DNA from: Bigelowiella natans CCMP2755
Lineage: Eukaryota > Protista > Cercozoa
Assembly: GCA_000320545.1 (NCBI GenBank)
Contig: ADNK01000399.1
Coordinates: forward strand, 1 to 55,397
Length of the DNA stretch: 55,397 bases
Direction: 5' to 3'
Made by a program: the position numbers and the translations under genes
The notes under the pieces: generated by a model
What the model saw: the letters and a program-made list of their open reading frames with translations, nothing else
Told to the model about the DNA's origin: nothing
The model's database searches: none
Shown: positions 1 to 55,397 of the stretch, piece after piece
How positions within the stretch are numbered: the first letter of the stretch is position 1
How the letters are laid out: every line of letters starts with the position of its first letter

Positions 1-16
1 ACACACACACACTTCT

Positions 17-60
<44 letters not shown>

Positions 61-242
61 TTCTCTCTTTCTCTCTAGAAGCCAACGGGTAATTGTTCAT
101 TGGGGTCTGTACCATGATGCACGTCACTTGTTAGTGGACACGATGCTCATTACATCGCAGTCATTTGCTGCCCTCCTCCTCCTCCTCCTCCCCCCTCCCT
201 TTCACTATCATCATCGTTATCATCATCATCATCATTATCCTG

Positions 243-360
243 TTATTCTCCTTCCTTCTCCGTATAATAAGTATGGGCGTACCTCTTCAGTCCTTGTCGT
301 GCTTCCGCAGGAACCTCATCCCACTGACGAGAGAAACCACCATCACCATCGCCATCGTCA

Positions 361-434
<74 letters not shown>

Positions 435-603
435 CTCACTGTCTATAATTGCAGGAGAGGCCAAGGATAGAAGAGAGAAAACCTTATTCAGCAGGACAGT
501 GAGCGGCCTCCCCTCCTCCTCGGCGAACTGATGAATGCAAGAACCGTAATTGTGGATGACAAAGGATGTTAGAAATTCGGGAGGAGAGTACGTGGGAGAA
601 CAG

Positions 604-640
<37 letters not shown>

Positions 641-928
641 GAAGAGAGGGAGAGGGAGAGAGGAAGAGAGGGAGAGGGAGAGAGAGAATGGAAAAAATGT
701 GAAGAAAATTAACCGACTTGGGCAATCCGTAGGTCATTCTGCGTAAGTATGGCCCTTGCGGGAAGGCTGAAAATGACGACCATGCAATCATGAGGCCACA
801 GTATTCATGATGACGGGGGGGGGGGGGATAACAGATCATAATAGAGCGCACCAGCGCACGTCGTAATCCGATGCCTCAAAAGATACTGCTTCGTCAGGCT
901 AGATGGATGCAACACACACACACACCCC

Positions 929-967
<39 letters not shown>

Positions 968-2098
968 CCACACGAATGTTCTTTGGTTGCAGTGGGAATA
1001 AAAAGACGATGGGGCAATATTGAGTCACACTGGGCAACTATCGTTGCGATCAGGAGTTTAGAACTCACACAGGAGAAATCACCAATGACATTCTTTCTTG
1101 TCCTTCGTTGCAGGACAGGAATTCATCGTTGTTTACCAATATAAAAACTTCTTGAAAATTTCATAGGTTTCACATATATCGTCAACGTTGTCGTCGTCGT
1201 CGTCGTTGTTGTTGGAAGAGGAGGAGGAGGAGGAGGAGGGGGGGGGTGGTGTTAAGCAATGTTTGACGATGGCGAACCCATCGAAACACCTCTATGTTGC
1301 TTCCCGTAGCATCCACCAACAAGCATGCGACATGAGATCTGATGATGATGATGATGATGATGATAGTGATGGTCACGTGGACGATGTAAGGCAATGGTGC
1401 TTGAGAACAAAAGAGACTTTCCAAAAGAATTCAGAGTAGAAATCGCCATTTCACCTGCGAATGGTATCCAACGCCTGGGCCATTGCAGCCGTATCGACCT
1501 TACACACAATCCATCACGGAGAGACATTGATATAGACTTCGTGCTGTACTGCTCTCTTCTCAAATCCGACTACGAATGATTCAAATTCATGCGACGTGCT
1601 GATTCCAAGTGCATGTCTCTGGCTAGTATTTTGGTCCTCCCCCTCCTCATCGCCATCGTCACTATCATCCCCACCGTCGCCATCATCATCATCACCATAG
1701 TAGTAATCATCCTAATCCCGGTCACCCACCTCTCCGAAGAGGTCAATCGTCTGGTTTCTAAGAACACTTTTGACTCGCTTCACGCCCGCTGTATCTGTGA
1801 GCTCTATGCTTATTTGCTGCTGGTGGTGATGGTGGTGGTGCTGCTGCTGGTGCTGGCCACTCTTGGAGTCTGATCTCCCATCTGGGACATGATGCAGCTT
1901 GTGCTGCTTGTTTCTGGAGCTGCCGCTGGTGCTGCTGCTGCTTGCATCGTGGGCCATAATTTTGACCGTGACGGTGTTGCGAGTCGTACCGGGGATAGGT
2001 GATGCCAGCGCACGCTCCGACCCAGAAAGCGTGTTTAACAACGTCGATTTTCCTAATTGTGGACGACACGGAGGGTGGGAGGCGAGTGCAATGATTCA

Positions 2099-2160
<62 letters not shown>

Positions 2161-3018
2161 ATAGGTTTTCATATTATATGGTATGCGCAACAAACGACGC
2201 AAAGGATGGTTCGTACCAACATTTGGCCTTCCGACGATCGCCAGGCGAAGAGGCTCCATCGGCTCGCTCTGATGTAACAACTGATAGATTAAGCGACGGC
2301 GTATGAGTGAAGTGGTCTCTTTGACGAGTGCTATTGCGACAGGATCAATTCTCACCTCTTTCGATGATGCATTCTTCGCCGTCGCAGCTTCATCACCTCC
2401 CTCCCCTGCCCGCACAGCGGAGGTATCTGCTACCCCCTTGCCGTTTGCACCGCCCTCACACAGATTCACGCCTGTCGCGCTTTCGAACTCCTCAGCAGCG
2501 GTCTACAAGATAGGGGGCTGTATTGAGTTGTCGTTGCATAAGGGGGGAGAATCCTTTCACTAAAGGAAAAAATGCAAAAATTATGGATGCGAGGCTGCTA
2601 TTGCGACTACCTGAAAGGCATGGTAAAGGTCGGCCATTCCCTCGCCGTGGGCCGCCGATATTGGGACGATATCACCGAGCCCTGTGTGCGCAGATGAATA
2701 CACGCATTCTGGGAGGGAACTTCGGGAGTCGTTCACAACGAAAAGGCTACTGCTACTGCTACTACTAGTACTACTACTGCCACTTCTACTACCTAGTGTG
2801 CTCTCCATAGATAGAAGCGTGCCCTCGTCGTACAGACCCTGGAGAGAAAAGAACTCAGGAAATGAAGGAGAGGAGCGTGTATGTATATGATTCATGCTGT
2901 GCGATATCAATTTGCAATCAACAATCTTGGCACGAAAAGTCAGCCGCGCACACCGCGGAGAATAACTCACGATATGCTTGACTGCCTCACTTCCCCTCCA
3001 CATTTATACAAACGCGTA

Positions 3019-3061
<43 letters not shown>

Positions 3062-4096
3062 TATTCACCTCACACTTGTTCGCCACGAGAAGTATTGGCT
3101 TTTTATGGTCCGTCGAATGCGATGCTCCAGTAGTTGTAGAGTTTGCTTTCGTGCCACTACTTCTGCAGATAGATTCCGTGCTAAATCCAACTCTACTGCG
3201 AAGCCATTGGGCATAATATTCATCTTCTGGTGTTACGCCTTCTCTCGCGTCAACTACCAGCACGATGATGTGGGATTTAGATATCACCTATTGATTGGAA
3301 ACACACCTTTCTGTAACAAGTGTGATCCAGGTCTATTGACCAGGAATTGGGAAATTAGGGAAGGAGTCGTATATTACGCTTTCTGTCTGCTTCAGGATGG
3401 CCTCTTTGAGCTCATTTGTTAGTTGCCGGCCTGGTAAAATGTCGGACCTTTTCTTGCTTTGTCTCATCACCTTCTCCACCTGCTCAAATCCGGCTGTGTC
3501 ATAGAGCTGCAAAGGGAGGCCAGCCAACCATCCTGTAGGAACACCATCAGTGACGCCCGTGCGTGGAAGGCAGGACGAAATGGGAGATGCAACAACAGCC
3601 TCTCTACCTTCGGAATGCTGCCAGTCTCTGGTGACCCCAGCTTCTTTGTTCACCTGAATGATGTAACCGGCCACTCAAATAGTAAATGGCGCGAACGCAT
3701 CCATGGAAGAGAAGAGAAGTGCATGTGCATCATGACTTTGAGCTACTACTCGTCGCCGTGTCATTAGTCGACGTACCAACGCCTTTTTGCGCCCGACCAA
3801 ACGGTTGAATAGGGTCGATTTGCCAACGTTTGGTCTTCCAACAATAGCAACATGGAGTCCAACGCCTGCATGATGAAAGTTTGTATGCCTTTTTAGGAAT
3901 TATTCGAACACCCGACATGTAGGGTATCATCGCCTTGTTTGTTACCAGGCTCCATGGTCGCCGAACGTCCGTTGGAAAAAGCCCTTGACCCAAGTGTCCT
4001 CATTGTCCTTGGCTGGTAGAATATTCGCCATGTCCGGAGTAACGATGCCCTCCGCATTCCGATGCGTGCCCGAAGCCTGGAGCGAAGGACAGACAT
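243..4096 (-). CDS. der: Der/EngA tandem-GTPase ribosome biogenesis factor, multi-exon, probably organelle (mitochondrion)-targeted; 3' part continues off the left edge
   Basis: Spliced translation gives two G domains. G1: [18 protein letters not shown] (~3780-3860), [34 protein letters not shown]2: [10 protein letters not shown]|KSTLLN, PGTTRN, LTDTAG, LLNK|WD (~300-490). Arg/Ser-rich N-terminus [21 protein letters not shown] from ATG 4096. GT-AG introns. Confidence 0.9.
362..432. repeat. Compound microsatellite (CA)n(TA)n, intronic
   Basis: Directly visible; representative of dozens of intronic SSRs in the window. Confidence 0.95.
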
Positions 4097-4433
4097 TCCA
4101 GGCTATCGGTGGGGATGCATTGAACACTCTGCTCGATGCCCGTTTTTGGGGGAAAAAATATAAGATATATTCGGCTTAAGTATTCCAAAATATCCTGTCA
4201 TGACCAGCCGGAAGAACACGTTTCAAAATTCAAGTTTCAGAATGCTACGAATTATCTCGATGTTCCAGGGGGTAAGAAACATGAACTTTACTTCTCCCTT
4301 CCAGGTTTCCCTCCCTCTCTCTCTCTCTCCCCTCGCCCCCACCCCCCCACACACCCCCTCCCTCCTTTACCATCTTTTCATCTTTTTTTATTTTAAATTC
4401 TCCTCTCAATTCAACTTTCTTGACTTTTGTTCT

Positions 4434-5000
4434 TGCTAGCTAGCTAGTGCAATTGATGTTGAAGATGGCTTCATCGTGCAGCACATCGACACATGCATGA
4501 GCGTGTGTGTCATTGTTCATGCTACAACTCTTGTGCTCCAACGTCGCATGCATGGTGTGTGTCTGTGATGGTAGCACATGAGAATGACTGACTGCATTTG
4601 CATGCACACCGTGCGTGCGATGTGCACAGGTGCACAGCGCATGTGACGTAGCGTCTAGAGCGTGGCAGCCCTGCCAGCCTGCCACAGCGAACAAAGTTGA
4701 ATGTGCATGAACGCACAAGCATGCAAGTGAACAATGCACGTACACACTATGAACATCATCGAGACTCCCAACTCGTCAGTGCATCAGCGTGTGTCGAAAC
4801 TACATCTCGATCAACGTGTCGTCGCACTGCTAGTACTCAAAGGTGCGTGCATTACCAAGCCTTTGCATGCCCTACACTCGCTCTCATGACAGCGCTGACA
4901 ATGATATGTTGGAATTTTGGATGCATGGGAGCGACACATCAATAGATACAATTTCGCGCCCCATCTGGCCATCTACATGCTAGCATGCACGGCTTCACTT
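4434..5000. other. Palindrome-rich intergenic island A
   Basis: Dense CATG/TGCA/CTAG. (CTAG)3 at 4436; CATGCTAGCATG at 4976-4987. Lies 3' of the gene ending at 5183. Confidence 0.8.
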
Positions 5001-5182
5001 GTTAAAATTTCGGCAACATCTAATCTTTTACAATGTGAACTTCTTCCATTGCTAGATTGCGCAAATTCGCGGGCTCAAAAGTTTTCTTTCATTAATTTTG
5101 TTATCATTGCTGTTCTCATCATCATCGTCCTTGTCATGTTGAGAGTGCGGCTTTCATTGGGGGAGAAATCGCTCGACGTCCT

Positions 5183-8100
5183 CTACAATAGGTGAACGGG
5201 AAGTAAGGTTCGAATCAGGGGAAAATCTAGTGGTTGAAGGATGATGTGGATGCCTGGTTAAACAACACACACAAACACACGCGCGCGCACACGTGTTTAT
5301 GTAACCATGATGCCGAATTACCTATAAACCGTATGTAATTTGGTGTGCGGGAGTCATTAGCCTGAAGCCTGTAGTATCTGTTCGCCTTGCTCGGCCTGTA
5401 CGTACACGCATACAAATTACATAATCAGCTTCTCGCCATCTCAAATATCTCCCTCTAACGCTCTCTACTCCGTCTTCTCCTTTCTCAACTTACAGAGGTG
5501 GGAACGGTATGATAGGCGGATACTGTTGATGATGCTGTCCCCGGCGCCGGACGGCGTCGGTAGTGGTTGCTTCCCCCCCTGCCGCTGCTGAGGATGGGGG
5601 AGGAATCCTGTTCTCAACCAATTCTCGCACCTATGATCAGATCGCATATATGTAATTTTTGAAGTAGAATTAGCGGTGTTGGTGGTAGTAGTAGTAGTAG
5701 TAGTAGCAGTAGTAGTCGTAGAAGTAGTTGTTGTAGTAAGTAGTAGTAGTAGTAGTAGTAGTAGTAGCTGTAGTGGTGCTATCCGTTTCGGCATAGAAGT
5801 TCTAATGAAATGGGCACAACAACATCATATGTAGCAGCTGGCACCCACCTCCATGCGGTCCGCGTAAGTATACGGTTTCTTGAATATCCGTTCCCATACT
5901 TTCCTGCAGGGGATATATTATCGTACATGGCGTTCGTAACATTGAAAAAGAAAAAGGAAATGAATGCGCAAGGGAGTTGTGCAGTGAGAAAAGGCCGCAT
6001 TTACTGAACTATCATTGGATATCATATCGCTTCAGCCCATCGTTATTCATCGTTGAGGCGTTGTTTTTACTCTGAGAAAGAGCCTGTATCTGGCCTCTGG
6101 ATGAAGTCGAGACTTCCCCATGAATGCTGTCTTTGCCTCCTCCTCTTTTCGCTTCTTTTCCGCTCATGTTGTTCGTGGAGCTGCAGCAACGGCCCCACCT
6201 TTCGTGCTTTCGAGAACTCCGATAGCTTGGTGGATGTGAGAGGAAGAGTGAGGACAGTAAGACAATACTGGTTTGTTCGTTAGTTAGCACATGTGTGCCT
6301 CGCTGTGTAAGTGTGCGCGTCATATGATAGATATTTTTCATGGCTCCCCTCTTTTCTAATACCGGGCCTGTAAGACGCGGGTATAATCCCTGCTCCTTTG
6401 AGAGGAGACGCAAAGGCGATGACTTGGATGACAAAGAGGACGACGACGCTGTTGTAACTTTCCGCTCCTCATCATCGCCGTCGTCAGCGTCGGTATTACG
6501 ATGACCGAAACCTGAGTGCCATCTTGCTTTCCCTCCTACCCCTGATTCGTTAGTAACGACAAGATATAAACAGTGAATAGAGCAGAACTGCAGCAATATG
6601 GCTTGCGATTCCTAGGAATGTGAGGAACACATCGGTGACTCCCTTCTCTCTTTGCGAGGACGGAATCATCAACATTTGCGCGATCATCGAGCTTCATCGT
6701 AAAAAACCTACCTTTATCTGCTGCCAGAGCGGAGTCCCACAGTAGATCGAGTTGCTTTATCCGTGTGTCATCTTCGTCGTCATCTGTTGCTGCTACTGCC
6801 AGCTGCTCTAGCTCATAGTCAAGGTCCTGTGCGGTGGTATCATCTTCGTGTAAGTCACATGGAAGAAGAAGAAGAAGAAGAAGAAGAAGAAGAAGAGGAG
6901 GAGGAGGGAGAAGAGGGGAGGCAGCAAGAATATCCACCCTCTAGAGCTACGCTCGACAGAATTATGAGAAGCTGCGAAGTCATGTATCGAAAGAAATTAA
7001 AGTAGATCATTCTCCCCCCCCTTCCCTCTGCCTCCTCACTTACTCTCGTTCCTTCTGGCGGAGGTATTCCGTTGGTCTGTCGCTTTTTGCCTTCCACCCC
7101 CCCCCCCACTTCTTCTCCTTTCCCAACTACTAGATCCTCGAGAATATGCCGGTAGCGGTAGAGCCAGTAGCCTTTAGGCCTTTCCAGCTGCGCCCCACAC
7201 ACCAGCATGGTTGCCGACTCGCTGCTCATTCCACCGACGACATTGTCTATCCCCTGCGGTGGGCCTCCCATCAGCTGCTTCAACGACGACGACGACGACG
7301 ATGATGATGATGATGATGATGATTCGGAGGCTGCTCCAGTGGCTGCGTTGGTGGCAGAGTCTAGAGCTGCTAAGATCCCCTTTCCGCACCTGTACTTCAT
7401 CAGGATCTGCCTTGGCCAGAGAAGAGAGTCGAGGCGAGGGACACCTGTTGTAGTGTTAACTAGACGCGGAACCACGCCAACGAATGGGGTGCGATAAAAG
7501 CCTGAGGGCGGCAGCGGCGTGATAAGATGCCCATCCACTATGCGCGGCTTTCCTGCTATTTCTTGGAGGTCCTCTAGCACCTTCTCGCGCATCATATCCA
7601 TCCCCACCTGTCATATGTAAAGAGGAGGAAGGAGGAGTAGGAGGAGGAGGAGGGAGGAGTAGGAGGAGAAGGAGGGAAGAATGAGAAGGAGGGTTGGTAA
7701 AGATTTGTTCGAAGCTTCGGAGATGGGAGTGGTGGTTGCGGTCACAGCACCATAAAATTAAAAAAATAACGAATGATCGTAATAATAAAAAAAAGAAGAA
7801 GAAGAAGGAGAAGAAAGGCCCCAAAAAAAAAAATCGCTCTACTGCTAGTGTGTTGTTATACGACCGAAATTGCCTCCATGTCGCTCGGCTCCATGCTCAG
7901 CAGCTCCCGACTGGCTTTCAGGAGCTTAACAATCTCCGCGTCCACGCGCTTTAAGTTGATGTCACTAGTGTGTCGCAAGCGGAATCGAAACTGGTCAGCT
8001 AGATCCTGGAAGATAAGCGCCAGCTGTTTCTTCCTCCTCTCCGCTACCATGTACTGGCCCATCTGCACGCGAGCTGCTAAATCCCTCTGAATGGCAGCGA

Positions 8101-9176
8101 TGACGATAGCGATCTCGGGATATGCTTTGATTAATGCCAGGATACGGTCCGGAACTGTCCTAAGCAGGTTGGATGTTGACGTGGAGTTCACACTAAACAC
8201 CCCAGTTTTCTGGAGGTACGTGTAGGCGGCGCCTCCGAGCTTCCTGTCATCATACATGTGTTTCAGACTCGGGATACGAGGTATACTCAAGGTTTCTACG
8301 TGTGAAATTGGCAATGCTTTCGGGGGTCGCATATCAACCCTCTCTGCCTCCAAAGTCTAACTAGCTTTTTAATTCAATACTCTGAGAAGGTAGAAATGGT
8401 GCAAATCGATGCGGAATGGGCTTTAAGACGGTCTCGTTTTGTTTCGTTTCATTATGTTCTTGGAGTTTTTAACACAAAAATGGAGAACCTGTAAGCGTCC
8501 GCGTCAAATCCTTTCCCTGTCAAAGCTTCGGGTCGGATTCCTAACTCTTTTGAAAAATGGCGATGTTCGCCGGTGTCTTGTCGTAGCCTCGGCCGGTCTT
8601 CTTCCCCCCTCCCTGGTTCAATATGATGGGGGATGGCGCTGGGGATATGAGGAGGAGGAACTACATTCGGCAAAGGAGACGGGGCAGCATGAGGCATGTT
8701 CGTTGGTGGAACTATATTGGAATAACTTCCTTGTGCAGCGAAGCTCGCTGGTTGGAAAGAGTTCGGATGCAACTGCTGCTGCTGCTGTTGGTGATGGTGA
8801 TATGGCGCCGGCGGAACCCCTCCGCCTCCACCCGGAATACTTGGGTTACCAAATGGGGGTTGCAATGAAGGAGGGGGGGTGGGATTAGGCGTTGGAGTTA
8901 GTTTTGGCTGGGAAGATCCTCCGAACGGCGACCATGAAAAACCGAGTTGTCTAGAGGGGGAAGATGGGCGTTTGAGTAAGGGCTATGAAACATGAGGCGT
9001 TTGATTCATCGGTTCAATTACGGTTGTTGCTGAATATGCAGATAGTCGTCGCTTTCGCTGTCATCGGAGAAGCCACGTGAGGGCTCCAACCCGTTTTTAT
9101 GACGGATGTAGAGGAGGGAACAAAGGCACACGAGCCAACACAGGAGGCGCGGTGCAGGCCGTCGCCATCGAATCAT
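5183..9176 (-). CDS. Multi-exon protein of unknown function with an N-terminal signal-peptide-like segment and a Pro/Gln-rich region
   Basis: Several long minus-strand ORF segments (8452-8865, 7856-8353, 6855-7607, 6536-6937, 6012-6596). The junctions checked can be joined in frame by GT-AG introns; the middle ones (~6000-7050) were not resolved. Start MIRWRRPAPRLLCWLVCLCSLLYIRH, inferred end ...RTLLPVHLL*. No family recognised; exact ends uncertain. Confidence 0.55.
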
Positions 9177-9643
9177 CCTCGCTATCTGAATACACATTTG
9201 TGAAAAATTGTCGTGCAGAGAATCTACGGGGGGGGGGACCTAATCCGGACAGCCAGCGCTCCCATGGAGTATCCCCCCGGCTCGAAACTTACTCCCTCTC
9301 CCTCCCGGTTCTGGTCCAAGTCAGCGGGCGTGAGAGATTCTGTGTCGTCTTGTCGCAGGGTGGAGGCGGTTGCGCGGGTACAGGTAATATGGCCATTTAC
9401 GGCCGTTTACCACAGCAAAAGGCATGTCTTTGTATAGAAAGGAATGAGATTCTGCGACAACGGCTTGCCATTTCATGAGATAAAAATTGCATGTCAAATA
9501 TAGGATATTTTCGGTACGAGACATGGCTTCTTTTGATGTCGCTCTGCCATGATTCTTCGTGCTCTCCGACGTCCCGCACAGGTCCTTGTGTAAGCTAACT
9601 TCCAGCGTCTCTGCGGCCTCGACGGGATGGGATCTGCTGGGTG

Positions 9644-10490
9644 ATGGCTCGATGGATTTCCCTGGGGCTCATTCTTGTGGCAGTGCTTGTCATAACACAG
9701 GATGGGGGCCCTGCGCGGAGCCACGAGGTTGAAGATAACTGGCAAACTAACTAACATGGCTCACAGCATGATTGTCACTGAACAAGCTTTGCCATCTCTT
9801 GTAGGCGATGCCCTCACTCAACTTGAGTCCAGATTCCCCACATGGGGGTTCATTCGGCCTTAGGGAACACAGCACCACAACCACCCTGGCGCCTAAGCAG
9901 AAGTCAATGACGTTGCCAGAGGTGCAGCTCCCAGATCTCTCTCGCTTATCCCTCTCAGCCCCTGGCATGCGGGGAAAGCGCATAAGACTTATGCCTGCCA
10001 AATCGGACAAATCGCAGGATGCCACAGCTCCAAGTGAGCTTAGAATGCTCAATGTTAAGGAGGTCTACGGTAATGGAATTATATACGAAATGTGATTGTG
10101 CATCCAGACGCGAATATAGATCCCCGAGAGCTCCTGGTAGGATTAGACCATGCTCAAAATTTTTAATGGGGACTATCACTATAATTTTCAGAAGAGCTAC
10201 GGGTACTGGAAAATAATGACCCACTCCCTCGGAAAGCTGCTGCGTTTGCCGCGTTTGGGAAGAAATTGGAGACGAAATACTATGTATTGCATAATTAATT
10301 TTATTGGACTATCTATCTACTTCCTACACGCCCACAACATATAGATGATTATTTTATATGAATTTTGCAGTCTCATCCCGTACCTCAGAAGCCCGCTCTC
10401 ACCAAGGTCAGAGTCAGTAAAACAGCAACATGAATGAAACCTATGGTTTTGCTATTCTGACTTGAAGTCAAGCAACTGACGTGCATGTGC

Positions 10491-10525
<35 letters not shown>

Positions 10526-11925
10526 AGCGGGTGTATGTATGTCGAGTTTCGTACAGAGTCTTTTGCATTTCAAACTGAGGAGATACCCATTTATATATTA
10601 GGTTGGCCTTTTCACCGTCGGCCGTGGTTTGAAGGCGCGCAAGAGGCTTCCTAGCATGCGGAATTTGACGACAGTTTTGAAATTGGCAACCGATTCTCCC
10701 ATTCGTCAAACTAGGGCTACAGAGGCCGCAGGTTGTATTATCCAACACAACGTTTGTGGATGTTGCTTGTCAGCATCATTGCGTAATGCAACACAGCGCG
10801 CTCGCCCTCTCCTCGCGCTCACGAATCTAAAATGCTCAATGGCGTCGTTTTGATTTATTTTGCAGAAGCTGTGCTACGCGCCCACAAAAGGCGAAATTTC
10901 ACCGAGGACCAAGCGGTGAGAGTGAGATTGAGGAAGAGGATGAGGGGGGGGGGGGGGGTTATCAAAAAAACGGTTCTGTTCCGAGCATGCGACTTGAATG
11001 AATTACTTCTCTTCCAAACATAGGTTTTCGTACAAATCGGGCTGAAAATTATGAAGGAAGGTTAATGCTCATCATAGTAGTGCACACATGACAGCCCTAG
11101 GACGATGGGCTTGGAACAATAATTCTCCTATTTTATCGAATGCTAATTTACAAGGACAATCGTCATCGTAATGAATGATGATGGATTTTAATCACGCTGG
11201 GTGGGTTGTCGTTGTTGTTATTCCAGTGCGAGTCGGGTTTGCGAAACGCGTATCTCCGCTCCGAATACGGCTCCCCCACTCGATCTGGAAAGCTCGTGAT
11301 CCGAAAATGTAGTGGCTTTGGGGGGGGGAGGGATCGGATTATGGGGATTATTTACCAGTTGGCCGGTCATGTGACCTCCTCGCATTCATATCGTAGGTGT
11401 GTTATCACCCGGCAGGAACACAGGCACTTTCTGCACCATGCCTTCGAAAAAACGGTCCTCGTCGCAGTTGTGGCTAGTTTGGCTGCGCATGCACGCCCGA
11501 ATCGTGAAATTACGATTGGTGTTCTTGCCGCGCGTTTCTACTTTACTTCAAACCATGAGCCTCGTTGATGTGTGTTTGTGTGTGTGTTTGCATCCGAAGG
11601 TAAGTGTTGTCGTTGACGTTCCTGGGTATGTGGGGAAACTAGGTATGTCAATACGAACACCAATCAACTACAAACACCAATCAAAGTTAGGAGAAGAAAG
11701 GGGAAACTGAGGGCAAGGCGAGGGTGGGGGATGATAGGGTATCGCAGCATTTCAATTCTAAAGACCATTCCTCTCCTCAGGAATCTCCTTCGCGAACCGT
11801 ACCATTGTGAGTGTGAAGAAAGGCCGGTAATACGTTGACATCGCTCGATCATTCGTCGTCGGTGGAATATTGATACATAGAGGGAGAAAGATATTTTATT
11901 CTAGAATAAACAGCAACGCACAAAC

Positions 11926-11996
<71 letters not shown>

Positions 11997-12842
11997 AGCA
12001 TGATATAAATAAAGACACACATAATCATCATCATCGTCATCAATACTTGTGAAAGGGTTGGGGATCGAATTGGGCTGCGGGAAGGTGATGTCATCTCCCA
12101 CATTGACAACAAGAGGACAAAGGTGCGAGGAAAGGAATAGGACTAGCTATCGAAACAACAGCATCAACAACAACACAGCAACAATATCACACGTTTAGCA
12201 AGCAATACAGTCAATAGCAGAGAAGCAAATGCCGAATTGAATGGCGGGAGGAGGTTTTTGTTAATTACGCTTGCGAGGAACGAATGCATATGCAGCGATG
12301 ACCAACTGTCAAAAAACGAATATTCGACTACAGCCTCTTCCTCATACTTCGTCTCCTAACTTCCCTTCACCCCCCCCCCCCCCTTCCATTCTCGATGCGT
12401 CATATAAAGACCCAAGACGAGTGCGTGGCGAAACTTGCACGGGTCAAGGGCGAAAACCGCCCCTACAAGATCGTAGTCAGGAGAGGTCGCTGTGATGTTG
12501 TTCGGCGTGTGTGGTGGGGCATGTATGTGCGTGCATGCGTTTCTGATTATTGTTGCTGTGCGTGTGCATCTTTGCTAGTGCTTCTAGCTACATCGTTATC
12601 ATCATCATCATCATCATCATCATCGTCATCGTTAACTTTCCCCATCCTCATCTCATCCTTTTTGAATTACTCTTTTATGTTCGATGGTAATGCTGCCGTG
12701 GTTGGTTGGTGCTGCTGGCAGTTGGGCGGTATGCTGACTCTCCGTACGTGAGGCGTGTGCTGAGCATAGAGAGACTGCGGATTGCTTATAAAACGTAAGT
12801 GCCCGTCAAATCATATATGATCAAATATGTATTTAATTCATG

Positions 12843-12938
<96 letters not shown>

Positions 12939-14414
12939 TGTCTAGATGAAGGAAAGTGATAACGGATTTGGGGGGGGGGGGGTGATGGTAATGTAGGAGG
13001 GTGATATATTAAATGCTAATGTTGTATTATCCTTATACCTTTGTTCCTTCTCCTCCCCCCCCTCTATCTTTATAATGGTTAGATTTCATTTGCGAAGAGA
13101 GTTGTTAGGCCAGTATGATATGTTTCTTACCGACAAGAAGGTGTACCGTTCATCATCCTGACAGAAAGAAACCAAGAGGGGGGGTAGAAGAAGGGAGAGA
13201 GAGAGAGGGAGAGAGAGAGAGAAAGAGAGAGAGGGAGAGAGGGTGAAGTCTGCATGTGCCAGGAGTGTAAAGTGCATACACTGCACAAAGAGGCCTACCA
13301 GCACGAGGGGGGGGGGAGAAGAGCCCACATTTTGCTTTTTCCGTGCATGTGGCCTACTACTGCCATCCTACGGTCAGCGTGAAGATGTATAAACAATTTT
13401 ATGGTTTCCAGCTCCCTTCCATGAAATCTGAGCGTTGTCTTTCGTGTCTCTCTGTTTTTTCACTGCTAATACGCATCTCGAAAAGATGACGCATCGAGTG
13501 GCTCAGGTCGCCAGTTAACATAATGATTCATCGCGCGTGTGTGTGTGTGTTGTGTTTTGATTGGAAAAATAAAGTTGTATTTCGCGTGTATTGGGACGGC
13601 AAATAAGTAGTAGCAGTGTAGTGCTGACTTACGACGACGATTTCATGGCCTCCTCCTCCTCCTTCTCCTCCTCCTTTGAATATCAGTTGATGGGAGCCAA
13701 ATTCATCCGGAAAAACCGGCTACCAATACCGATAAGGGTAGACGATGGATATGTGATGATGACGATAATGTTGATAGGAATAGTCCCTTTCCACCAGATG
13801 CATTGATGTATAATGTGCTTTGTTCCTCTGCCCCCTCCCCCCCTCCCTGCGATTTCTCCAGGTGTCGAAGAACCGAACGTCGGTTGACCAAGAGATTGCG
13901 GAAGTGCTGAAGTAAGATGAGGATGATTGTTGTATATATCTAGAGAGCAATGTTACACGTAAAAACTTCGATTGTCACTTGCAGAGTAAATATTTCATTA
14001 TGGAAATGGCGATTTGCTGCATTGCTTCTTCGCCCTCCTTGGCTGATATAGTATGTAATATGACCCCTAAATCTGCACAATTCTTCATGACTCTCAGTAC
14101 CACATTCGTGCAAGAAACAAACGGCGATTGTCTCACCGTCAGGTCCCTTTTGCAAATACATACATCTTAAAATATATTTCATAGAAATCATAGGATGTGT
14201 GCATTTTTGTGTTTGTGTGCGCGATTTCCTGCCATGAGTTGCCGCATTGTGTTGGGCAGAGTGGGCGACACAAATATGAGCGGAAAAGAACTTGCAGAAA
14301 ACATACGGTAGAAGAGCATTTCCTTCTCATGATATATCTACAAAACACATATAGAAACAACTACCCGCATAGATTTACACAGTCATATGTTATAACGTTA
14401 GCAAGCCAGCGCAA

Positions 14415-14476
<62 letters not shown>

Positions 14477-15334
14477 TTATATAACTTATTGGATTGTATG
14501 TACGTGCTGTTGTGTGTTGATATGTTATTCTGCAACAACCGATGTGTGTTTTTAGATGTGCAGTAGCGGCTGCTGTTCTAAAGCTCGTCCACGGAGGGGT
14601 AATAATAGCTTTGCTGCGCGCTCCTGAAGACGCGTCTAATCATTGCTTCGTGTCCCTAACACAAAACTTACTGCTTGATTTCTTTTGAACCGACCTGCTT
14701 TCCATGATGGGCTTTTCGCAGTGGAACGGCGTAATATCAATGAATGTGAAGGCGCATCGTGGCCCGGCCGTCCCTCTATTTCTGCAGGTAACCTACCGCC
14801 TCGGCGTTGGCGCTATCGAAATTGCATTTTAGCTCGGAAAACGTGGGAGGAAGGGGGGGGGGGGGGTTAGGGTTGGAAGTTAAGCGAGGGTTTGCAACAT
14901 GGCCAACATCTATCTCTATACAGGGCGAAGAAACGTTTTTAAGTCAGTATCAGGACGCGCAGCGAGAAAGAAAGGCCGGTGATTCGAAGGCAACAGCTGT
15001 GGAGAACACCGAGGACTCTAAGAACTCACAAGGAGGCCTGCTAGAGCTGTTGAAGGGGAAGTTGTCTCTATGGCCAAAGCCGTCATCACGAGAGAAAAAT
15101 GGCGACGATATTCCCGAGAATGCTCACAAAGAGGAACAGCAGCTACAAGGTGGTAGCCTTATGATAAACGAGCAGATTCAGATCCCGGATTCTAGCAAAC
15201 TGCAAAAACAGCAGCACGGGAAGGAGCATGCTTTAACTCAGGGTCTTGCTGAATTCCGTGCAGATAACGGTGCGACTCATGACGAGACGAAATTCGCCCT
15301 GGTAGATCAAGTTGCAGCGACAGCAGTGGCGTAG
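9644..15334 (+). CDS. RSL1D1: Ribosomal L1 domain-containing protein (RSL1D1/Cic1/Utp30-like) with an inserted PDZ domain and an N-terminal signal peptide; about 20 small exons
   Basis: Spliced exons give L1-domain motifs VFVQIGLKIM, PLRIRLPHSIW...MCVIT, VRRVLSIERLRIAYKTFHLRRELLGQYDMFLTDKK, LMGAKFIRKNRLPIPI, GDCLTVRVGDTNMSGKELAENI, WNGVISMNVKAHRGPAVPLF. Junctions are GT-AG and phase-compatible. Last exon is 14924-15334. Confidence 0.8.
11600..12485 (+). other. PDZ domain encoded by four exons (11600-11642, 11781-11826, 12056-12122, 12410-12485)
   Basis: Spliced peptide VVDVPGYVGKLGISFANRTIVSVKKGRVGDRIGLREGDVISHIDNKRTKTQDECVAKLARVKGENRPYKIVVRR. It has the KLGISF carboxylate-binding loop, GLxxGDxIxxI and the terminal helix-strand of PDZ domains. 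Confidence 0.8.
12847..12933. repeat. Compound microsatellite (TA)n(TG)n(AG)n, intronic
   Basis: Directly visible in an intron of the L1/PDZ gene. Confidence 0.95.
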
Positions 15335-15499
15335 CACATATCCCAGTAATGAGCCAAACAGTGCTCTTAGATTGATACGCACTCAGCACAAAAATAGTAT
15401 CGCCACCTCCCATAAGCAGAAAGAACATGTTTGGCAGTGCATGCAAGATCGTCATGTTCATTCTTACGAGGTTCGTCCGTCATCTTGCAACGACTGACT

Positions 15500-16250
15500 G
15501 GTTTAACACTGCACGCGTTTCGATGTCACGTTGTTCATGCATGGTTTGGGAGCAGATCTTGATCATTCAGACACCGTGTACATGATGCACAAATTGAACA
15601 TATGCACACATCAATTTTGTTGCACATGCCATCATTGCTGCTTGTTGTTTTGCTAATCATCGGATGAGTGCAATGCCTGTGGCTTCTCTGCCACTGTGAC
15701 ACGCGCTTGGGCCAACACATGCGTGCCAAAACTTCATTGGCTACGAGTCTAGAAATGGCTAGTTTTCAGAAGCAGGTTGGTGCATGTTTCGCATGCTCAC
15801 ATACTAGCATGCTGGCATGGCAATCAGTGATGATTTGGCTGCAACGATGCTAGCTACTAGAGCTAGCTAGCTAGCGATGGGCAAATCATCATTGTGGCTG
15901 CGATGTCGATTGCAATTGAACATCAAGAAGGGACAGAGCACCAACCAGTTGAAAATGCATGCATCACCATGTCTCATCATATCTGCGTCAAGTGCGCCCC
16001 TCTAGCCCTGTCTAGCTAGCTAGCTGTCTGGCTGCCCAGTGTGACACTGGCTGTGGCCTGACTTGTCCACAAATCCCTCTCAACTTGCATGGACTTGAGA
16101 TCGCATCTGAAACTCTAGTTTAAAAAAACAAGGAAAAACGGGGATCGAGGGCATGCCTGACACGTCAGACATGCAGGAGCGGGGCCAGGCCAGCAGGACT
16201 AGAGTGTGGGGCTACGATGGCGACGGGCGCGATCAACACTAGCTAGCTAG
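15500..16250. other. Palindrome-rich intergenic island B
   Basis: (CTAG)n at ~15865, ~16012 and ~16239. One-mismatch 12-mers at 15800 and 15808. Lies 3' of the gene ending at 15334. Confidence 0.8.
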
Positions 16251-16728
16251 AACGGCAATTGTCTCCACTCCCCACGAAGACGGAGAAGGCGACACAACGA
16301 AAGAGAAGAATCAATGCAATGTGGCCCCTACGGTTTCTCAATGTGGATCCTGTCTGGGTTTCTGTTGCATGCCTGCTTCCTCCGAAGGGGCAGAGCTCTG
16401 CCCATCTCTTCTCCTCCCTCGCAACCTCTCTCCTGGAATCTTGGAAATCGCGCGTGGCCGGAAAAAATCGCAACACAGCGGTCTTCCAGGTAATCAGCTC
16501 TTTCGCTAGGAAATGTAGGGCATTTTTGCAAGAACTATTGAGAATTACGGGCGTTCTCCTGTTCAAGAATCTCTTCTTTCTGTATTCGGAAATTCCGTTG
16601 TCGCAATTACGTGATTGGGATGCGTTTACCAAGGAATTATGGGCATTTGAAAGAAAGAGTCGCGAAAACCCCTCCCCTCCTGCGTCCCTCTCGCGCCTTA
16701 TCTCCGCCCACTCTTTTTTGGCCCCTCC

Positions 16729-17780
16729 ATGAAAATCGACACCAAGCTTCTTCAGAAGCATGATGTCAAATCATCATCTTCGCGGGTGGAGGAAGAGGTT
16801 GGTTCCAGCAGGGCATGCGCCGTCTATTTTCTTTTTGCCTGCTGCAGTGCATCCACCGAGAGAATTTTTTCAGCGAAAGCCTATGGAAATTTCTTTTGTG
16901 TGCGGGCTCGGAGCGGAGTTTCTTCCTAAGTTGCCTTGATCCATTTTAGTTCGTCTAGGATTCTTCCACAGTGTACATTCGGATGTTGCAAACGAGCGGG
17001 CCATCATCTGCCTCGCGTAGCAGCTGTCAATTGTAATCACGTTGTGATAACATGTTCCGATCTATAGGATGGGGTCGTGGAACTTCGGCGGAGATTGCAA
17101 GGGAAGAAGGGCACAACGTTAGGAAGAGTGCTTCGTGATCAGGATAGTTGGTCATGGGGCAAGGTAGTCGTTCATACCTTACGAAGATTTTTGCAGCAGC
17201 ACATGATATTTCTTCCTTCTCTGCAGGCTGATTTGACAAAGTGGGTGGAAATTATGGATGAATTTGATTCCCTTCTCGAAAAGGCTTGCAAAGGCAAGCT
17301 TGGGGATGATTTAACTATAGAAATACTGAGATTCACAGAGCTGCTCCTGAAAAACTGTTTCGACGCCCGTCTGTATAATTCCCATGAGGTATCAATCTTT
17401 TACTCTTTCGTAAATGTGAATATCTTCCATTGAAATGACGAATGCCCCATCATTGATTGCAGCGCTTACTTGGCCTGCTGGATAATGACAACCCTATGGT
17501 TGTAGCAGAAGTCCTCGCGGTCTTTGATACCATGGTAGCGCAAAACCACTACTAATTCGTTGCTAGTTCACACTTTTATCTTTATCTTTTTAACACACAA
17601 CATTAATGGCTGGACTTTGATCGGATATCGTTAGTTTAAGCACACTGGGTGTAGAAGTAATTCTCTGCTGGATCACGACGTATATAAAGCAAAGATATTC
17701 TCGTTAGCAACGGGGTTTTGTGTTCCGCACAGCACCAGCTCCTTGAGAGAGATTTGCACAAGCGGTGTCTCATCAGAAGA

Positions 17781-17838
<58 letters not shown>

Positions 17839-20800
17839 CCCGATTTTGTGGAAGAGTCTTAACCAAGCACTTCAATATAAACAGTGTGAACGAATGCGCA
17901 AAGAGTTAAAATTCACGTATCCGGGTGAAGGAGACCAGAAAGGTCAAGGACAACGATTTGTCGCGTAGATAGACTCAGGTCACTGACATTGGATTTGTTT
18001 TCACTATTACAGAGTGTGTCATAGATCTAGCGCAAATCGCAGGGACCGGGAAAACAACACTTAGGAAAAATGGAAAACTAGCGAAAAAGTACCAAAATGT
18101 CCCGGATAGGTACTTTGGCACACCATTGATTGATTGAGCCCCCCCCCCGATAATACATGCATCTAATTCTATCTAATCTTAGATACAAATACTCCCTCAA
18201 GCATCATCTCAATTTCGCGAGGGCTTTCTCGGACGAAATTGTGAGAACTAAGTACGTCATGATCAAACTAATGGCGATACGGCTGGCCATGTGCTTTTCG
18301 TGGAGCAGAAATGAGGTGAATATATAACAAGAGGCTGAGACATCCACGGTGTTGCGAAGTAAACAGCTAACAAATTTGTGGTTGTTGTTATTCCTTTTCT
18401 CCAGTGGGTACAAAAGTACTTCAAATCCAACCCGCACTTGACGGAGATGCTTCTGGACCTTCTTCAAAATAGTCACCTCATACCACTAGATGTGACCGTT
18501 CTTACCGTGCATTGCTTGAAAAGCTTGACTCAGGTCTTAGTGATATATTATATCTCGATTTTATCCCATATTCAAAAAATTGATGTCTTTTCAGGTACCT
18601 TACGTCGAGACTCGGATGAGAGACCTTCGGGTCTTGACGGACGGTGTAATCCCGTCCTTGCTTCTTCAGTGTATCACGCGGCTGAAAACCAACCCCGATA
18701 GCGCCCCTGACTTACTGCTCACCGGCGCCCTACTTTCCTTCATACAGAAAATTAGTTCTGAGAATATTTTGCTGGCCTACAATCGGACACTTCGTCCAGC
18801 AGATATAATGGATTGGATGGTCTCGCTAATCTCCAACCTCGCGATCAAAAACGCGATGGTTTTGATGAGGGCGCTGAGAATCATAGAGAAGCTCATCGCT
18901 CCGAGTCGAGACCTTGTCTCGATCGGTGGTGTCCATCATTCTGTATCTCGGTCTCGGTTCCACCAAGCGAATGGGTTTGATATTTGTCTGAAGCGGTTGC
19001 AGCAGATATACGTGAATAGTCCTGGGAAGAGGGAAGGGCTTACTTACATCCGAAAACGTACAAAGACGATGGCTACCGGATGCGCGGGGCACTTGCTTGG
19101 AAAATGCGTCAAAGCTTTCCTGAGAGTGGCTTCGATATCTGTGAGACAGAGTAGGCGTCCAATCAGATCAGATCTCCTTAAGGAGGGAGAGTTTTCGAAC
19201 ATCATCATCACGTTGTGGAGGATGTCGCAAGGTTCGGCGAAAGGTGCTTGTGGAGACAATATGGAGAGCAAGGAGTCTGAGAATAAATCCTCCGCTGATA
19301 TGAAGGGCCCCCCTCTTCTAAAGAAGAGGAGGAAGACTGAAGCATCGTCCAGCAGCAGCCTGGCATCAGAGGCGTCTTCGTCCATGCAAGTGAGCACGGA
19401 TCCGAAGCGAAGAAGCGCCAAGGAGTTGCTAGGAGACAAGATCTTTGCTCTGTCCTGCGCGCTTCTGTGTAATGTGATCCAGAACCGACCGGCGTGCACG
19501 AAGACCCTGCACGCGAATGGGGTCACCAAGGTTTTCCTTCAGACCTTGCACCCCGGCATGTTCCAGACAGAGGCGGTGATAAAGACTGTGCCCGAGACGA
19601 TCCGCTCTCTCTGCTTTAGCTCCGACGCGTTGAAGACGTTGATGATGGGCCCTCGGCCCCTTGAGTATTTGTTCAACCTGGTGTCTTCTCACAGGTCGCA
19701 TCACCTCGACATCCTGACGATCCCTGCACTTCACTTTCTGGCAAAGTCTCTGGAAGAGCTCATAAAGCACTTCCCAGCCTTTGTCACCCCGGCCATGAAT
19801 TGCTGCAAGAAGATGCTGATGGACCTGGCAGAGAACTACGGCTGTGATAGCAACGTGCCCATGGAAAACTACCGGCGATGTATCGTGAACGTTGCCTTCT
19901 TCCTGACCGGTAACGATGGACGACTAGCGCAAGTTTTAGGGAAAAAAGTCGTGATGGGCGTCCTTCCCGACGTCGTTCAGGCCCTCTACGAGAAGGAGGC
20001 GGCAAAGTCTAGCATGAAGGACATCTGCTTCAAACTGTGTGAGCCGATGGTAAGGATAACAAATCAGGAGCCGACGAAGATGGCCGGGTATCTGCTCGAA
20101 AGGTGTATCAAGCGATTAGACGCAGTGATACAATCGGATTCCTACAAAACCCAAAAGTTTCTCACTTGGCGCGAGGATGAAGTTGCTCTCGTCAAGGAGG
20201 TGCAGCAGCTTACCCACATCCACTGGTATATGTCCGTCTTGCTGAGACTATCGAGGAAATCCGTGGGTGCCATGCTCAAGCACAACTCCTTCAAGATCTT
20301 TGTAGAAAAGGTCTCCCGAGTGGTGTGTCTGTGTAAATGGAATTTTACTTCCGCAATGGCGGAGAACCCGGAGCTGATGAAGAAACGCGGAGCGCAGACA
20401 ACAAACGAGTCGCGTGCGGCCAATCAGCAGGAGACGGCTTCGAACGGCGGGAAGCAGCAGAATTCTAAGAGTAGTAGCAGCAGCAGCAGCAGTAGTAGTA
20501 ATAGTAGTAGTAGCTCCTCGTCAGGTGGTTCAAAAGAGGTCTTGAACAAACAGGCTGATGATGCGTCGAGCGACCCGACAAAGAAGAGCGGAAATGCTAC
20601 TAAGGATTCCAAGAAAAGGGCCGAATTTCTCGAGAAATATCGAGACCCGTACTGCGGGGCCACGAAGAATGTGTTCTTGATGGCTGGCAAGCTGATCAGA
20701 TTTCTCACAAAGTTCGCAAAATCATCCAACGGAAGTGATTACGTCGACCTCATCGAGCACATTATCATGATGTATCTCGAATTCAAGCCCGCCGCCGAGC

Positions 20801-23800
20801 TGAAGGGGTGGACCTCCCTCTTTCATTTCTCAAAGGCCAGCATCAAGCTCTGCTCCTCCATGCTGCTCTCCGGCTCTTCGTACGAGTTTAGCACGGGGGT
20901 ATTCAAAGCTTTCAGTCAGAAAGGGGGAACGGCCAGCGTGATGAAGATCTTCAAATGGCTGCTTGATATGCCAGCCAAACCGGGACAGGATGCAGCACGT
21001 GCGAGCCATTTCTTGGAAAATCCCTGGGGAATTGATACTAAGCTGCTCCCATCCCCCAGGGCACTGAACGCAGCCCAAGCCTTGATTGGGGAGATCGGGA
21101 AGTTCATCTCGTCGCTCTCCTCCCACGTGCCCAAGAGCGTGATTTGCGTCGAATTCGTTACGCACGGGCTGAAGACCAAGGCCGCCGTGCATGGAGTCCA
21201 GTTCTGCACTTCCGTTGTGACTACGGCCCGCAGGCTGCTCGACAACAGAGAGAACGTGTCGGGAAAGAAGAAACTCAAGGAGGAGGACCTCATCAAGTTG
21301 GTGAGCATGGGATTTCGAAAGTCCCTGGCCATCCACGCGCTCCGGAAGAATCGATACAATCTTCAGTTCGCGATGGAATGGCTCCTCAACAACCCCGATG
21401 ATCCGCTCGATGCCGACGCGGAGGTTGATGACGTTGATTTTCAAAAGTCCCTGGCGATGCTGGACTCGAAGGAGTTCCTCCGCTCTTTGCTGCTCTCCTT
21501 GCGAGCGTTGTCCAAAGCAAATGCCGCTTCGAAGGCAATGGATAAGTACATATCTTCTGTGGCGAGTCTCCTCATCGCGATGTGCACGTTAGATGATAAA
21601 AATGATACGGCGAGTGAGAGCTCAAAAAATCATTCCGTGGACGAAAAGGTCCCCAGCAACAGCAGTAGTTGCAGCCGCAGCAGCAGCACAGTGCTAAAGG
21701 GACTCAGCGAATGTGCTCCGAAGGAGACCAAAGGTGCGGTTTCAAATGCCAATACTCCCAGTGGCGAGGAATCGAAGCAGGAATCGTCGTCTCATAATAA
21801 ATGGAGGCGAGACGGGGTTGTTAAGGACATCATAGACATAATAAAGACCCTTTCGTTCGAAGCCCCGACGAAGGGCCCGAAAACACCGAGTGGGAAGCAC
21901 GCGAAGACTAAAGCAAATACGACAAGCCGGACGCCCAGAGGAGGCGGCAGCAGCAGGTCAAAAGCAGCCAAGGCGCGCTATGTGAGGCAAGGCACCCCCC
22001 AGGAGATGTATATTTTCTTCTACTTGCTCGCAATACTGGTCGAGCAGGACGAGATGTGCCGTAAGATCGCCGTGAAGAACAACGCTCTTCCCATCCTTCT
22101 GTCGCAAGCGAGGCGCATCGCTGATTTCTTACATGCCACTACCACCACGGTCTCGAGCTTGAATTCTCTAATCTCTTCTTCTTCTTCTTCTTCTTCTTCT
22201 TCTTCTCTTTCTTCTTCTTCCGGCGCCACGCGCAAGCGAAAGGGGTCCACCATTACGGAGAATGAAAATCGGAAGAAATTGTCAAAGAACGATGCCAGGT
22301 CTGGAAAATTACAGCGTGGTCAGTCTGGGCCTGCTACTTCTTCCGCGGAAAAGAACAATTCCAAAGGTATTTTGCCAACAACAGCCGTAAGATTTATTGG
22401 AGAAACAAGGGCTACGACACCCAGAGGTGGTGCTTAGGAGGGGGGGTGAGGTTGAAATGATGATGATGCGGCAAACAATGGCGCTTGCTAATCCTTTTCG
22501 CATTCTTTTTCATTCCTCAGCAAACCCGGAGGTAGAGTTCGGAGAAGCATCGTTGAGTATCGTTCTGTGCATCTTCAACTTGTTTCTGGACAAAAGTCTT
22601 GGGAACGTTCGCAATAGTACCACCACCACTACCACCACCACCTCCACCAAAACAACTCAACCCCCTGCAGCAGCATCGGTTGCAGACGCAAATCAGGTTG
22701 TTCTCTCCAAAAAGGAGGCGAAAGCTGCTGTCTCAACTGCGGCCACGAAGCATGCGGAGGACGCGGATCGTAAGGATGGAACCAATGATGACGAAGCGAA
22801 CTCGAAGCTTCTCTCCATGTCCGACATCGACACGATGCTTGCGTTCAGCGTGTCGCTACTCAACATACCGCTCGTTGGCCCTTTGCTCCCGCTGATGGAA
22901 ATCCTCTCGAAGCTGACAAAGTCATGGCGAAACGCGGTCTACTTCGTGAAGAAAGGAGGGCTGCGCCAATTGCTCAACATCAAAAGCATGCCGGGCATCG
23001 AGGCCGGCCTTGTGCTGACGTGCCAGACGATTCTACGGCACGCCGTAGAACACCCAGCGGTCCTGCAGCAGAGCATGCAGAGGGAGATATTCGTCTATGT
23101 TGCGGAGCACTCCAAGCAGCAAGGCAGCAGCCGCAGCAGTAGCAGCAAGAGGGAATTGAATCTCCACGAGCTCGTTACGAGGCTGGGAACCATTGTGAGT
23201 CGTGACCCGCCGATCTTCCTCAAGGCTCTCCGCTCGATTTGCAGGTTTGACGCGCATGAGGACAACAAGGCGGTGACGGTCAGCTTGAAGACGCAGAAGC
23301 TCAAGTTCGACTACGAGCTCGAGAAGAAAGACGAGGCGTTCATATCACGATATCTGAACTCATTTATGCACAGCGTGATGATGGATTACATGAACGACAC
23401 GACGACGAAAGCTGAGGACGACGTTAAAGGGGAAGAAGGGGGGGGTGTGATCATTCCAGCAGCAGTAGCAGCGGCAACAACAAAAAAGGCGTCGTCTTCT
23501 TCGGAGTCAAAGACGAGGAAGAAAGCTACAGCCGCGAAGAAGAGCGGGGAGGATGATACCAAAGAGGATGGGAAAAGCAGCCCGCCATCAACAGAATCGA
23601 AGGGCGAGCGCGGGCTTGGGTACAAACCACTGCTACGAGGAAAGTCGATGTTTGATTTCCTGCGAAACCTCGTCGAGACGCATCACCCCATCTCCAACAA
23701 CATCGTGAAATTTCAGTACGAATCCGCCACGAAGAGCAGCAAGAGGGAAGCGAAGACGAAGAGCTTCGTTTCATACGCCGTGGGAACGATGTTCGAAGGG

Positions 23801-26151
23801 TGCTCCAGCACGCTCCTCACAACGCTTTGCTGCCGGAACCCCAGCAAGGCTGCCCCCATCGTCATCAACGCCATGGTAGAGTGGATTCGGTTCGCTCTTG
23901 CAGAGCCGAACAAGCCCCCCCCCGACTTAGCGATTGACAACTTACTGTTTCTCCTGGGCCTCTTCAAGAATCTTCTCCATCGCTCCTCCCTCCGAAGGAA
24001 GTTTGTGACCCTGATGGTCAAATCTAGGCTTCTGGATGTGTTAGCGATATTGATGAACTGGATGACGGATCACGGTAGTGGTAGCAGCAGCAGCAGCAGT
24101 AGTAGCAGGAGGAGGAGTAGTAAATCGGTAGGATCCAGTATGTTGAGGGCGTACTTCCAAATCTTGGATACGATTCTTCGAGAAGACGAGAGGAAACCTT
24201 TGAAACTTGACGACACGCCGGATCCTGAGGCGGCCGAGTACATCACCGCCGAGGAGCGTTATGGATCGGAAAGAAGCTCGTCGTCATCGTTGAACCCGTT
24301 TGCTCGGATGTTTTCCAGCGGCCCACGGTATCTCATCGAGGCTATCCGAAGGCGCGCTGTGATCCGCCGGCCGGGAGAGATGCAGCTCGTCTTGCAGAAC
24401 GCCCTAGTTGACGGCCCCTTGATCATCCTCCAGAACCAATTTGGGGGTGCGGATGAGCATGGACATCCCAACCTCGAGGAGGAGGAGGAGGAGGAGGAGG
24501 AGGAGGAGGATCACGAGTTGATGGGAGACGACGCGAACATGTTGATGAATGATGAAATGGACCACGAGCATGGGGAAGACGGACTGTGGGGCGACCAGTC
24601 CGATCTTGAGGATCACGACGACGAACTTGCGGAGGATGACTTCGGTGAAGAGGACGAGGATGATGATGATGATGGCCCGGAAGACATGGAAGACGATATG
24701 TCTGAAGTTCGCGTTGAGGACGATGAGGACATTGCGAGCGAGACTGTGGAGGAGCGGTGGAGGAGAGAGGAGGCCGAAGAAGATGCTGCAGCGGTAGGAG
24801 CGATTGATATTAGGATTATGAGCGATGACGGTATCGAGGGGGAGGAGGACGAGGATGATGATGAGGACAATAATGGGAACGACGGGGACGACGACATCAA
24901 TGAAGACGAAGCCCAGCAGATCCTATTGGCGGAAGAAGAGTCTAAGCTTACAGAGGAGGGGCAAAATGACGATGAGCAGGAGGAAGATGAGGTCGATAAT
25001 TCTCCTCAAGATTTGCTGGAGGACATTGATGAAATCGTTGGGGACGACGACGATGATGATGATGAGGATGGAAATCCTTTCAATTCAGATTTCCTCCGAG
25101 AAGGTGGCCAGCCACTTCAATACGATGATGGAGAGGCAGACCAGGCAGCATCATCCGCGACAAGAATCCCACAACACTTCTATCGGATCTTCGAGCACAA
25201 GTATGACATGTACGAGTCCAAGATTCAGAGCGGCCCTGCGATGCGATGGTACGAGTTTGGGGAAGCCTCTCATGGACGAAATATGGAGCTTAGAAAGCTG
25301 ATCAAGAGAATTGTTTCTGAGGTGAGGGAGGAGACCCAAAAAAAACGACAGAGAGAGAAATCGAAGGAGAAGAAATCAACTGATGGTGATTCCAAGGGCA
25401 AAGAGAAAGGAAACGCACCGACGGCGATGAGCGGCAATAGCAGTGCTGCTGCGAGTCAAGTCACTACGGCTCAATCAGAATCTTCGGACAGCAAAAAGGC
25501 TGCCGCTGCCGCCGCAGAGAGAAAGGAAAATGGAGAGGAAGGCAAAGGAGGAGGAGTTGCGGAGATGGTTGTCGAGACAACTCAAACTGCTACTAACGCA
25601 GCTGCTCAGCCAATGCCCTCGGGTAAGATACGAGTTTCCCCCCCTTTTCTATGCTAATATTGTGACGACATCTTCGGCACCAGAAAGTGATTAAATTATG
25701 CTAGCAGCATCGATATGCTTGTAGTATCTCAATACTCTGTTAATAGCTACCCCCACCCCCCCTTCTTTTGCCCTGATGAACCGGATCATTTTGGCTTCTT
25801 TTATTGTATGTAGTAGGGTCTGGTGCGGCAAGTGCTACCGGCTCTGGAGGGGGGGCTTCAGAGCAGGCAGCAGCAAGTTTGCGTGCCTCTTTGAACGCAA
25901 ATACTTCCCCCGCACCGGGATCATCAGCTCATCTTTCGTCATTGTCGTCGTCGTCGTCACAGTCTGCCCCCATTACGACGACGTCAGGTGGTGGCCCAGC
26001 TGGGTCCGCAGCAATTCCGGCATTCGAAACACCGACACCAGCTTCCTCAACATCAACGATTGATCCATTCTTCTTGGCTGCGCTTCCCCCTGAGCTCCAG
26101 GCGGAGATCCTTTCCACTCAAAGCCAAAGAATGAGGCGCTTTCAAGCGGAT

Positions 26152-26188
<37 letters not shown>

Positions 26189-29100
26189 ATGGATCGTCCC
26201 AAACCGCCAGTCCATCTTCGGCGGCTGTTGGTTCGTCATTGGCGTCCGCAGCGGCATCGTCGTTATCCGGCGGGACTCCTGCAGCAGTCACGTCGCAGCA
26301 GCAGCAGCAGCAGCAACAACATCCAACGATAAGCAATACTTCAGCAGCAGCAGCTGCTGCCTCTGCAGGTTCTGACGGAAAAACTGGCAGCGGTTCTGCT
26401 TCCGCTGGCGACAGCAGCACCACCACCACCAACAACAACAACAACAACGCCGATTCGAAATCAGAAGAGAAGAATTCCGCTCAAAGTGCCGTGGCCGGTG
26501 GAGCATCGAGTTCTGCGGCCGCCGCTGCTGCTGCCGCAACGGTCGGGGCAAGTACACTAGAAGCACCAGACCCAGAGTACCTTGCGGCCCTCCCAGAAAA
26601 TCTCCGGAGAGAAGTCTTAGCGCAGCACGAGGAGATGAAGAGGAGGCAGGCAAGGCTGACGGATCCCTACCACACATCAAGCGCCCCGCCGCCGCATGTC
26701 CAGGAGATGGACCAGGCCAGCCTCCTCCTCACGCTGCCCGACAACGTGCGCAGGGAGTGGCTGATGTCGCAGGACGAGTCGGTGTTGGCCGAGCTGCCGA
26801 GCTCGATCCTTGCGGAGGCTATGCAGCTCCGAACCCAGAGAACCCGGCCCTATTTAGGGTTTCATTCCCGCCGCGGCAACAGCGCTAGAATTCAGTTTAC
26901 TACAGGCGCTATTCGCGGTGCTGGTGGCAATGGCGGTGGTGCTACTTCTACTAGCAGCAGTAGCGGTGGTAACGGTGGCTCTCAAGGGGCAGCAGAGCGC
27001 AGCAACGAGGCTGCTAAGACCGCAGCGGCGCCGAACGCAAAAGCGGTCTGCCACAATAGGATCTTATGGATTGGCCGCGAAGAGAAGTCCATCATTCCCT
27101 ACGAGCTCGTGCTAGCGCTGGTGAAGCGGCTTTTGGTGTTCAAGTTCTCGGAATTCAGCGCGTTCAACCGCGCGATAAGCGCGACGTGCTCGTATGAGTC
27201 CACGAGGCGTGTCCTGATGCACTCGTTCATGCTCATGCTGCACTTCAAGAACGCGGCAAAGGCAAACAAAAAAACGGCGGCGAGCGGCAAGGCGGAGCGG
27301 GAATCAGGAGGAATCGAGGCGCTGGGGGGAGACGAGTACTGGGGTACCCTGAGAAACTTCGTCGTAAATCTGCCAACCCGGATGATTGGGGACGACGCAG
27401 TGTCTATGGGAGGCACGAATACGTTTCCGGCCCCCCTCCTGGTGGCTAGGATCTTGCAGGTTCTTTTGTTCATGGTCGGGACCCGCCCTCACATGCTGCT
27501 CTACTTCTTCTTCAAGAATGCGTCCGCGGATACGAAATCCGTGTTTGCTGCGAGAAAGAGGGGCTCGCGAAGCAGCAGCCAGCTCTCACCAGCGGCTGCG
27601 GCGGCTGCTGCAAATGCAACGTGGTTGGAGCACATGTTTTCGCTGTACTCGACCTCCCCGTTCTCCTGGAGCTCGAAGCACATGGAGATACTCACGGAAT
27701 TCCTCTGCGCGATCTTGCAGATAAGAAATGAACGCGCAGAGGAACTGAAGAGAAACAGGAAGCGAAAACTGGGATCGTCGTCGTCGTCCTCGTCCTCGTC
27801 GTCCTCAAAGAAAGAGAGCGAACCGAAGGGAAAGAAAGCGAAGACAGGCAAAGACAAAGAGGTAGTAGCACCGGCAACAGATAAGGATGGAAAAGATACC
27901 GCTGCTGATGCTCAGAATAGAATCACGCCAGAAGTCCCGGTTGATCTGAAAATGCCGACGGTGAACGCTACGTACCTGACAGCATTCGTACGAGCCTTCC
28001 AGCGCGAAAACTGCGCCGAGAAGGTATTTAACATGGCGGTGAAAATCGCGCGGTATCTCGCCGAGGTCGAGGAAAATAAAATCGCGCTTTTGAAGGAAAT
28101 CGGCCAGACGACTCGGAACCTGACCAAGGAAATAGACTTGAGCCTCAAGGACTACATTGGCGGCATGTCAACTTCTCCGAGTGATGCAGATTACGCCCTG
28201 ATGAAGTTTGGGGGCTCCCTGTACAAGCTGCACGGACGCCAAGCAAGGCTCCTTCGTCTGGTGAACTTCCTCGATTCCATGGGGCTCCTTCAACCTGCTG
28301 AAGAAAGCAAGGAAGAAGCTAAAAAGGACGACGAAGCCAAGGCTGATGCAACTAGCGAAGGAAAAGAAGGACGGGGAACCAGGAAACGGGGGAAGAGGGA
28401 GAAGAGGATGGACGTTGAAAGCAGCAGCTCGAGTACCCGCTCAGCAGCAACAGGGGGCGCGAGGTTGGGTCGATTGATGCCCGAGGTTGCGATGATCGTC
28501 CCCTCGATGCAGGTCTTATGGAACACACTCGACACGTACCTGTTGAAGCTTGTTCCTCCGAAAACGCAGGACGAAAAGACCTCGGCTCCTTTGAGGAACG
28601 GGAAGAAAAATGCGCCGCACGGCACGAAGCGATCCGCCGATGGCAAAGCGCTGCCGTCATCTCCCAATAGGGTCGGCGGCGGCGGCAAGCTAGAGAGGAA
28701 GTTCAAACAGTCCCCCACCACGCCCAAAACGCGGAGTTCGCTGCGTCGCAGGAAGAGCCTGGAGGGGAGTGCTGCCAGGGGCAAAAGCACTCCATCCTCC
28801 TCGGCGAAAGCGACAAAGTCGTCGTCGTCGTCGTCCTTAGCGACGGTAGAACGAGTGGATATTGAAGAAGATGACGCTGACATCTCACAGCTCCTTCAGC
28901 TCCAACCCCTGATTGAGTGCTACTTCGTCGTCAATTCGCCAAAGACTCAGGAGGCAATGAAATCCGAGAGGTTTCGGGAATTCAGAGAGTTCACACACGC
29001 GCACCGGAAGATCTTGAACATCTTCTGCCAGAAGAAGCCCAGTTTAATGAAGCGCTCGATGAAGAGTCTCTTGTGGCACCCGAAGAAAATTCTCAACTTC

Positions 29101-30246
29101 CACAACAAACACATCCACTTCCTTTCCGAGATCCGAAAGCAGCGCCAGCAGTACGGGCACTTGCCATCGCTGCGGGTCCTGGTGAGGAGGAAACGCTTCT
29201 TTTTCGAGGATTCGTATCACCAAATCAAGGATCGCAGCGTGCAGGAATTGAAACGGCCGGTCACAGTCAAGTTCTACGGCGAGGCTGGCGTGGACGCCGG
29301 GGGATTGACCAGGGAATGGTTCTTGCTTCTGTCCCGCGAAATCTTCAACCCCGGGTACTGCCTATTCACTCCCGCTGCGGACAACGCCAACGTGTTTCAG
29401 CCCAACCCGAATTCGTACGTGAACCCGGACCACCTGGACTACTTCAAGTTCGTCGGCCGCTTCGTCGGGAAGGCCATCTACGACCAGCAGCTCCTCGACG
29501 CGTACTTCACACGCTCCTTCTACAAGCACATGCTGGGCATGAAGCCCTCGCTTTCGGACATCGAGTCCATCGATCCTGCGTACTACAAGAGCCTCAAATG
29601 GATCAGCCAGAACAACATCGACGGCCAAGGCTTGTGCATGACGTTCACCCTGGAGGACACGGTGTTTGGGAAGCAGGTCGTCTACGAGTTGAAGAAGGAC
29701 GGTAAGGACATCGAGGTCACAGACGCTAACAAGGAGGAATACCTCCAGCTGATCGCGGAAAAGAAGCTGACAAAGAGCATCCAAGGCCAAATCGATGCTT
29801 TTTTGAAAGGATTTCGCGAGATAATAGATCCAAAGCTCCTCTCGATTTTCAACGAGCAGGAGCTTGAGCTCCTCATATGCGGCCTCCCCGACATCGACGT
29901 GAACGACCTCAAAGCCAACACGGAGTACAAGGGGATACCGTCGTCGTCGCAGTTGATCCAGTGGTTCTGGGAGGTCGTCGACGACATGACCCAGGAGGAA
30001 AAGGCGAATCTTGTGCAGTTCGTCACTGGGACCTCGAAGGTCCCCATCAATGGGTTCAAAAGCCTTCAGGGGATGAACGGCACGCAGAGGTTCCAAATTC
30101 ACAAGGCGAGTGGAAAAGATCGGTTGCCTACGGCGCACACATGCTTCAACCAACTCGATCTCCCCGATTATTCCTCCCTGAAATCGATGCGGAAGAACAT
30201 CTTGCTCGCTATTCGGGAGGGCGCAGAGGGTTTTGCGTTTAGATGA
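16729..30246 (+). CDS. HUWE1: HECT E3 ubiquitin ligase of the HUWE1/Tom1/UPL1 family
   Basis: N-terminus MKIDTKLLQK, then DUF908-type WSWGK|ADLTKW...ILRFTELLLKNC..RLYNSHE. UBA domain LVSMGFRKSLAIHALRKNRYNLQFAMEWL (~21290-21390). Acidic tract. Three UBM/DUF4414-like motifs (IDPFFLAALPPELQAEIL, DPEYLAALPENLRREVL, LLTLPDNVRREWL). C-terminal HECT with GEAGVDAGGLTREWF and catalytic LPTAHTCFNQLDLP, ending EGAEGFAFR*. Three very large 3' exons (~18596-22367, ~22521-25622, ~25817-30246). Confidence 0.95.
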
Positions 30247-30359
30247 ACTAGAGTAGGCATTTAGTTGGCACACTTGGGACAAGCTGAGCGAAGTAACATC
30301 CATTCGGTTTCGCTAATATTCTTTGTGTCATCAGGGCTTGAGATGGATTAGTCAAATAT

Positions 30360-31140
30360 TAGTCACGCTCTAGCAAATGTATTATTGAAGTAAACCCGCT
30401 GAGCGTATGTCTAGACTTTATCATAAATTGTATGTCACATGCTAGCATGTTTCTACAAGTAGTGGCAACGCACACTGCTGAATGATGCAACATGCGTATG
30501 CGGTCACTTTGTGCCTCTATGTACATGCTAGATATGGCTTAGTTCGTAGCCTTACATTATTACATGATCTAAATTATGTACTACATGCTAGCATGTCTGA
30601 CATGTCACGCATAGCTAGATAGGCCAGGTGATTCTAGATTTCACGGCCGTACACACGGTGGACATAAGCACATTGTCGCAGTCGTCCTGCTGGGATCGTA
30701 TCGATAATTCGCAAATGCATATCGCTAAGTATGCTAGTATGTAGTCAGTACTAGAGTACATAGCTAGATAGCTACACTAAATCAGCATGAGGTGCATAGG
30801 CTTCATCTAGTGCAGATCTAGACGAGCACACACCTTTAGATCTAGAGATCCATGTGCTACATGCTAGCATGCCACTAAGAACTGTGCGCGTCGTGCATTG
30901 CGACAGCAGTGTTCATTTGTTAGCATTACATGTACACAGCCGCCCTAGCTAGCTAGCGCTATATATTTGCAGACGTGTGTAGATGCACATGGCCGAAGCA
31001 AAACATGCAACTGATTAAGATATGTACATCATCGCATGGCGCGAGGCTGCACTGCTCACATGGCCTGCGAAATGCATCCGCGTAAATACACACGTCTCCT
31101 CTAAGCTTTATTATTAATTTAGCTAGAGAACAGACAAGGT
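30360..31140. other. Palindrome-rich intergenic island C
   Basis: CATGCTAGCATG at 30438, 30584 and 30860; (CTAG)3 at ~30946. Lies between the convergent HECT and DUF1764 genes. Confidence 0.85.
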
Positions 31141-31346
31141 ACATTCTGGTTCTAATAATGGATTCCGAGGATTCCGAAATATTTTACCTTATTTTGAGGT
31201 AATATACGTGATTTATGGTGTATGTTCACTGAACATGAAAATGTAAAACCTTTTTACAATAATTATGATACCAATTAGATGTCCTAGTATTTCGGTAGCT
31301 CTGATATGGCTACTGATTTGCGCGAGTGAAATGTACATTTCTCTTT

Positions 31347-31731
31347 CTAAACACAGCATTCACAATCTATTGGGCACAATGGAGTCCCTCCTCCCCCTTT
31401 GTTCTTTGAATGCAAACCCTACATGATTAGATCTGTTAAGTATGGTCCAAACAAAAAATAACAAAAATGCACCTTGAATATCCGCAACCCGTCACCTGTC
31501 TTCCGTCCAGTCCAGCCCTTTTAAATGTCAATCAAGAGATAGAACTGTGAAATAAAAATGAAACAGTAGTATTGTTCAAAGAAGGTATTCGGTACTTCTT
31601 GATCATAGACTCCACCAAGGCCGTCATCAATCCAGACTACATTCGAAGCCCCTCCTTTCTTAGCACTCTTTTCCAGCTGAGCCTTAGCTGTCTGATGTGC
31701 AAGATCAGCAGCCGCCTATGATATATACACA

Positions 31732-31785
<54 letters not shown>

Positions 31786-32731
31786 CACGCTCTCAACAAA
31801 GTTGTGTGTGTGTATGTGTGTAGCCGAATTCGTAGAGACAAAATCTTGAAGCAGCTTTATATTTTGAGTTTTTTTTCACAACACCTTTTTTGGATCATAT
31901 GAGGCCATACATTTCCTACAAGCGTCCCAATCGCAGGTCCGACAGCCAAACATCCATGTTCCCTTAATGAAGGCTAGTTTAAATTAAATGCACAACCATT
32001 GCGCAGGAAAACTTGGAACCTTCGGGAGATTCTTGATTTTGCAAAGATCGCAGTAAAATCCTGCATGGGACGTGCGCATTGGATTCACACGGTGACCTAT
32101 AATGAAGGATAAGGTGATGTACAGCCTAAGGATTATTTTTAGACACAACAAGAAAGCGTCTCTCCAGTTCACATGCTGCGGCCTACCTCCTGGGCATTTC
32201 TTCGTGTTCGCAAGTGAAGCCATATTCTGAAGACAAGAAACGAATTCCTCACTTGCTCACAAGATTAAGGAATCGGACTAATTACCTGACGAGCCTCCTG
32301 CTTCCCGCTGGAAAATATATCACCAATGTCGTTCTTGGCCTTCTTTGGTGTTGAGAGAACACACAAACACACACACACACACGCACACACACACGCACGC
32401 ACACATTTTGGTCTATACTCGAAATAACGCATTAGTCTTTTCGAAGACAAACCTTTTTATTATTATTCTTTGATTTCATTTCTGACTTCGTGGTCTCGGA
32501 AGGGCTAGAATCTGTGCCAATCTCAGCGCTGCTTTTCGAATGAAGCTTTGCCTTTTCGTCACCTTTACTGCTACGATCGACGCTTCGAATCTTCTCAAAA
32601 AGAAGGAAGTCCTCATCCTCGGATTCATCATCAAGGGCCTCTCCACTGGGTGAACGGCTCTGGTTTGCCTTTTTCCTCTTCATCACCCTTTTCCCAGGCG
32701 AGGTGGTCCTGGCCCGCTTGCTGAACGACAT
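31347..32731 (-). CDS. DUF1764-family protein with an internal Cys-rich zinc finger
   Basis: Spliced motifs NDIGDIFS, DDGLGGVYDQE|GWTGRKTGDGLRIFK and C-terminal GGGTPLCPIDCECCV* are typical of DUF1764. Internal CPGGH...FYCDLC...MFGCRTCDWDACRKC. Start codon uncertain. Confidence 0.75.
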
Positions 32732-33873
32732 CTTCGGGCCGTCGGCCGGCACGGAAGAAATACAATAAAATAATGTGGAAGATGTCAGTACCCGTCAGTA
32801 CCCGTTGGTGGACTTGATTGACGGCTGTCACCCATCATAAGTACATCAACCATCAATCGTCTCTATCTGCTTTTTAGTCTCTTCTATGCTCTCTTTTTCC
32901 TCGTTTTACGCTGAAATCCCAGAGCACTTTTGTCCTACCTCGGGTTAGTCGTCTCGGATCCGGGGACTTCCTAGGACTTCCGGGCTTTCTCCAGCAGGCA
33001 AGTGCCTTGCAGAAGATCTCATTATTCCACTCGCTCGACCAATTTCCCCCACAGCGACATGAACAAGGAAAGACCCAAGCCCTCACAAAATTCTGCACGT
33101 AAGAGGATAAATGGACTAATTTTCACCGAATCGCGAGCAACAAGCAGTAAATTATTGAAAAAAGAATCCCTTTTAGCTTTTCGGAAAACCTACGACCCTC
33201 ATAGATATTACTCCATAAAAATATTTAGATTACTTATTTTGTGCAGATCCCGGTCTGGGAGCAAAATCTCCTTTGAATTGCTTAAACGACATCATTCATA
33301 AGGAGTTTTACTTGACAATTTACTTGACACACCCACAAAAATAAGCGGCCTTTCAGCGAGTTGACCAGCAGAAGAGAAAGAAAAGGAAAGAGAGAGAGAG
33401 TAACAGAAAGAGAGAGATCTGAAAGTGACCTACAGGCAATTTTTAATCGGTGATATATCCCATAATTTTGACTGAAAAGAGAGATAGAAGAGAGTGGTTA
33501 GAGACACAAAAAGAGATGAAGTACTACCACACCTGAGAGGAGAAAGTGGAGTCCCCCCAGCCCTCTCGTCTCCTCAAAACGGAAGGTACAATTTCCATCC
33601 CACATCCGTTCCTTTTCAAAATAAGAACTTTGATTCGAAATACCCCCTATCATTTGAAACTGAAGTTGGATTTTGGTAGAATGAACGTTTTCCTCACGAA
33701 CTATTCTTCTTCAAATATGTTAGGCTCCGATTGGTGTGGTGGTGGTAGCTTCGGGGAAACATCCCTCCCCATCTTCACACACCCTTATTACATCGAACTA
33801 TAAACAATAGAACCCACCCTGATAGGTTCTAAGGGATAAATTAGTTCGCGGGGGGTGGGAAGCGGTAATCAAC

Positions 33874-35717
33874 ATGCAGGCTCTCATGATGGCCGCTTTG
33901 TCGGCCGAGAAGGTACCGTGCAGGCCTGAGGAGGATGAGACTGGAAGGAACCCAAAAAAGTATGAGAAAGAATATTATAACACAACGGTGAAACGGGAGG
34001 ACCGCGTAGATGGCTCCGGATTCAAAAGATCGCAACACATGGAGCCTGAGCATACGCAGCAGTATACGTTCGCTGGCTGGAGTCAGTACTATAGGGTGGT
34101 AAACCAAGACGGAATCCGCTTCCGAAAAGCACCAGATGTTGATGCTGTTGTGGAGGGTAAATTATTTTCCCCGCCTCCCCCCACCCTTTTGATTCCGACC
34201 CACAGTGTTTTCCAAATGTTCAAGCGAATCATCTCGTACATCTTCCCGTTCTCACCACATCTTGTCAAAATTGGAAACCTTGAAAAAGCCTGACAATTTC
34301 GTACTTGAGTTTCCTATTGATAACCTTACCAAAAAATAAAAACACAACGAAAAACAAGTGGTTTTCTTCCTCGAGGAAACATCGTGCACCTTCTATGTTG
34401 TGTTCTGTGTTCTACAGTTTTGTGTGAAACTGTTCACGCTCCTCACCTCAAAAATATTATAGAATCACCTTAGAGCTTATCAAGATTTTCATATATAGTT
34501 AGGAACGGCAACATCTTCGAAAAATGTTTCAACTGTTGTGTCATCCGCATTTTCACGTTCGTGTGTGATGTGTTTGTGTTCGGAATGTCAAAACGATGAT
34601 TTAGGGGGGCTTGGCGTTCCTTCGGGGAAACTGATAGAGACATGCGAACCGACGAGGGAAGACTTGGAAGAGATCGAGAGAATACAGAGTGGCAGACGGT
34701 GGAGAAATGATAACCAAAGAGTTTGCACTGGATGGGTGCGGGTTAGGCCACACGGTTACTGGCTACCTACTGCTATGTACGGGAGAAAAGTTCTCGAGGT
34801 ATGTATTCCACGACACGTTAGGCCAAAATTTTGTCGCGGTTTTGCGACAGGTATAAATGAGACTAGAGAGGGGTTGCTGCCAATGAAAGCATGTCCATTC
34901 TTTAGGCTGTACAGGTTGTTTCTGAACGAGCTGAGACCAATGATGGGCAACCGCAACGGCCAAAGCCAAGAGGACTTCAAAGAACTCCCAGTCTACTCAA
35001 CGCTGCTGAAGGGTGACGATACACAATTCTTATAGGGTGTTAAAAGATCACACGTGAAGTTCAAAATTAGTCCTTCAACCCAACACTCAACACTCTCTAA
35101 GAAGCTGATTTCTATTGGTTTTCGATAATCAGACTGTTAACAGTAAGGGAGAACGAAGTGCAACAACGAATAAGAAAATTTGAGAGAGGTAGTGGCCAGG
35201 ATAATGGAGTCCGTTACTATGATTCCTCGAAATCTCGTTCTTCGGGGAACACCGGAGATTCAAAGAAGTCGGGGCTCATAAATAGCGGCAAATCTGGTTC
35301 AAATGTTGCATCCAAGCCCGCGAGCAGTCCGTCTACTTCTGGGGGTAGAAACAAGCGCCAGAGAACGTACAACAACAAGAATCTGCTGAAGCGCCCGAAG
35401 CAGCCAAAGACTGCGTACAACTTTTATCAGGTATGTCATCGTTAGGTTGAGCCGTGCCTTCCACATGTCTTGACTAGTTTGATGATGATGGGAACGCCTT
35501 CTTGAATATGTGAATGTCAGCTTGCGGTCCGTAACGAAATAAGCCAGGAGCTCAAGAAGAGTTTCATCTTATCGAGCCCAGATGGAAGTGGAGAATTGAG
35601 CCAGGAGAAACTCAACCAAGAAGTTATGCGGGCCATCGGGAAACGATGGCGTGCCCTTGAGAAGGAAGAAAGACAGAGATATCAAGTCATATACACACAA
35701 ACACAACACACTCACAC

Positions 35718-35761
<44 letters not shown>

Positions 35762-38700
35762 AACACAAACACAAACACGTACACGCAAAAACCAACTGCT
35801 GCGTGGCTACTTTCCACCCCCACCCATCCTTCAGGCCATGGCCGACAAGGACTCTGAAAGATACCAGAACGAGCTGGGGAGTCTAAAGCAAGCCTATGTT
35901 GAGCTAGGACTTCCTTTCCCGCCATCTCCAAGCCCACGACTCGGAGCATCGGGTCGAAAATCTAAGACCCCGCGTATACGGAGATCACCGGCAGTACACG
36001 GGGCAAATGTCCCTGTTCCCACCCCAATGTCTCTATCGGATGGGGAAACTCTAGAAACACCAAACCGGGGGGGCGGGGAAGGAAGAAGACGAGGTAGGGC
36101 AAGGCGAGCAGATGTTGCATCCATGGCAATACACGGGCGTTCCTTAAAAGACCACAACCTCAAACAGCAGCAGCGAGAGAAAAGTGTCGTCAGCAGCAGC
36201 AGCAGCAGCGGTGGCCGCGGTCCTCGTATTCCACGATCTCACCAGTCACACGTTTTCCCCTCTCCAAGGGCAGCAACAAGTCGCCATCATCGGAACGACG
36301 AGAAGCAGCTGCTAAGAACTGTTCCCGGCTCCTCCACCACTAACGATAATACCCTCTCCTCCTCCTCCTCCTCGACCTCATTCCAGGTGGATTTAAAGTC
36401 AGAGAAACAACAAGGCTCCAAGAGGACTAGCAGCAGTACAGAAAGGGCTTCAGCCGTCGTCGCTGCTGCGAGTAATACAATTGCTGGGTCACGCAGTCTA
36501 CGGCCGAGAAATGCAGCTAAGAAAAGAGACAAAGATAGCTACTACTCTGATGACGAGGAGTACGCTGGAGGATTTGAACAGCGCAGTAGCAGTAGCAGTA
36601 AGAGATCCAAAAGGGCGAAGCGCGTAGCTGCTGCAAACGGCGCCACAGCTTCTCGCTCATCATCATCCCGTAGTGGTGGGAGGCAGCAAATAGAGGGCGC
36701 GAGCAGAAATGCCCGTGGAACTGGAGGAGCATCGAAGTCATCAGTGCCGGGCGAGTCATCGTCAAGTGGCGGTAGTGGTGGTGGAAGCCGTAAAAGGGCC
36801 TCCTCATCTTCGTCCTCGAAAGGAGGAGGAACGCCCGTGAGAAATCGGCGCGGCAGAAACGAGGCTCTGCTTCCTTGCCCCAAATGCAATGCGAGTGATC
36901 GCAGCATACGCAATGGGTGGAGCCGAATGCAGGCTTCGCGAAGTAGAGAGCGGAAGAATCGCAATAGCATCTACGAGGGTGCCGCTGGAAAAGATGGGCG
37001 CGTGCAACGGTTCCGTTGTCGCCGCTGCAATTTAGATTACCGTGCTGTAGCCCCTCCTGGAGCTCCTCCACCTCCCGAAGGCTCACCCATGACCTTCTCT
37101 ATAACGCTGTCGCAGCTGATGGCTTCTGGGAAGAAGGTGGGGACTACGGCAGGGAAGAAGGGCTCTAGCTCTGGGGGGAAAGGGGGTGGCAGTGGTAAAC
37201 CGGGTAGGGATACTAAAAAGGGAGGAGGAGGAGGGGGAGGAGGCTCGAAGCCCCAAAGCAAGACTCCCAAAACCCCGAAAACTCCGAAAACCCCGAAAAC
37301 CCCGAAAACGACATCTAAGCAAAAGAATCATGGTAGAGCGACGATGATAATAACGCCAAAGTCCGCTCCTGCACGTACCAGCAGGAGTCGGAAAAGGCCT
37401 CGAAGTCTCCCTGATGAGAAGGCGCCGACGACAACGAGCAGTAGAGCTAGGAGAAGATCGGCTGCCAAGGACAACAGCGGTAAAGGATGGAAATGCGCTG
37501 TCTGCACACTCGTAAACGCAAAAGAGAAGGTAATTGACCAGACAACACACATCCGCAAAATATATCACTCAGCCTCTTTGATTCTTTAATGATTTTGTGT
37601 CCCTTCTTTGCATTGCATCGTTGTTGCATCACTTTGTGACATTGCCACCGACCACACATATACCCTGTCTATAGTCTATGTCGAGCTCTTGTGTGGGGGT
37701 TGGTTGTTATAGCAGTATCCAAAAAAAGAAGAAAAAGAAAACAATGCGATTACACCACGGTGTACCGCCGTACGGTTGTATTCTCGATGCTCTTTCGCAC
37801 TGATCACCTTATTATTCTTATTGTGTTCCATTTGCGCAGCTTATTTGCCCTGCGTGCGGTTGGAAGAAGCCACGGAACCAGAAGTCACCCACCTTGCTCT
37901 CCCCCGTCGTTTCAACGCAGAAGAAACAATGGAAACAGGCCAAGCAGAAAGGAGTAGAGAGTGATGACGACGAAGACGAAGGCGATGACACGGCAGCTGA
38001 AGTAGAAGCAGCTACAGCAGAGCAAACGTCTTCTTCATCGTCTAGACCGCGTAAAAGCAGCAGCAGGAGGAGGCTGACGACCAAAACCGAAAACCACCAC
38101 CACCATCAGCAGCAGCAAGAAGGAAGGATGGAAGAGGATGCGCAACTTGCGTCTGGTGCGAATGCGGACATGAAACAAGTAGCGACGACAAGGACGGCGG
38201 CGACGACGACGGCGGCAAAAAAGAGGAAAGCGGCAGCGAACGGAGAGCCGCCTCAAAGGAGGAGGAGGAGCTCTAGGGCCACAGCAGCCGCGACAACCGC
38301 CAGGAAAAATAACACTGCTGCTGCCAATAGCGATAACACCACCTCGAATACCAGCGGCAGCAACATCAGCAGCAGTAGTGGCGAGAGGAAAGCGACGACG
38401 ACACGGTTACGGCAGCAGCCTCAACAAACAGCTTCCGAGGCAGCAGCAACCTCCACCATTACTACTAGAAAAACACGATCTCTTAGTTCTGGATCATTGG
38501 CTACGGCCGCGGCGGCCGCAGCAACTGGAGGTAGGCGTTCGCGTGCGCGCGGAAAGGATCCTGGGTACAGTGAGGGGCAAAAGGTGCAGGTGAAATGGTG
38601 CTCAACATGGTATAATGTTCGGCTTGACGGGCCCATTCTCAGCCGGAAAGGTAGTCACGGAGCGATGAGCGTACACGTGCTATCGGTGTAGTTGTGGGTG

Positions 38701-40428
38701 TGGGTGTGGGCGTGTGCCTCAAAAGCAACATATATCGGGGCAGAAACAAAGATGAGCGTGCCAACAAGAAATGGTTGCTGGTGGTTGCTGATTTGTTCGT
38801 TCCTTTATTGCCCTATTGCTTTTTCGCATCATCATATGTCAGGTTATTACTCCGCCTCTGTCCAAAATTGCCGGATGGATTTCCACTTCAGCAAGATTAG
38901 GTGAGTCAGGGAAGCTGGGGGTATGGGATGCAGCATGAAAGAATACTTTACCAGCTGCTGTTTAGCCTTGCTTCCGAGTGTGTGTGGGGAGGGGAATGTA
39001 TGTAGATAATAACGAGTACTGATGTCTAAATCAGAGGAAGTAGCAGTAGTAGTAGTAGTAGTACATAGCACCATCTCGCACTACCTACTAAACTTCTTGA
39101 ACGTTTTTGGAATATGTCGTGACTCGCGAGGGTACGAATCGGCCAATTATATTGCTAACTACCTGCGAATATTATTGTGTGTTTCAGAGCCCCGGCCTCC
39201 AACTTCGTGGAGGGCACTGTGGCGGAGAGAGAGGAGACGGTAGTAAGCGGCAGTTAATCGTTTAGCATACTCGAGATTCCTTCCTGGTTTTTGTTTGCAC
39301 GTGGTCTCCTAATGCTTCCCGCGTTGTCATCATCATCATCTTCTTCTTCTTCTTCATCATCATCTTACATGCAGACCTCCATCGTTACTGCTAATGATTT
39401 ATACCGGGAGCGGCAACGCAAGAGGGAGGAGGAGCGGAAGCAGCAAGAACTGCTTGAGAAGAGACTGAAGCGCGAGCGGGAACGGAGGGAGAAGAGGAAG
39501 AAACAGAAGGAGGAGCGCGAGCGCCGAGAGAGAGAGAGAAAGGCCAAAGAGAAGAAAGAGGAGGAAGAGGAGGAGGAGGAGGAGGAACGGGAAAGACGAG
39601 AGAGAGAGAGAAAGGCCAAGGAGAAAAAGGAACGGCAGGAGAGAGAGAAGAAGCGACGACTGGAGCAGCGACAGCAGAAGAAGCAGCAGCAGGAGGAGGA
39701 GGAGGAAGCCGCAGCTACCACTACAGCCTCCCCCGCTGGCAAGAACAAACGAGGCGGCTCCAATAAGAGCGCCTCGGCAGAAAAGAACACCACCACCGAG
39801 AAAAAACGACGGAGGAGGAACCGCAGCGACCACCTTCTGATGAGCTCTATCGGCGGCGGTGTGGGCGGCAGTAGCAGGCACCGGGGCAAGGATCCCGGCT
39901 ATAAGTCGGGGCAGCCCGTGCAGGTGAAGTGGTGCTCCACGTGGTACTATGCCTACATCGATGGGCCGATAGAGACCCGGAGAGGTAGGCCATCATCATC
40001 ATCATCATCATCATCATCACCATCGTCATCATCACACTTCTTATTTTTTACGTGTTTGAGATTACTCACCGTTATGATGTTATGATGTGAATTCCACTCT
40101 CCTCCAGGTTACTACTCGGCGATGGTGCAAAACTCTCGGATGGATTTCCACTTCAGTAAGATAAGGTGAGTAGCAGCGATGACAGTCAAGATATTATGAA
40201 GGGCCTTTCTTTCTGCTGCTGCTCCCACCCTGCAGCGTGAAACTGAGCATCCCCCAACCTATGTGCTGCGTGCTTCTTAAGATCCTGAGTTGTTCTGATG
40301 TGATGTACTGTACTTCCTCCTCGATTCCCTCTCGTTCGTTCCGATAGGGCTCCAGGCAACAAGTTCAGAGAAGGAGAGGTCGCTTGCCGTGAAATCCCGG
40401 TATGTGCTTCTTACAACAATCGCGACAG

Positions 40429-40463
<35 letters not shown>

Positions 40464-41053
40464 CATGTAGATTTATGTGTGTGTGTGTGTGTCTGTGTGT
40501 GTGTATCCAGCCGTCAATGTTCAGTACAAAGGATCTATTTCTTGGCCAAGGGAAGGCAAAGAATAAAAGCGACGGAAAGCGGAGAGGTAGCGGGAAGAGC
40601 AAAAAAAAGAAAAGCGACGCAAATGACAGAGGCAGGAAGAAGAGCAGCGGCAGAGGCGTGAATGTTGCTGGCGGCGACCAGCAGCAGGAGGAGGAGGACA
40701 ACGGTGACGATTACAAGTCATCATCAAGCACAAAGAATGCTGATAAGTCTCAGGAAGAAGAGGAGAGGAGACGGCAATCCGGTGATGGTGGCGGTGGTGA
40801 GAATGACGGCTGTGAGCAGCCCAAGGCATCAACACCGACCAATACGACAGAGGAAGATAGCTCCCTTCCCTCCGCTGTTTCTTTAAAGGAAGAAGAAAGC
40901 AGAGAAGGTGGTGGTGCTGAGAAAAATGGAGATTTAGAGCACAGCAGCAACTCCAGCAACTCAGGAGGAGACGTAGCAAAAACGGATGATAGAGATAAAG
41001 CTGAAGCTAAAGCCATCGATGTATCAAATACAGAGGGAGCAAATGACAAGTGA
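33874..41053 (+). CDS. Multidomain chromatin protein: SH3b-like domain, HMG box, IS1-InsA-like Zn ribbon, RanBP2-type Zn finger, two Tudor/Agenet-like repeats, charged coiled coil
   Basis: HMG box KRPKQPKTAYNFYQ|...IGKRWRALEKEERQRYQ|AMADKDSERYQNEL (35390-35880). CPKC..RNG..QRFRCRRC (36876-37030). WKCAVCTLVN..|..CPACG (37488-37860). Two GYxxGQxVQVKWCSTWY repeats. GT-AG introns. Confidence 0.8.
37260..37310 (+). repeat. Coding 9-bp tandem repeat encoding (KTP)5
   Basis: aagactcccaaaaccccgaaaactccgaaaaccccgaaaaccccgaaaacg translates to KTPKTPKTPKTPKTPKT. Confidence 0.9.
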
Positions 41054-41254
41054 AGTGTTTAAATCAGTCAGCAAGCTAGAATTTAGAGTCATAAGCACAT
41101 AAAGCGCGGTAAACTCTCGGTTGAAATCGAGAATGGACGACGAGCATGATTTTGCGGTAAAGCCGCAGTGTTCGCTAGGACACAGAAGTAGCAGGATGAA
41201 TGACATCCTTAAAATCATCGTGTACAAGCATTATCGGTATAATTTATTGTTACA

Positions 41255-42260
41255 CATGTCTAGATGCATCCTACCAGGCTAGGCCCTAGATATGCTGCAC
41301 TACCTGTGGGTGGTTGTTTCCATCCACAACGTCTAGACGTGCAGGCCACAGAAGATGCAGAGAGCATGATGCTGCTGCAAGTACCTGTAAATTAAAAAAA
41401 AGAACGAAGTATGTAGTTCCGACTGTCACATGTACGAACCAGTGCGTCTACTAGCGCAGGATGATTCATTCTTCACCGACGCAGCACAGCTAGACAGCGC
41501 ACTCTAGCACGCATCACTGTACGACACGGCACACTACTAGATAGACTAGCACATAGCTTGTAGAGCGCATGCAACGACAATGCAGTCCGCAATGAGTTTG
41601 CTAGCTAGTTAGTATAGCTAGATAGCGTAGTCTAGACTAGATAGCTAGATAGAATTAGATCGAGCAAGCGGTGCGATGATCCACCTCCACATCGATCGCC
41701 AGTCTAGCTAGCTAGCTAGCTAGCATCGCAGTGCAACTTGCTAGCTTGTGATCGCGGTTATTGGAGAAACTCAACTGCATGCCTAGCTAGCTAGCTTGCT
41801 AGCTCTAGAGCTGTCTAGCTGCATGCGCTAGCATGTGCATGCTTATTAAATATGGAGACATACATGCCGTTATATTTGCAAATCATTTATGTCGATCTCG
41901 ATTTCGCGCATGCAAGCTACTGGTTAAAGCAGTGCTAGAGTTGTGCATGCTAGCTAGCGGCATTTATAGTCTAGTAGATGCAGTCGCAAGTGCGAGCACA
42001 CGCGCACGCACATCACATTGCTAGATTGGGTGTCATTGTGCCCAGCTAGCCAGATTATAAGATGCGATGCTACAGATAGATCTTGAGACATCACTGTTAG
42101 ATCATGCTAGCATGGAGTTCATAATACTTGCTAGCTTGTCTATTTTGCGCGTGCCGGAGCCTAGCTGTTAGACATGCAACGATATTTGCTTGGGAGGCAG
42201 CATATCTGTGTCATTAGGCCTAGCTAGCTAGCCTAGACAGCAAAATGCCATGGCTTGTTA
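41255..42260. other. Palindrome-rich intergenic island D
   Basis: (CTAG)5 at ~41704 and further CTAG runs at ~41783 and ~42220; CATGCTAGCATG at 42103. Lies between the convergent HMG and LZIC genes. Confidence 0.85.
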
Positions 42261-42372
42261 ACGCACGCACGTTACCGCTTGTGATTTCAGACATTTGTTT
42301 TGTGTATTGCATCTGAACTGGAGTAGTTCACCCAGCGATGTGCCGTGGATCAACAACATGACTTTGCTTTTC

Positions 42373-43317
<945 letters not shown>

Positions 43318-43988
43318 GGTGCTAGAGAAAGAAGTAAGGAATCTGCTTGTGGCTCCCCCTCCTCCCTTTTCGTTCCCTGTCGTAATATTCATTGTCGCAC
43401 CATAAAGTTCTAGGACGTTACACCAACATGTTTTCAATGGGGAATTTCCAACTTCAATTCGTCATTTCCGGTTTTCCCCGGACAATTCGCCGAAATGTTA
43501 ATTGTGGTTCGCAGACCTGAAGCGCCTCGAAAGGAAAACACAGCCTTGCAGATCCACGTTATTCTCCGTGCGTGGAGTCTACGATGTACGCGGGGTTTCT
43601 TTTTGGTCCAAAACGCTTGCTTTTTTCCGGCTTTTTTTTTCGCTCCTTCTCTTGGTACGGCCATGTATGGCGCAGAAAATTCGGTGTGCGGGGCTACGTG
43701 GCGCATGTGGCTGTCGAAGCCCCTCATTTAATGCAAAATCGCGTGTTTTTGTCATCTGCGACTGAAAAACACCGCTGCCGGCAGAAAGGAGTTGCAGCCA
43801 CCCATCTCCACCCCCCTCTCTTCATCCAGTGACTGTACCGATTTTTCGTTGGATTCATCTTCTGGGAACCTGGTGAATGCTTATCACTTTGAATGCCGAA
43901 AATTGGCTCCCCTTGAATTCTACAGGAGTTGCCAAGGGGCACAAGTGATTACCGTCACTGAGCCTTATTATAACGTATGCAGGTCAAC

Positions 43989-46900
43989 ATGGCAGCTAAG
44001 GAGGATTACAAATGGGTTGAGGAATTCGTCGATAAGGAGGTATAGAACACTAATTTCATGGCTTGAATACTGTACAGTAATCCCAAATGTATCAATAAAG
44101 GCTGGACGAGTGAAACCTGGTAGAGTAAAGGATTATCTCAGTGAGCTTTTCAAGCGTCGAATCGCTGTCTTAGATGGTGCAATGGGGACAATGATCCAGG
44201 GTTACAAGCTCGGCGAGGAAGACTTCAAGGGAGATAAGTCAGTGAACCAAAGACAAACCTGCCTACTTTTGTCTGTTGTTTTTCAGCGTGATACTAATTC
44301 TTCATTCTTCTTAGGTTCAAGGAGCACAAGTCTCCTCTGAAGGGGAACAACGATCTTCTGTGCCTGACGCGCCCCGAGATTGTTTCGGAGATTCATGAGA
44401 AATATTTCCGCGCCGGATCTGATATTTGTGAAACGAACACGTTCAACGGAACTTCAATTGCGCAGGCTGATTACAAACTGGAACACATCGTCTACGAGCT
44501 CAATAAAGCGGCTGTTGCGGTCGCTCGTGCAGCGGCTGTCAAGGTCACAAAGGAGGAACCTCACAAGCCTCGTTTAGTTGCCGGTGCGATTGGTCCAACC
44601 AATAAAACCCTCTCTATGTCCCCTGACGTCGAAGACCCCTCATTTCGAGCTGTGACTTGGCAAGAAGTTGTGACAGCTTACAAAGAGCAGATCAAGGGGC
44701 TTTATGATGGGGGCGTTGACATTCTTATGGTGGAGACCGTTTTTGATACTCTCAATTGCAAAGCTGCACTCTGGGCTATCGATGAGTACTTTGAGGATGA
44801 TCTCGAAGGCAAAGTTGAACGGCCGCCAATCATCATATCGGGTAAGAATGCAGGGGAGGGGTCTTATCATCTGATTTCTCAAGATCTAGCAGATTCCTTG
44901 TGAAAGGGGAGAAAGAATTTTAATGTGAATTAATGTGTCCCCTTGAACTACAGTTGAACTACAGTAAACACTTCTCGTAGAATTATCGCGCAATTTGAAG
45001 CATTTTTCCTCCTCATCATCATCATCCTTCTGGCCAATGATGGATATTTTGTTAGGCACCATCACTGATAAATCTGGGCGCACTTTCTCTGGGCAAACCA
45101 TCGAGGCATTCTATACGTCCGTGCAGCACTGCAAGCCATTCTGCGTGGGTCTCAACTGTGCTCTCGGAGCAAGAGATATGAGGCCACACCTTGCCGCACT
45201 GTCCAACATCGCCGAGTGCTACGTGCATGCGTACCCCAATGCAGGTCTGCCAAATGCAATGGGCGGATACGATGAGGACGACAAGGCTATGGTCGAATCT
45301 TGTAGGGACTTCTTCGATTCCGGTTTCATGAACATGATCGGTGGCTGCTGCGGAACATCTCCAGCTCATATCAAGGCACTCGCAGAGTGCCTCGCATCCA
45401 AGTAACTAGTAACCGGAAAAGAGAAACAGACCGCTAGAGAGAGAGAGAGAGAGAGAGAGAAGAGAGAGTCATATATATGCATAGAGTGTGGGGTCAGAGG
45501 GAGGGGGGAAGGTGATAAAGGATCTACTACATAGATGTACTCAACGAACTGAGCGACCGTGTTAGGCAGAGCAGCAGCAACACGTTTTGAGGCTCGTTAC
45601 GTTGATTAGGTACCCTCCACGCAAGCCACAACCACTCTGCACAAACATGAGATTGAGCGGACTGGAAATGTATGAGAAGACCGAGAACATCCCTTTCGTC
45701 AACCTTGGGGAGCGCTGCAACATCGCCGGATCGCGTAGATTCAAGAGGTTGATTACGAACAAGAAATACGAGGATGCGCTCCAGGTCGCCCTCGACCAAG
45801 TCGAGAACGGCGCCCAGGTGCTGGACATCAACATGGACGACGGACTTCTGGACGGTGTGGCGGCCATGACGAAGTTTCTGAAGCTCATCGTCCCCGACCC
45901 CGCCATCGCTAAGGTGCCCATCATGGTTGATTCGTCCAAGTTTCACATCTGCGAAGCCGGTCTGCAGGTCGTGCAAGGCAAGTGCATCTTCAATTCCATA
46001 TCATTGAAGGCTGGGGAAGACCTCTTCATCGAGCAGGCACGGAAGCTCAAGCGTTACGGATGTGCTGTTGTGGTGATGGCGTTTGACGAGGAGGGCCAAG
46101 CCGCCACCCTTCAGGATAAGATCAGGATTTGTAAGCGCGCATACGACATTCTGACCGGCGAGAAGGTTAAGTTTCCTCCTTGGGACATCATCTTCGACCC
46201 GAACGTCTTGACGATTGCTACCGGAATTGCTGAGCACAACTCCTACGCCATGGACTTCATCAAAGCTACCAAATGGATTCGTGAGAACCTGCCGCACGCC
46301 CATGTTTCTGGTGGTCTCTCCAATCTTTCCTTCTCGTTCAGGGGACTCAACAACCTGCGTGAATCTATGCATGCCGTCTTCCTCTACCACGCCATCCGAG
46401 ATGGTGCGACCTTCCCCCCCCCCCCTTCCCCTTTTCTCAGATACTCCTATTTGTTGAGAATGTATCAGAGTGATTTTTGGATTTTAAGCTGGAAATAGAG
46501 CACTTTTCGTCGTCCTCCTCACAAATTGTCACCATTATTGCCCCCAATAGGTATGGACATGGGTATCGTTAATGCTGGCGCACTTCCTTTGTACACCGAC
46601 GTTCCACAGGACTTGCTGAAGTTGCTCGAGGATGCCATTTTGAACAAACACGAGAAAGCTACGGACAATCTGCTGGAATACGCCGAGAAGGCGAGGGAGA
46701 GCAAAACTACAGGCGGCACGAAGAAAAAGGAGGCCGCGGAATGGCGCAAACTCAGCGTTGAGGACCGCTTGACTCACGCCCTGATCAAGGGGATCGTGAA
46801 GCACATCGATGAAGACACGGAGGAGGCACGTAAGAAGTTTGACAAGCCACTGGAGGTCATTGAGGGCCCTCTGATGAAGGGCATGTCCACTGTGGGCGAC

Positions 46901-47080
46901 TTGTTCGGTGCCGGGAAGATGTTCCTCCCCCAGGTTATCAAATCCGCACGTGTGATGAAGAAGGCAGTCGCATACCTCATCCCATTCATGGAGGAGGAGA
47001 AGAAGGCATCGGGGAACATGAACTCCCATGCTGGCGTCGTTCTCATCGCCACGGTGAAAGGAGACGTTCACGACATTGGT

Positions 47081-47113
<33 letters not shown>

Positions 47114-47300
47114 AACTTCAAGGTCGTGGACATCGGGGTCATGTGCCCTCTCGATAAGATCCTGAACGAAGCGAAGAAATGCAACGCGGACATCATCGGT
47201 CTCTCGGGCCTGATCACTCCTTCCCTTGATGAGATGGTCGACGTTGCGAAGGAAATGGACAAGCGCGGCTTCAAGGTAAACAGCTCAGAGGAACTGCGGA

Positions 47301-47348
<48 letters not shown>

Positions 47349-48717
47349 AGATTGGGCAGGATGTGCGGGTGTGGGAGGGGGGGGTGAAAAGAAAACGAAG
47401 ATAATGATAATGATAATGATGATGATGATGATGATGATGATGATGTCTCTGGGTTTAACAATTTAACGGTGTCTGTTCGTTTCGCAGGTCCCTCTGCTCA
47501 TTGGTGGCGCTACGACGTCGAGGATGCACACGGCTGTTAAGCTTGCACCGAAATACAAAAACCCCGTGGTCCACGTCCTCGACGCCTCCCGCGCCGTCGT
47601 GGTGTGCTCCAACCTGCTGGACAAGAATCAGAAGGAAGACTACTGCGAGGACATCGCCGAGCTCTACCAGGACATGCGCGAGGAGTACTACGAAGGCCTT
47701 TCGGACGTCAAGTACGAAACGATCGAGAATGCTCGCAAGAGGCCCTACAAGATCAACTGGGCCTCCGAGCCAGCTCCTGTGAAGCCTAAGTGCCTCGGCA
47801 CCAAGGTGTACAAGGAGTACGACCTCCGGGAGCTTGTCGACTACATCGACTGGAACCCCTTCTTCCAGACGTGGCAGCTGCGCGGCAAGTACCCAAACCG
47901 CAACTACCCAAAGATCTTCAAGGATGCGAACGTCGGCAAAGAGGCTAAGCGCGTGCACGGCGACGCCCTCAAGATGATCGATGACATCATCAAAAACAAG
48001 ACGCTCGAATGCCGCATGATCGTCGGGCTCTACCCAGCAAACTCAGACGGCGACGATATCATCGTGTACACTGACGAAGAGCGCAAAGAAGAGCAATGCC
48101 GCTACTTCACGCTCCGGCAGCAGGCTCTGAAAGAGGACAGGGACGACCCCTACATGGCCATGAGCGACTTCGTAGCTCCAAAGGGATCAGGCATCAAGGA
48201 CTACGTGGCTATGTTTGCGGTTTCTGCAGGATTCGGAGTGGAAGAGGCCGTCAAGAAGTACCAGAACGACCACGACGACTACAAGTCCATCATGCTCAAG
48301 GCAGTTGCTGATAGGTTCGCAGAGGCTGCAGCTGAACGCGTCCACGAACTCATCCGCAAGGATCTATGGGGCTACGCGAAGGAGGAAAAGATGAGCGTTG
48401 AAGACATGCTGCGCGTCAAATATCAGGGGATCCGCCCCGCTCCCGGGTACCCCTCACAGCCCGACCACACCGAAAAGCTCACAATGTGGAAGCACATGAA
48501 CGTGGAGAAGGAAACGGGCATTCAGCTTTCAGAATCCCTGGCCATGATGCCGGCCGCCTCCGTTTCCGCGATCTGCTTCGCAAACCCCAAATCGAAGTAC
48601 TTCGCCGTGGGTAAGGTGTGCAAGGATCAGATCGAAGACTATTCTGCCCGCAAGGGTATGAAGAACGAGGTTGTGGAGAAATGGCTTGCTGCAGACCTTG
48701 CTTACGACCGTGCTTGA
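43989..48717 (+). CDS. metH: Cobalamin-dependent methionine synthase (MetH/MTR), 7 exons
   Basis: Exons 43989-44039, 44101-44237, 44315-44841, 45056-45401, 45610-46403, 46551-47275, 47488-48717. Motifs [23 protein letters not shown] (Zn/Hcy domain), GERCNIAGS (pterin domain), [23 protein letters not shown] (B12 His ligand), [17 protein letters not shown] (AdoMet activation domain). Confidence 0.97.
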
Positions 48718-48899
48718 GAAACAACGCCCTCGTGTGGAAAAGACGTGCATTATCTTTAATGAACACTGTCTTTTTCGAATACTGGATTATCGATGAGAGC
48801 GTGTGCCTTGTATTATTGAAATAGTGAAACCGAACGCGGCTACGTAAGAAAATATGCATGTATGTCGTTTCAAGAACAAAAAATTGAAAAAAAACCTCC

Positions 48900-49750
48900 T
48901 ATCAAGATGATTTGATTGTAACATTATGTACGATCAGTACAGTCACACATATCAGATATGTAGCACAAAGAACTATGTATATCGTAGTCGGAATCGATTG
49001 TCGCAGTGGCGCATGCTAGCATGCCTCAATAGCTTGTTGCCTACAATGACAATTAGCTAGCTAGCTAGCAGCAGCCACCATTTATGGCCGATGCCTAGAA
49101 TATCATGAATGACTAAACACAGCCTAGACAGTAGTATGGTGGACATGCTAGCATGCCATACCAGCTAGCTCGAAGACAATTCTCTAACTGTAATTCACAT
49201 ATCTAGATATGCCGATAGTCTGTCTACGTACAGATCCGCCAGAGATGTGCGCGCTGCGTTGGCGCCGTAGTCATCCACGCTCTACTACATGCTAGCATGC
49301 TAGTAGCTGATCGAAGGCAGCCAGCAAGATGCTATGTATCTAGATAGCAGACACATCTACATGTGACCAAGGAAACAAACAGATACAATTTAAGCGCTGT
49401 AGCCGCTGCATTGCACAGCTACATTAGGATGACCATTGAAACAATTTAAACATTTCATTACATCCGTCTCACATCTAGATGTAGCATCTATACGGCATGC
49501 TAGCATGTAAGCGCTGTAGCTGCAGCATTCTAGCATTGCACAGCTACATTAGGATGACGGTTGCTAGCTTGGAAAAATGTAATTGTTTCATTACATCCGT
49601 CTCATATAGCGCGTGCGTGTAGCTTGGCGTGTCGATATTAGATATGACAGCATGCAGCAGGCAATAGGTCTTGAGTATTTTCGCGCCATCAAGTGGTGCG
49701 GACCATGCTGGCATGACTAGATGAGCCATCGTACCGCATCGTACTTCGTT
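48900..49750. other. Palindrome-rich intergenic island E
   Basis: CATGCTAGCATG at 49012, 49144, 49288 and 49496; variant at 49704; (TAGC)4 at ~49054. Lies between the convergent metH and PLP-lyase genes. Confidence 0.85.
49391..49606 (+). repeat. Diverged direct duplication (~85-100 bp units) inside island E
   Basis: taagcgctgtagc...cattgcacagctacattaggatgac...tttcattacatccgtctca occurs starting at 49391 and again at 49508. Confidence 0.85.
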
Positions 49751-49866
49751 CGCACGAGACTTACTTTTTAATACATTTTATTACACTGTTTTGATGGCCA
49801 TTGTTGCCATCTCATGTACTCCTGACAAACAAGAGATTGATAGTCATTCTTCGTGATCTCATATCA

Positions 49867-51889
<2,023 letters not shown>

Positions 51890-52582
51890 GCACCCCTACA
51901 TCAAAAGGCATCGTTGAGCGTTATGGCCACCCTCCACCGTGGACATATAGGCGGGGATGCAATGGATGGTTCGTAAGTCGAGCGATTATGGATTGCTGTT
52001 CTCACCGCTACTACTACGATGAAGGGGGGGTTAGGGTTGGGTTGCTGGGCGACCAGGCAGCTCGGGTCAAGTTCCGTTGTGAAGAACGAAGCGAGGTTCG
52101 ACACCAAATTTGCTTTCAGAATAGAAAAAACAAGCCCGATTGCATTTCAGAGACCAGATACATTTCTTGTCGCTATGACGAAATTACCTAGAGAAATCAT
52201 GCCTTCGGACTCTCGTGAATCTTACATCCTGACGACACTCCGAGGACGAGGAAGAAGAAAGGTTTGGCCCGACACCCGATAGGTCAACCAAACGTTACAG
52301 ATGAGTATAATGACGACGTTGATGACGATGATGATGAGGAGGAGGATGACGATGATTATGTGCGAGAGCATCCGTAGAGCACGTGCGCGCGTTGGCGCGT
52401 TTTTTTGTATGTTTGTGAGTAAAGAATGTGTGCTTGTTTCTGTCTGCACGTATTCGTGCATATGCGCGTCTCGATCCTTCTCAGTGCTGGTAGCGCTTGG
52501 CGCGCGCAAAGACACTCCTCAAGGCGGCGGACGCACGTGCGTTGCTGCCTGTTGCTGTCCCTCCTCCTCCTCCTCCGGCGTG

Positions 52583-53390
52583 ATGGATCAATTAGTCCAA
52601 GAGTGTATCAAGTAGTAAGCAAGTTTTGTCTCCGATCCCACGCGCGCGCGCGCGCACACACACACACGCGAACGTGTACGCACACGTACACACTACCGTT
52701 GATGTCTTGATTACTCTCCCTGCCCACTGTCCTCCCCCTCGCAGATGCCGTACTCCTTACTATGTGGGAGATGACGACAGGATATCGAGACCGGAAGATT
52801 TTATATGTAAAAGGTACCCCCCTCTGGCACCTCTGGTCAACTTTTAAGTGTGATTGCACTGAATAGCGTGGTCATCGGAAACAATTTCGACAGGTGCAAG
52901 GAAGAGCAGGCGCGAAAGGAGGCGATACGAGCTGCCAAGAAAGCTGCAAGGATATCTGCTTCCAAGAAAAAGGTGCAACGTGTGAAACCCAAGGACCACC
53001 AGAGAGCGAAGGAGACGCAAATTGCTCCACAGAGCAAGTGGACACCTGACATGGTCAAGGCACTTGCGCAGGTGATGAAGTTTTAATGAACATTAGTCTC
53101 GGCAAAACAACGTTGATAAATGAAATCGTGCAGGGCGTGCACACCTATGGACCCAAATGGAGCGTAATTCATGGAAAAGTACTGAAATTGAGGGGGTTCA
53201 CGGTAGCCATCCTTTTCCTGTATTTTTGTTACGAACACGCGAATGAACCCCCATCTAATCCTAGGCCGGCGCTATCAGACAAAAGTGGAAGTCATTACAA
53301 ATTCGTGGAGGGCTGGAACATGTTTCGGTGATGTCCTCAGACGGAAGCTCTGAGGTCACCCCATTTCATCCCCATCCTCATCCTTATCAT

Positions 53391-53424
<34 letters not shown>

Positions 53425-55087
53425 GCTCTCAGCAAGCGCCATTGCGACCACAATCGGCAGAGCTATTTTCGTCGCCACCGCCGCCATTCTCACTGATGTT
53501 GAAATACCACCACTACCCGCTGGAGGAGGAGGACGATGAACTAGGCCAACAGCATCGAATGCTTTTCCCATCAGCGCGTCAACAAAACTATGCACATCCT
53601 GGCCAGAATGGTTCGCAGTCATCGCCATCGTCCTCTCATCAGTTGGCTCCTCCTCCTCCTCCTCCTCTGTCGGCTTTCCCATACAAGCAATATTACCACC
53701 AGCAGCAGCACAACCATAGGCTACAGCCACAGAGAAATAGATATGATACGAACAGCTGCTGGGAAGAAGAGACGGATACCAATGGCGCTGATGTTAACGG
53801 TGTTGCAGCATCATCAAAGAATAAAATAAGGCAGCAACTTCCTCTCGGGGCTAATGCTCCGCTTTCGAATAGTAGGCCGCCAAAAAAGGCGAGGAAGAAA
53901 TCGTATCCGTTTAAGGGGACACTTACAACAAAAAAACCATCATCGTCATCATCATCATCATCGTTGAAAGGTATTCGCCATCCTCTGGGCGTTGAGATTC
54001 TGAAGAGTGTGAGGGCATGGGGAAGGCGATGCAAGAAGGTACACGATCGATCCTGGGTGGTAAAAAGAACAATACCCTTGTTTCTGCCTTCGTTCTCACG
54101 CATAGCTCTCGTTGATGTAACGATCAAACACACACACACACACACATACAACCGCAACGACTAATCAACTTGCCAACATATTGGCTTACTTCGTTATTTT
54201 TGTCTCATCGCAGTGTTGCCTCCCCCCCCACCCCCCCCCCCTTCAGAAAAGCTTTCTGATGGGCGTCACTGATGGTTTCTCCCTGGAAGCTGAGATCGGC
54301 TCGAGGATGCCGAAGAGAAGGCGAAAGAGGAGAGGCACCTCCACTACCGTTGCTATGGATCGTGATGATGATCGTGATTATGATTATGATGACGATGATA
54401 CGTCGTCGAGAAACCAGCTGCCTCGCCACAACCGGAGTACACCGTTCTCCTCATCTGTATTCCAATTCTCGAGCCGAGGCCTCGCGGAAATTTCCAGTTT
54501 GAAGAGAACTGCTTCTTCTTCTTACTCTTCTTCTCCTTCTCCTTCTCCTCCTCTTCCTTCCTCTTCTTCAGCAGCGGCATTAGCCACAGGCAGCAGCAGC
54601 AGCAGCAGATATGATTTGAAGGATCATCCTTTCATGCCAAATGGAGGGTTTTACTCTGCTGCTACATCATCAACCGCTACTTCTACCAATATTGGAAGAT
54701 TGCCATCCTCCTCCTCCGCCTCGCTTCTAGCGCCTTTTACTGCGTCGTCGGTAGGGTCTTCAACCTGCAGCACACCTTCACTCCACACGTAAGTTTTCCA
54801 TCTCCATATTACTATCATCATCATCATCATCATCATCATCAACATCAACATCATTGCATCTACATTTAATACACACGCACACACACGATTTCCCAGTAAA
54901 CAACAGCAGCTTCGACTCCCTTCTTCCCTGGGCAGTTCTAACCCCCTCCCTTACTGACCTTTGCTAGTAGTAGCAGACGACATCAACAACGACAGCAAAC
55001 AACCGCTAGTAGTCCTCAAGGGAGGAGGCAGAGGATTCGAGCTCTTACGGTATAATGACAGCACCTTGCGGGGAATACATATTGGCG

Positions 55088-55131
<44 letters not shown>

Positions 55132-55310
55132 TGTAATCTGGCCCTCCCCACCTTCCGTTCGTGACGCATTTAGTTCCCATTTTCCGTTGATGGAACCCTA
55201 TCGTCACCAATCACTTCTTCCCCATTCATTCGTTATTGATTCACTCGTAGGTGAGGCAGCCCTGGGCGAGTGCTATCATTTTCGGACCGAAGCGCATCGA
55301 GAACCGAAAG
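52583..55310 (+). CDS. Myb/SANT (telobox-like) domain protein with a C-terminal ASCH domain; 3' end beyond the window
   Basis: Spliced Myb repeat KWTPDMVKALAQ|GVHTYGPKWSVIHGKVLKLRGFT|AGAIRQKWKSL (~53035-53300). Low-complexity linker. IRALT|VRQPWASAIIFGPKRIENRK (55035-55310) matches the ASCH N-terminal signature. Confidence 0.72.
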
Positions 55311-55397
55311 GTAATCTCCCCCCCCACCCCCTCCCCCACCCTCTGTCTCATCCTTCTATTTCTGTTGTTGTTCTTGTTGTTGTGTACGACGTGAAGA

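What the first reader, a model, noticed from the sequence alone, without database searches (positions are those of the whole stretch)
4976..49715. Recurrent perfect 12-bp palindrome CATGCTAGCATG restricted to the islands
Seen: exact copies at 4976, 30438, 30584, 30860, 42103, 49012, 49144, 49288 and 49496, with one-mismatch copies at 15800, 15808 and 49704. None was noticed in genes or divergent promoters. Four copies share the extension CTA-CATGCTAGCATG. Some neighbouring copies are spaced 132-146 bp apart (30438/30584, 49012/49144/49288), roughly nucleosome scale. Under uniform base composition a given 12-mer is expected about 0.003 times in 55 kb. Inference: a binding site for a dimeric protein, or the end-product of a directional mutational process.
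Basis: seen in the sequence. Interest (0 to 1): 0.78.

Follow-up and report, generated by a model that had tools for sequence, protein, structure and literature searches.

The report
Palindrome is a transposon-type insertion scar
The recurring 12-letter palindrome is the commonest of 39 small scars in which an arbitrary four-letter word is duplicated on both sides of a constant CTAG; these scars were likely left by a jumping gene that repeatedly landed in and left the spacer DNA just downstream of genes in this marine alga.

Summary
CATGCTAGCATG occurs 9 times exactly and 3 times with one mismatch, at the stated coordinates. Markov models of order 0-5 trained on the islands expect 0.0003-0.99 copies.

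The palindrome is not the unit, though. In the five CTAG-rich islands, 39 of 100 CTAG sites carry identical 4-bp direct flanks (W-CTAG-W). Sixteen of these have a non-palindromic W, against 2 inverted-only cases, and none of the 83 CTAGs outside the islands has matching flanks. CATGCTAGCATG is the case W=CATG.

- **Insertion shown directly:** two paralogous repeat copies differ by two 8-bp indels exactly at such sites, CATT versus CATT-CTAG-CATT.
- **Step size:** (CTAG)n runs occur as n=3 (8 runs) and n=5 (1 run), with n=2 twice and n=4 never, as expected from +8-bp steps into old scars.

I read these as 4-bp target-site duplications plus a 4-bp remnant, most likely excision scars of an unidentified cut-and-paste transposon with an M-W-W-K target preference. 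They are confined to spacers next to gene 3' ends. A dimeric-protein site is not supported, nor is nucleosome-scale spacing. No element or transposase lies in the window, and no whole genome was available. I found no published description.

The parts
4430..5060 (.). Island 1: CTAG/CATG-rich spacer just downstream of the 3' end of the minus-strand gene at about 5.06-8.95 kb
   Evidence: Holds 7 CTAG sites, 3 of them W-CTAG-W. Composition; RNA contigs.
15200..16400 (.). Island 2: overlaps the 3' end of the plus-strand gene 9565-15519 and runs on downstream of it, upstream of the HECT E3 ligase gene
   Evidence: Holds 17 CTAG sites, 4 of them W-CTAG-W plus 1 nested. RNA contigs of that gene end at 15487-15519.
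30300..31050 (.). Island 3: spacer downstream of the HECT E3 ligase gene (stop codon at 30246)
   Evidence: Holds 17 CTAG sites, 9 of them W-CTAG-W. HECT domain found.
41150..42300 (.). Island 4: spacer between the convergent 3' ends of a plus-strand gene (to about 41.05 kb) and a minus-strand gene (42.4-43.2 kb, CT..AC introns)
   Evidence: Holds 42 CTAG sites, 15 of them W-CTAG-W. Splice joints.
48950..49780 (.). Island 5: spacer between the convergent 3' ends of the methionine synthase gene (plus strand) and a Cys/Met-metabolism PLP enzyme gene (minus strand)
   Evidence: Holds 17 CTAG sites, 8 of them W-CTAG-W. MetH RNA contigs stop at 48883-48907. PF01053 lies on the minus strand at 50168-50978.
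4976..4987 (.). CATG-CTAG-CATG scar (exact 12-mer)
30438..30449 (.). CATG-CTAG-CATG scar (exact 12-mer)
30584..30595 (.). CATG-CTAG-CATG scar (exact 12-mer)
30860..30871 (.). CATG-CTAG-CATG scar (exact 12-mer)
42103..42114 (.). CATG-CTAG-CATG scar (exact 12-mer)
49012..49023 (.). CATG-CTAG-CATG scar (exact 12-mer)
49144..49155 (.). CATG-CTAG-CATG scar (exact 12-mer)
49288..49299 (.). CATG-CTAG-CATG scar (exact 12-mer), followed directly by a further CTAG
49496..49507 (.). CATG-CTAG-CATG scar (exact 12-mer), abutting repeat copy B
15800..15819 (.).
49704..49724 (.). CATG-CTGG-CATG (decayed core) overlapped by a later ATGA-CTAG-ATGA scar
5048..5059 (.). ATTG-CTAG-ATTG scar (W not palindromic)
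15998..16009 (.). CCCT-CTAG-CCCT scar (W not palindromic)
30611..30622 (.). ATAG-CTAG-ATAG scar
30730..30741 (.). TATG-CTAG-TATG scar
30747..30758 (.). AGTA-CTAG-AGTA scar
30760..30771 (.). ATAG-CTAG-ATAG scar
30838..30849 (.). AGAT-CTAG-AGAT scar
41329..41340 (.). ACGT-CTAG-ACGT scar
41486..41497 (.). ACAG-CTAG-ACAG scar
41614..41625 (.). ATAG-CTAG-ATAG scar
41641..41652 (.). ATAG-CTAG-ATAG scar
41737..41748 (.). CTTG-CTAG-CTTG scar
41801..41812 (.). AGCT-CTAG-AGCT scar
42017..42028 (.). ATTG-CTAG-ATTG scar
42042..42053 (.). CCAG-CTAG-CCAG scar
42127..42138 (.). CTTG-CTAG-CTTG scar
49199..49210 (.). ATAT-CTAG-ATAT scar
49526..49537 (.). CATT-CTAG-CATT scar in repeat copy B: the filled site
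49409..49412 (.). Single CATT in repeat copy A: the paralogous empty site of the scar at 49526-49537
   Evidence: 8-column gap in alignment A1
49560..49571 (.). GTTG-CTAG-CTTG scar (flanks match at 3 of 4) in repeat copy B: the second filled site
49435..49438 (.). Single ATTG in repeat copy A: the paralogous empty site of the scar at 49560-49571
   Evidence: second 8-column gap in alignment A1
4436..4447 (.). (CTAG)3 array, read as a scar inserted into an older CTAG
15863..15874 (.). (CTAG)3 array
16008..16027 (.). CTGT-(CTAG)3-CTGT: a nested scar; peeling gives CTGT-CTAG-CTGT and then CTGT
16239..16250 (.). (CTAG)3 array
30945..30956 (.). (CTAG)3 array
41704..41723 (.). (CTAG)5 array, equal to one CTAG plus two 8-bp steps
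41783..41794 (.). (CTAG)3 array
42220..42231 (.). (CTAG)3 array
49057..49068 (.). (CTAG)3 array

Best explanation
CATGCTAGCATG is the commonest member of a class of 12-bp scars of the form W-CTAG-W, in which an arbitrary 4-bp word W is directly duplicated on both sides of a constant CTAG; these scars were likely made by repeated insertion and excision of an unidentified cut-and-paste DNA transposon. Shown here: each scar is an 8-bp insertion relative to an unscarred paralogue. The duplicated word varies, while its length (4 bp) and the inserted CTAG do not. The scars are confined to five spacers next to gene 3' ends. Inferred: W is a 4-bp target-site duplication made at integration. CTAG is what the element leaves behind. 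One route is that its ends carry CTAG and excision leaves self-complementary 4-nt overhangs that ligate. Another is deletion between its two terminal CTAGs. The target preference is the palindromic M-W-W-K, with CATG and CTAG the favourites. This makes the commonest scar a perfect palindrome and makes insertion into an old CTAG grow (CTAG)3 and (CTAG)5 arrays. Scars would survive only where a temporary large insertion is harmless, that is, outside short-intron transcription units and compact divergent promoters.
For: (1) In the islands 39 of 100 CTAG sites have identical direct 4-bp flanks, against 0 of 83 outside. Permuting left and right flanks gives a mean of 6.99 and a maximum of 18 in 20,000 permutations. 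For sites outside arrays the count is 28 of 67 against a mean of 2.81. With non-palindromic W it is 16 against a mean of 0.92 and a maximum of 7. Inverted-only cases number just 2.
(2) The effect is specific to CTAG. The same test on CATG, TGCA, GATC, GTAC, TCGA and ACGT cores gives 0-2 direct matches. AGCT gives 7, from frames of CTAG arrays. In a general W(n)-X(m)-W(n) scan, only period 8 and its period-4 arrays stand out, and CTAG is the top X with 39 cases.
(3) There are empty and filled sites. Two copies of a local repeat of about 90 bp align with exactly two 8-column gaps: CATT against CATT-CTAG-CATT, and ATTG against GTTG-CTAG-CTTG.
(4) CTAG run lengths are n=1 150 times, n=2 twice, n=3 8 times, n=4 never and n=5 once. 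One array is CTGT-(CTAG)3-CTGT, a nested scar.
(5) The W logo is C14/A13/T1/G0, then A11/T10/C4/G3, then T16/A8/C2/G2, then G20/T6/A2/C0. This is symmetric M-W-W-K, as expected for a two-fold symmetric enzyme on its target.
(6) Four of the 7 two-mismatch variants of the 12-mer keep W=W. The one-mismatch copies are scars with a mutated core or flank.
(7) All five islands abut at least one gene 3' end, and both recognisable divergent promoter gaps (about 8.95-9.56 kb and 43.2-43.4 kb) have no scars.
(8) Four-base target duplications are a known property of some DNA transposon superfamilies: Sola, and Ginger with 4-6 bp (PMC10741241, passages); Kolobok with TTAA (PMC9587614, passage).
Against: No element with terminal inverted repeats flanked by a 4-bp duplication was found in the window, and no transposase. 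The best candidates are artefacts of the motif itself, and the ORFs scanned (9 and 41 ORFs, not all ORFs) gave no transposase family. No genome was held, so the predicted element could not be sought. Excision footprints of known elements are, as I recall, usually heterogeneous, whereas these are uniform. The density is very high, 39 intact scars in 4565 bp. Only about 14 more than chance are decayed by one base (11 with 3-of-4 flanks against 4.8 expected; 7 with a one-mismatch core). By my rough inference, scars have arisen in these spacers at a rate of the same order as point substitutions. That is high for an ordinary transposon. About half of the island CTAGs (51 of 100 after peeling) are not explained as intact scars. 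The second empty/filled pair is imperfect, since the first base of W differs among the three copies. Absence from introns is explained only by an argument about selection, not by data.
Confidence: 0.62

Rival explanations
1. The 8-bp insertions are real but are made by a host process rather than by transposon excision. One example would be a nuclease, perhaps a domesticated transposase or integrase, that cuts spacer DNA with a 4-nt stagger at M-W-W-K sites and whose repair adds CTAG.
For: The scars are uniform and very dense, and restricted to gene-3' spacers. No element lies in 55 kb. The inferred scar rate is of the same order as the point substitution rate (inference).
Against: I know of no repair pathway that adds a constant tetranucleotide between filled-in overhangs (recalled). 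Plain W-W 4-bp tandem duplications, the expected product of fill-in alone, are only about twice as dense in islands as outside: 46 in 4565 bp against 253 in 50832 bp.
Confidence: 0.2
2. CATGCTAGCATG is a selected binding site for a dimeric DNA-binding protein, for example a terminator, roadblock or boundary factor at gene 3' ends. It may have been exapted from scars.
For: There is a large excess over every background model. It is a perfect palindrome. It sits 72 to about 300 bp beyond the mRNA ends that could be placed. CATG makes up 9 of 28 non-array W words, although CATG is under 2% of island 4-mers.
Against: The class it belongs to is defined by direct repetition of arbitrary words (16 direct-only against 2 inverted-only), which no binding model predicts. 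The excess of CATG is equally explained by target preference, since CTAG, ATAG, ATTG and CTTG follow the same M-W-W-K rule. Flank extension and spacing are not significant. Nine exact copies against 3 one-mismatch copies is sharper than is usual for binding sites (recalled). No conservation data could be obtained.
Confidence: 0.1
3. The pattern comes from replication slippage of 4-bp or 8-bp microsatellite units (GCTA)n or (WCTAG)n.
For: The scan for direct repeats shows period 4 and period 8, and CTAG arrays are present.
Against: Run lengths are odd: n=3 8 times and n=5 once, against n=2 twice and n=4 never. Only 1 of 28 non-array scars is followed by a second CTAG (49288). The empty paralogous sites have no CTAG to slip on.
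Confidence: 0.03
4. The copies belong to a longer dispersed repeat (a miniature transposon or satellite) or arise from island composition alone.
For: The islands have extreme word usage: GCTAGC occurs 41 times in 4565 bp against 2 in the remaining 50.8 kb.
Against: Flanks are unrelated. Markov models up to order 5 expect at most 0.99 copies.
Confidence: 0.02

Closest known systems
Excision footprints of Tc1/mariner-type cut-and-paste transposons (target duplication plus a few terminal nucleotides of the element; recalled, not checked in a paper here)
   Same: A duplicated target flanks a short constant remnant. A staggered cut inside the element's ends would leave complementary overhangs. The result is a small insertion at the old site.
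   Different: Tc1/mariner duplicates the fixed dinucleotide TA, and the remnant is 2-5 nt. Here the duplication is 4 bp of variable sequence (M-W-W-K), the remnant is always CTAG, and the element itself is unseen.
Sola superfamily DNA transposons (4-bp target-site duplications; PMC10741241, passage)
   Same: The length of the duplication is 4 bp.
   Different: No Sola transposase, termini or element were seen here. I could not read the Sola target preference or footprints, because the original paper is not held.
piggyBac and Kolobok (TTAA-specific 4-bp duplications; PMC9587614 passage; PMC1939997 passage: piggyBac mostly leaves no footprint)
   Same: A 4-bp stagger, and a palindromic tetranucleotide target.
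   Different: None of the 39 W words is TTAA. piggyBac excises precisely, whereas these sites keep both duplicates plus 4 extra bases.
Ginger transposons (TG..CA termini, 4-6 bp duplications; PMC10741241 passage)
   Same: The duplication length range includes 4 bp.
   Different: Ends of TG..CA would be expected to leave TGCA. W-TGCA-W occurs at only 1 of 68 island TGCA sites.
Palindromic transcription-factor sites containing CATGC (plant RY/Sph element of B3 factors, apicomplexan TGCATGCA of AP2 factors; recalled)
   Same: The 12-mer reads CATGC-TA-GCATG, two inverted CATGC half-sites, and GCATGC is enriched in the islands (25 against 12 outside).
   Different: The variants do not preserve the half-sites or the inverted symmetry. 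The location is gene 3' spacers, not promoters.

Membership tests
Transposon excision scar (target-site duplication plus terminal remnant) | Direct duplication of a fixed length of otherwise arbitrary target sequence | tested here: met
   39 of 100 island CTAGs have identical 4-bp direct flanks, using 16 different W words. The permutation mean is 6.99 and the maximum 18. Parses with 5- or 6-bp flanks fit fewer sites.
Transposon excision scar (target-site duplication plus terminal remnant) | Constant short sequence between the duplicates | tested here: met
   CTAG is the only enriched 4-mer between 4-bp direct repeats (39 cases; the next ones are shifted frames of the same sites). That it derives from the ends of an element is inferred.
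Transposon excision scar (target-site duplication plus terminal remnant) | An empty site with a single copy of the target | tested here: met
   The paralogous repeat copies differ by two 8-bp gaps at CATT/CATT-CTAG-CATT (clean) and ATTG/GTTG-CTAG-CTTG (one flank base differs). These are paralogues, not alleles or orthologues.
Transposon excision scar (target-site duplication plus terminal remnant) | A full element with terminal inverted repeats, the same duplication length and matching ends exists in the genome | not testable with these tools
   None was found in the 55-kb window. No whole genome is held. The one metagenome scan returned only unrelated tandem repeats.
Transposon excision scar (target-site duplication plus terminal remnant) | A transposase able to act on it | not testable with these tools
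   No transposase family was found among the 50 ORFs scanned. A paper reports eight DDE transposase orthologues in Bigelowiella natans (PMC12730881, passage), but I did not show that the window comes from that species.
Dimeric-protein binding site | Over-representation against composition | tested here: met
   9 copies seen against at most 0.99 expected, and 0 of 100 shuffles reach the count.
Dimeric-protein binding site | Variants preserve the inverted (two-fold) symmetry or the half-sites | tested here: not met
   Direct-only 16 against inverted-only 2. Four of 7 two-mismatch variants keep direct identity and none keeps inverted identity alone.
Dimeric-protein binding site | Conservation at orthologous positions, or a protein footprint | not testable with these tools
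   No related genome or chromatin data were within reach.
Microsatellite made by slippage | Run lengths fall off smoothly, and whole units are repeated | tested here: not met
   Run lengths are n=2 twice, n=3 8 times, n=4 never and n=5 once. Only 1 of 28 scars continues into a second full unit.
Dispersed repeat family (miniature transposon or satellite) | Copies share sequence beyond the motif | tested here: not met
   Flank alignments are no better than random island pieces.
piggyBac/Kolobok | TTAA target | tested here: not met
   0 of 39 W words is TTAA.

The most novel reading that the evidence does not exclude
An undescribed, very active cut-and-paste element of chlorarachniophyte algae, or a host nuclease derived from one, writes uniform 8-bp scars (a 4-bp duplication plus CTAG) into gene-3' spacers at a rate comparable to point substitution. 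By doing so it creates CTAG microsatellites in steps of two units and perfect palindromic 'motifs' de novo, and so builds a compositionally distinct class of intergenic DNA.
Probability: 0.35. Interest if true: 0.75.

Novelty: new variant of a known kind. Interest (0 to 1): 0.6.

Why it matters
A striking, statistically overwhelming palindromic motif turns out to be a mutational scar and not a regulatory word. This is a concrete warning for motif discovery in little-studied genomes. The W-CTAG-W rule gives an exact, searchable signature: a 4-bp duplication, a CTAG remnant and an M-W-W-K target. With it, the responsible element, its activity between strains and its safe-harbour preference for gene 3' spacers can be found directly in any chlorarachniophyte assembly. 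It also offers an unusual, testable route for the birth of a tetranucleotide microsatellite, by odd-numbered growth through nested insertion instead of slippage. If the scar rate is as high as the intact-to-decayed ratio suggests, this process is a major shaper of intergenic DNA in this lineage.

Tried and rejected
- **Whole-genome census:** not possible, because no genome is held.
- **Metagenome scan for two 12-mers 115-145 bp apart:** 7 loci came back. All are tandem or local repeats with conserved flanks, and their only W-CTAG-W sites are the CATG ones forced by the pattern, so they are not the same phenomenon.
- **RNA genes in the islands:** 0 Rfam families at gathering score and 0 tRNAs.
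- **Longer repeat around the motif:** rejected.
- **Full element in the window:** none found.
- **Nucleosome-scale spacing:** 3 of 6 neighbour spacings of the 12-mer fall in 130-150 bp (post-hoc P about 0.004). With all 37 merged scars there is no preferred spacing.
- **R..Y or CTA flank extension:** not significant.
- **Plain 4-bp tandem duplications (W-W) as a second scar type:** only about 2-fold denser in islands, so not pursued.
- **Transcription of the islands:** the RNA contigs laid gave little or no cover over islands 4 and 5 beyond the MetH 3' end.
- **Earlier findings of this scan:** 3 look-ups gave nothing on this genome and only unrelated prokaryotic or viral CTAG repeats.
- **Literature:** the 12-mer occurs in 13 papers, and the 12 listed appear by their titles to use it in cloning primers; I did not read them. 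Searches on Bigelowiella or chlorarachniophytes with palindromic, intergenic, motif, terminator, transposon or CTAG terms, and on excision footprints with CTAG or 4-bp duplication, found no description of this. The Sola paper PMC2727372 is not held.
- **Protein Atlas look-up of the MetH exon:** gave only bacterial clusters and did not help to place the organism.

Full report
**Observation**

The 12-mer CATGCTAGCATG is present exactly nine times and three times with one mismatch, at the coordinates given. Dinucleotide-preserving shuffles of the window give a mean of 0.17 such matches, and none of 100 reaches 12. It is the most frequent non-low-complexity 12-mer of the window. TGCTAGCA occurs ten times, nine of them inside the full 12-mer. 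It does not. Markov chains of order 0 to 5 trained on the islands expect 0.0003 to 0.99 copies with the motif copies left in the training set, and at most 0.075 with them masked, against nine seen. Seventy-base flanks of the copies resemble each other no more than random island pieces do, so the 12-mer is not a piece of a longer repeat.

**Setting**

The window is nuclear DNA of a eukaryote with GT..AG introns of about 60-310 bp. It carries:
- a HUWE1-like HECT ubiquitin ligase gene (18.5-30.2 kb, plus strand);
- a cobalamin-dependent methionine synthase gene (43.4-48.7 kb, plus strand);
- a Cys/Met-metabolism PLP enzyme gene (minus strand, about 49.8-51 kb);
- a GTPase gene fragment (minus strand, about 1.7-2.1 kb).

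The last exon of methionine synthase is 100% identical to an unnamed record. Its best named relative, at 78%, is from the chlorarachniophyte Amorphochlora amoebiformis. I therefore treat the organism as a marine chlorarachniophyte alga, and marine metatranscriptomes hold part of the stretch.

Five islands are extreme in word usage: about 4430-5060, 15200-16400, 30300-31050, 41150-42300 and 48950-49780, 4565 bp in all. CTAG occurs 100 times in them against 83 in the other 50.8 kb, and GCTAGC 41 times against 2. CCGG and homopurine words are depleted. With slightly wider island limits (5245 bp), they hold 45 of the 91 perfect palindromes of 10 bp or more and 33 of the 48 of 12 bp or more, after mono- and dinucleotide repeats were dropped.

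Each island abuts at least one gene 3' end:
- **Island 5** lies between methionine synthase and the minus-strand PLP enzyme gene. RNA contigs of three runs from two studies stop at 48883-48907, while a DNA contig runs on to 49389. The tool calls this a weak hint.
- **Island 4** lies between a plus-strand gene and a minus-strand gene with CT..AC introns.
- **Island 2** overlaps the end of the plus-strand gene at 9565-15519 and runs on downstream of it.
- **Island 1** follows the minus-strand gene at about 5.06-8.95 kb.
- **Island 3** follows the HECT stop codon.

The strand of the gene to the right of island 3 was not settled. The two short divergent promoter gaps (about 8.95-9.56 kb and 43.2-43.4 kb) have none of this.

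**What the 12-mer really is**

The two-mismatch variants gave the clue. Four of the seven are TATG-CTAG-TATG, CTTG-CTAG-CTTG (twice) and CATT-CTAG-CATT. These keep a direct repeat around CTAG, not the palindrome.

Testing every CTAG confirmed it. In the islands, 39 of 100 have identical 4-bp flanks in direct orientation. Sixteen of them have a non-palindromic word, while only two sites are inverted-only. Outside the islands, none of the 83 CTAGs has matching direct flanks. Permuting left and right flanks among island sites gives a mean of 6.99 and a maximum of 18 in 20,000 permutations. For non-palindromic words the observed 16 compares with a mean of 0.92 and a maximum of 7. Other self-complementary cores (CATG, TGCA, GATC, GTAC, TCGA, ACGT) give 0-2 direct matches. 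In a general scan for W(n)-X(m)-W(n), only period 8 and the period-4 arrays stand out, with CTAG as the dominant X.

The 39 sites use 16 different words: CTAG 11 times, CATG 9, ATAG 4, ATTG 2, CTTG 2 and eleven singletons. CATGCTAGCATG is thus the case W=CATG. It is a perfect palindrome only because both CATG and CTAG are self-complementary.

**Direct evidence for an insertion**

Island 5 contains two copies of a repeat of about 90 bp. Their alignment has exactly two gaps, both of eight columns. Where copy A has a single CATT (49409-49412), copy B has CATT-CTAG-CATT (49526-49537). Where copy A has ATTG (49435-49438), copy B has GTTG-CTAG-CTTG (49560-49571). The unscarred copies have no CTAG nearby, so slippage of a pre-existing unit is excluded. 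The event is the addition of CTAG plus a second copy of four adjacent bases.

The same rule predicts what happens when the target is an old CTAG: CTAG becomes (CTAG)3, then (CTAG)5. Runs of CTAG in the window have n=1 150 times, n=2 twice, n=3 eight times, n=4 never and n=5 once. Both n=2 runs are followed or preceded by a near-CTAG unit. One (CTAG)3 is itself flanked by CTGT on both sides. Removing scars in silico exposes CTGT-CTAG-CTGT as a second-round scar. Peeling gives 39 events in all, two of them nested, whereas control cores give 0-7.

- 15800-15819 reads CATA-CTAG-CATG-CTGG-CATG, two scars sharing a CATG, each with one substitution.
- 49704 is CATG-CTGG-CATG overlapped by a younger ATGA-CTAG-ATGA.

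**Mechanism**

A fixed-length direct duplication of arbitrary sequence around a constant insert is the signature of a staggered cut with fill-in, that is, a target-site duplication. The constant CTAG is then most simply what a mobile element left behind when it went. I therefore propose a cut-and-paste DNA transposon that makes 4-bp duplications and whose ends leave CTAG.

There are two routes to the scar. In the first, the transposase cuts one strand four bases inside CTAG-bearing ends, so that the two donor flanks carry self-complementary overhangs that ligate cleanly. This is analogous to, but longer than, the 2-3-nt stagger I recall for Tc1/mariner elements. In the second, the element is deleted between its two terminal CTAGs. 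Either route would give the uniform scar.

The word logo is C/A at position 1, A/T at positions 2 and 3, and G/T at position 4. G never appears first and C never last. This is a two-fold symmetric target preference with CATG and CTAG as optima. It also explains why GCTAGC and TCTAGA are enriched in the islands while ACTAGT and CCTAGG do not occur there.

The restriction to the islands cannot be a matter of target supply, because 203 CATG and 83 CTAG sites outside carry no scar. My inference is that a scar can only arise where the intermediate, a large insertion, is tolerated. In a genome of short introns and compact divergent promoters, that leaves the spacers beyond gene 3' ends. Targeting by chromatin is an alternative I cannot separate from this.

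**What speaks against it, and what remains open**

- The scars are unusually uniform and dense. There are 39 intact scars in 4565 bp against roughly 14 more than chance that are decayed by one base. By a rough inference, scars have formed here at a rate of the same order as point substitution.
- That is why I keep a host-encoded process as a serious rival at 0.2.
- After peeling, 51 of 100 island CTAGs remain unexplained. They show only a modest excess of the K-CTAG-M context (35 of 61 against 31 of 83 outside) and of 3-of-4 flank matches (11 against 4.8 expected).
- Intact scars account for only 312 of the 4565 island bases. The CATG/TGCA/GCATGC-rich background of the islands is not explained by this finding.

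**Rivals**

- **A selected dimeric-protein site (0.1).** The excess and the palindrome speak for it. The direct-repeat rule, the non-significant flank extension (8 of 9 R..Y against 36 of 61 at free CATG sites, P=0.06) and the lack of any preferred spacing once all 37 merged scars are used speak against it. Secondary use of the scars by a protein is not excluded.
- **Slippage (0.03).** Contradicted.
- **Composition or a longer repeat (0.02).** Contradicted.

**Comparison with what is known**

The closest known thing is the excision footprint of Tc1/mariner-type elements (recalled). It is the same in logic but differs in duplication length, in the variable target, in the uniform 4-nt remnant and in the density.

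Among superfamilies with 4-bp duplications:
- piggyBac and Kolobok are excluded by their TTAA target, since 0 of 39 words is TTAA (PMC9587614 passage).
- Ginger is unlikely, because TG..CA ends should leave TGCA, and W-TGCA-W is found at 1 of 68 sites (PMC10741241 passage).
- Sola shares only the length (PMC10741241 passage). I could not read its original description.

I found no description of the 12-mer, of W-CTAG-W scars or of these islands in the searches listed. The Amorphochlora genome paper, of which I read passages only, mentions DNA transposons and eight DDE transposase orthologues in Bigelowiella natans, but nothing of this kind. Supplements of these papers were not opened.

**Verdict**

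- **Observation:** confirmed.
- **First reading:** partly supported. The origin is mutational, but by insertion. It is not a protein site as far as the evidence goes.
- **Class:** a new variant of a known kind (transposon-type scars) with an unidentified agent.
- **Interest:** 0.6. The reinterpretation is clean and directly testable genome-wide, and the scar density is surprising. The agent, however, is still inferred.

Noticed in passing
window 49359-49476 and 49508-49609: Two local copies of a repeat of about 90 bp (TAAGCGCTGTAGC...CATTACATCCGTCTCA). The bins that hold them have a summed DNA-contig depth of 7044 and 1688, against about 23 elsewhere. DNA and RNA contigs show loose ends at 49359, so it looks like a very high-copy dispersed element of this genome. 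It has no Rfam or tRNA match and no clear terminal inverted repeats or duplications.
   Followed up: partly
window 49351-49364 and 49469-49484: Two copies, about 120 bp apart, of a near-16-bp palindrome TCACATCTAGATGTGA (the left copy reads ACATCTACATGTGA). This is one of only two inverted-only CTAG contexts and is not explained by the direct-duplication rule.
   Followed up: no
window introns, e.g. 360-435, 600-680, 11920-11995, 12840-12940, 17780-17835, 31730-31790, 35700-35790: The transcribed regions and introns hold many long (GA)n, (CA)n and (TA)n microsatellites, often abutting one another. The islands have none, so the two non-coding compartments have opposite repeat content.
   Followed up: no
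window 43414-48717 (+) and about 49800-51000 (-): Methionine synthase and a Cys/Met-metabolism PLP-dependent enzyme gene are convergent neighbours. Two genes of sulphur amino-acid metabolism sit tail to tail.
   Followed up: no
window 18544-30246 versus 9565-15519: The roughly 3900-codon HECT ligase gene is built of three giant exons (1297, 1088 and 1488 codons open). Its upstream neighbour of about 6 kb has at least 15 RNA-supported introns. This is a very uneven intron density between adjacent genes.
   Followed up: no
window 16388-16403: A 16-bp perfect palindrome, GGGCAGAGCTCTGCCC, lies in the C/T-rich stretch upstream of the HECT gene. It is not of the CTAG type.
   Followed up: no
window islands, W-X-W sites 4670, 4961, 15808, 16186, 49704: Five of the seven island scars with a one-base change in the core read CCAG or CTGG, that is, the central TA changed to CA or TG. 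The direction of change and any link to cytosine methylation were not examined.
   Followed up: no
L003 (metagenome contig, 3397 bases), 313-475: A GC-rich (59%), CATG-dense contig of unknown origin carries two copies of the 12-mer with largely different flanks (each preceded by AAA and followed by TA). It has no other W-CTAG-W sites.
   Followed up: partly

What the first reader, a model, noticed from the sequence alone, without database searches (positions are those of the whole stretch)
11226..14786. PDZ domain inserted inside a ribosomal-L1 (RSL1D1-like) domain
Seen after manual splicing: the L1-domain sequence ...PHSIWKARDPKMCVITRQEHRHFLHHAFEKT is interrupted by a complete ~80-aa PDZ domain (11600-12485) and resumes with ...YVRRVLSIERLRIAYKTFHLRRELL. 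Introns bound the PDZ module on both sides, although their phases differ (0 and 1). RSL1D1/Cic1/Utp30 are ribosome-biogenesis factors, and I know of no PDZ-bearing form. The gene is invisible in the ORF track because its exons are tiny, including a 21-nt exon at 13486-13506.
Basis: partly seen in the sequence, partly recalled or inferred. Interest (0 to 1): 0.72.

Follow-up and report, generated by a model that had tools for sequence, protein, structure and literature searches.

The report
PDZ domain inside ribosome-assembly L1 protein
A gene of the alga Bigelowiella natans, confirmed by spliced RNA, encodes a ribosome-assembly-type L1 protein with a whole PDZ domain inserted in its middle, an unreported layout shared with two environmental relatives and predicted to add a protein-docking site.

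Summary
The window comes from Bigelowiella natans, since one exon is 100% identical to named records of that species.

- **Transcript:** Spliced contigs from 6 runs in 6 studies run as one molecule from about 9566 to about 15515. They pass through the L1 exons, the four PDZ exons (11600-12485) and the 21-nt exon. My 23-exon model matches the contig length exactly, 2031 nt.
- **PDZ is obligatory:** Skipping the PDZ exons (232 nt) shifts the frame and gives a stop after 9 codons.
- **L1 part:** It belongs to the Cic1/Utp30/RSL1D1 family by Pfam, by PDB sequence search and by Foldseek on an orthologue model.
- **Insert is a PDZ:** A profile of the insert hits only PDZ proteins in the PDB. The orthologue's insert folds with pLDDT 89.5 and matches Scribble PDZ3 at TM 0.85. 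Pfam PDZ scores stay below the curated cut-offs.
- **Distribution:** Two unnamed environmental proteins carry the same insert at the same site. The other 94 real homologues that span the site have an 8-41 residue linker there.
- **Literature:** I found no paper describing this layout.

Function is inferred: a pre-ribosome factor with an added peptide-docking module. A hydrophobic N-terminus raises an untested periplastid or nucleomorph targeting idea. I rate it a new variant of a known kind, of moderate interest.

The parts
9566..9727 (+). Exon 1. Contig 5' ends lie at 9566-9569. A short uORF starts at ATG 9627 and its stop overlaps the main ATG at 9644. The CDS begins at 9644 and opens with a hydrophobic N-terminus.
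   Evidence: Contig starts and joint 9727>9805 (GT..AG) in X8, X11 and X18. Sequence. Hydrophobicity.
9805..10731 (+). Exons 2-5 (9805-10069, 10192-10283, 10371-10406, 10602-10731). They encode an N-terminal extension of about 170 aa ahead of the L1 domain, which begins at the end of exon 5.
   Evidence: Joints in 6 runs. Open frame. Part of the extension is conserved with P0003.
10866..11454 (+). Exons 6-9 (10866-10915, 11024-11060, 11227-11308, 11397-11454). They encode the N-terminal part of the L1 domain: helix alpha1, strands beta1-beta3 and helix alpha2 (aa about 200-278).
   Evidence: Joints. Alignment to Cic1/Utp30 homologues. 47% identity to P0003. The matching part of the P0003 model has pLDDT 82-95.
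11600..12485 (+). Exons 10-13 (11600-11642, 11781-11826, 12056-12122, 12410-12485; 232 nt). They encode the inserted PDZ domain, aa 279-355.
   Evidence: Joints in 6 runs; joint 11454>11600 inferred from contig coordinates. PDZ profile hits. Fold of the orthologous insert. Skipping gives a frameshift.
12722..13140 (+). Exons 14-15 (12722-12794, 13083-13140). The L1 domain resumes with strand beta4, helix alpha3 and strand beta5.
   Evidence: Joints 12485>12722 and 12794>13083. Alignment.
13486..13506 (+). Exon 16, a 21-nt microexon encoding 7 residues inside L1 domain II.
   Evidence: Loose-end letters after 13140 in X8, X11 and X18. P0001 begins with it. The length budget fits.
13687..14787 (+). 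Exons 17-22 (13687-13737, 13862-13911, 14098-14142, 14260-14307, 14556-14598, 14722-14787). They encode the rest of L1 domain II and the C-terminal half of domain I, up to about aa 507.
   Evidence: Joints 13737>13862, 13911>14098 and 14142>14260. The other boundaries rest on P0001 colinearity and the exact length match. Pfam Ribosomal_L1.
14924..15515 (+). Exon 23. It encodes a poorly conserved C-terminal tail, with the TAG stop at 15332-15334, and carries at least 181 nt of 3' UTR.
   Evidence: Contig pieces 14921-15515. ORF end. Stop codon. 100% match to P0001.

Best explanation
This is a 23-exon nuclear gene of Bigelowiella natans whose spliced mRNA encodes a 643-aa Cic1/Utp30/RSL1D1-family ribosomal-L1-domain protein with a complete PDZ domain inserted in the loop between helix alpha2 and strand beta4 of L1 domain II. 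It likely acts as a pre-ribosome assembly factor, and the PDZ would give it an extra docking site for another protein's C-terminal tail.

**Shown:**
- The exon structure.
- A single transcript that carries all parts.
- The obligatory nature of the PDZ exons.
- The family of the L1 part.
- The PDZ nature of the insert.
- The insert's presence at the same site in two other, unnamed sequences.

**Inferred:**
- That the L1 part still binds a pre-rRNA duplex as Cic1 and Utp30 do.
- That the PDZ binds a peptide.
- The cellular compartment.

A PDZ can sit in a surface loop without breaking the host fold because its first and last strands lie side by side.
For: **Transcript**
- Contigs of X1, X5 and X7 and of X8, X11 and X18, from 6 studies, skip every predicted intron at GT..AG.
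- In each run one record covers the L1 N-part, the PDZ exons and the L1 C-part. In X1, for example, 11225-11308 is record 771-854 and 12406-12483 is record 1065-1142.
- The model's length equals the contig length, 2031 nt.
- All 22 introns are GT..AG. The PDZ exons total 232 nt, and skipping them gives a stop after 9 codons.

**L1 family**
- Pfam Ribosomal_L1 scores 58.1 bits on P0001 and 53 bits on P0002, against a cut-off of 32.2.
- The best PDB sequence hit is S. pombe C8F11.04 in pre-60S particles at 2.3e-8. The best uL1 hit is 2e-5.
- The AlphaFold model of orthologue P0003 has L1 parts at pLDDT above 90.
- Its best Foldseek hits are Cic1/Utp30/RSL1D1-family chains of pre-60S and 90S particles, with 8pv3_CB at 1.9e-17 and TMt about 0.7.
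- 8 of the 10 invariant or nearly invariant family positions are kept in B. natans.

**PDZ**
- Pfam PDZ_6 hits at 9.1e-5 on P0002, which holds only 3 of the 4 PDZ exons.
- On P0003 the hits are PDZ_6 at 5.1e-5, PDZ at 9.6e-4 and PDZ_2 at 6.7e-3.
- The 3-sequence insert profile hits 60 of 60 listed PDZ proteins in the PDB, best 1.5e-8.
- An in-box HMM that includes the full B. natans insert hits only the multi-PDZ protein P0032 (best stretch 1.2e-8) and the family's own records (P0002, P0003, P0004) among 153 proteins.
- The isolated P0003 insert folds at pLDDT 89.5 with strand and helix order bA-bB-bC-aA-bD-bE-aB-bF.
- 50 of 50 listed Foldseek hits are PDZ domains, led by Scribble PDZ3 at TM 0.85 and rmsd 1.4 A.
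- A K-L-G-[IV] loop sits just before strand bB, where the GLGF carboxylate-binding loop lies. It is present in both sequences that cover that position.

**Conservation**
- P0003 and P0004 carry a gapless insert of 77-78 aa at the same site.
- With B. natans they form a clade with support 1.0.
- Of 96 rows spanning the site, P0003 has 101 residues between the flanks, the mis-spliced model P0002 has 31 and the other 94 have 8-41; the median over all 96 is 19.
Against: - All Pfam PDZ scores are below the curated cut-offs: 22.6 and 23.4 against 27, and 19.9 against 23.2.
- In the full-length P0003 model the insert has low confidence, with pLDDT 39-78. Its position relative to the L1 domain is therefore unknown.
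- The confident PDZ model is of the orthologue's insert, not the B. natans one. That insert is only 26% identical to it, and the alignment behind the model holds 6 sequences, 3 of them bacterial PDZ domains.
- The PDZ part is less conserved (26-38% identity) than the L1 parts (46-50%).
- No experiment or data set here shows pre-ribosome association, RNA binding or peptide binding.
- The clade sits on a long stem of 0.68, which would also fit a changed function.
- P0003 has N in place of the nearly invariant K of domain I.
- The hydrophobic N-terminus is unexpected for a nucleolar factor.
- The runs are labelled 'RNA?' by guess, and the one run on record as RNA (X21) gave almost no depth here.
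- Contigs cannot exclude rare isoforms.
Confidence: 0.6

Rival explanations
1. Same protein, different place. The hydrophobic N-terminus would act as a signal peptide followed by a transit-peptide-like stretch. The protein would then be imported into the periplastidal compartment and nucleomorph of the secondary plastid and serve assembly of the endosymbiont's 80S ribosomes. A separate canonical Cic1/Utp30 homologue would serve the host nucleolus.
For: - The first in-frame ATG of the transcript (9644) is followed by the most hydrophobic 15-mer of the protein, aa 4-18, with a Kyte-Doolittle mean of 2.69. Next comes a stretch rich in S, L and P with net charge +3.
- Contig 5' ends at 9566-9569 place this ATG inside the mRNA.
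- P0003 has its most hydrophobic 15-mer aligned to the same place.
- Nucleus-encoded proteins bound for the plastid complex of B. natans need a signal peptide plus a transit-peptide-like leader, and the nucleomorph genome lacks many housekeeping genes (passages of PMC3542566).
- The clade is divergent, which would fit a paralogue.
Against: - No signal-peptide predictor was available, so the call rests on hydropathy alone.
- A uORF precedes ATG 9644, and a second in-frame ATG at 9808 is the start used by the public model P0002.
- In P0003 the hydrophobic stretch lies at residues 58-72, not at the N-terminus.
- I could not show a second, canonical homologue in B. natans, because no genome is held.
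- The origin of the clade could not be told, because the neighbours in the tree are unnamed.
Confidence: 0.2
2. The insert keeps a PDZ fold but no longer binds peptides. It would act only as a structural spacer or an added RNA or protein contact surface on domain II of the L1 fold.
For: - The PDZ part evolves faster than the L1 parts, at 26-38% against 46-50% identity.
- Pfam scores are below threshold.
- The insert lies next to helices alpha2 and alpha3, which contact RNA in Utp30 (passages of PMC5689012).
Against: - Insert length is kept without a single gap between B. natans and P0003.
- The K-L-G-[IV] loop at the carboxylate-binding position is kept in both sequences that cover it.
- The one variant seen in the PDZ exons (12451 C>T, X18) is third-codon-position and synonymous, by my reading of the sequence.
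Confidence: 0.2
3. Artefact or optional cassette. The PDZ exons would belong to another gene, to a chimeric assembly, or to a minor alternative isoform.
For: - The runs laid are assembled contigs, which drop rare variants. Their RNA label is a guess.
- Joint 11454>11600 is not listed directly.
- Intron-retaining contigs exist further downstream.
Against: - Six runs from six studies give the same contig structure.
- Skipping the cassette frameshifts.
- Two independent environmental proteins have the same continuous ORF through L1-N (P0003 only), PDZ and L1-C.
Confidence: 0.03

Closest known systems
Cic1/Nsa3 (yeast), RSL1D1/CSIG (human), Utp30 and the single Utp30/Cic1 homologue of other eukaryotes (e.g. 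S. pombe C8F11.04)
   Same: - It has the two-domain L1 fold: domain I is built from the N- and C-terminal parts, and a Rossmann-like domain II sits between them.
- The best sequence hit among solved structures is 8esq_K at 2.3e-8.
- The best fold hits for the orthologue model are 8pv3_CB, 8fkp_SL, 6rxt_UZ and 8esq_K.
- 8 of 10 conserved family positions are kept.
- It has a long, poorly conserved C-terminal tail.
   Different: - A 77-aa PDZ domain replaces the usual 8-41 residue linker between strands beta3 and beta4.
- It has an N-terminal extension of about 200 aa with a hydrophobic start.
- It sits on a long branch.
- Pre-ribosome association is untested.
Ribosomal protein uL1 (L1/L10A)
   Same: It matches the same Pfam family, PF00687, and has the same fold. 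Hits are 2e-5 by sequence and about 1e-10 by fold.
   Different: The match is weaker than to the Cic1/Utp30 family. This protein has long N- and C-terminal extensions and the PDZ insert, so it is not a structural ribosomal protein by these comparisons.
Canonical PDZ domains (e.g. Scribble PDZ3, DLG1 PDZ1), and by sequence the PDZ domains of site-2 protease and DegP/DegQ/HtrA
   Same: - It has six strands and two helices in the canonical order.
- TM is 0.85 and rmsd 1.4 A to 6xa6_A.
- The profile E-value to the Aquifex site-2 protease PDZ tandem is 1.5e-8.
- An x-Phi-G-Phi loop precedes strand bB.
   Different: It sits inside another domain rather than in a string of modules. It scores below the Pfam gathering cut-offs. 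Its ligand is unknown.
Alpha-syntrophin, where a PDZ domain is inserted into a split PH domain
   Same: A PDZ is inserted into a loop of another globular domain. This is possible because the PDZ termini lie close together.
   Different: The host fold, the biology and the lineage are all different. This is an analogy of architecture only.
Public gene model of this locus (P0002, named as a JGI/EukProt B. natans record, 484 aa)
   Same: It is the same locus. It already joins 3 of the 4 PDZ exons to the C-terminal half of the L1 domain.
   Different: - It skips exons 11024-11454 and 12410-13506.
- It reads into an intron after 13737.
- It starts at ATG 9808.

Neither domain is therefore complete in it.

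Membership tests
Ribosomal_L1 domain (Pfam PF00687) | Profile score above the curated cut-off | tested here: met
   P0001 scores 58.1 bits and P0002 53 bits against a cut-off of 32.2, over profile positions 99-198 and 104-198. Orthologue P0003 scores 100.5 bits over positions 62-197. The N-terminal third of the profile is not matched by hmmscan because the insert splits the domain. It is seen by alignment and by fold.
Ribosomal_L1 domain (Pfam PF00687) | Two-domain fold, with domain I made of the N- and C-terminal parts and interrupted by a Rossmann-like domain II (as described in PMC5689012, passages) | tested here: met
   Tested on orthologue P0003, not on the B. natans protein itself. The model's L1 parts have pLDDT above 90, and TMt is 0.67-0.77 to solved family members.
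Cic1/Utp30/RSL1D1 subfamily of L1-domain proteins | Closer to Cic1/Utp30-family proteins than to uL1 | tested here: met
   By sequence, 2.3e-8 to S. pombe C8F11.04 against 2e-5 to uL1. By fold, ranks 1-24 are chains K, CB, SL, UZ, SN, u and RI of pre-60S and 90S particles, ahead of the crystal structure of uL1. That these chains are the Cic1/Utp30/RSL1D1 proteins is my reading from the 8esq_K and 5jpq_k names and from recall.
Cic1/Utp30/RSL1D1 subfamily of L1-domain proteins | Association with pre-60S or 90S particles and binding of an rRNA or spacer duplex by the concave face of domain I | not testable with these tools
   No experimental data. Only the conservation of 8 of 10 family positions speaks to it, including the nearly invariant K of the last strands of domain I in B. 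natans.
PDZ domain | Pfam PDZ-clan profile above the curated cut-off | tested here: inconclusive
   All scores are below cut-off: PDZ_6 at 22.6 bits (P0002, truncated insert) and 23.4 bits (P0003) against 27, PDZ at 19.9 against 23.2, and PDZ_2 at 17.1 against 27. Three PDZ models hit the same stretch and nothing else does. A family profile of the insert reaches 1.5e-8 against solved PDZ proteins, with 60 of 60 listed being PDZ.
PDZ domain | Fold with strands bA-bF and helices aA and aB in canonical order | tested here: met
   Tested on the P0003 insert. pLDDT is 89.5 and pTM 0.73. 50 of 50 listed Foldseek hits are PDZ domains, best TM 0.85. The B. natans insert aligns to it without gaps.
PDZ domain | Carboxylate-binding loop (GLGF-type, x-Phi-G-Phi) before strand bB | tested here: met
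   K-L-G-I in B. natans and K-L-G-V in P0003, ending at the first residue of strand bB of the model. P0004 is truncated there. The GLGF rule itself is recalled, not taken from a call.
PDZ domain | Binding of a C-terminal or internal peptide in the bB/aB groove | not testable with these tools
   No ligand is known. The proteins' own C-termini are not conserved, so self-binding has no support.

The most novel reading that the evidence does not exclude
The PDZ-bearing L1 protein is a host-nucleus-encoded ribosome-assembly factor that is imported, through a signal peptide plus transit-peptide-like leader, into the periplastidal compartment and nucleomorph. There it builds the endosymbiont's own 80S ribosomes. 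The PDZ would be a lineage-specific adaptor that replaces protein contacts lost from the reduced nucleomorph assembly machinery.
Probability: 0.15. Interest if true: 0.75.

Novelty: new variant of a known kind. Interest (0 to 1): 0.5.

Why it matters
**For ribosome biology.** Cic1/Utp30/RSL1D1 proteins are conserved scaffolds of early ribosome assembly, and their L1 fold is usually left intact. This locus shows a transcript-verified case, kept in at least three divergent sequences, where a complete peptide-binding module has been inserted into the Rossmann-like domain of that fold. It gives a natural test of how assembly factors gain new protein contacts. It also gives a concrete handle on ribosome assembly in a poorly studied lineage, since the PDZ ligand can be looked for.

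**For endosymbiosis, if the targeting idea holds.** If the N-terminus proves to be a targeting leader, the protein would be one of few candidates for the imported machinery that builds nucleomorph-encoded ribosomes.

**For annotation.** The public gene model is wrong. Genes like this one, with exons of 21-130 nt, are missed or broken by ORF-based and ab initio methods.

Tried and rejected
- **Whole genome:** none is held. I could not look for a second Cic1/Utp30 gene in B. natans.
- **The look-up of sequencing runs:** no RNA holder listed. The evidence comes from laying the contigs.
- **Raw RNA run X21:** 47 reads laid and almost no depth on the gene, so it gives no verdict.
- **X20:** nothing laid.
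- **The search for homologous proteins:** P0002 gave no hit. The exon 2 translation with longer lengths gave no hit. No full-length B. natans protein was therefore available to the tools.
- **Spliced protein:** the 643-aa product was built only inside scripts. It was not scanned against Pfam or folded. Orthologue P0003 stood in for it.
- **Metagenome-contig scan with A3:** 171 pattern matches, none confirmed.
- **Genome-contig scan with the insert profile:** only 3 bacterial PDZ loci. They were used as alignment rows.
- **Full-length AlphaFold model:** the insert has low confidence, so its orientation was not read.
- **ESM Atlas:** best score 0.86, with PDZ clusters. This is a lead only.
- **Tree neighbours and top hits:** looked up for names. 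No taxon labels came back apart from one amoebozoan, so the origin of the clade is open.
- **Supplements:** none are held for PMC3542566. The one file held for PMC5635652 does not contain the model's id. Published target-prediction lists that I could not see may already classify this protein.
- **Rfam on 9000-16500:** nothing near any gathering score, only repeat-driven miRNA-like noise. There is no sign of an intronic snoRNA.
- **tblastn of the insert against the window:** no second PDZ copy.
- **Earlier findings of this scan:** none.
- **Complex prediction:** not used, because I have no candidate ligand.

Full report
**Source and gene**

The last exon of the gene is 100% identical to a 244-aa transcriptome ORF, P0001. 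P0001 shares a 90% cluster with P0002, a 484-aa record named as a Bigelowiella natans gene model. The window is therefore nuclear DNA of this chlorarachniophyte alga. No whole genome is held for it here.

**Transcript evidence**

I laid eight coded public runs on the region: one raw-read RNA run and seven runs of assembled contigs.

- In X1, X5 and X7 and in X8, X11 and X18, from six different studies, contigs of up to 2193 nt lie on the + strand. They skip each predicted intron at GT..AG.
- One record per run carries the exons of the N-terminal L1 part, the four PDZ exons and the following L1 exons in series.
- X20 gave nothing. The raw RNA run X21 gave 47 reads with almost no depth over the gene.
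- The runs are labelled RNA only by guess. Contigs that lack 20 or so GT..AG introns must nevertheless derive from spliced RNA.

Two points are indirect.

- Joint 11454>11600 is never listed, because the tool masks the (GT)n repeat at 11563-11596. The record coordinates leave exactly 101 nt for exons 9 and 10. Only one GT..AG pair that gives valid exons fits, namely 11454 and 11600.
- The 21-nt exon cannot be aligned as a piece of its own. In X8, X11 and X18 the letters that follow 13140 are those 21 nt and then the start of exon 13687. P0001 also starts with this exon and runs on colinearly.

The full model has 23 exons.

- The model transcript from 9803 to 15515 is 2031 nt, exactly the contig length.
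- All 22 introns are GT..AG, 77-345 nt long.
- Internal exons are 21-130 nt (exon 2 is 265 nt).
- The CDS runs from ATG 9644 to TAG 15332-15334 and encodes 643 aa.

**The PDZ exons are not optional**

The four exons total 232 nt. A transcript without them would shift frame and stop after 9 codons. No skipping joint was listed in either lay. Four joints were not shown, so I could not inspect them.

**The L1 part**

- Pfam Ribosomal_L1 is above its cut-off on P0001 and P0002.
- Among solved structures, the best sequence match is S. pombe C8F11.04 at 2.3e-8, a Cic1/Utp30-family chain of nascent 60S particles. It ranks ahead of uL1 at 2e-5.
- A whole-library HMMER search with P0002 gave 223 hits at E<=1e-3. 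The nine sampled by Pfam, apart from the multi-PDZ protein P0032, are all L1-domain proteins. Several are named 'ribosome biogenesis protein UTP30' by their source.
- B. natans keeps 8 of the 10 invariant or nearly invariant positions of a 126-sequence alignment.
- According to passages of PMC5689012, most eukaryotes have a single Utp30/Cic1 homologue. Domain I binds an RNA duplex with its concave face, and domain II is a Rossmann-like fold inserted between strands beta2 and beta7.

**Orthologues with the same insert**

Two unnamed environmental proteins carry the same architecture: P0003 (668 aa, 3.6e-26) and P0004 (384 aa, N-terminally truncated, 3.6e-17). An insert of 77-78 aa without gaps sits between the conserved beta3/alpha2 segment and strand beta4.

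Identity to B. natans by region:

| Region | Identity to B. natans |
|---|---|
| L1 parts | 46-50% |
| Insert | 26-38% |
| N-terminal extension | 24% |
| C-terminal tail | 18-23% |

- In a FastTree of 107 rows the three form a clade with support 1.0 on a stem of 0.68. The rows were the 105 alignment rows with at least 150 of 209 L1 columns, the in-box B. natans product used in place of P0001 and P0002, and the partial P0004, which was kept.
- Of the 126 aligned sequences, 96 cover both flanks of the site. P0003 has 101 residues between the flanks and the mis-spliced model P0002 has 31. The other 94 have 8-41. The median over all 96 is 19.
- The insert HMM finds nothing in any other L1 protein of the set.

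**The insert is a PDZ domain**

- Pfam PDZ-clan models hit it, and nothing else, but always below the gathering score.
- A profile of the three inserts, searched against all PDB sequences, lists 60 of 60 PDZ-containing proteins. They include the site-2 protease PDZ tandem at 1.5e-8 (best single stretch 0.0014), DegQ at 2e-7, then DegP, HtrA, X11/Mint and syntenin.
- In the full-length AlphaFold model of P0003 the L1 parts are confident and the insert is not.
- The insert alone, with a 6-row alignment, folds at pLDDT 89.5 and pTM 0.73 with the canonical PDZ order of strands and helices.
- All 50 listed Foldseek hits are PDZ domains, led by Scribble PDZ3 at TM 0.85 and rmsd 1.4 A.
- A K-L-G-[IV] loop lies where the GLGF loop is expected. 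The GLGF rule is recalled, not taken from a call.
- The full model's best fold matches are Cic1/Utp30/RSL1D1-family chains of fungal and human pre-60S and 90S particles.

**What I could not do**

The spliced B. natans product could not be handed to the family, fold or search tools, so all fold statements rest on P0003. The orientation of the PDZ on the L1 body is unknown.

**Mechanism (inferred)**

The L1 body likely still docks on a pre-rRNA duplex, as Cic1 does on ITS2 and Utp30 on helix 41. The PDZ emerges from the alpha2-beta4 loop of domain II. It would bind the C-terminal tail of another assembly factor or ribosomal protein, adding a protein tether next to an RNA-contacting face. The proteins' own C-termini are not conserved, so I do not propose self-binding.

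**An open lead**

- The first in-frame ATG (9644) opens with the most hydrophobic 15-mer of the protein. An S/L/P-rich stretch follows.
- P0003 has an aligned hydrophobic stretch, but at residues 58-72.
- In B. natans, proteins sent to the plastid complex need a signal peptide plus a transit-peptide-like leader (PMC3542566, passages).

This fits a periplastid or nucleomorph destination. The support is hydropathy only, and a uORF and a second ATG at 9808 complicate the start. I give it about 0.15-0.2.

**Novelty**

Three full-text searches found no paper that links a PDZ domain with an L1-domain assembly factor or that cites this gene model. The public model already fuses fragments of both domains, but it is mis-spliced. 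I rate this a new variant of a known kind: a real, conserved domain insertion of moderate interest whose function is untested.

Noticed in passing
window 9805-15334 (compared with P0002): The public gene model is mis-spliced. It starts at ATG 9808, omits exons 11024-11454 and 12410-13506, and reads a few codons into the intron after 13737. Both the L1 and the PDZ domains are truncated in it.
   Followed up: yes
window 9627-9646: A five-codon uORF sits in the 5' leader, and its TGA overlaps the main ATG (TGATG). This may affect which start codon is used, 9644 or 9808.
   Followed up: partly
window 9644-9727: The N-terminus predicted from the first ATG is strongly hydrophobic (aa 4-18, Kyte-Doolittle mean 2.69). 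It looks like a signal peptide or membrane anchor, which is unusual for a nucleolar factor.
   Followed up: partly
window 13141-13686: Contigs retain parts of the two introns that flank the 21-nt exon: X1 at 13250-13411, and X7 at 13307-13502 and 13491-13642. The transcriptome ORF P0001 starts at the microexon's ATG. Together these suggest that splicing around the microexon is inefficient.
   Followed up: partly
window 12451: Run X18 reads T for C in PDZ exon 13. This is a third-codon-position, synonymous change by my reading. X18 also has 3 other letters in 9566-9725, so it may be another strain.
   Followed up: no
window 10930-10950, 11915-12003, 12838-12975, 13180-13250, 14430-14470: The introns are full of microsatellites ((CA)n, (GA)n, (TA)n) and long G or C homopolymers. 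These caused the read-laying tool to mask stretches and produced weak miRNA-like Rfam noise.
   Followed up: partly
window 9300-9376 and 15946-16300: Contigs lie on the minus strand right beside both ends of the gene: X11 record 1, 1455 nt, and X1 record 3. Neighbouring genes on the other strand therefore sit within a few hundred bases.
   Followed up: no
P0003 residue 529: Orthologue P0003 has N where nearly all family members, including B. natans and P0004, have the conserved K in the last strands of domain I.
   Followed up: no
B. natans aa about 95-199; P0003 aa about 160-240: Part of the long N-terminal extension is conserved between B. natans and P0003 and is predicted helical in the P0003 model. 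It has no Pfam match and is of unknown role.
   Followed up: no
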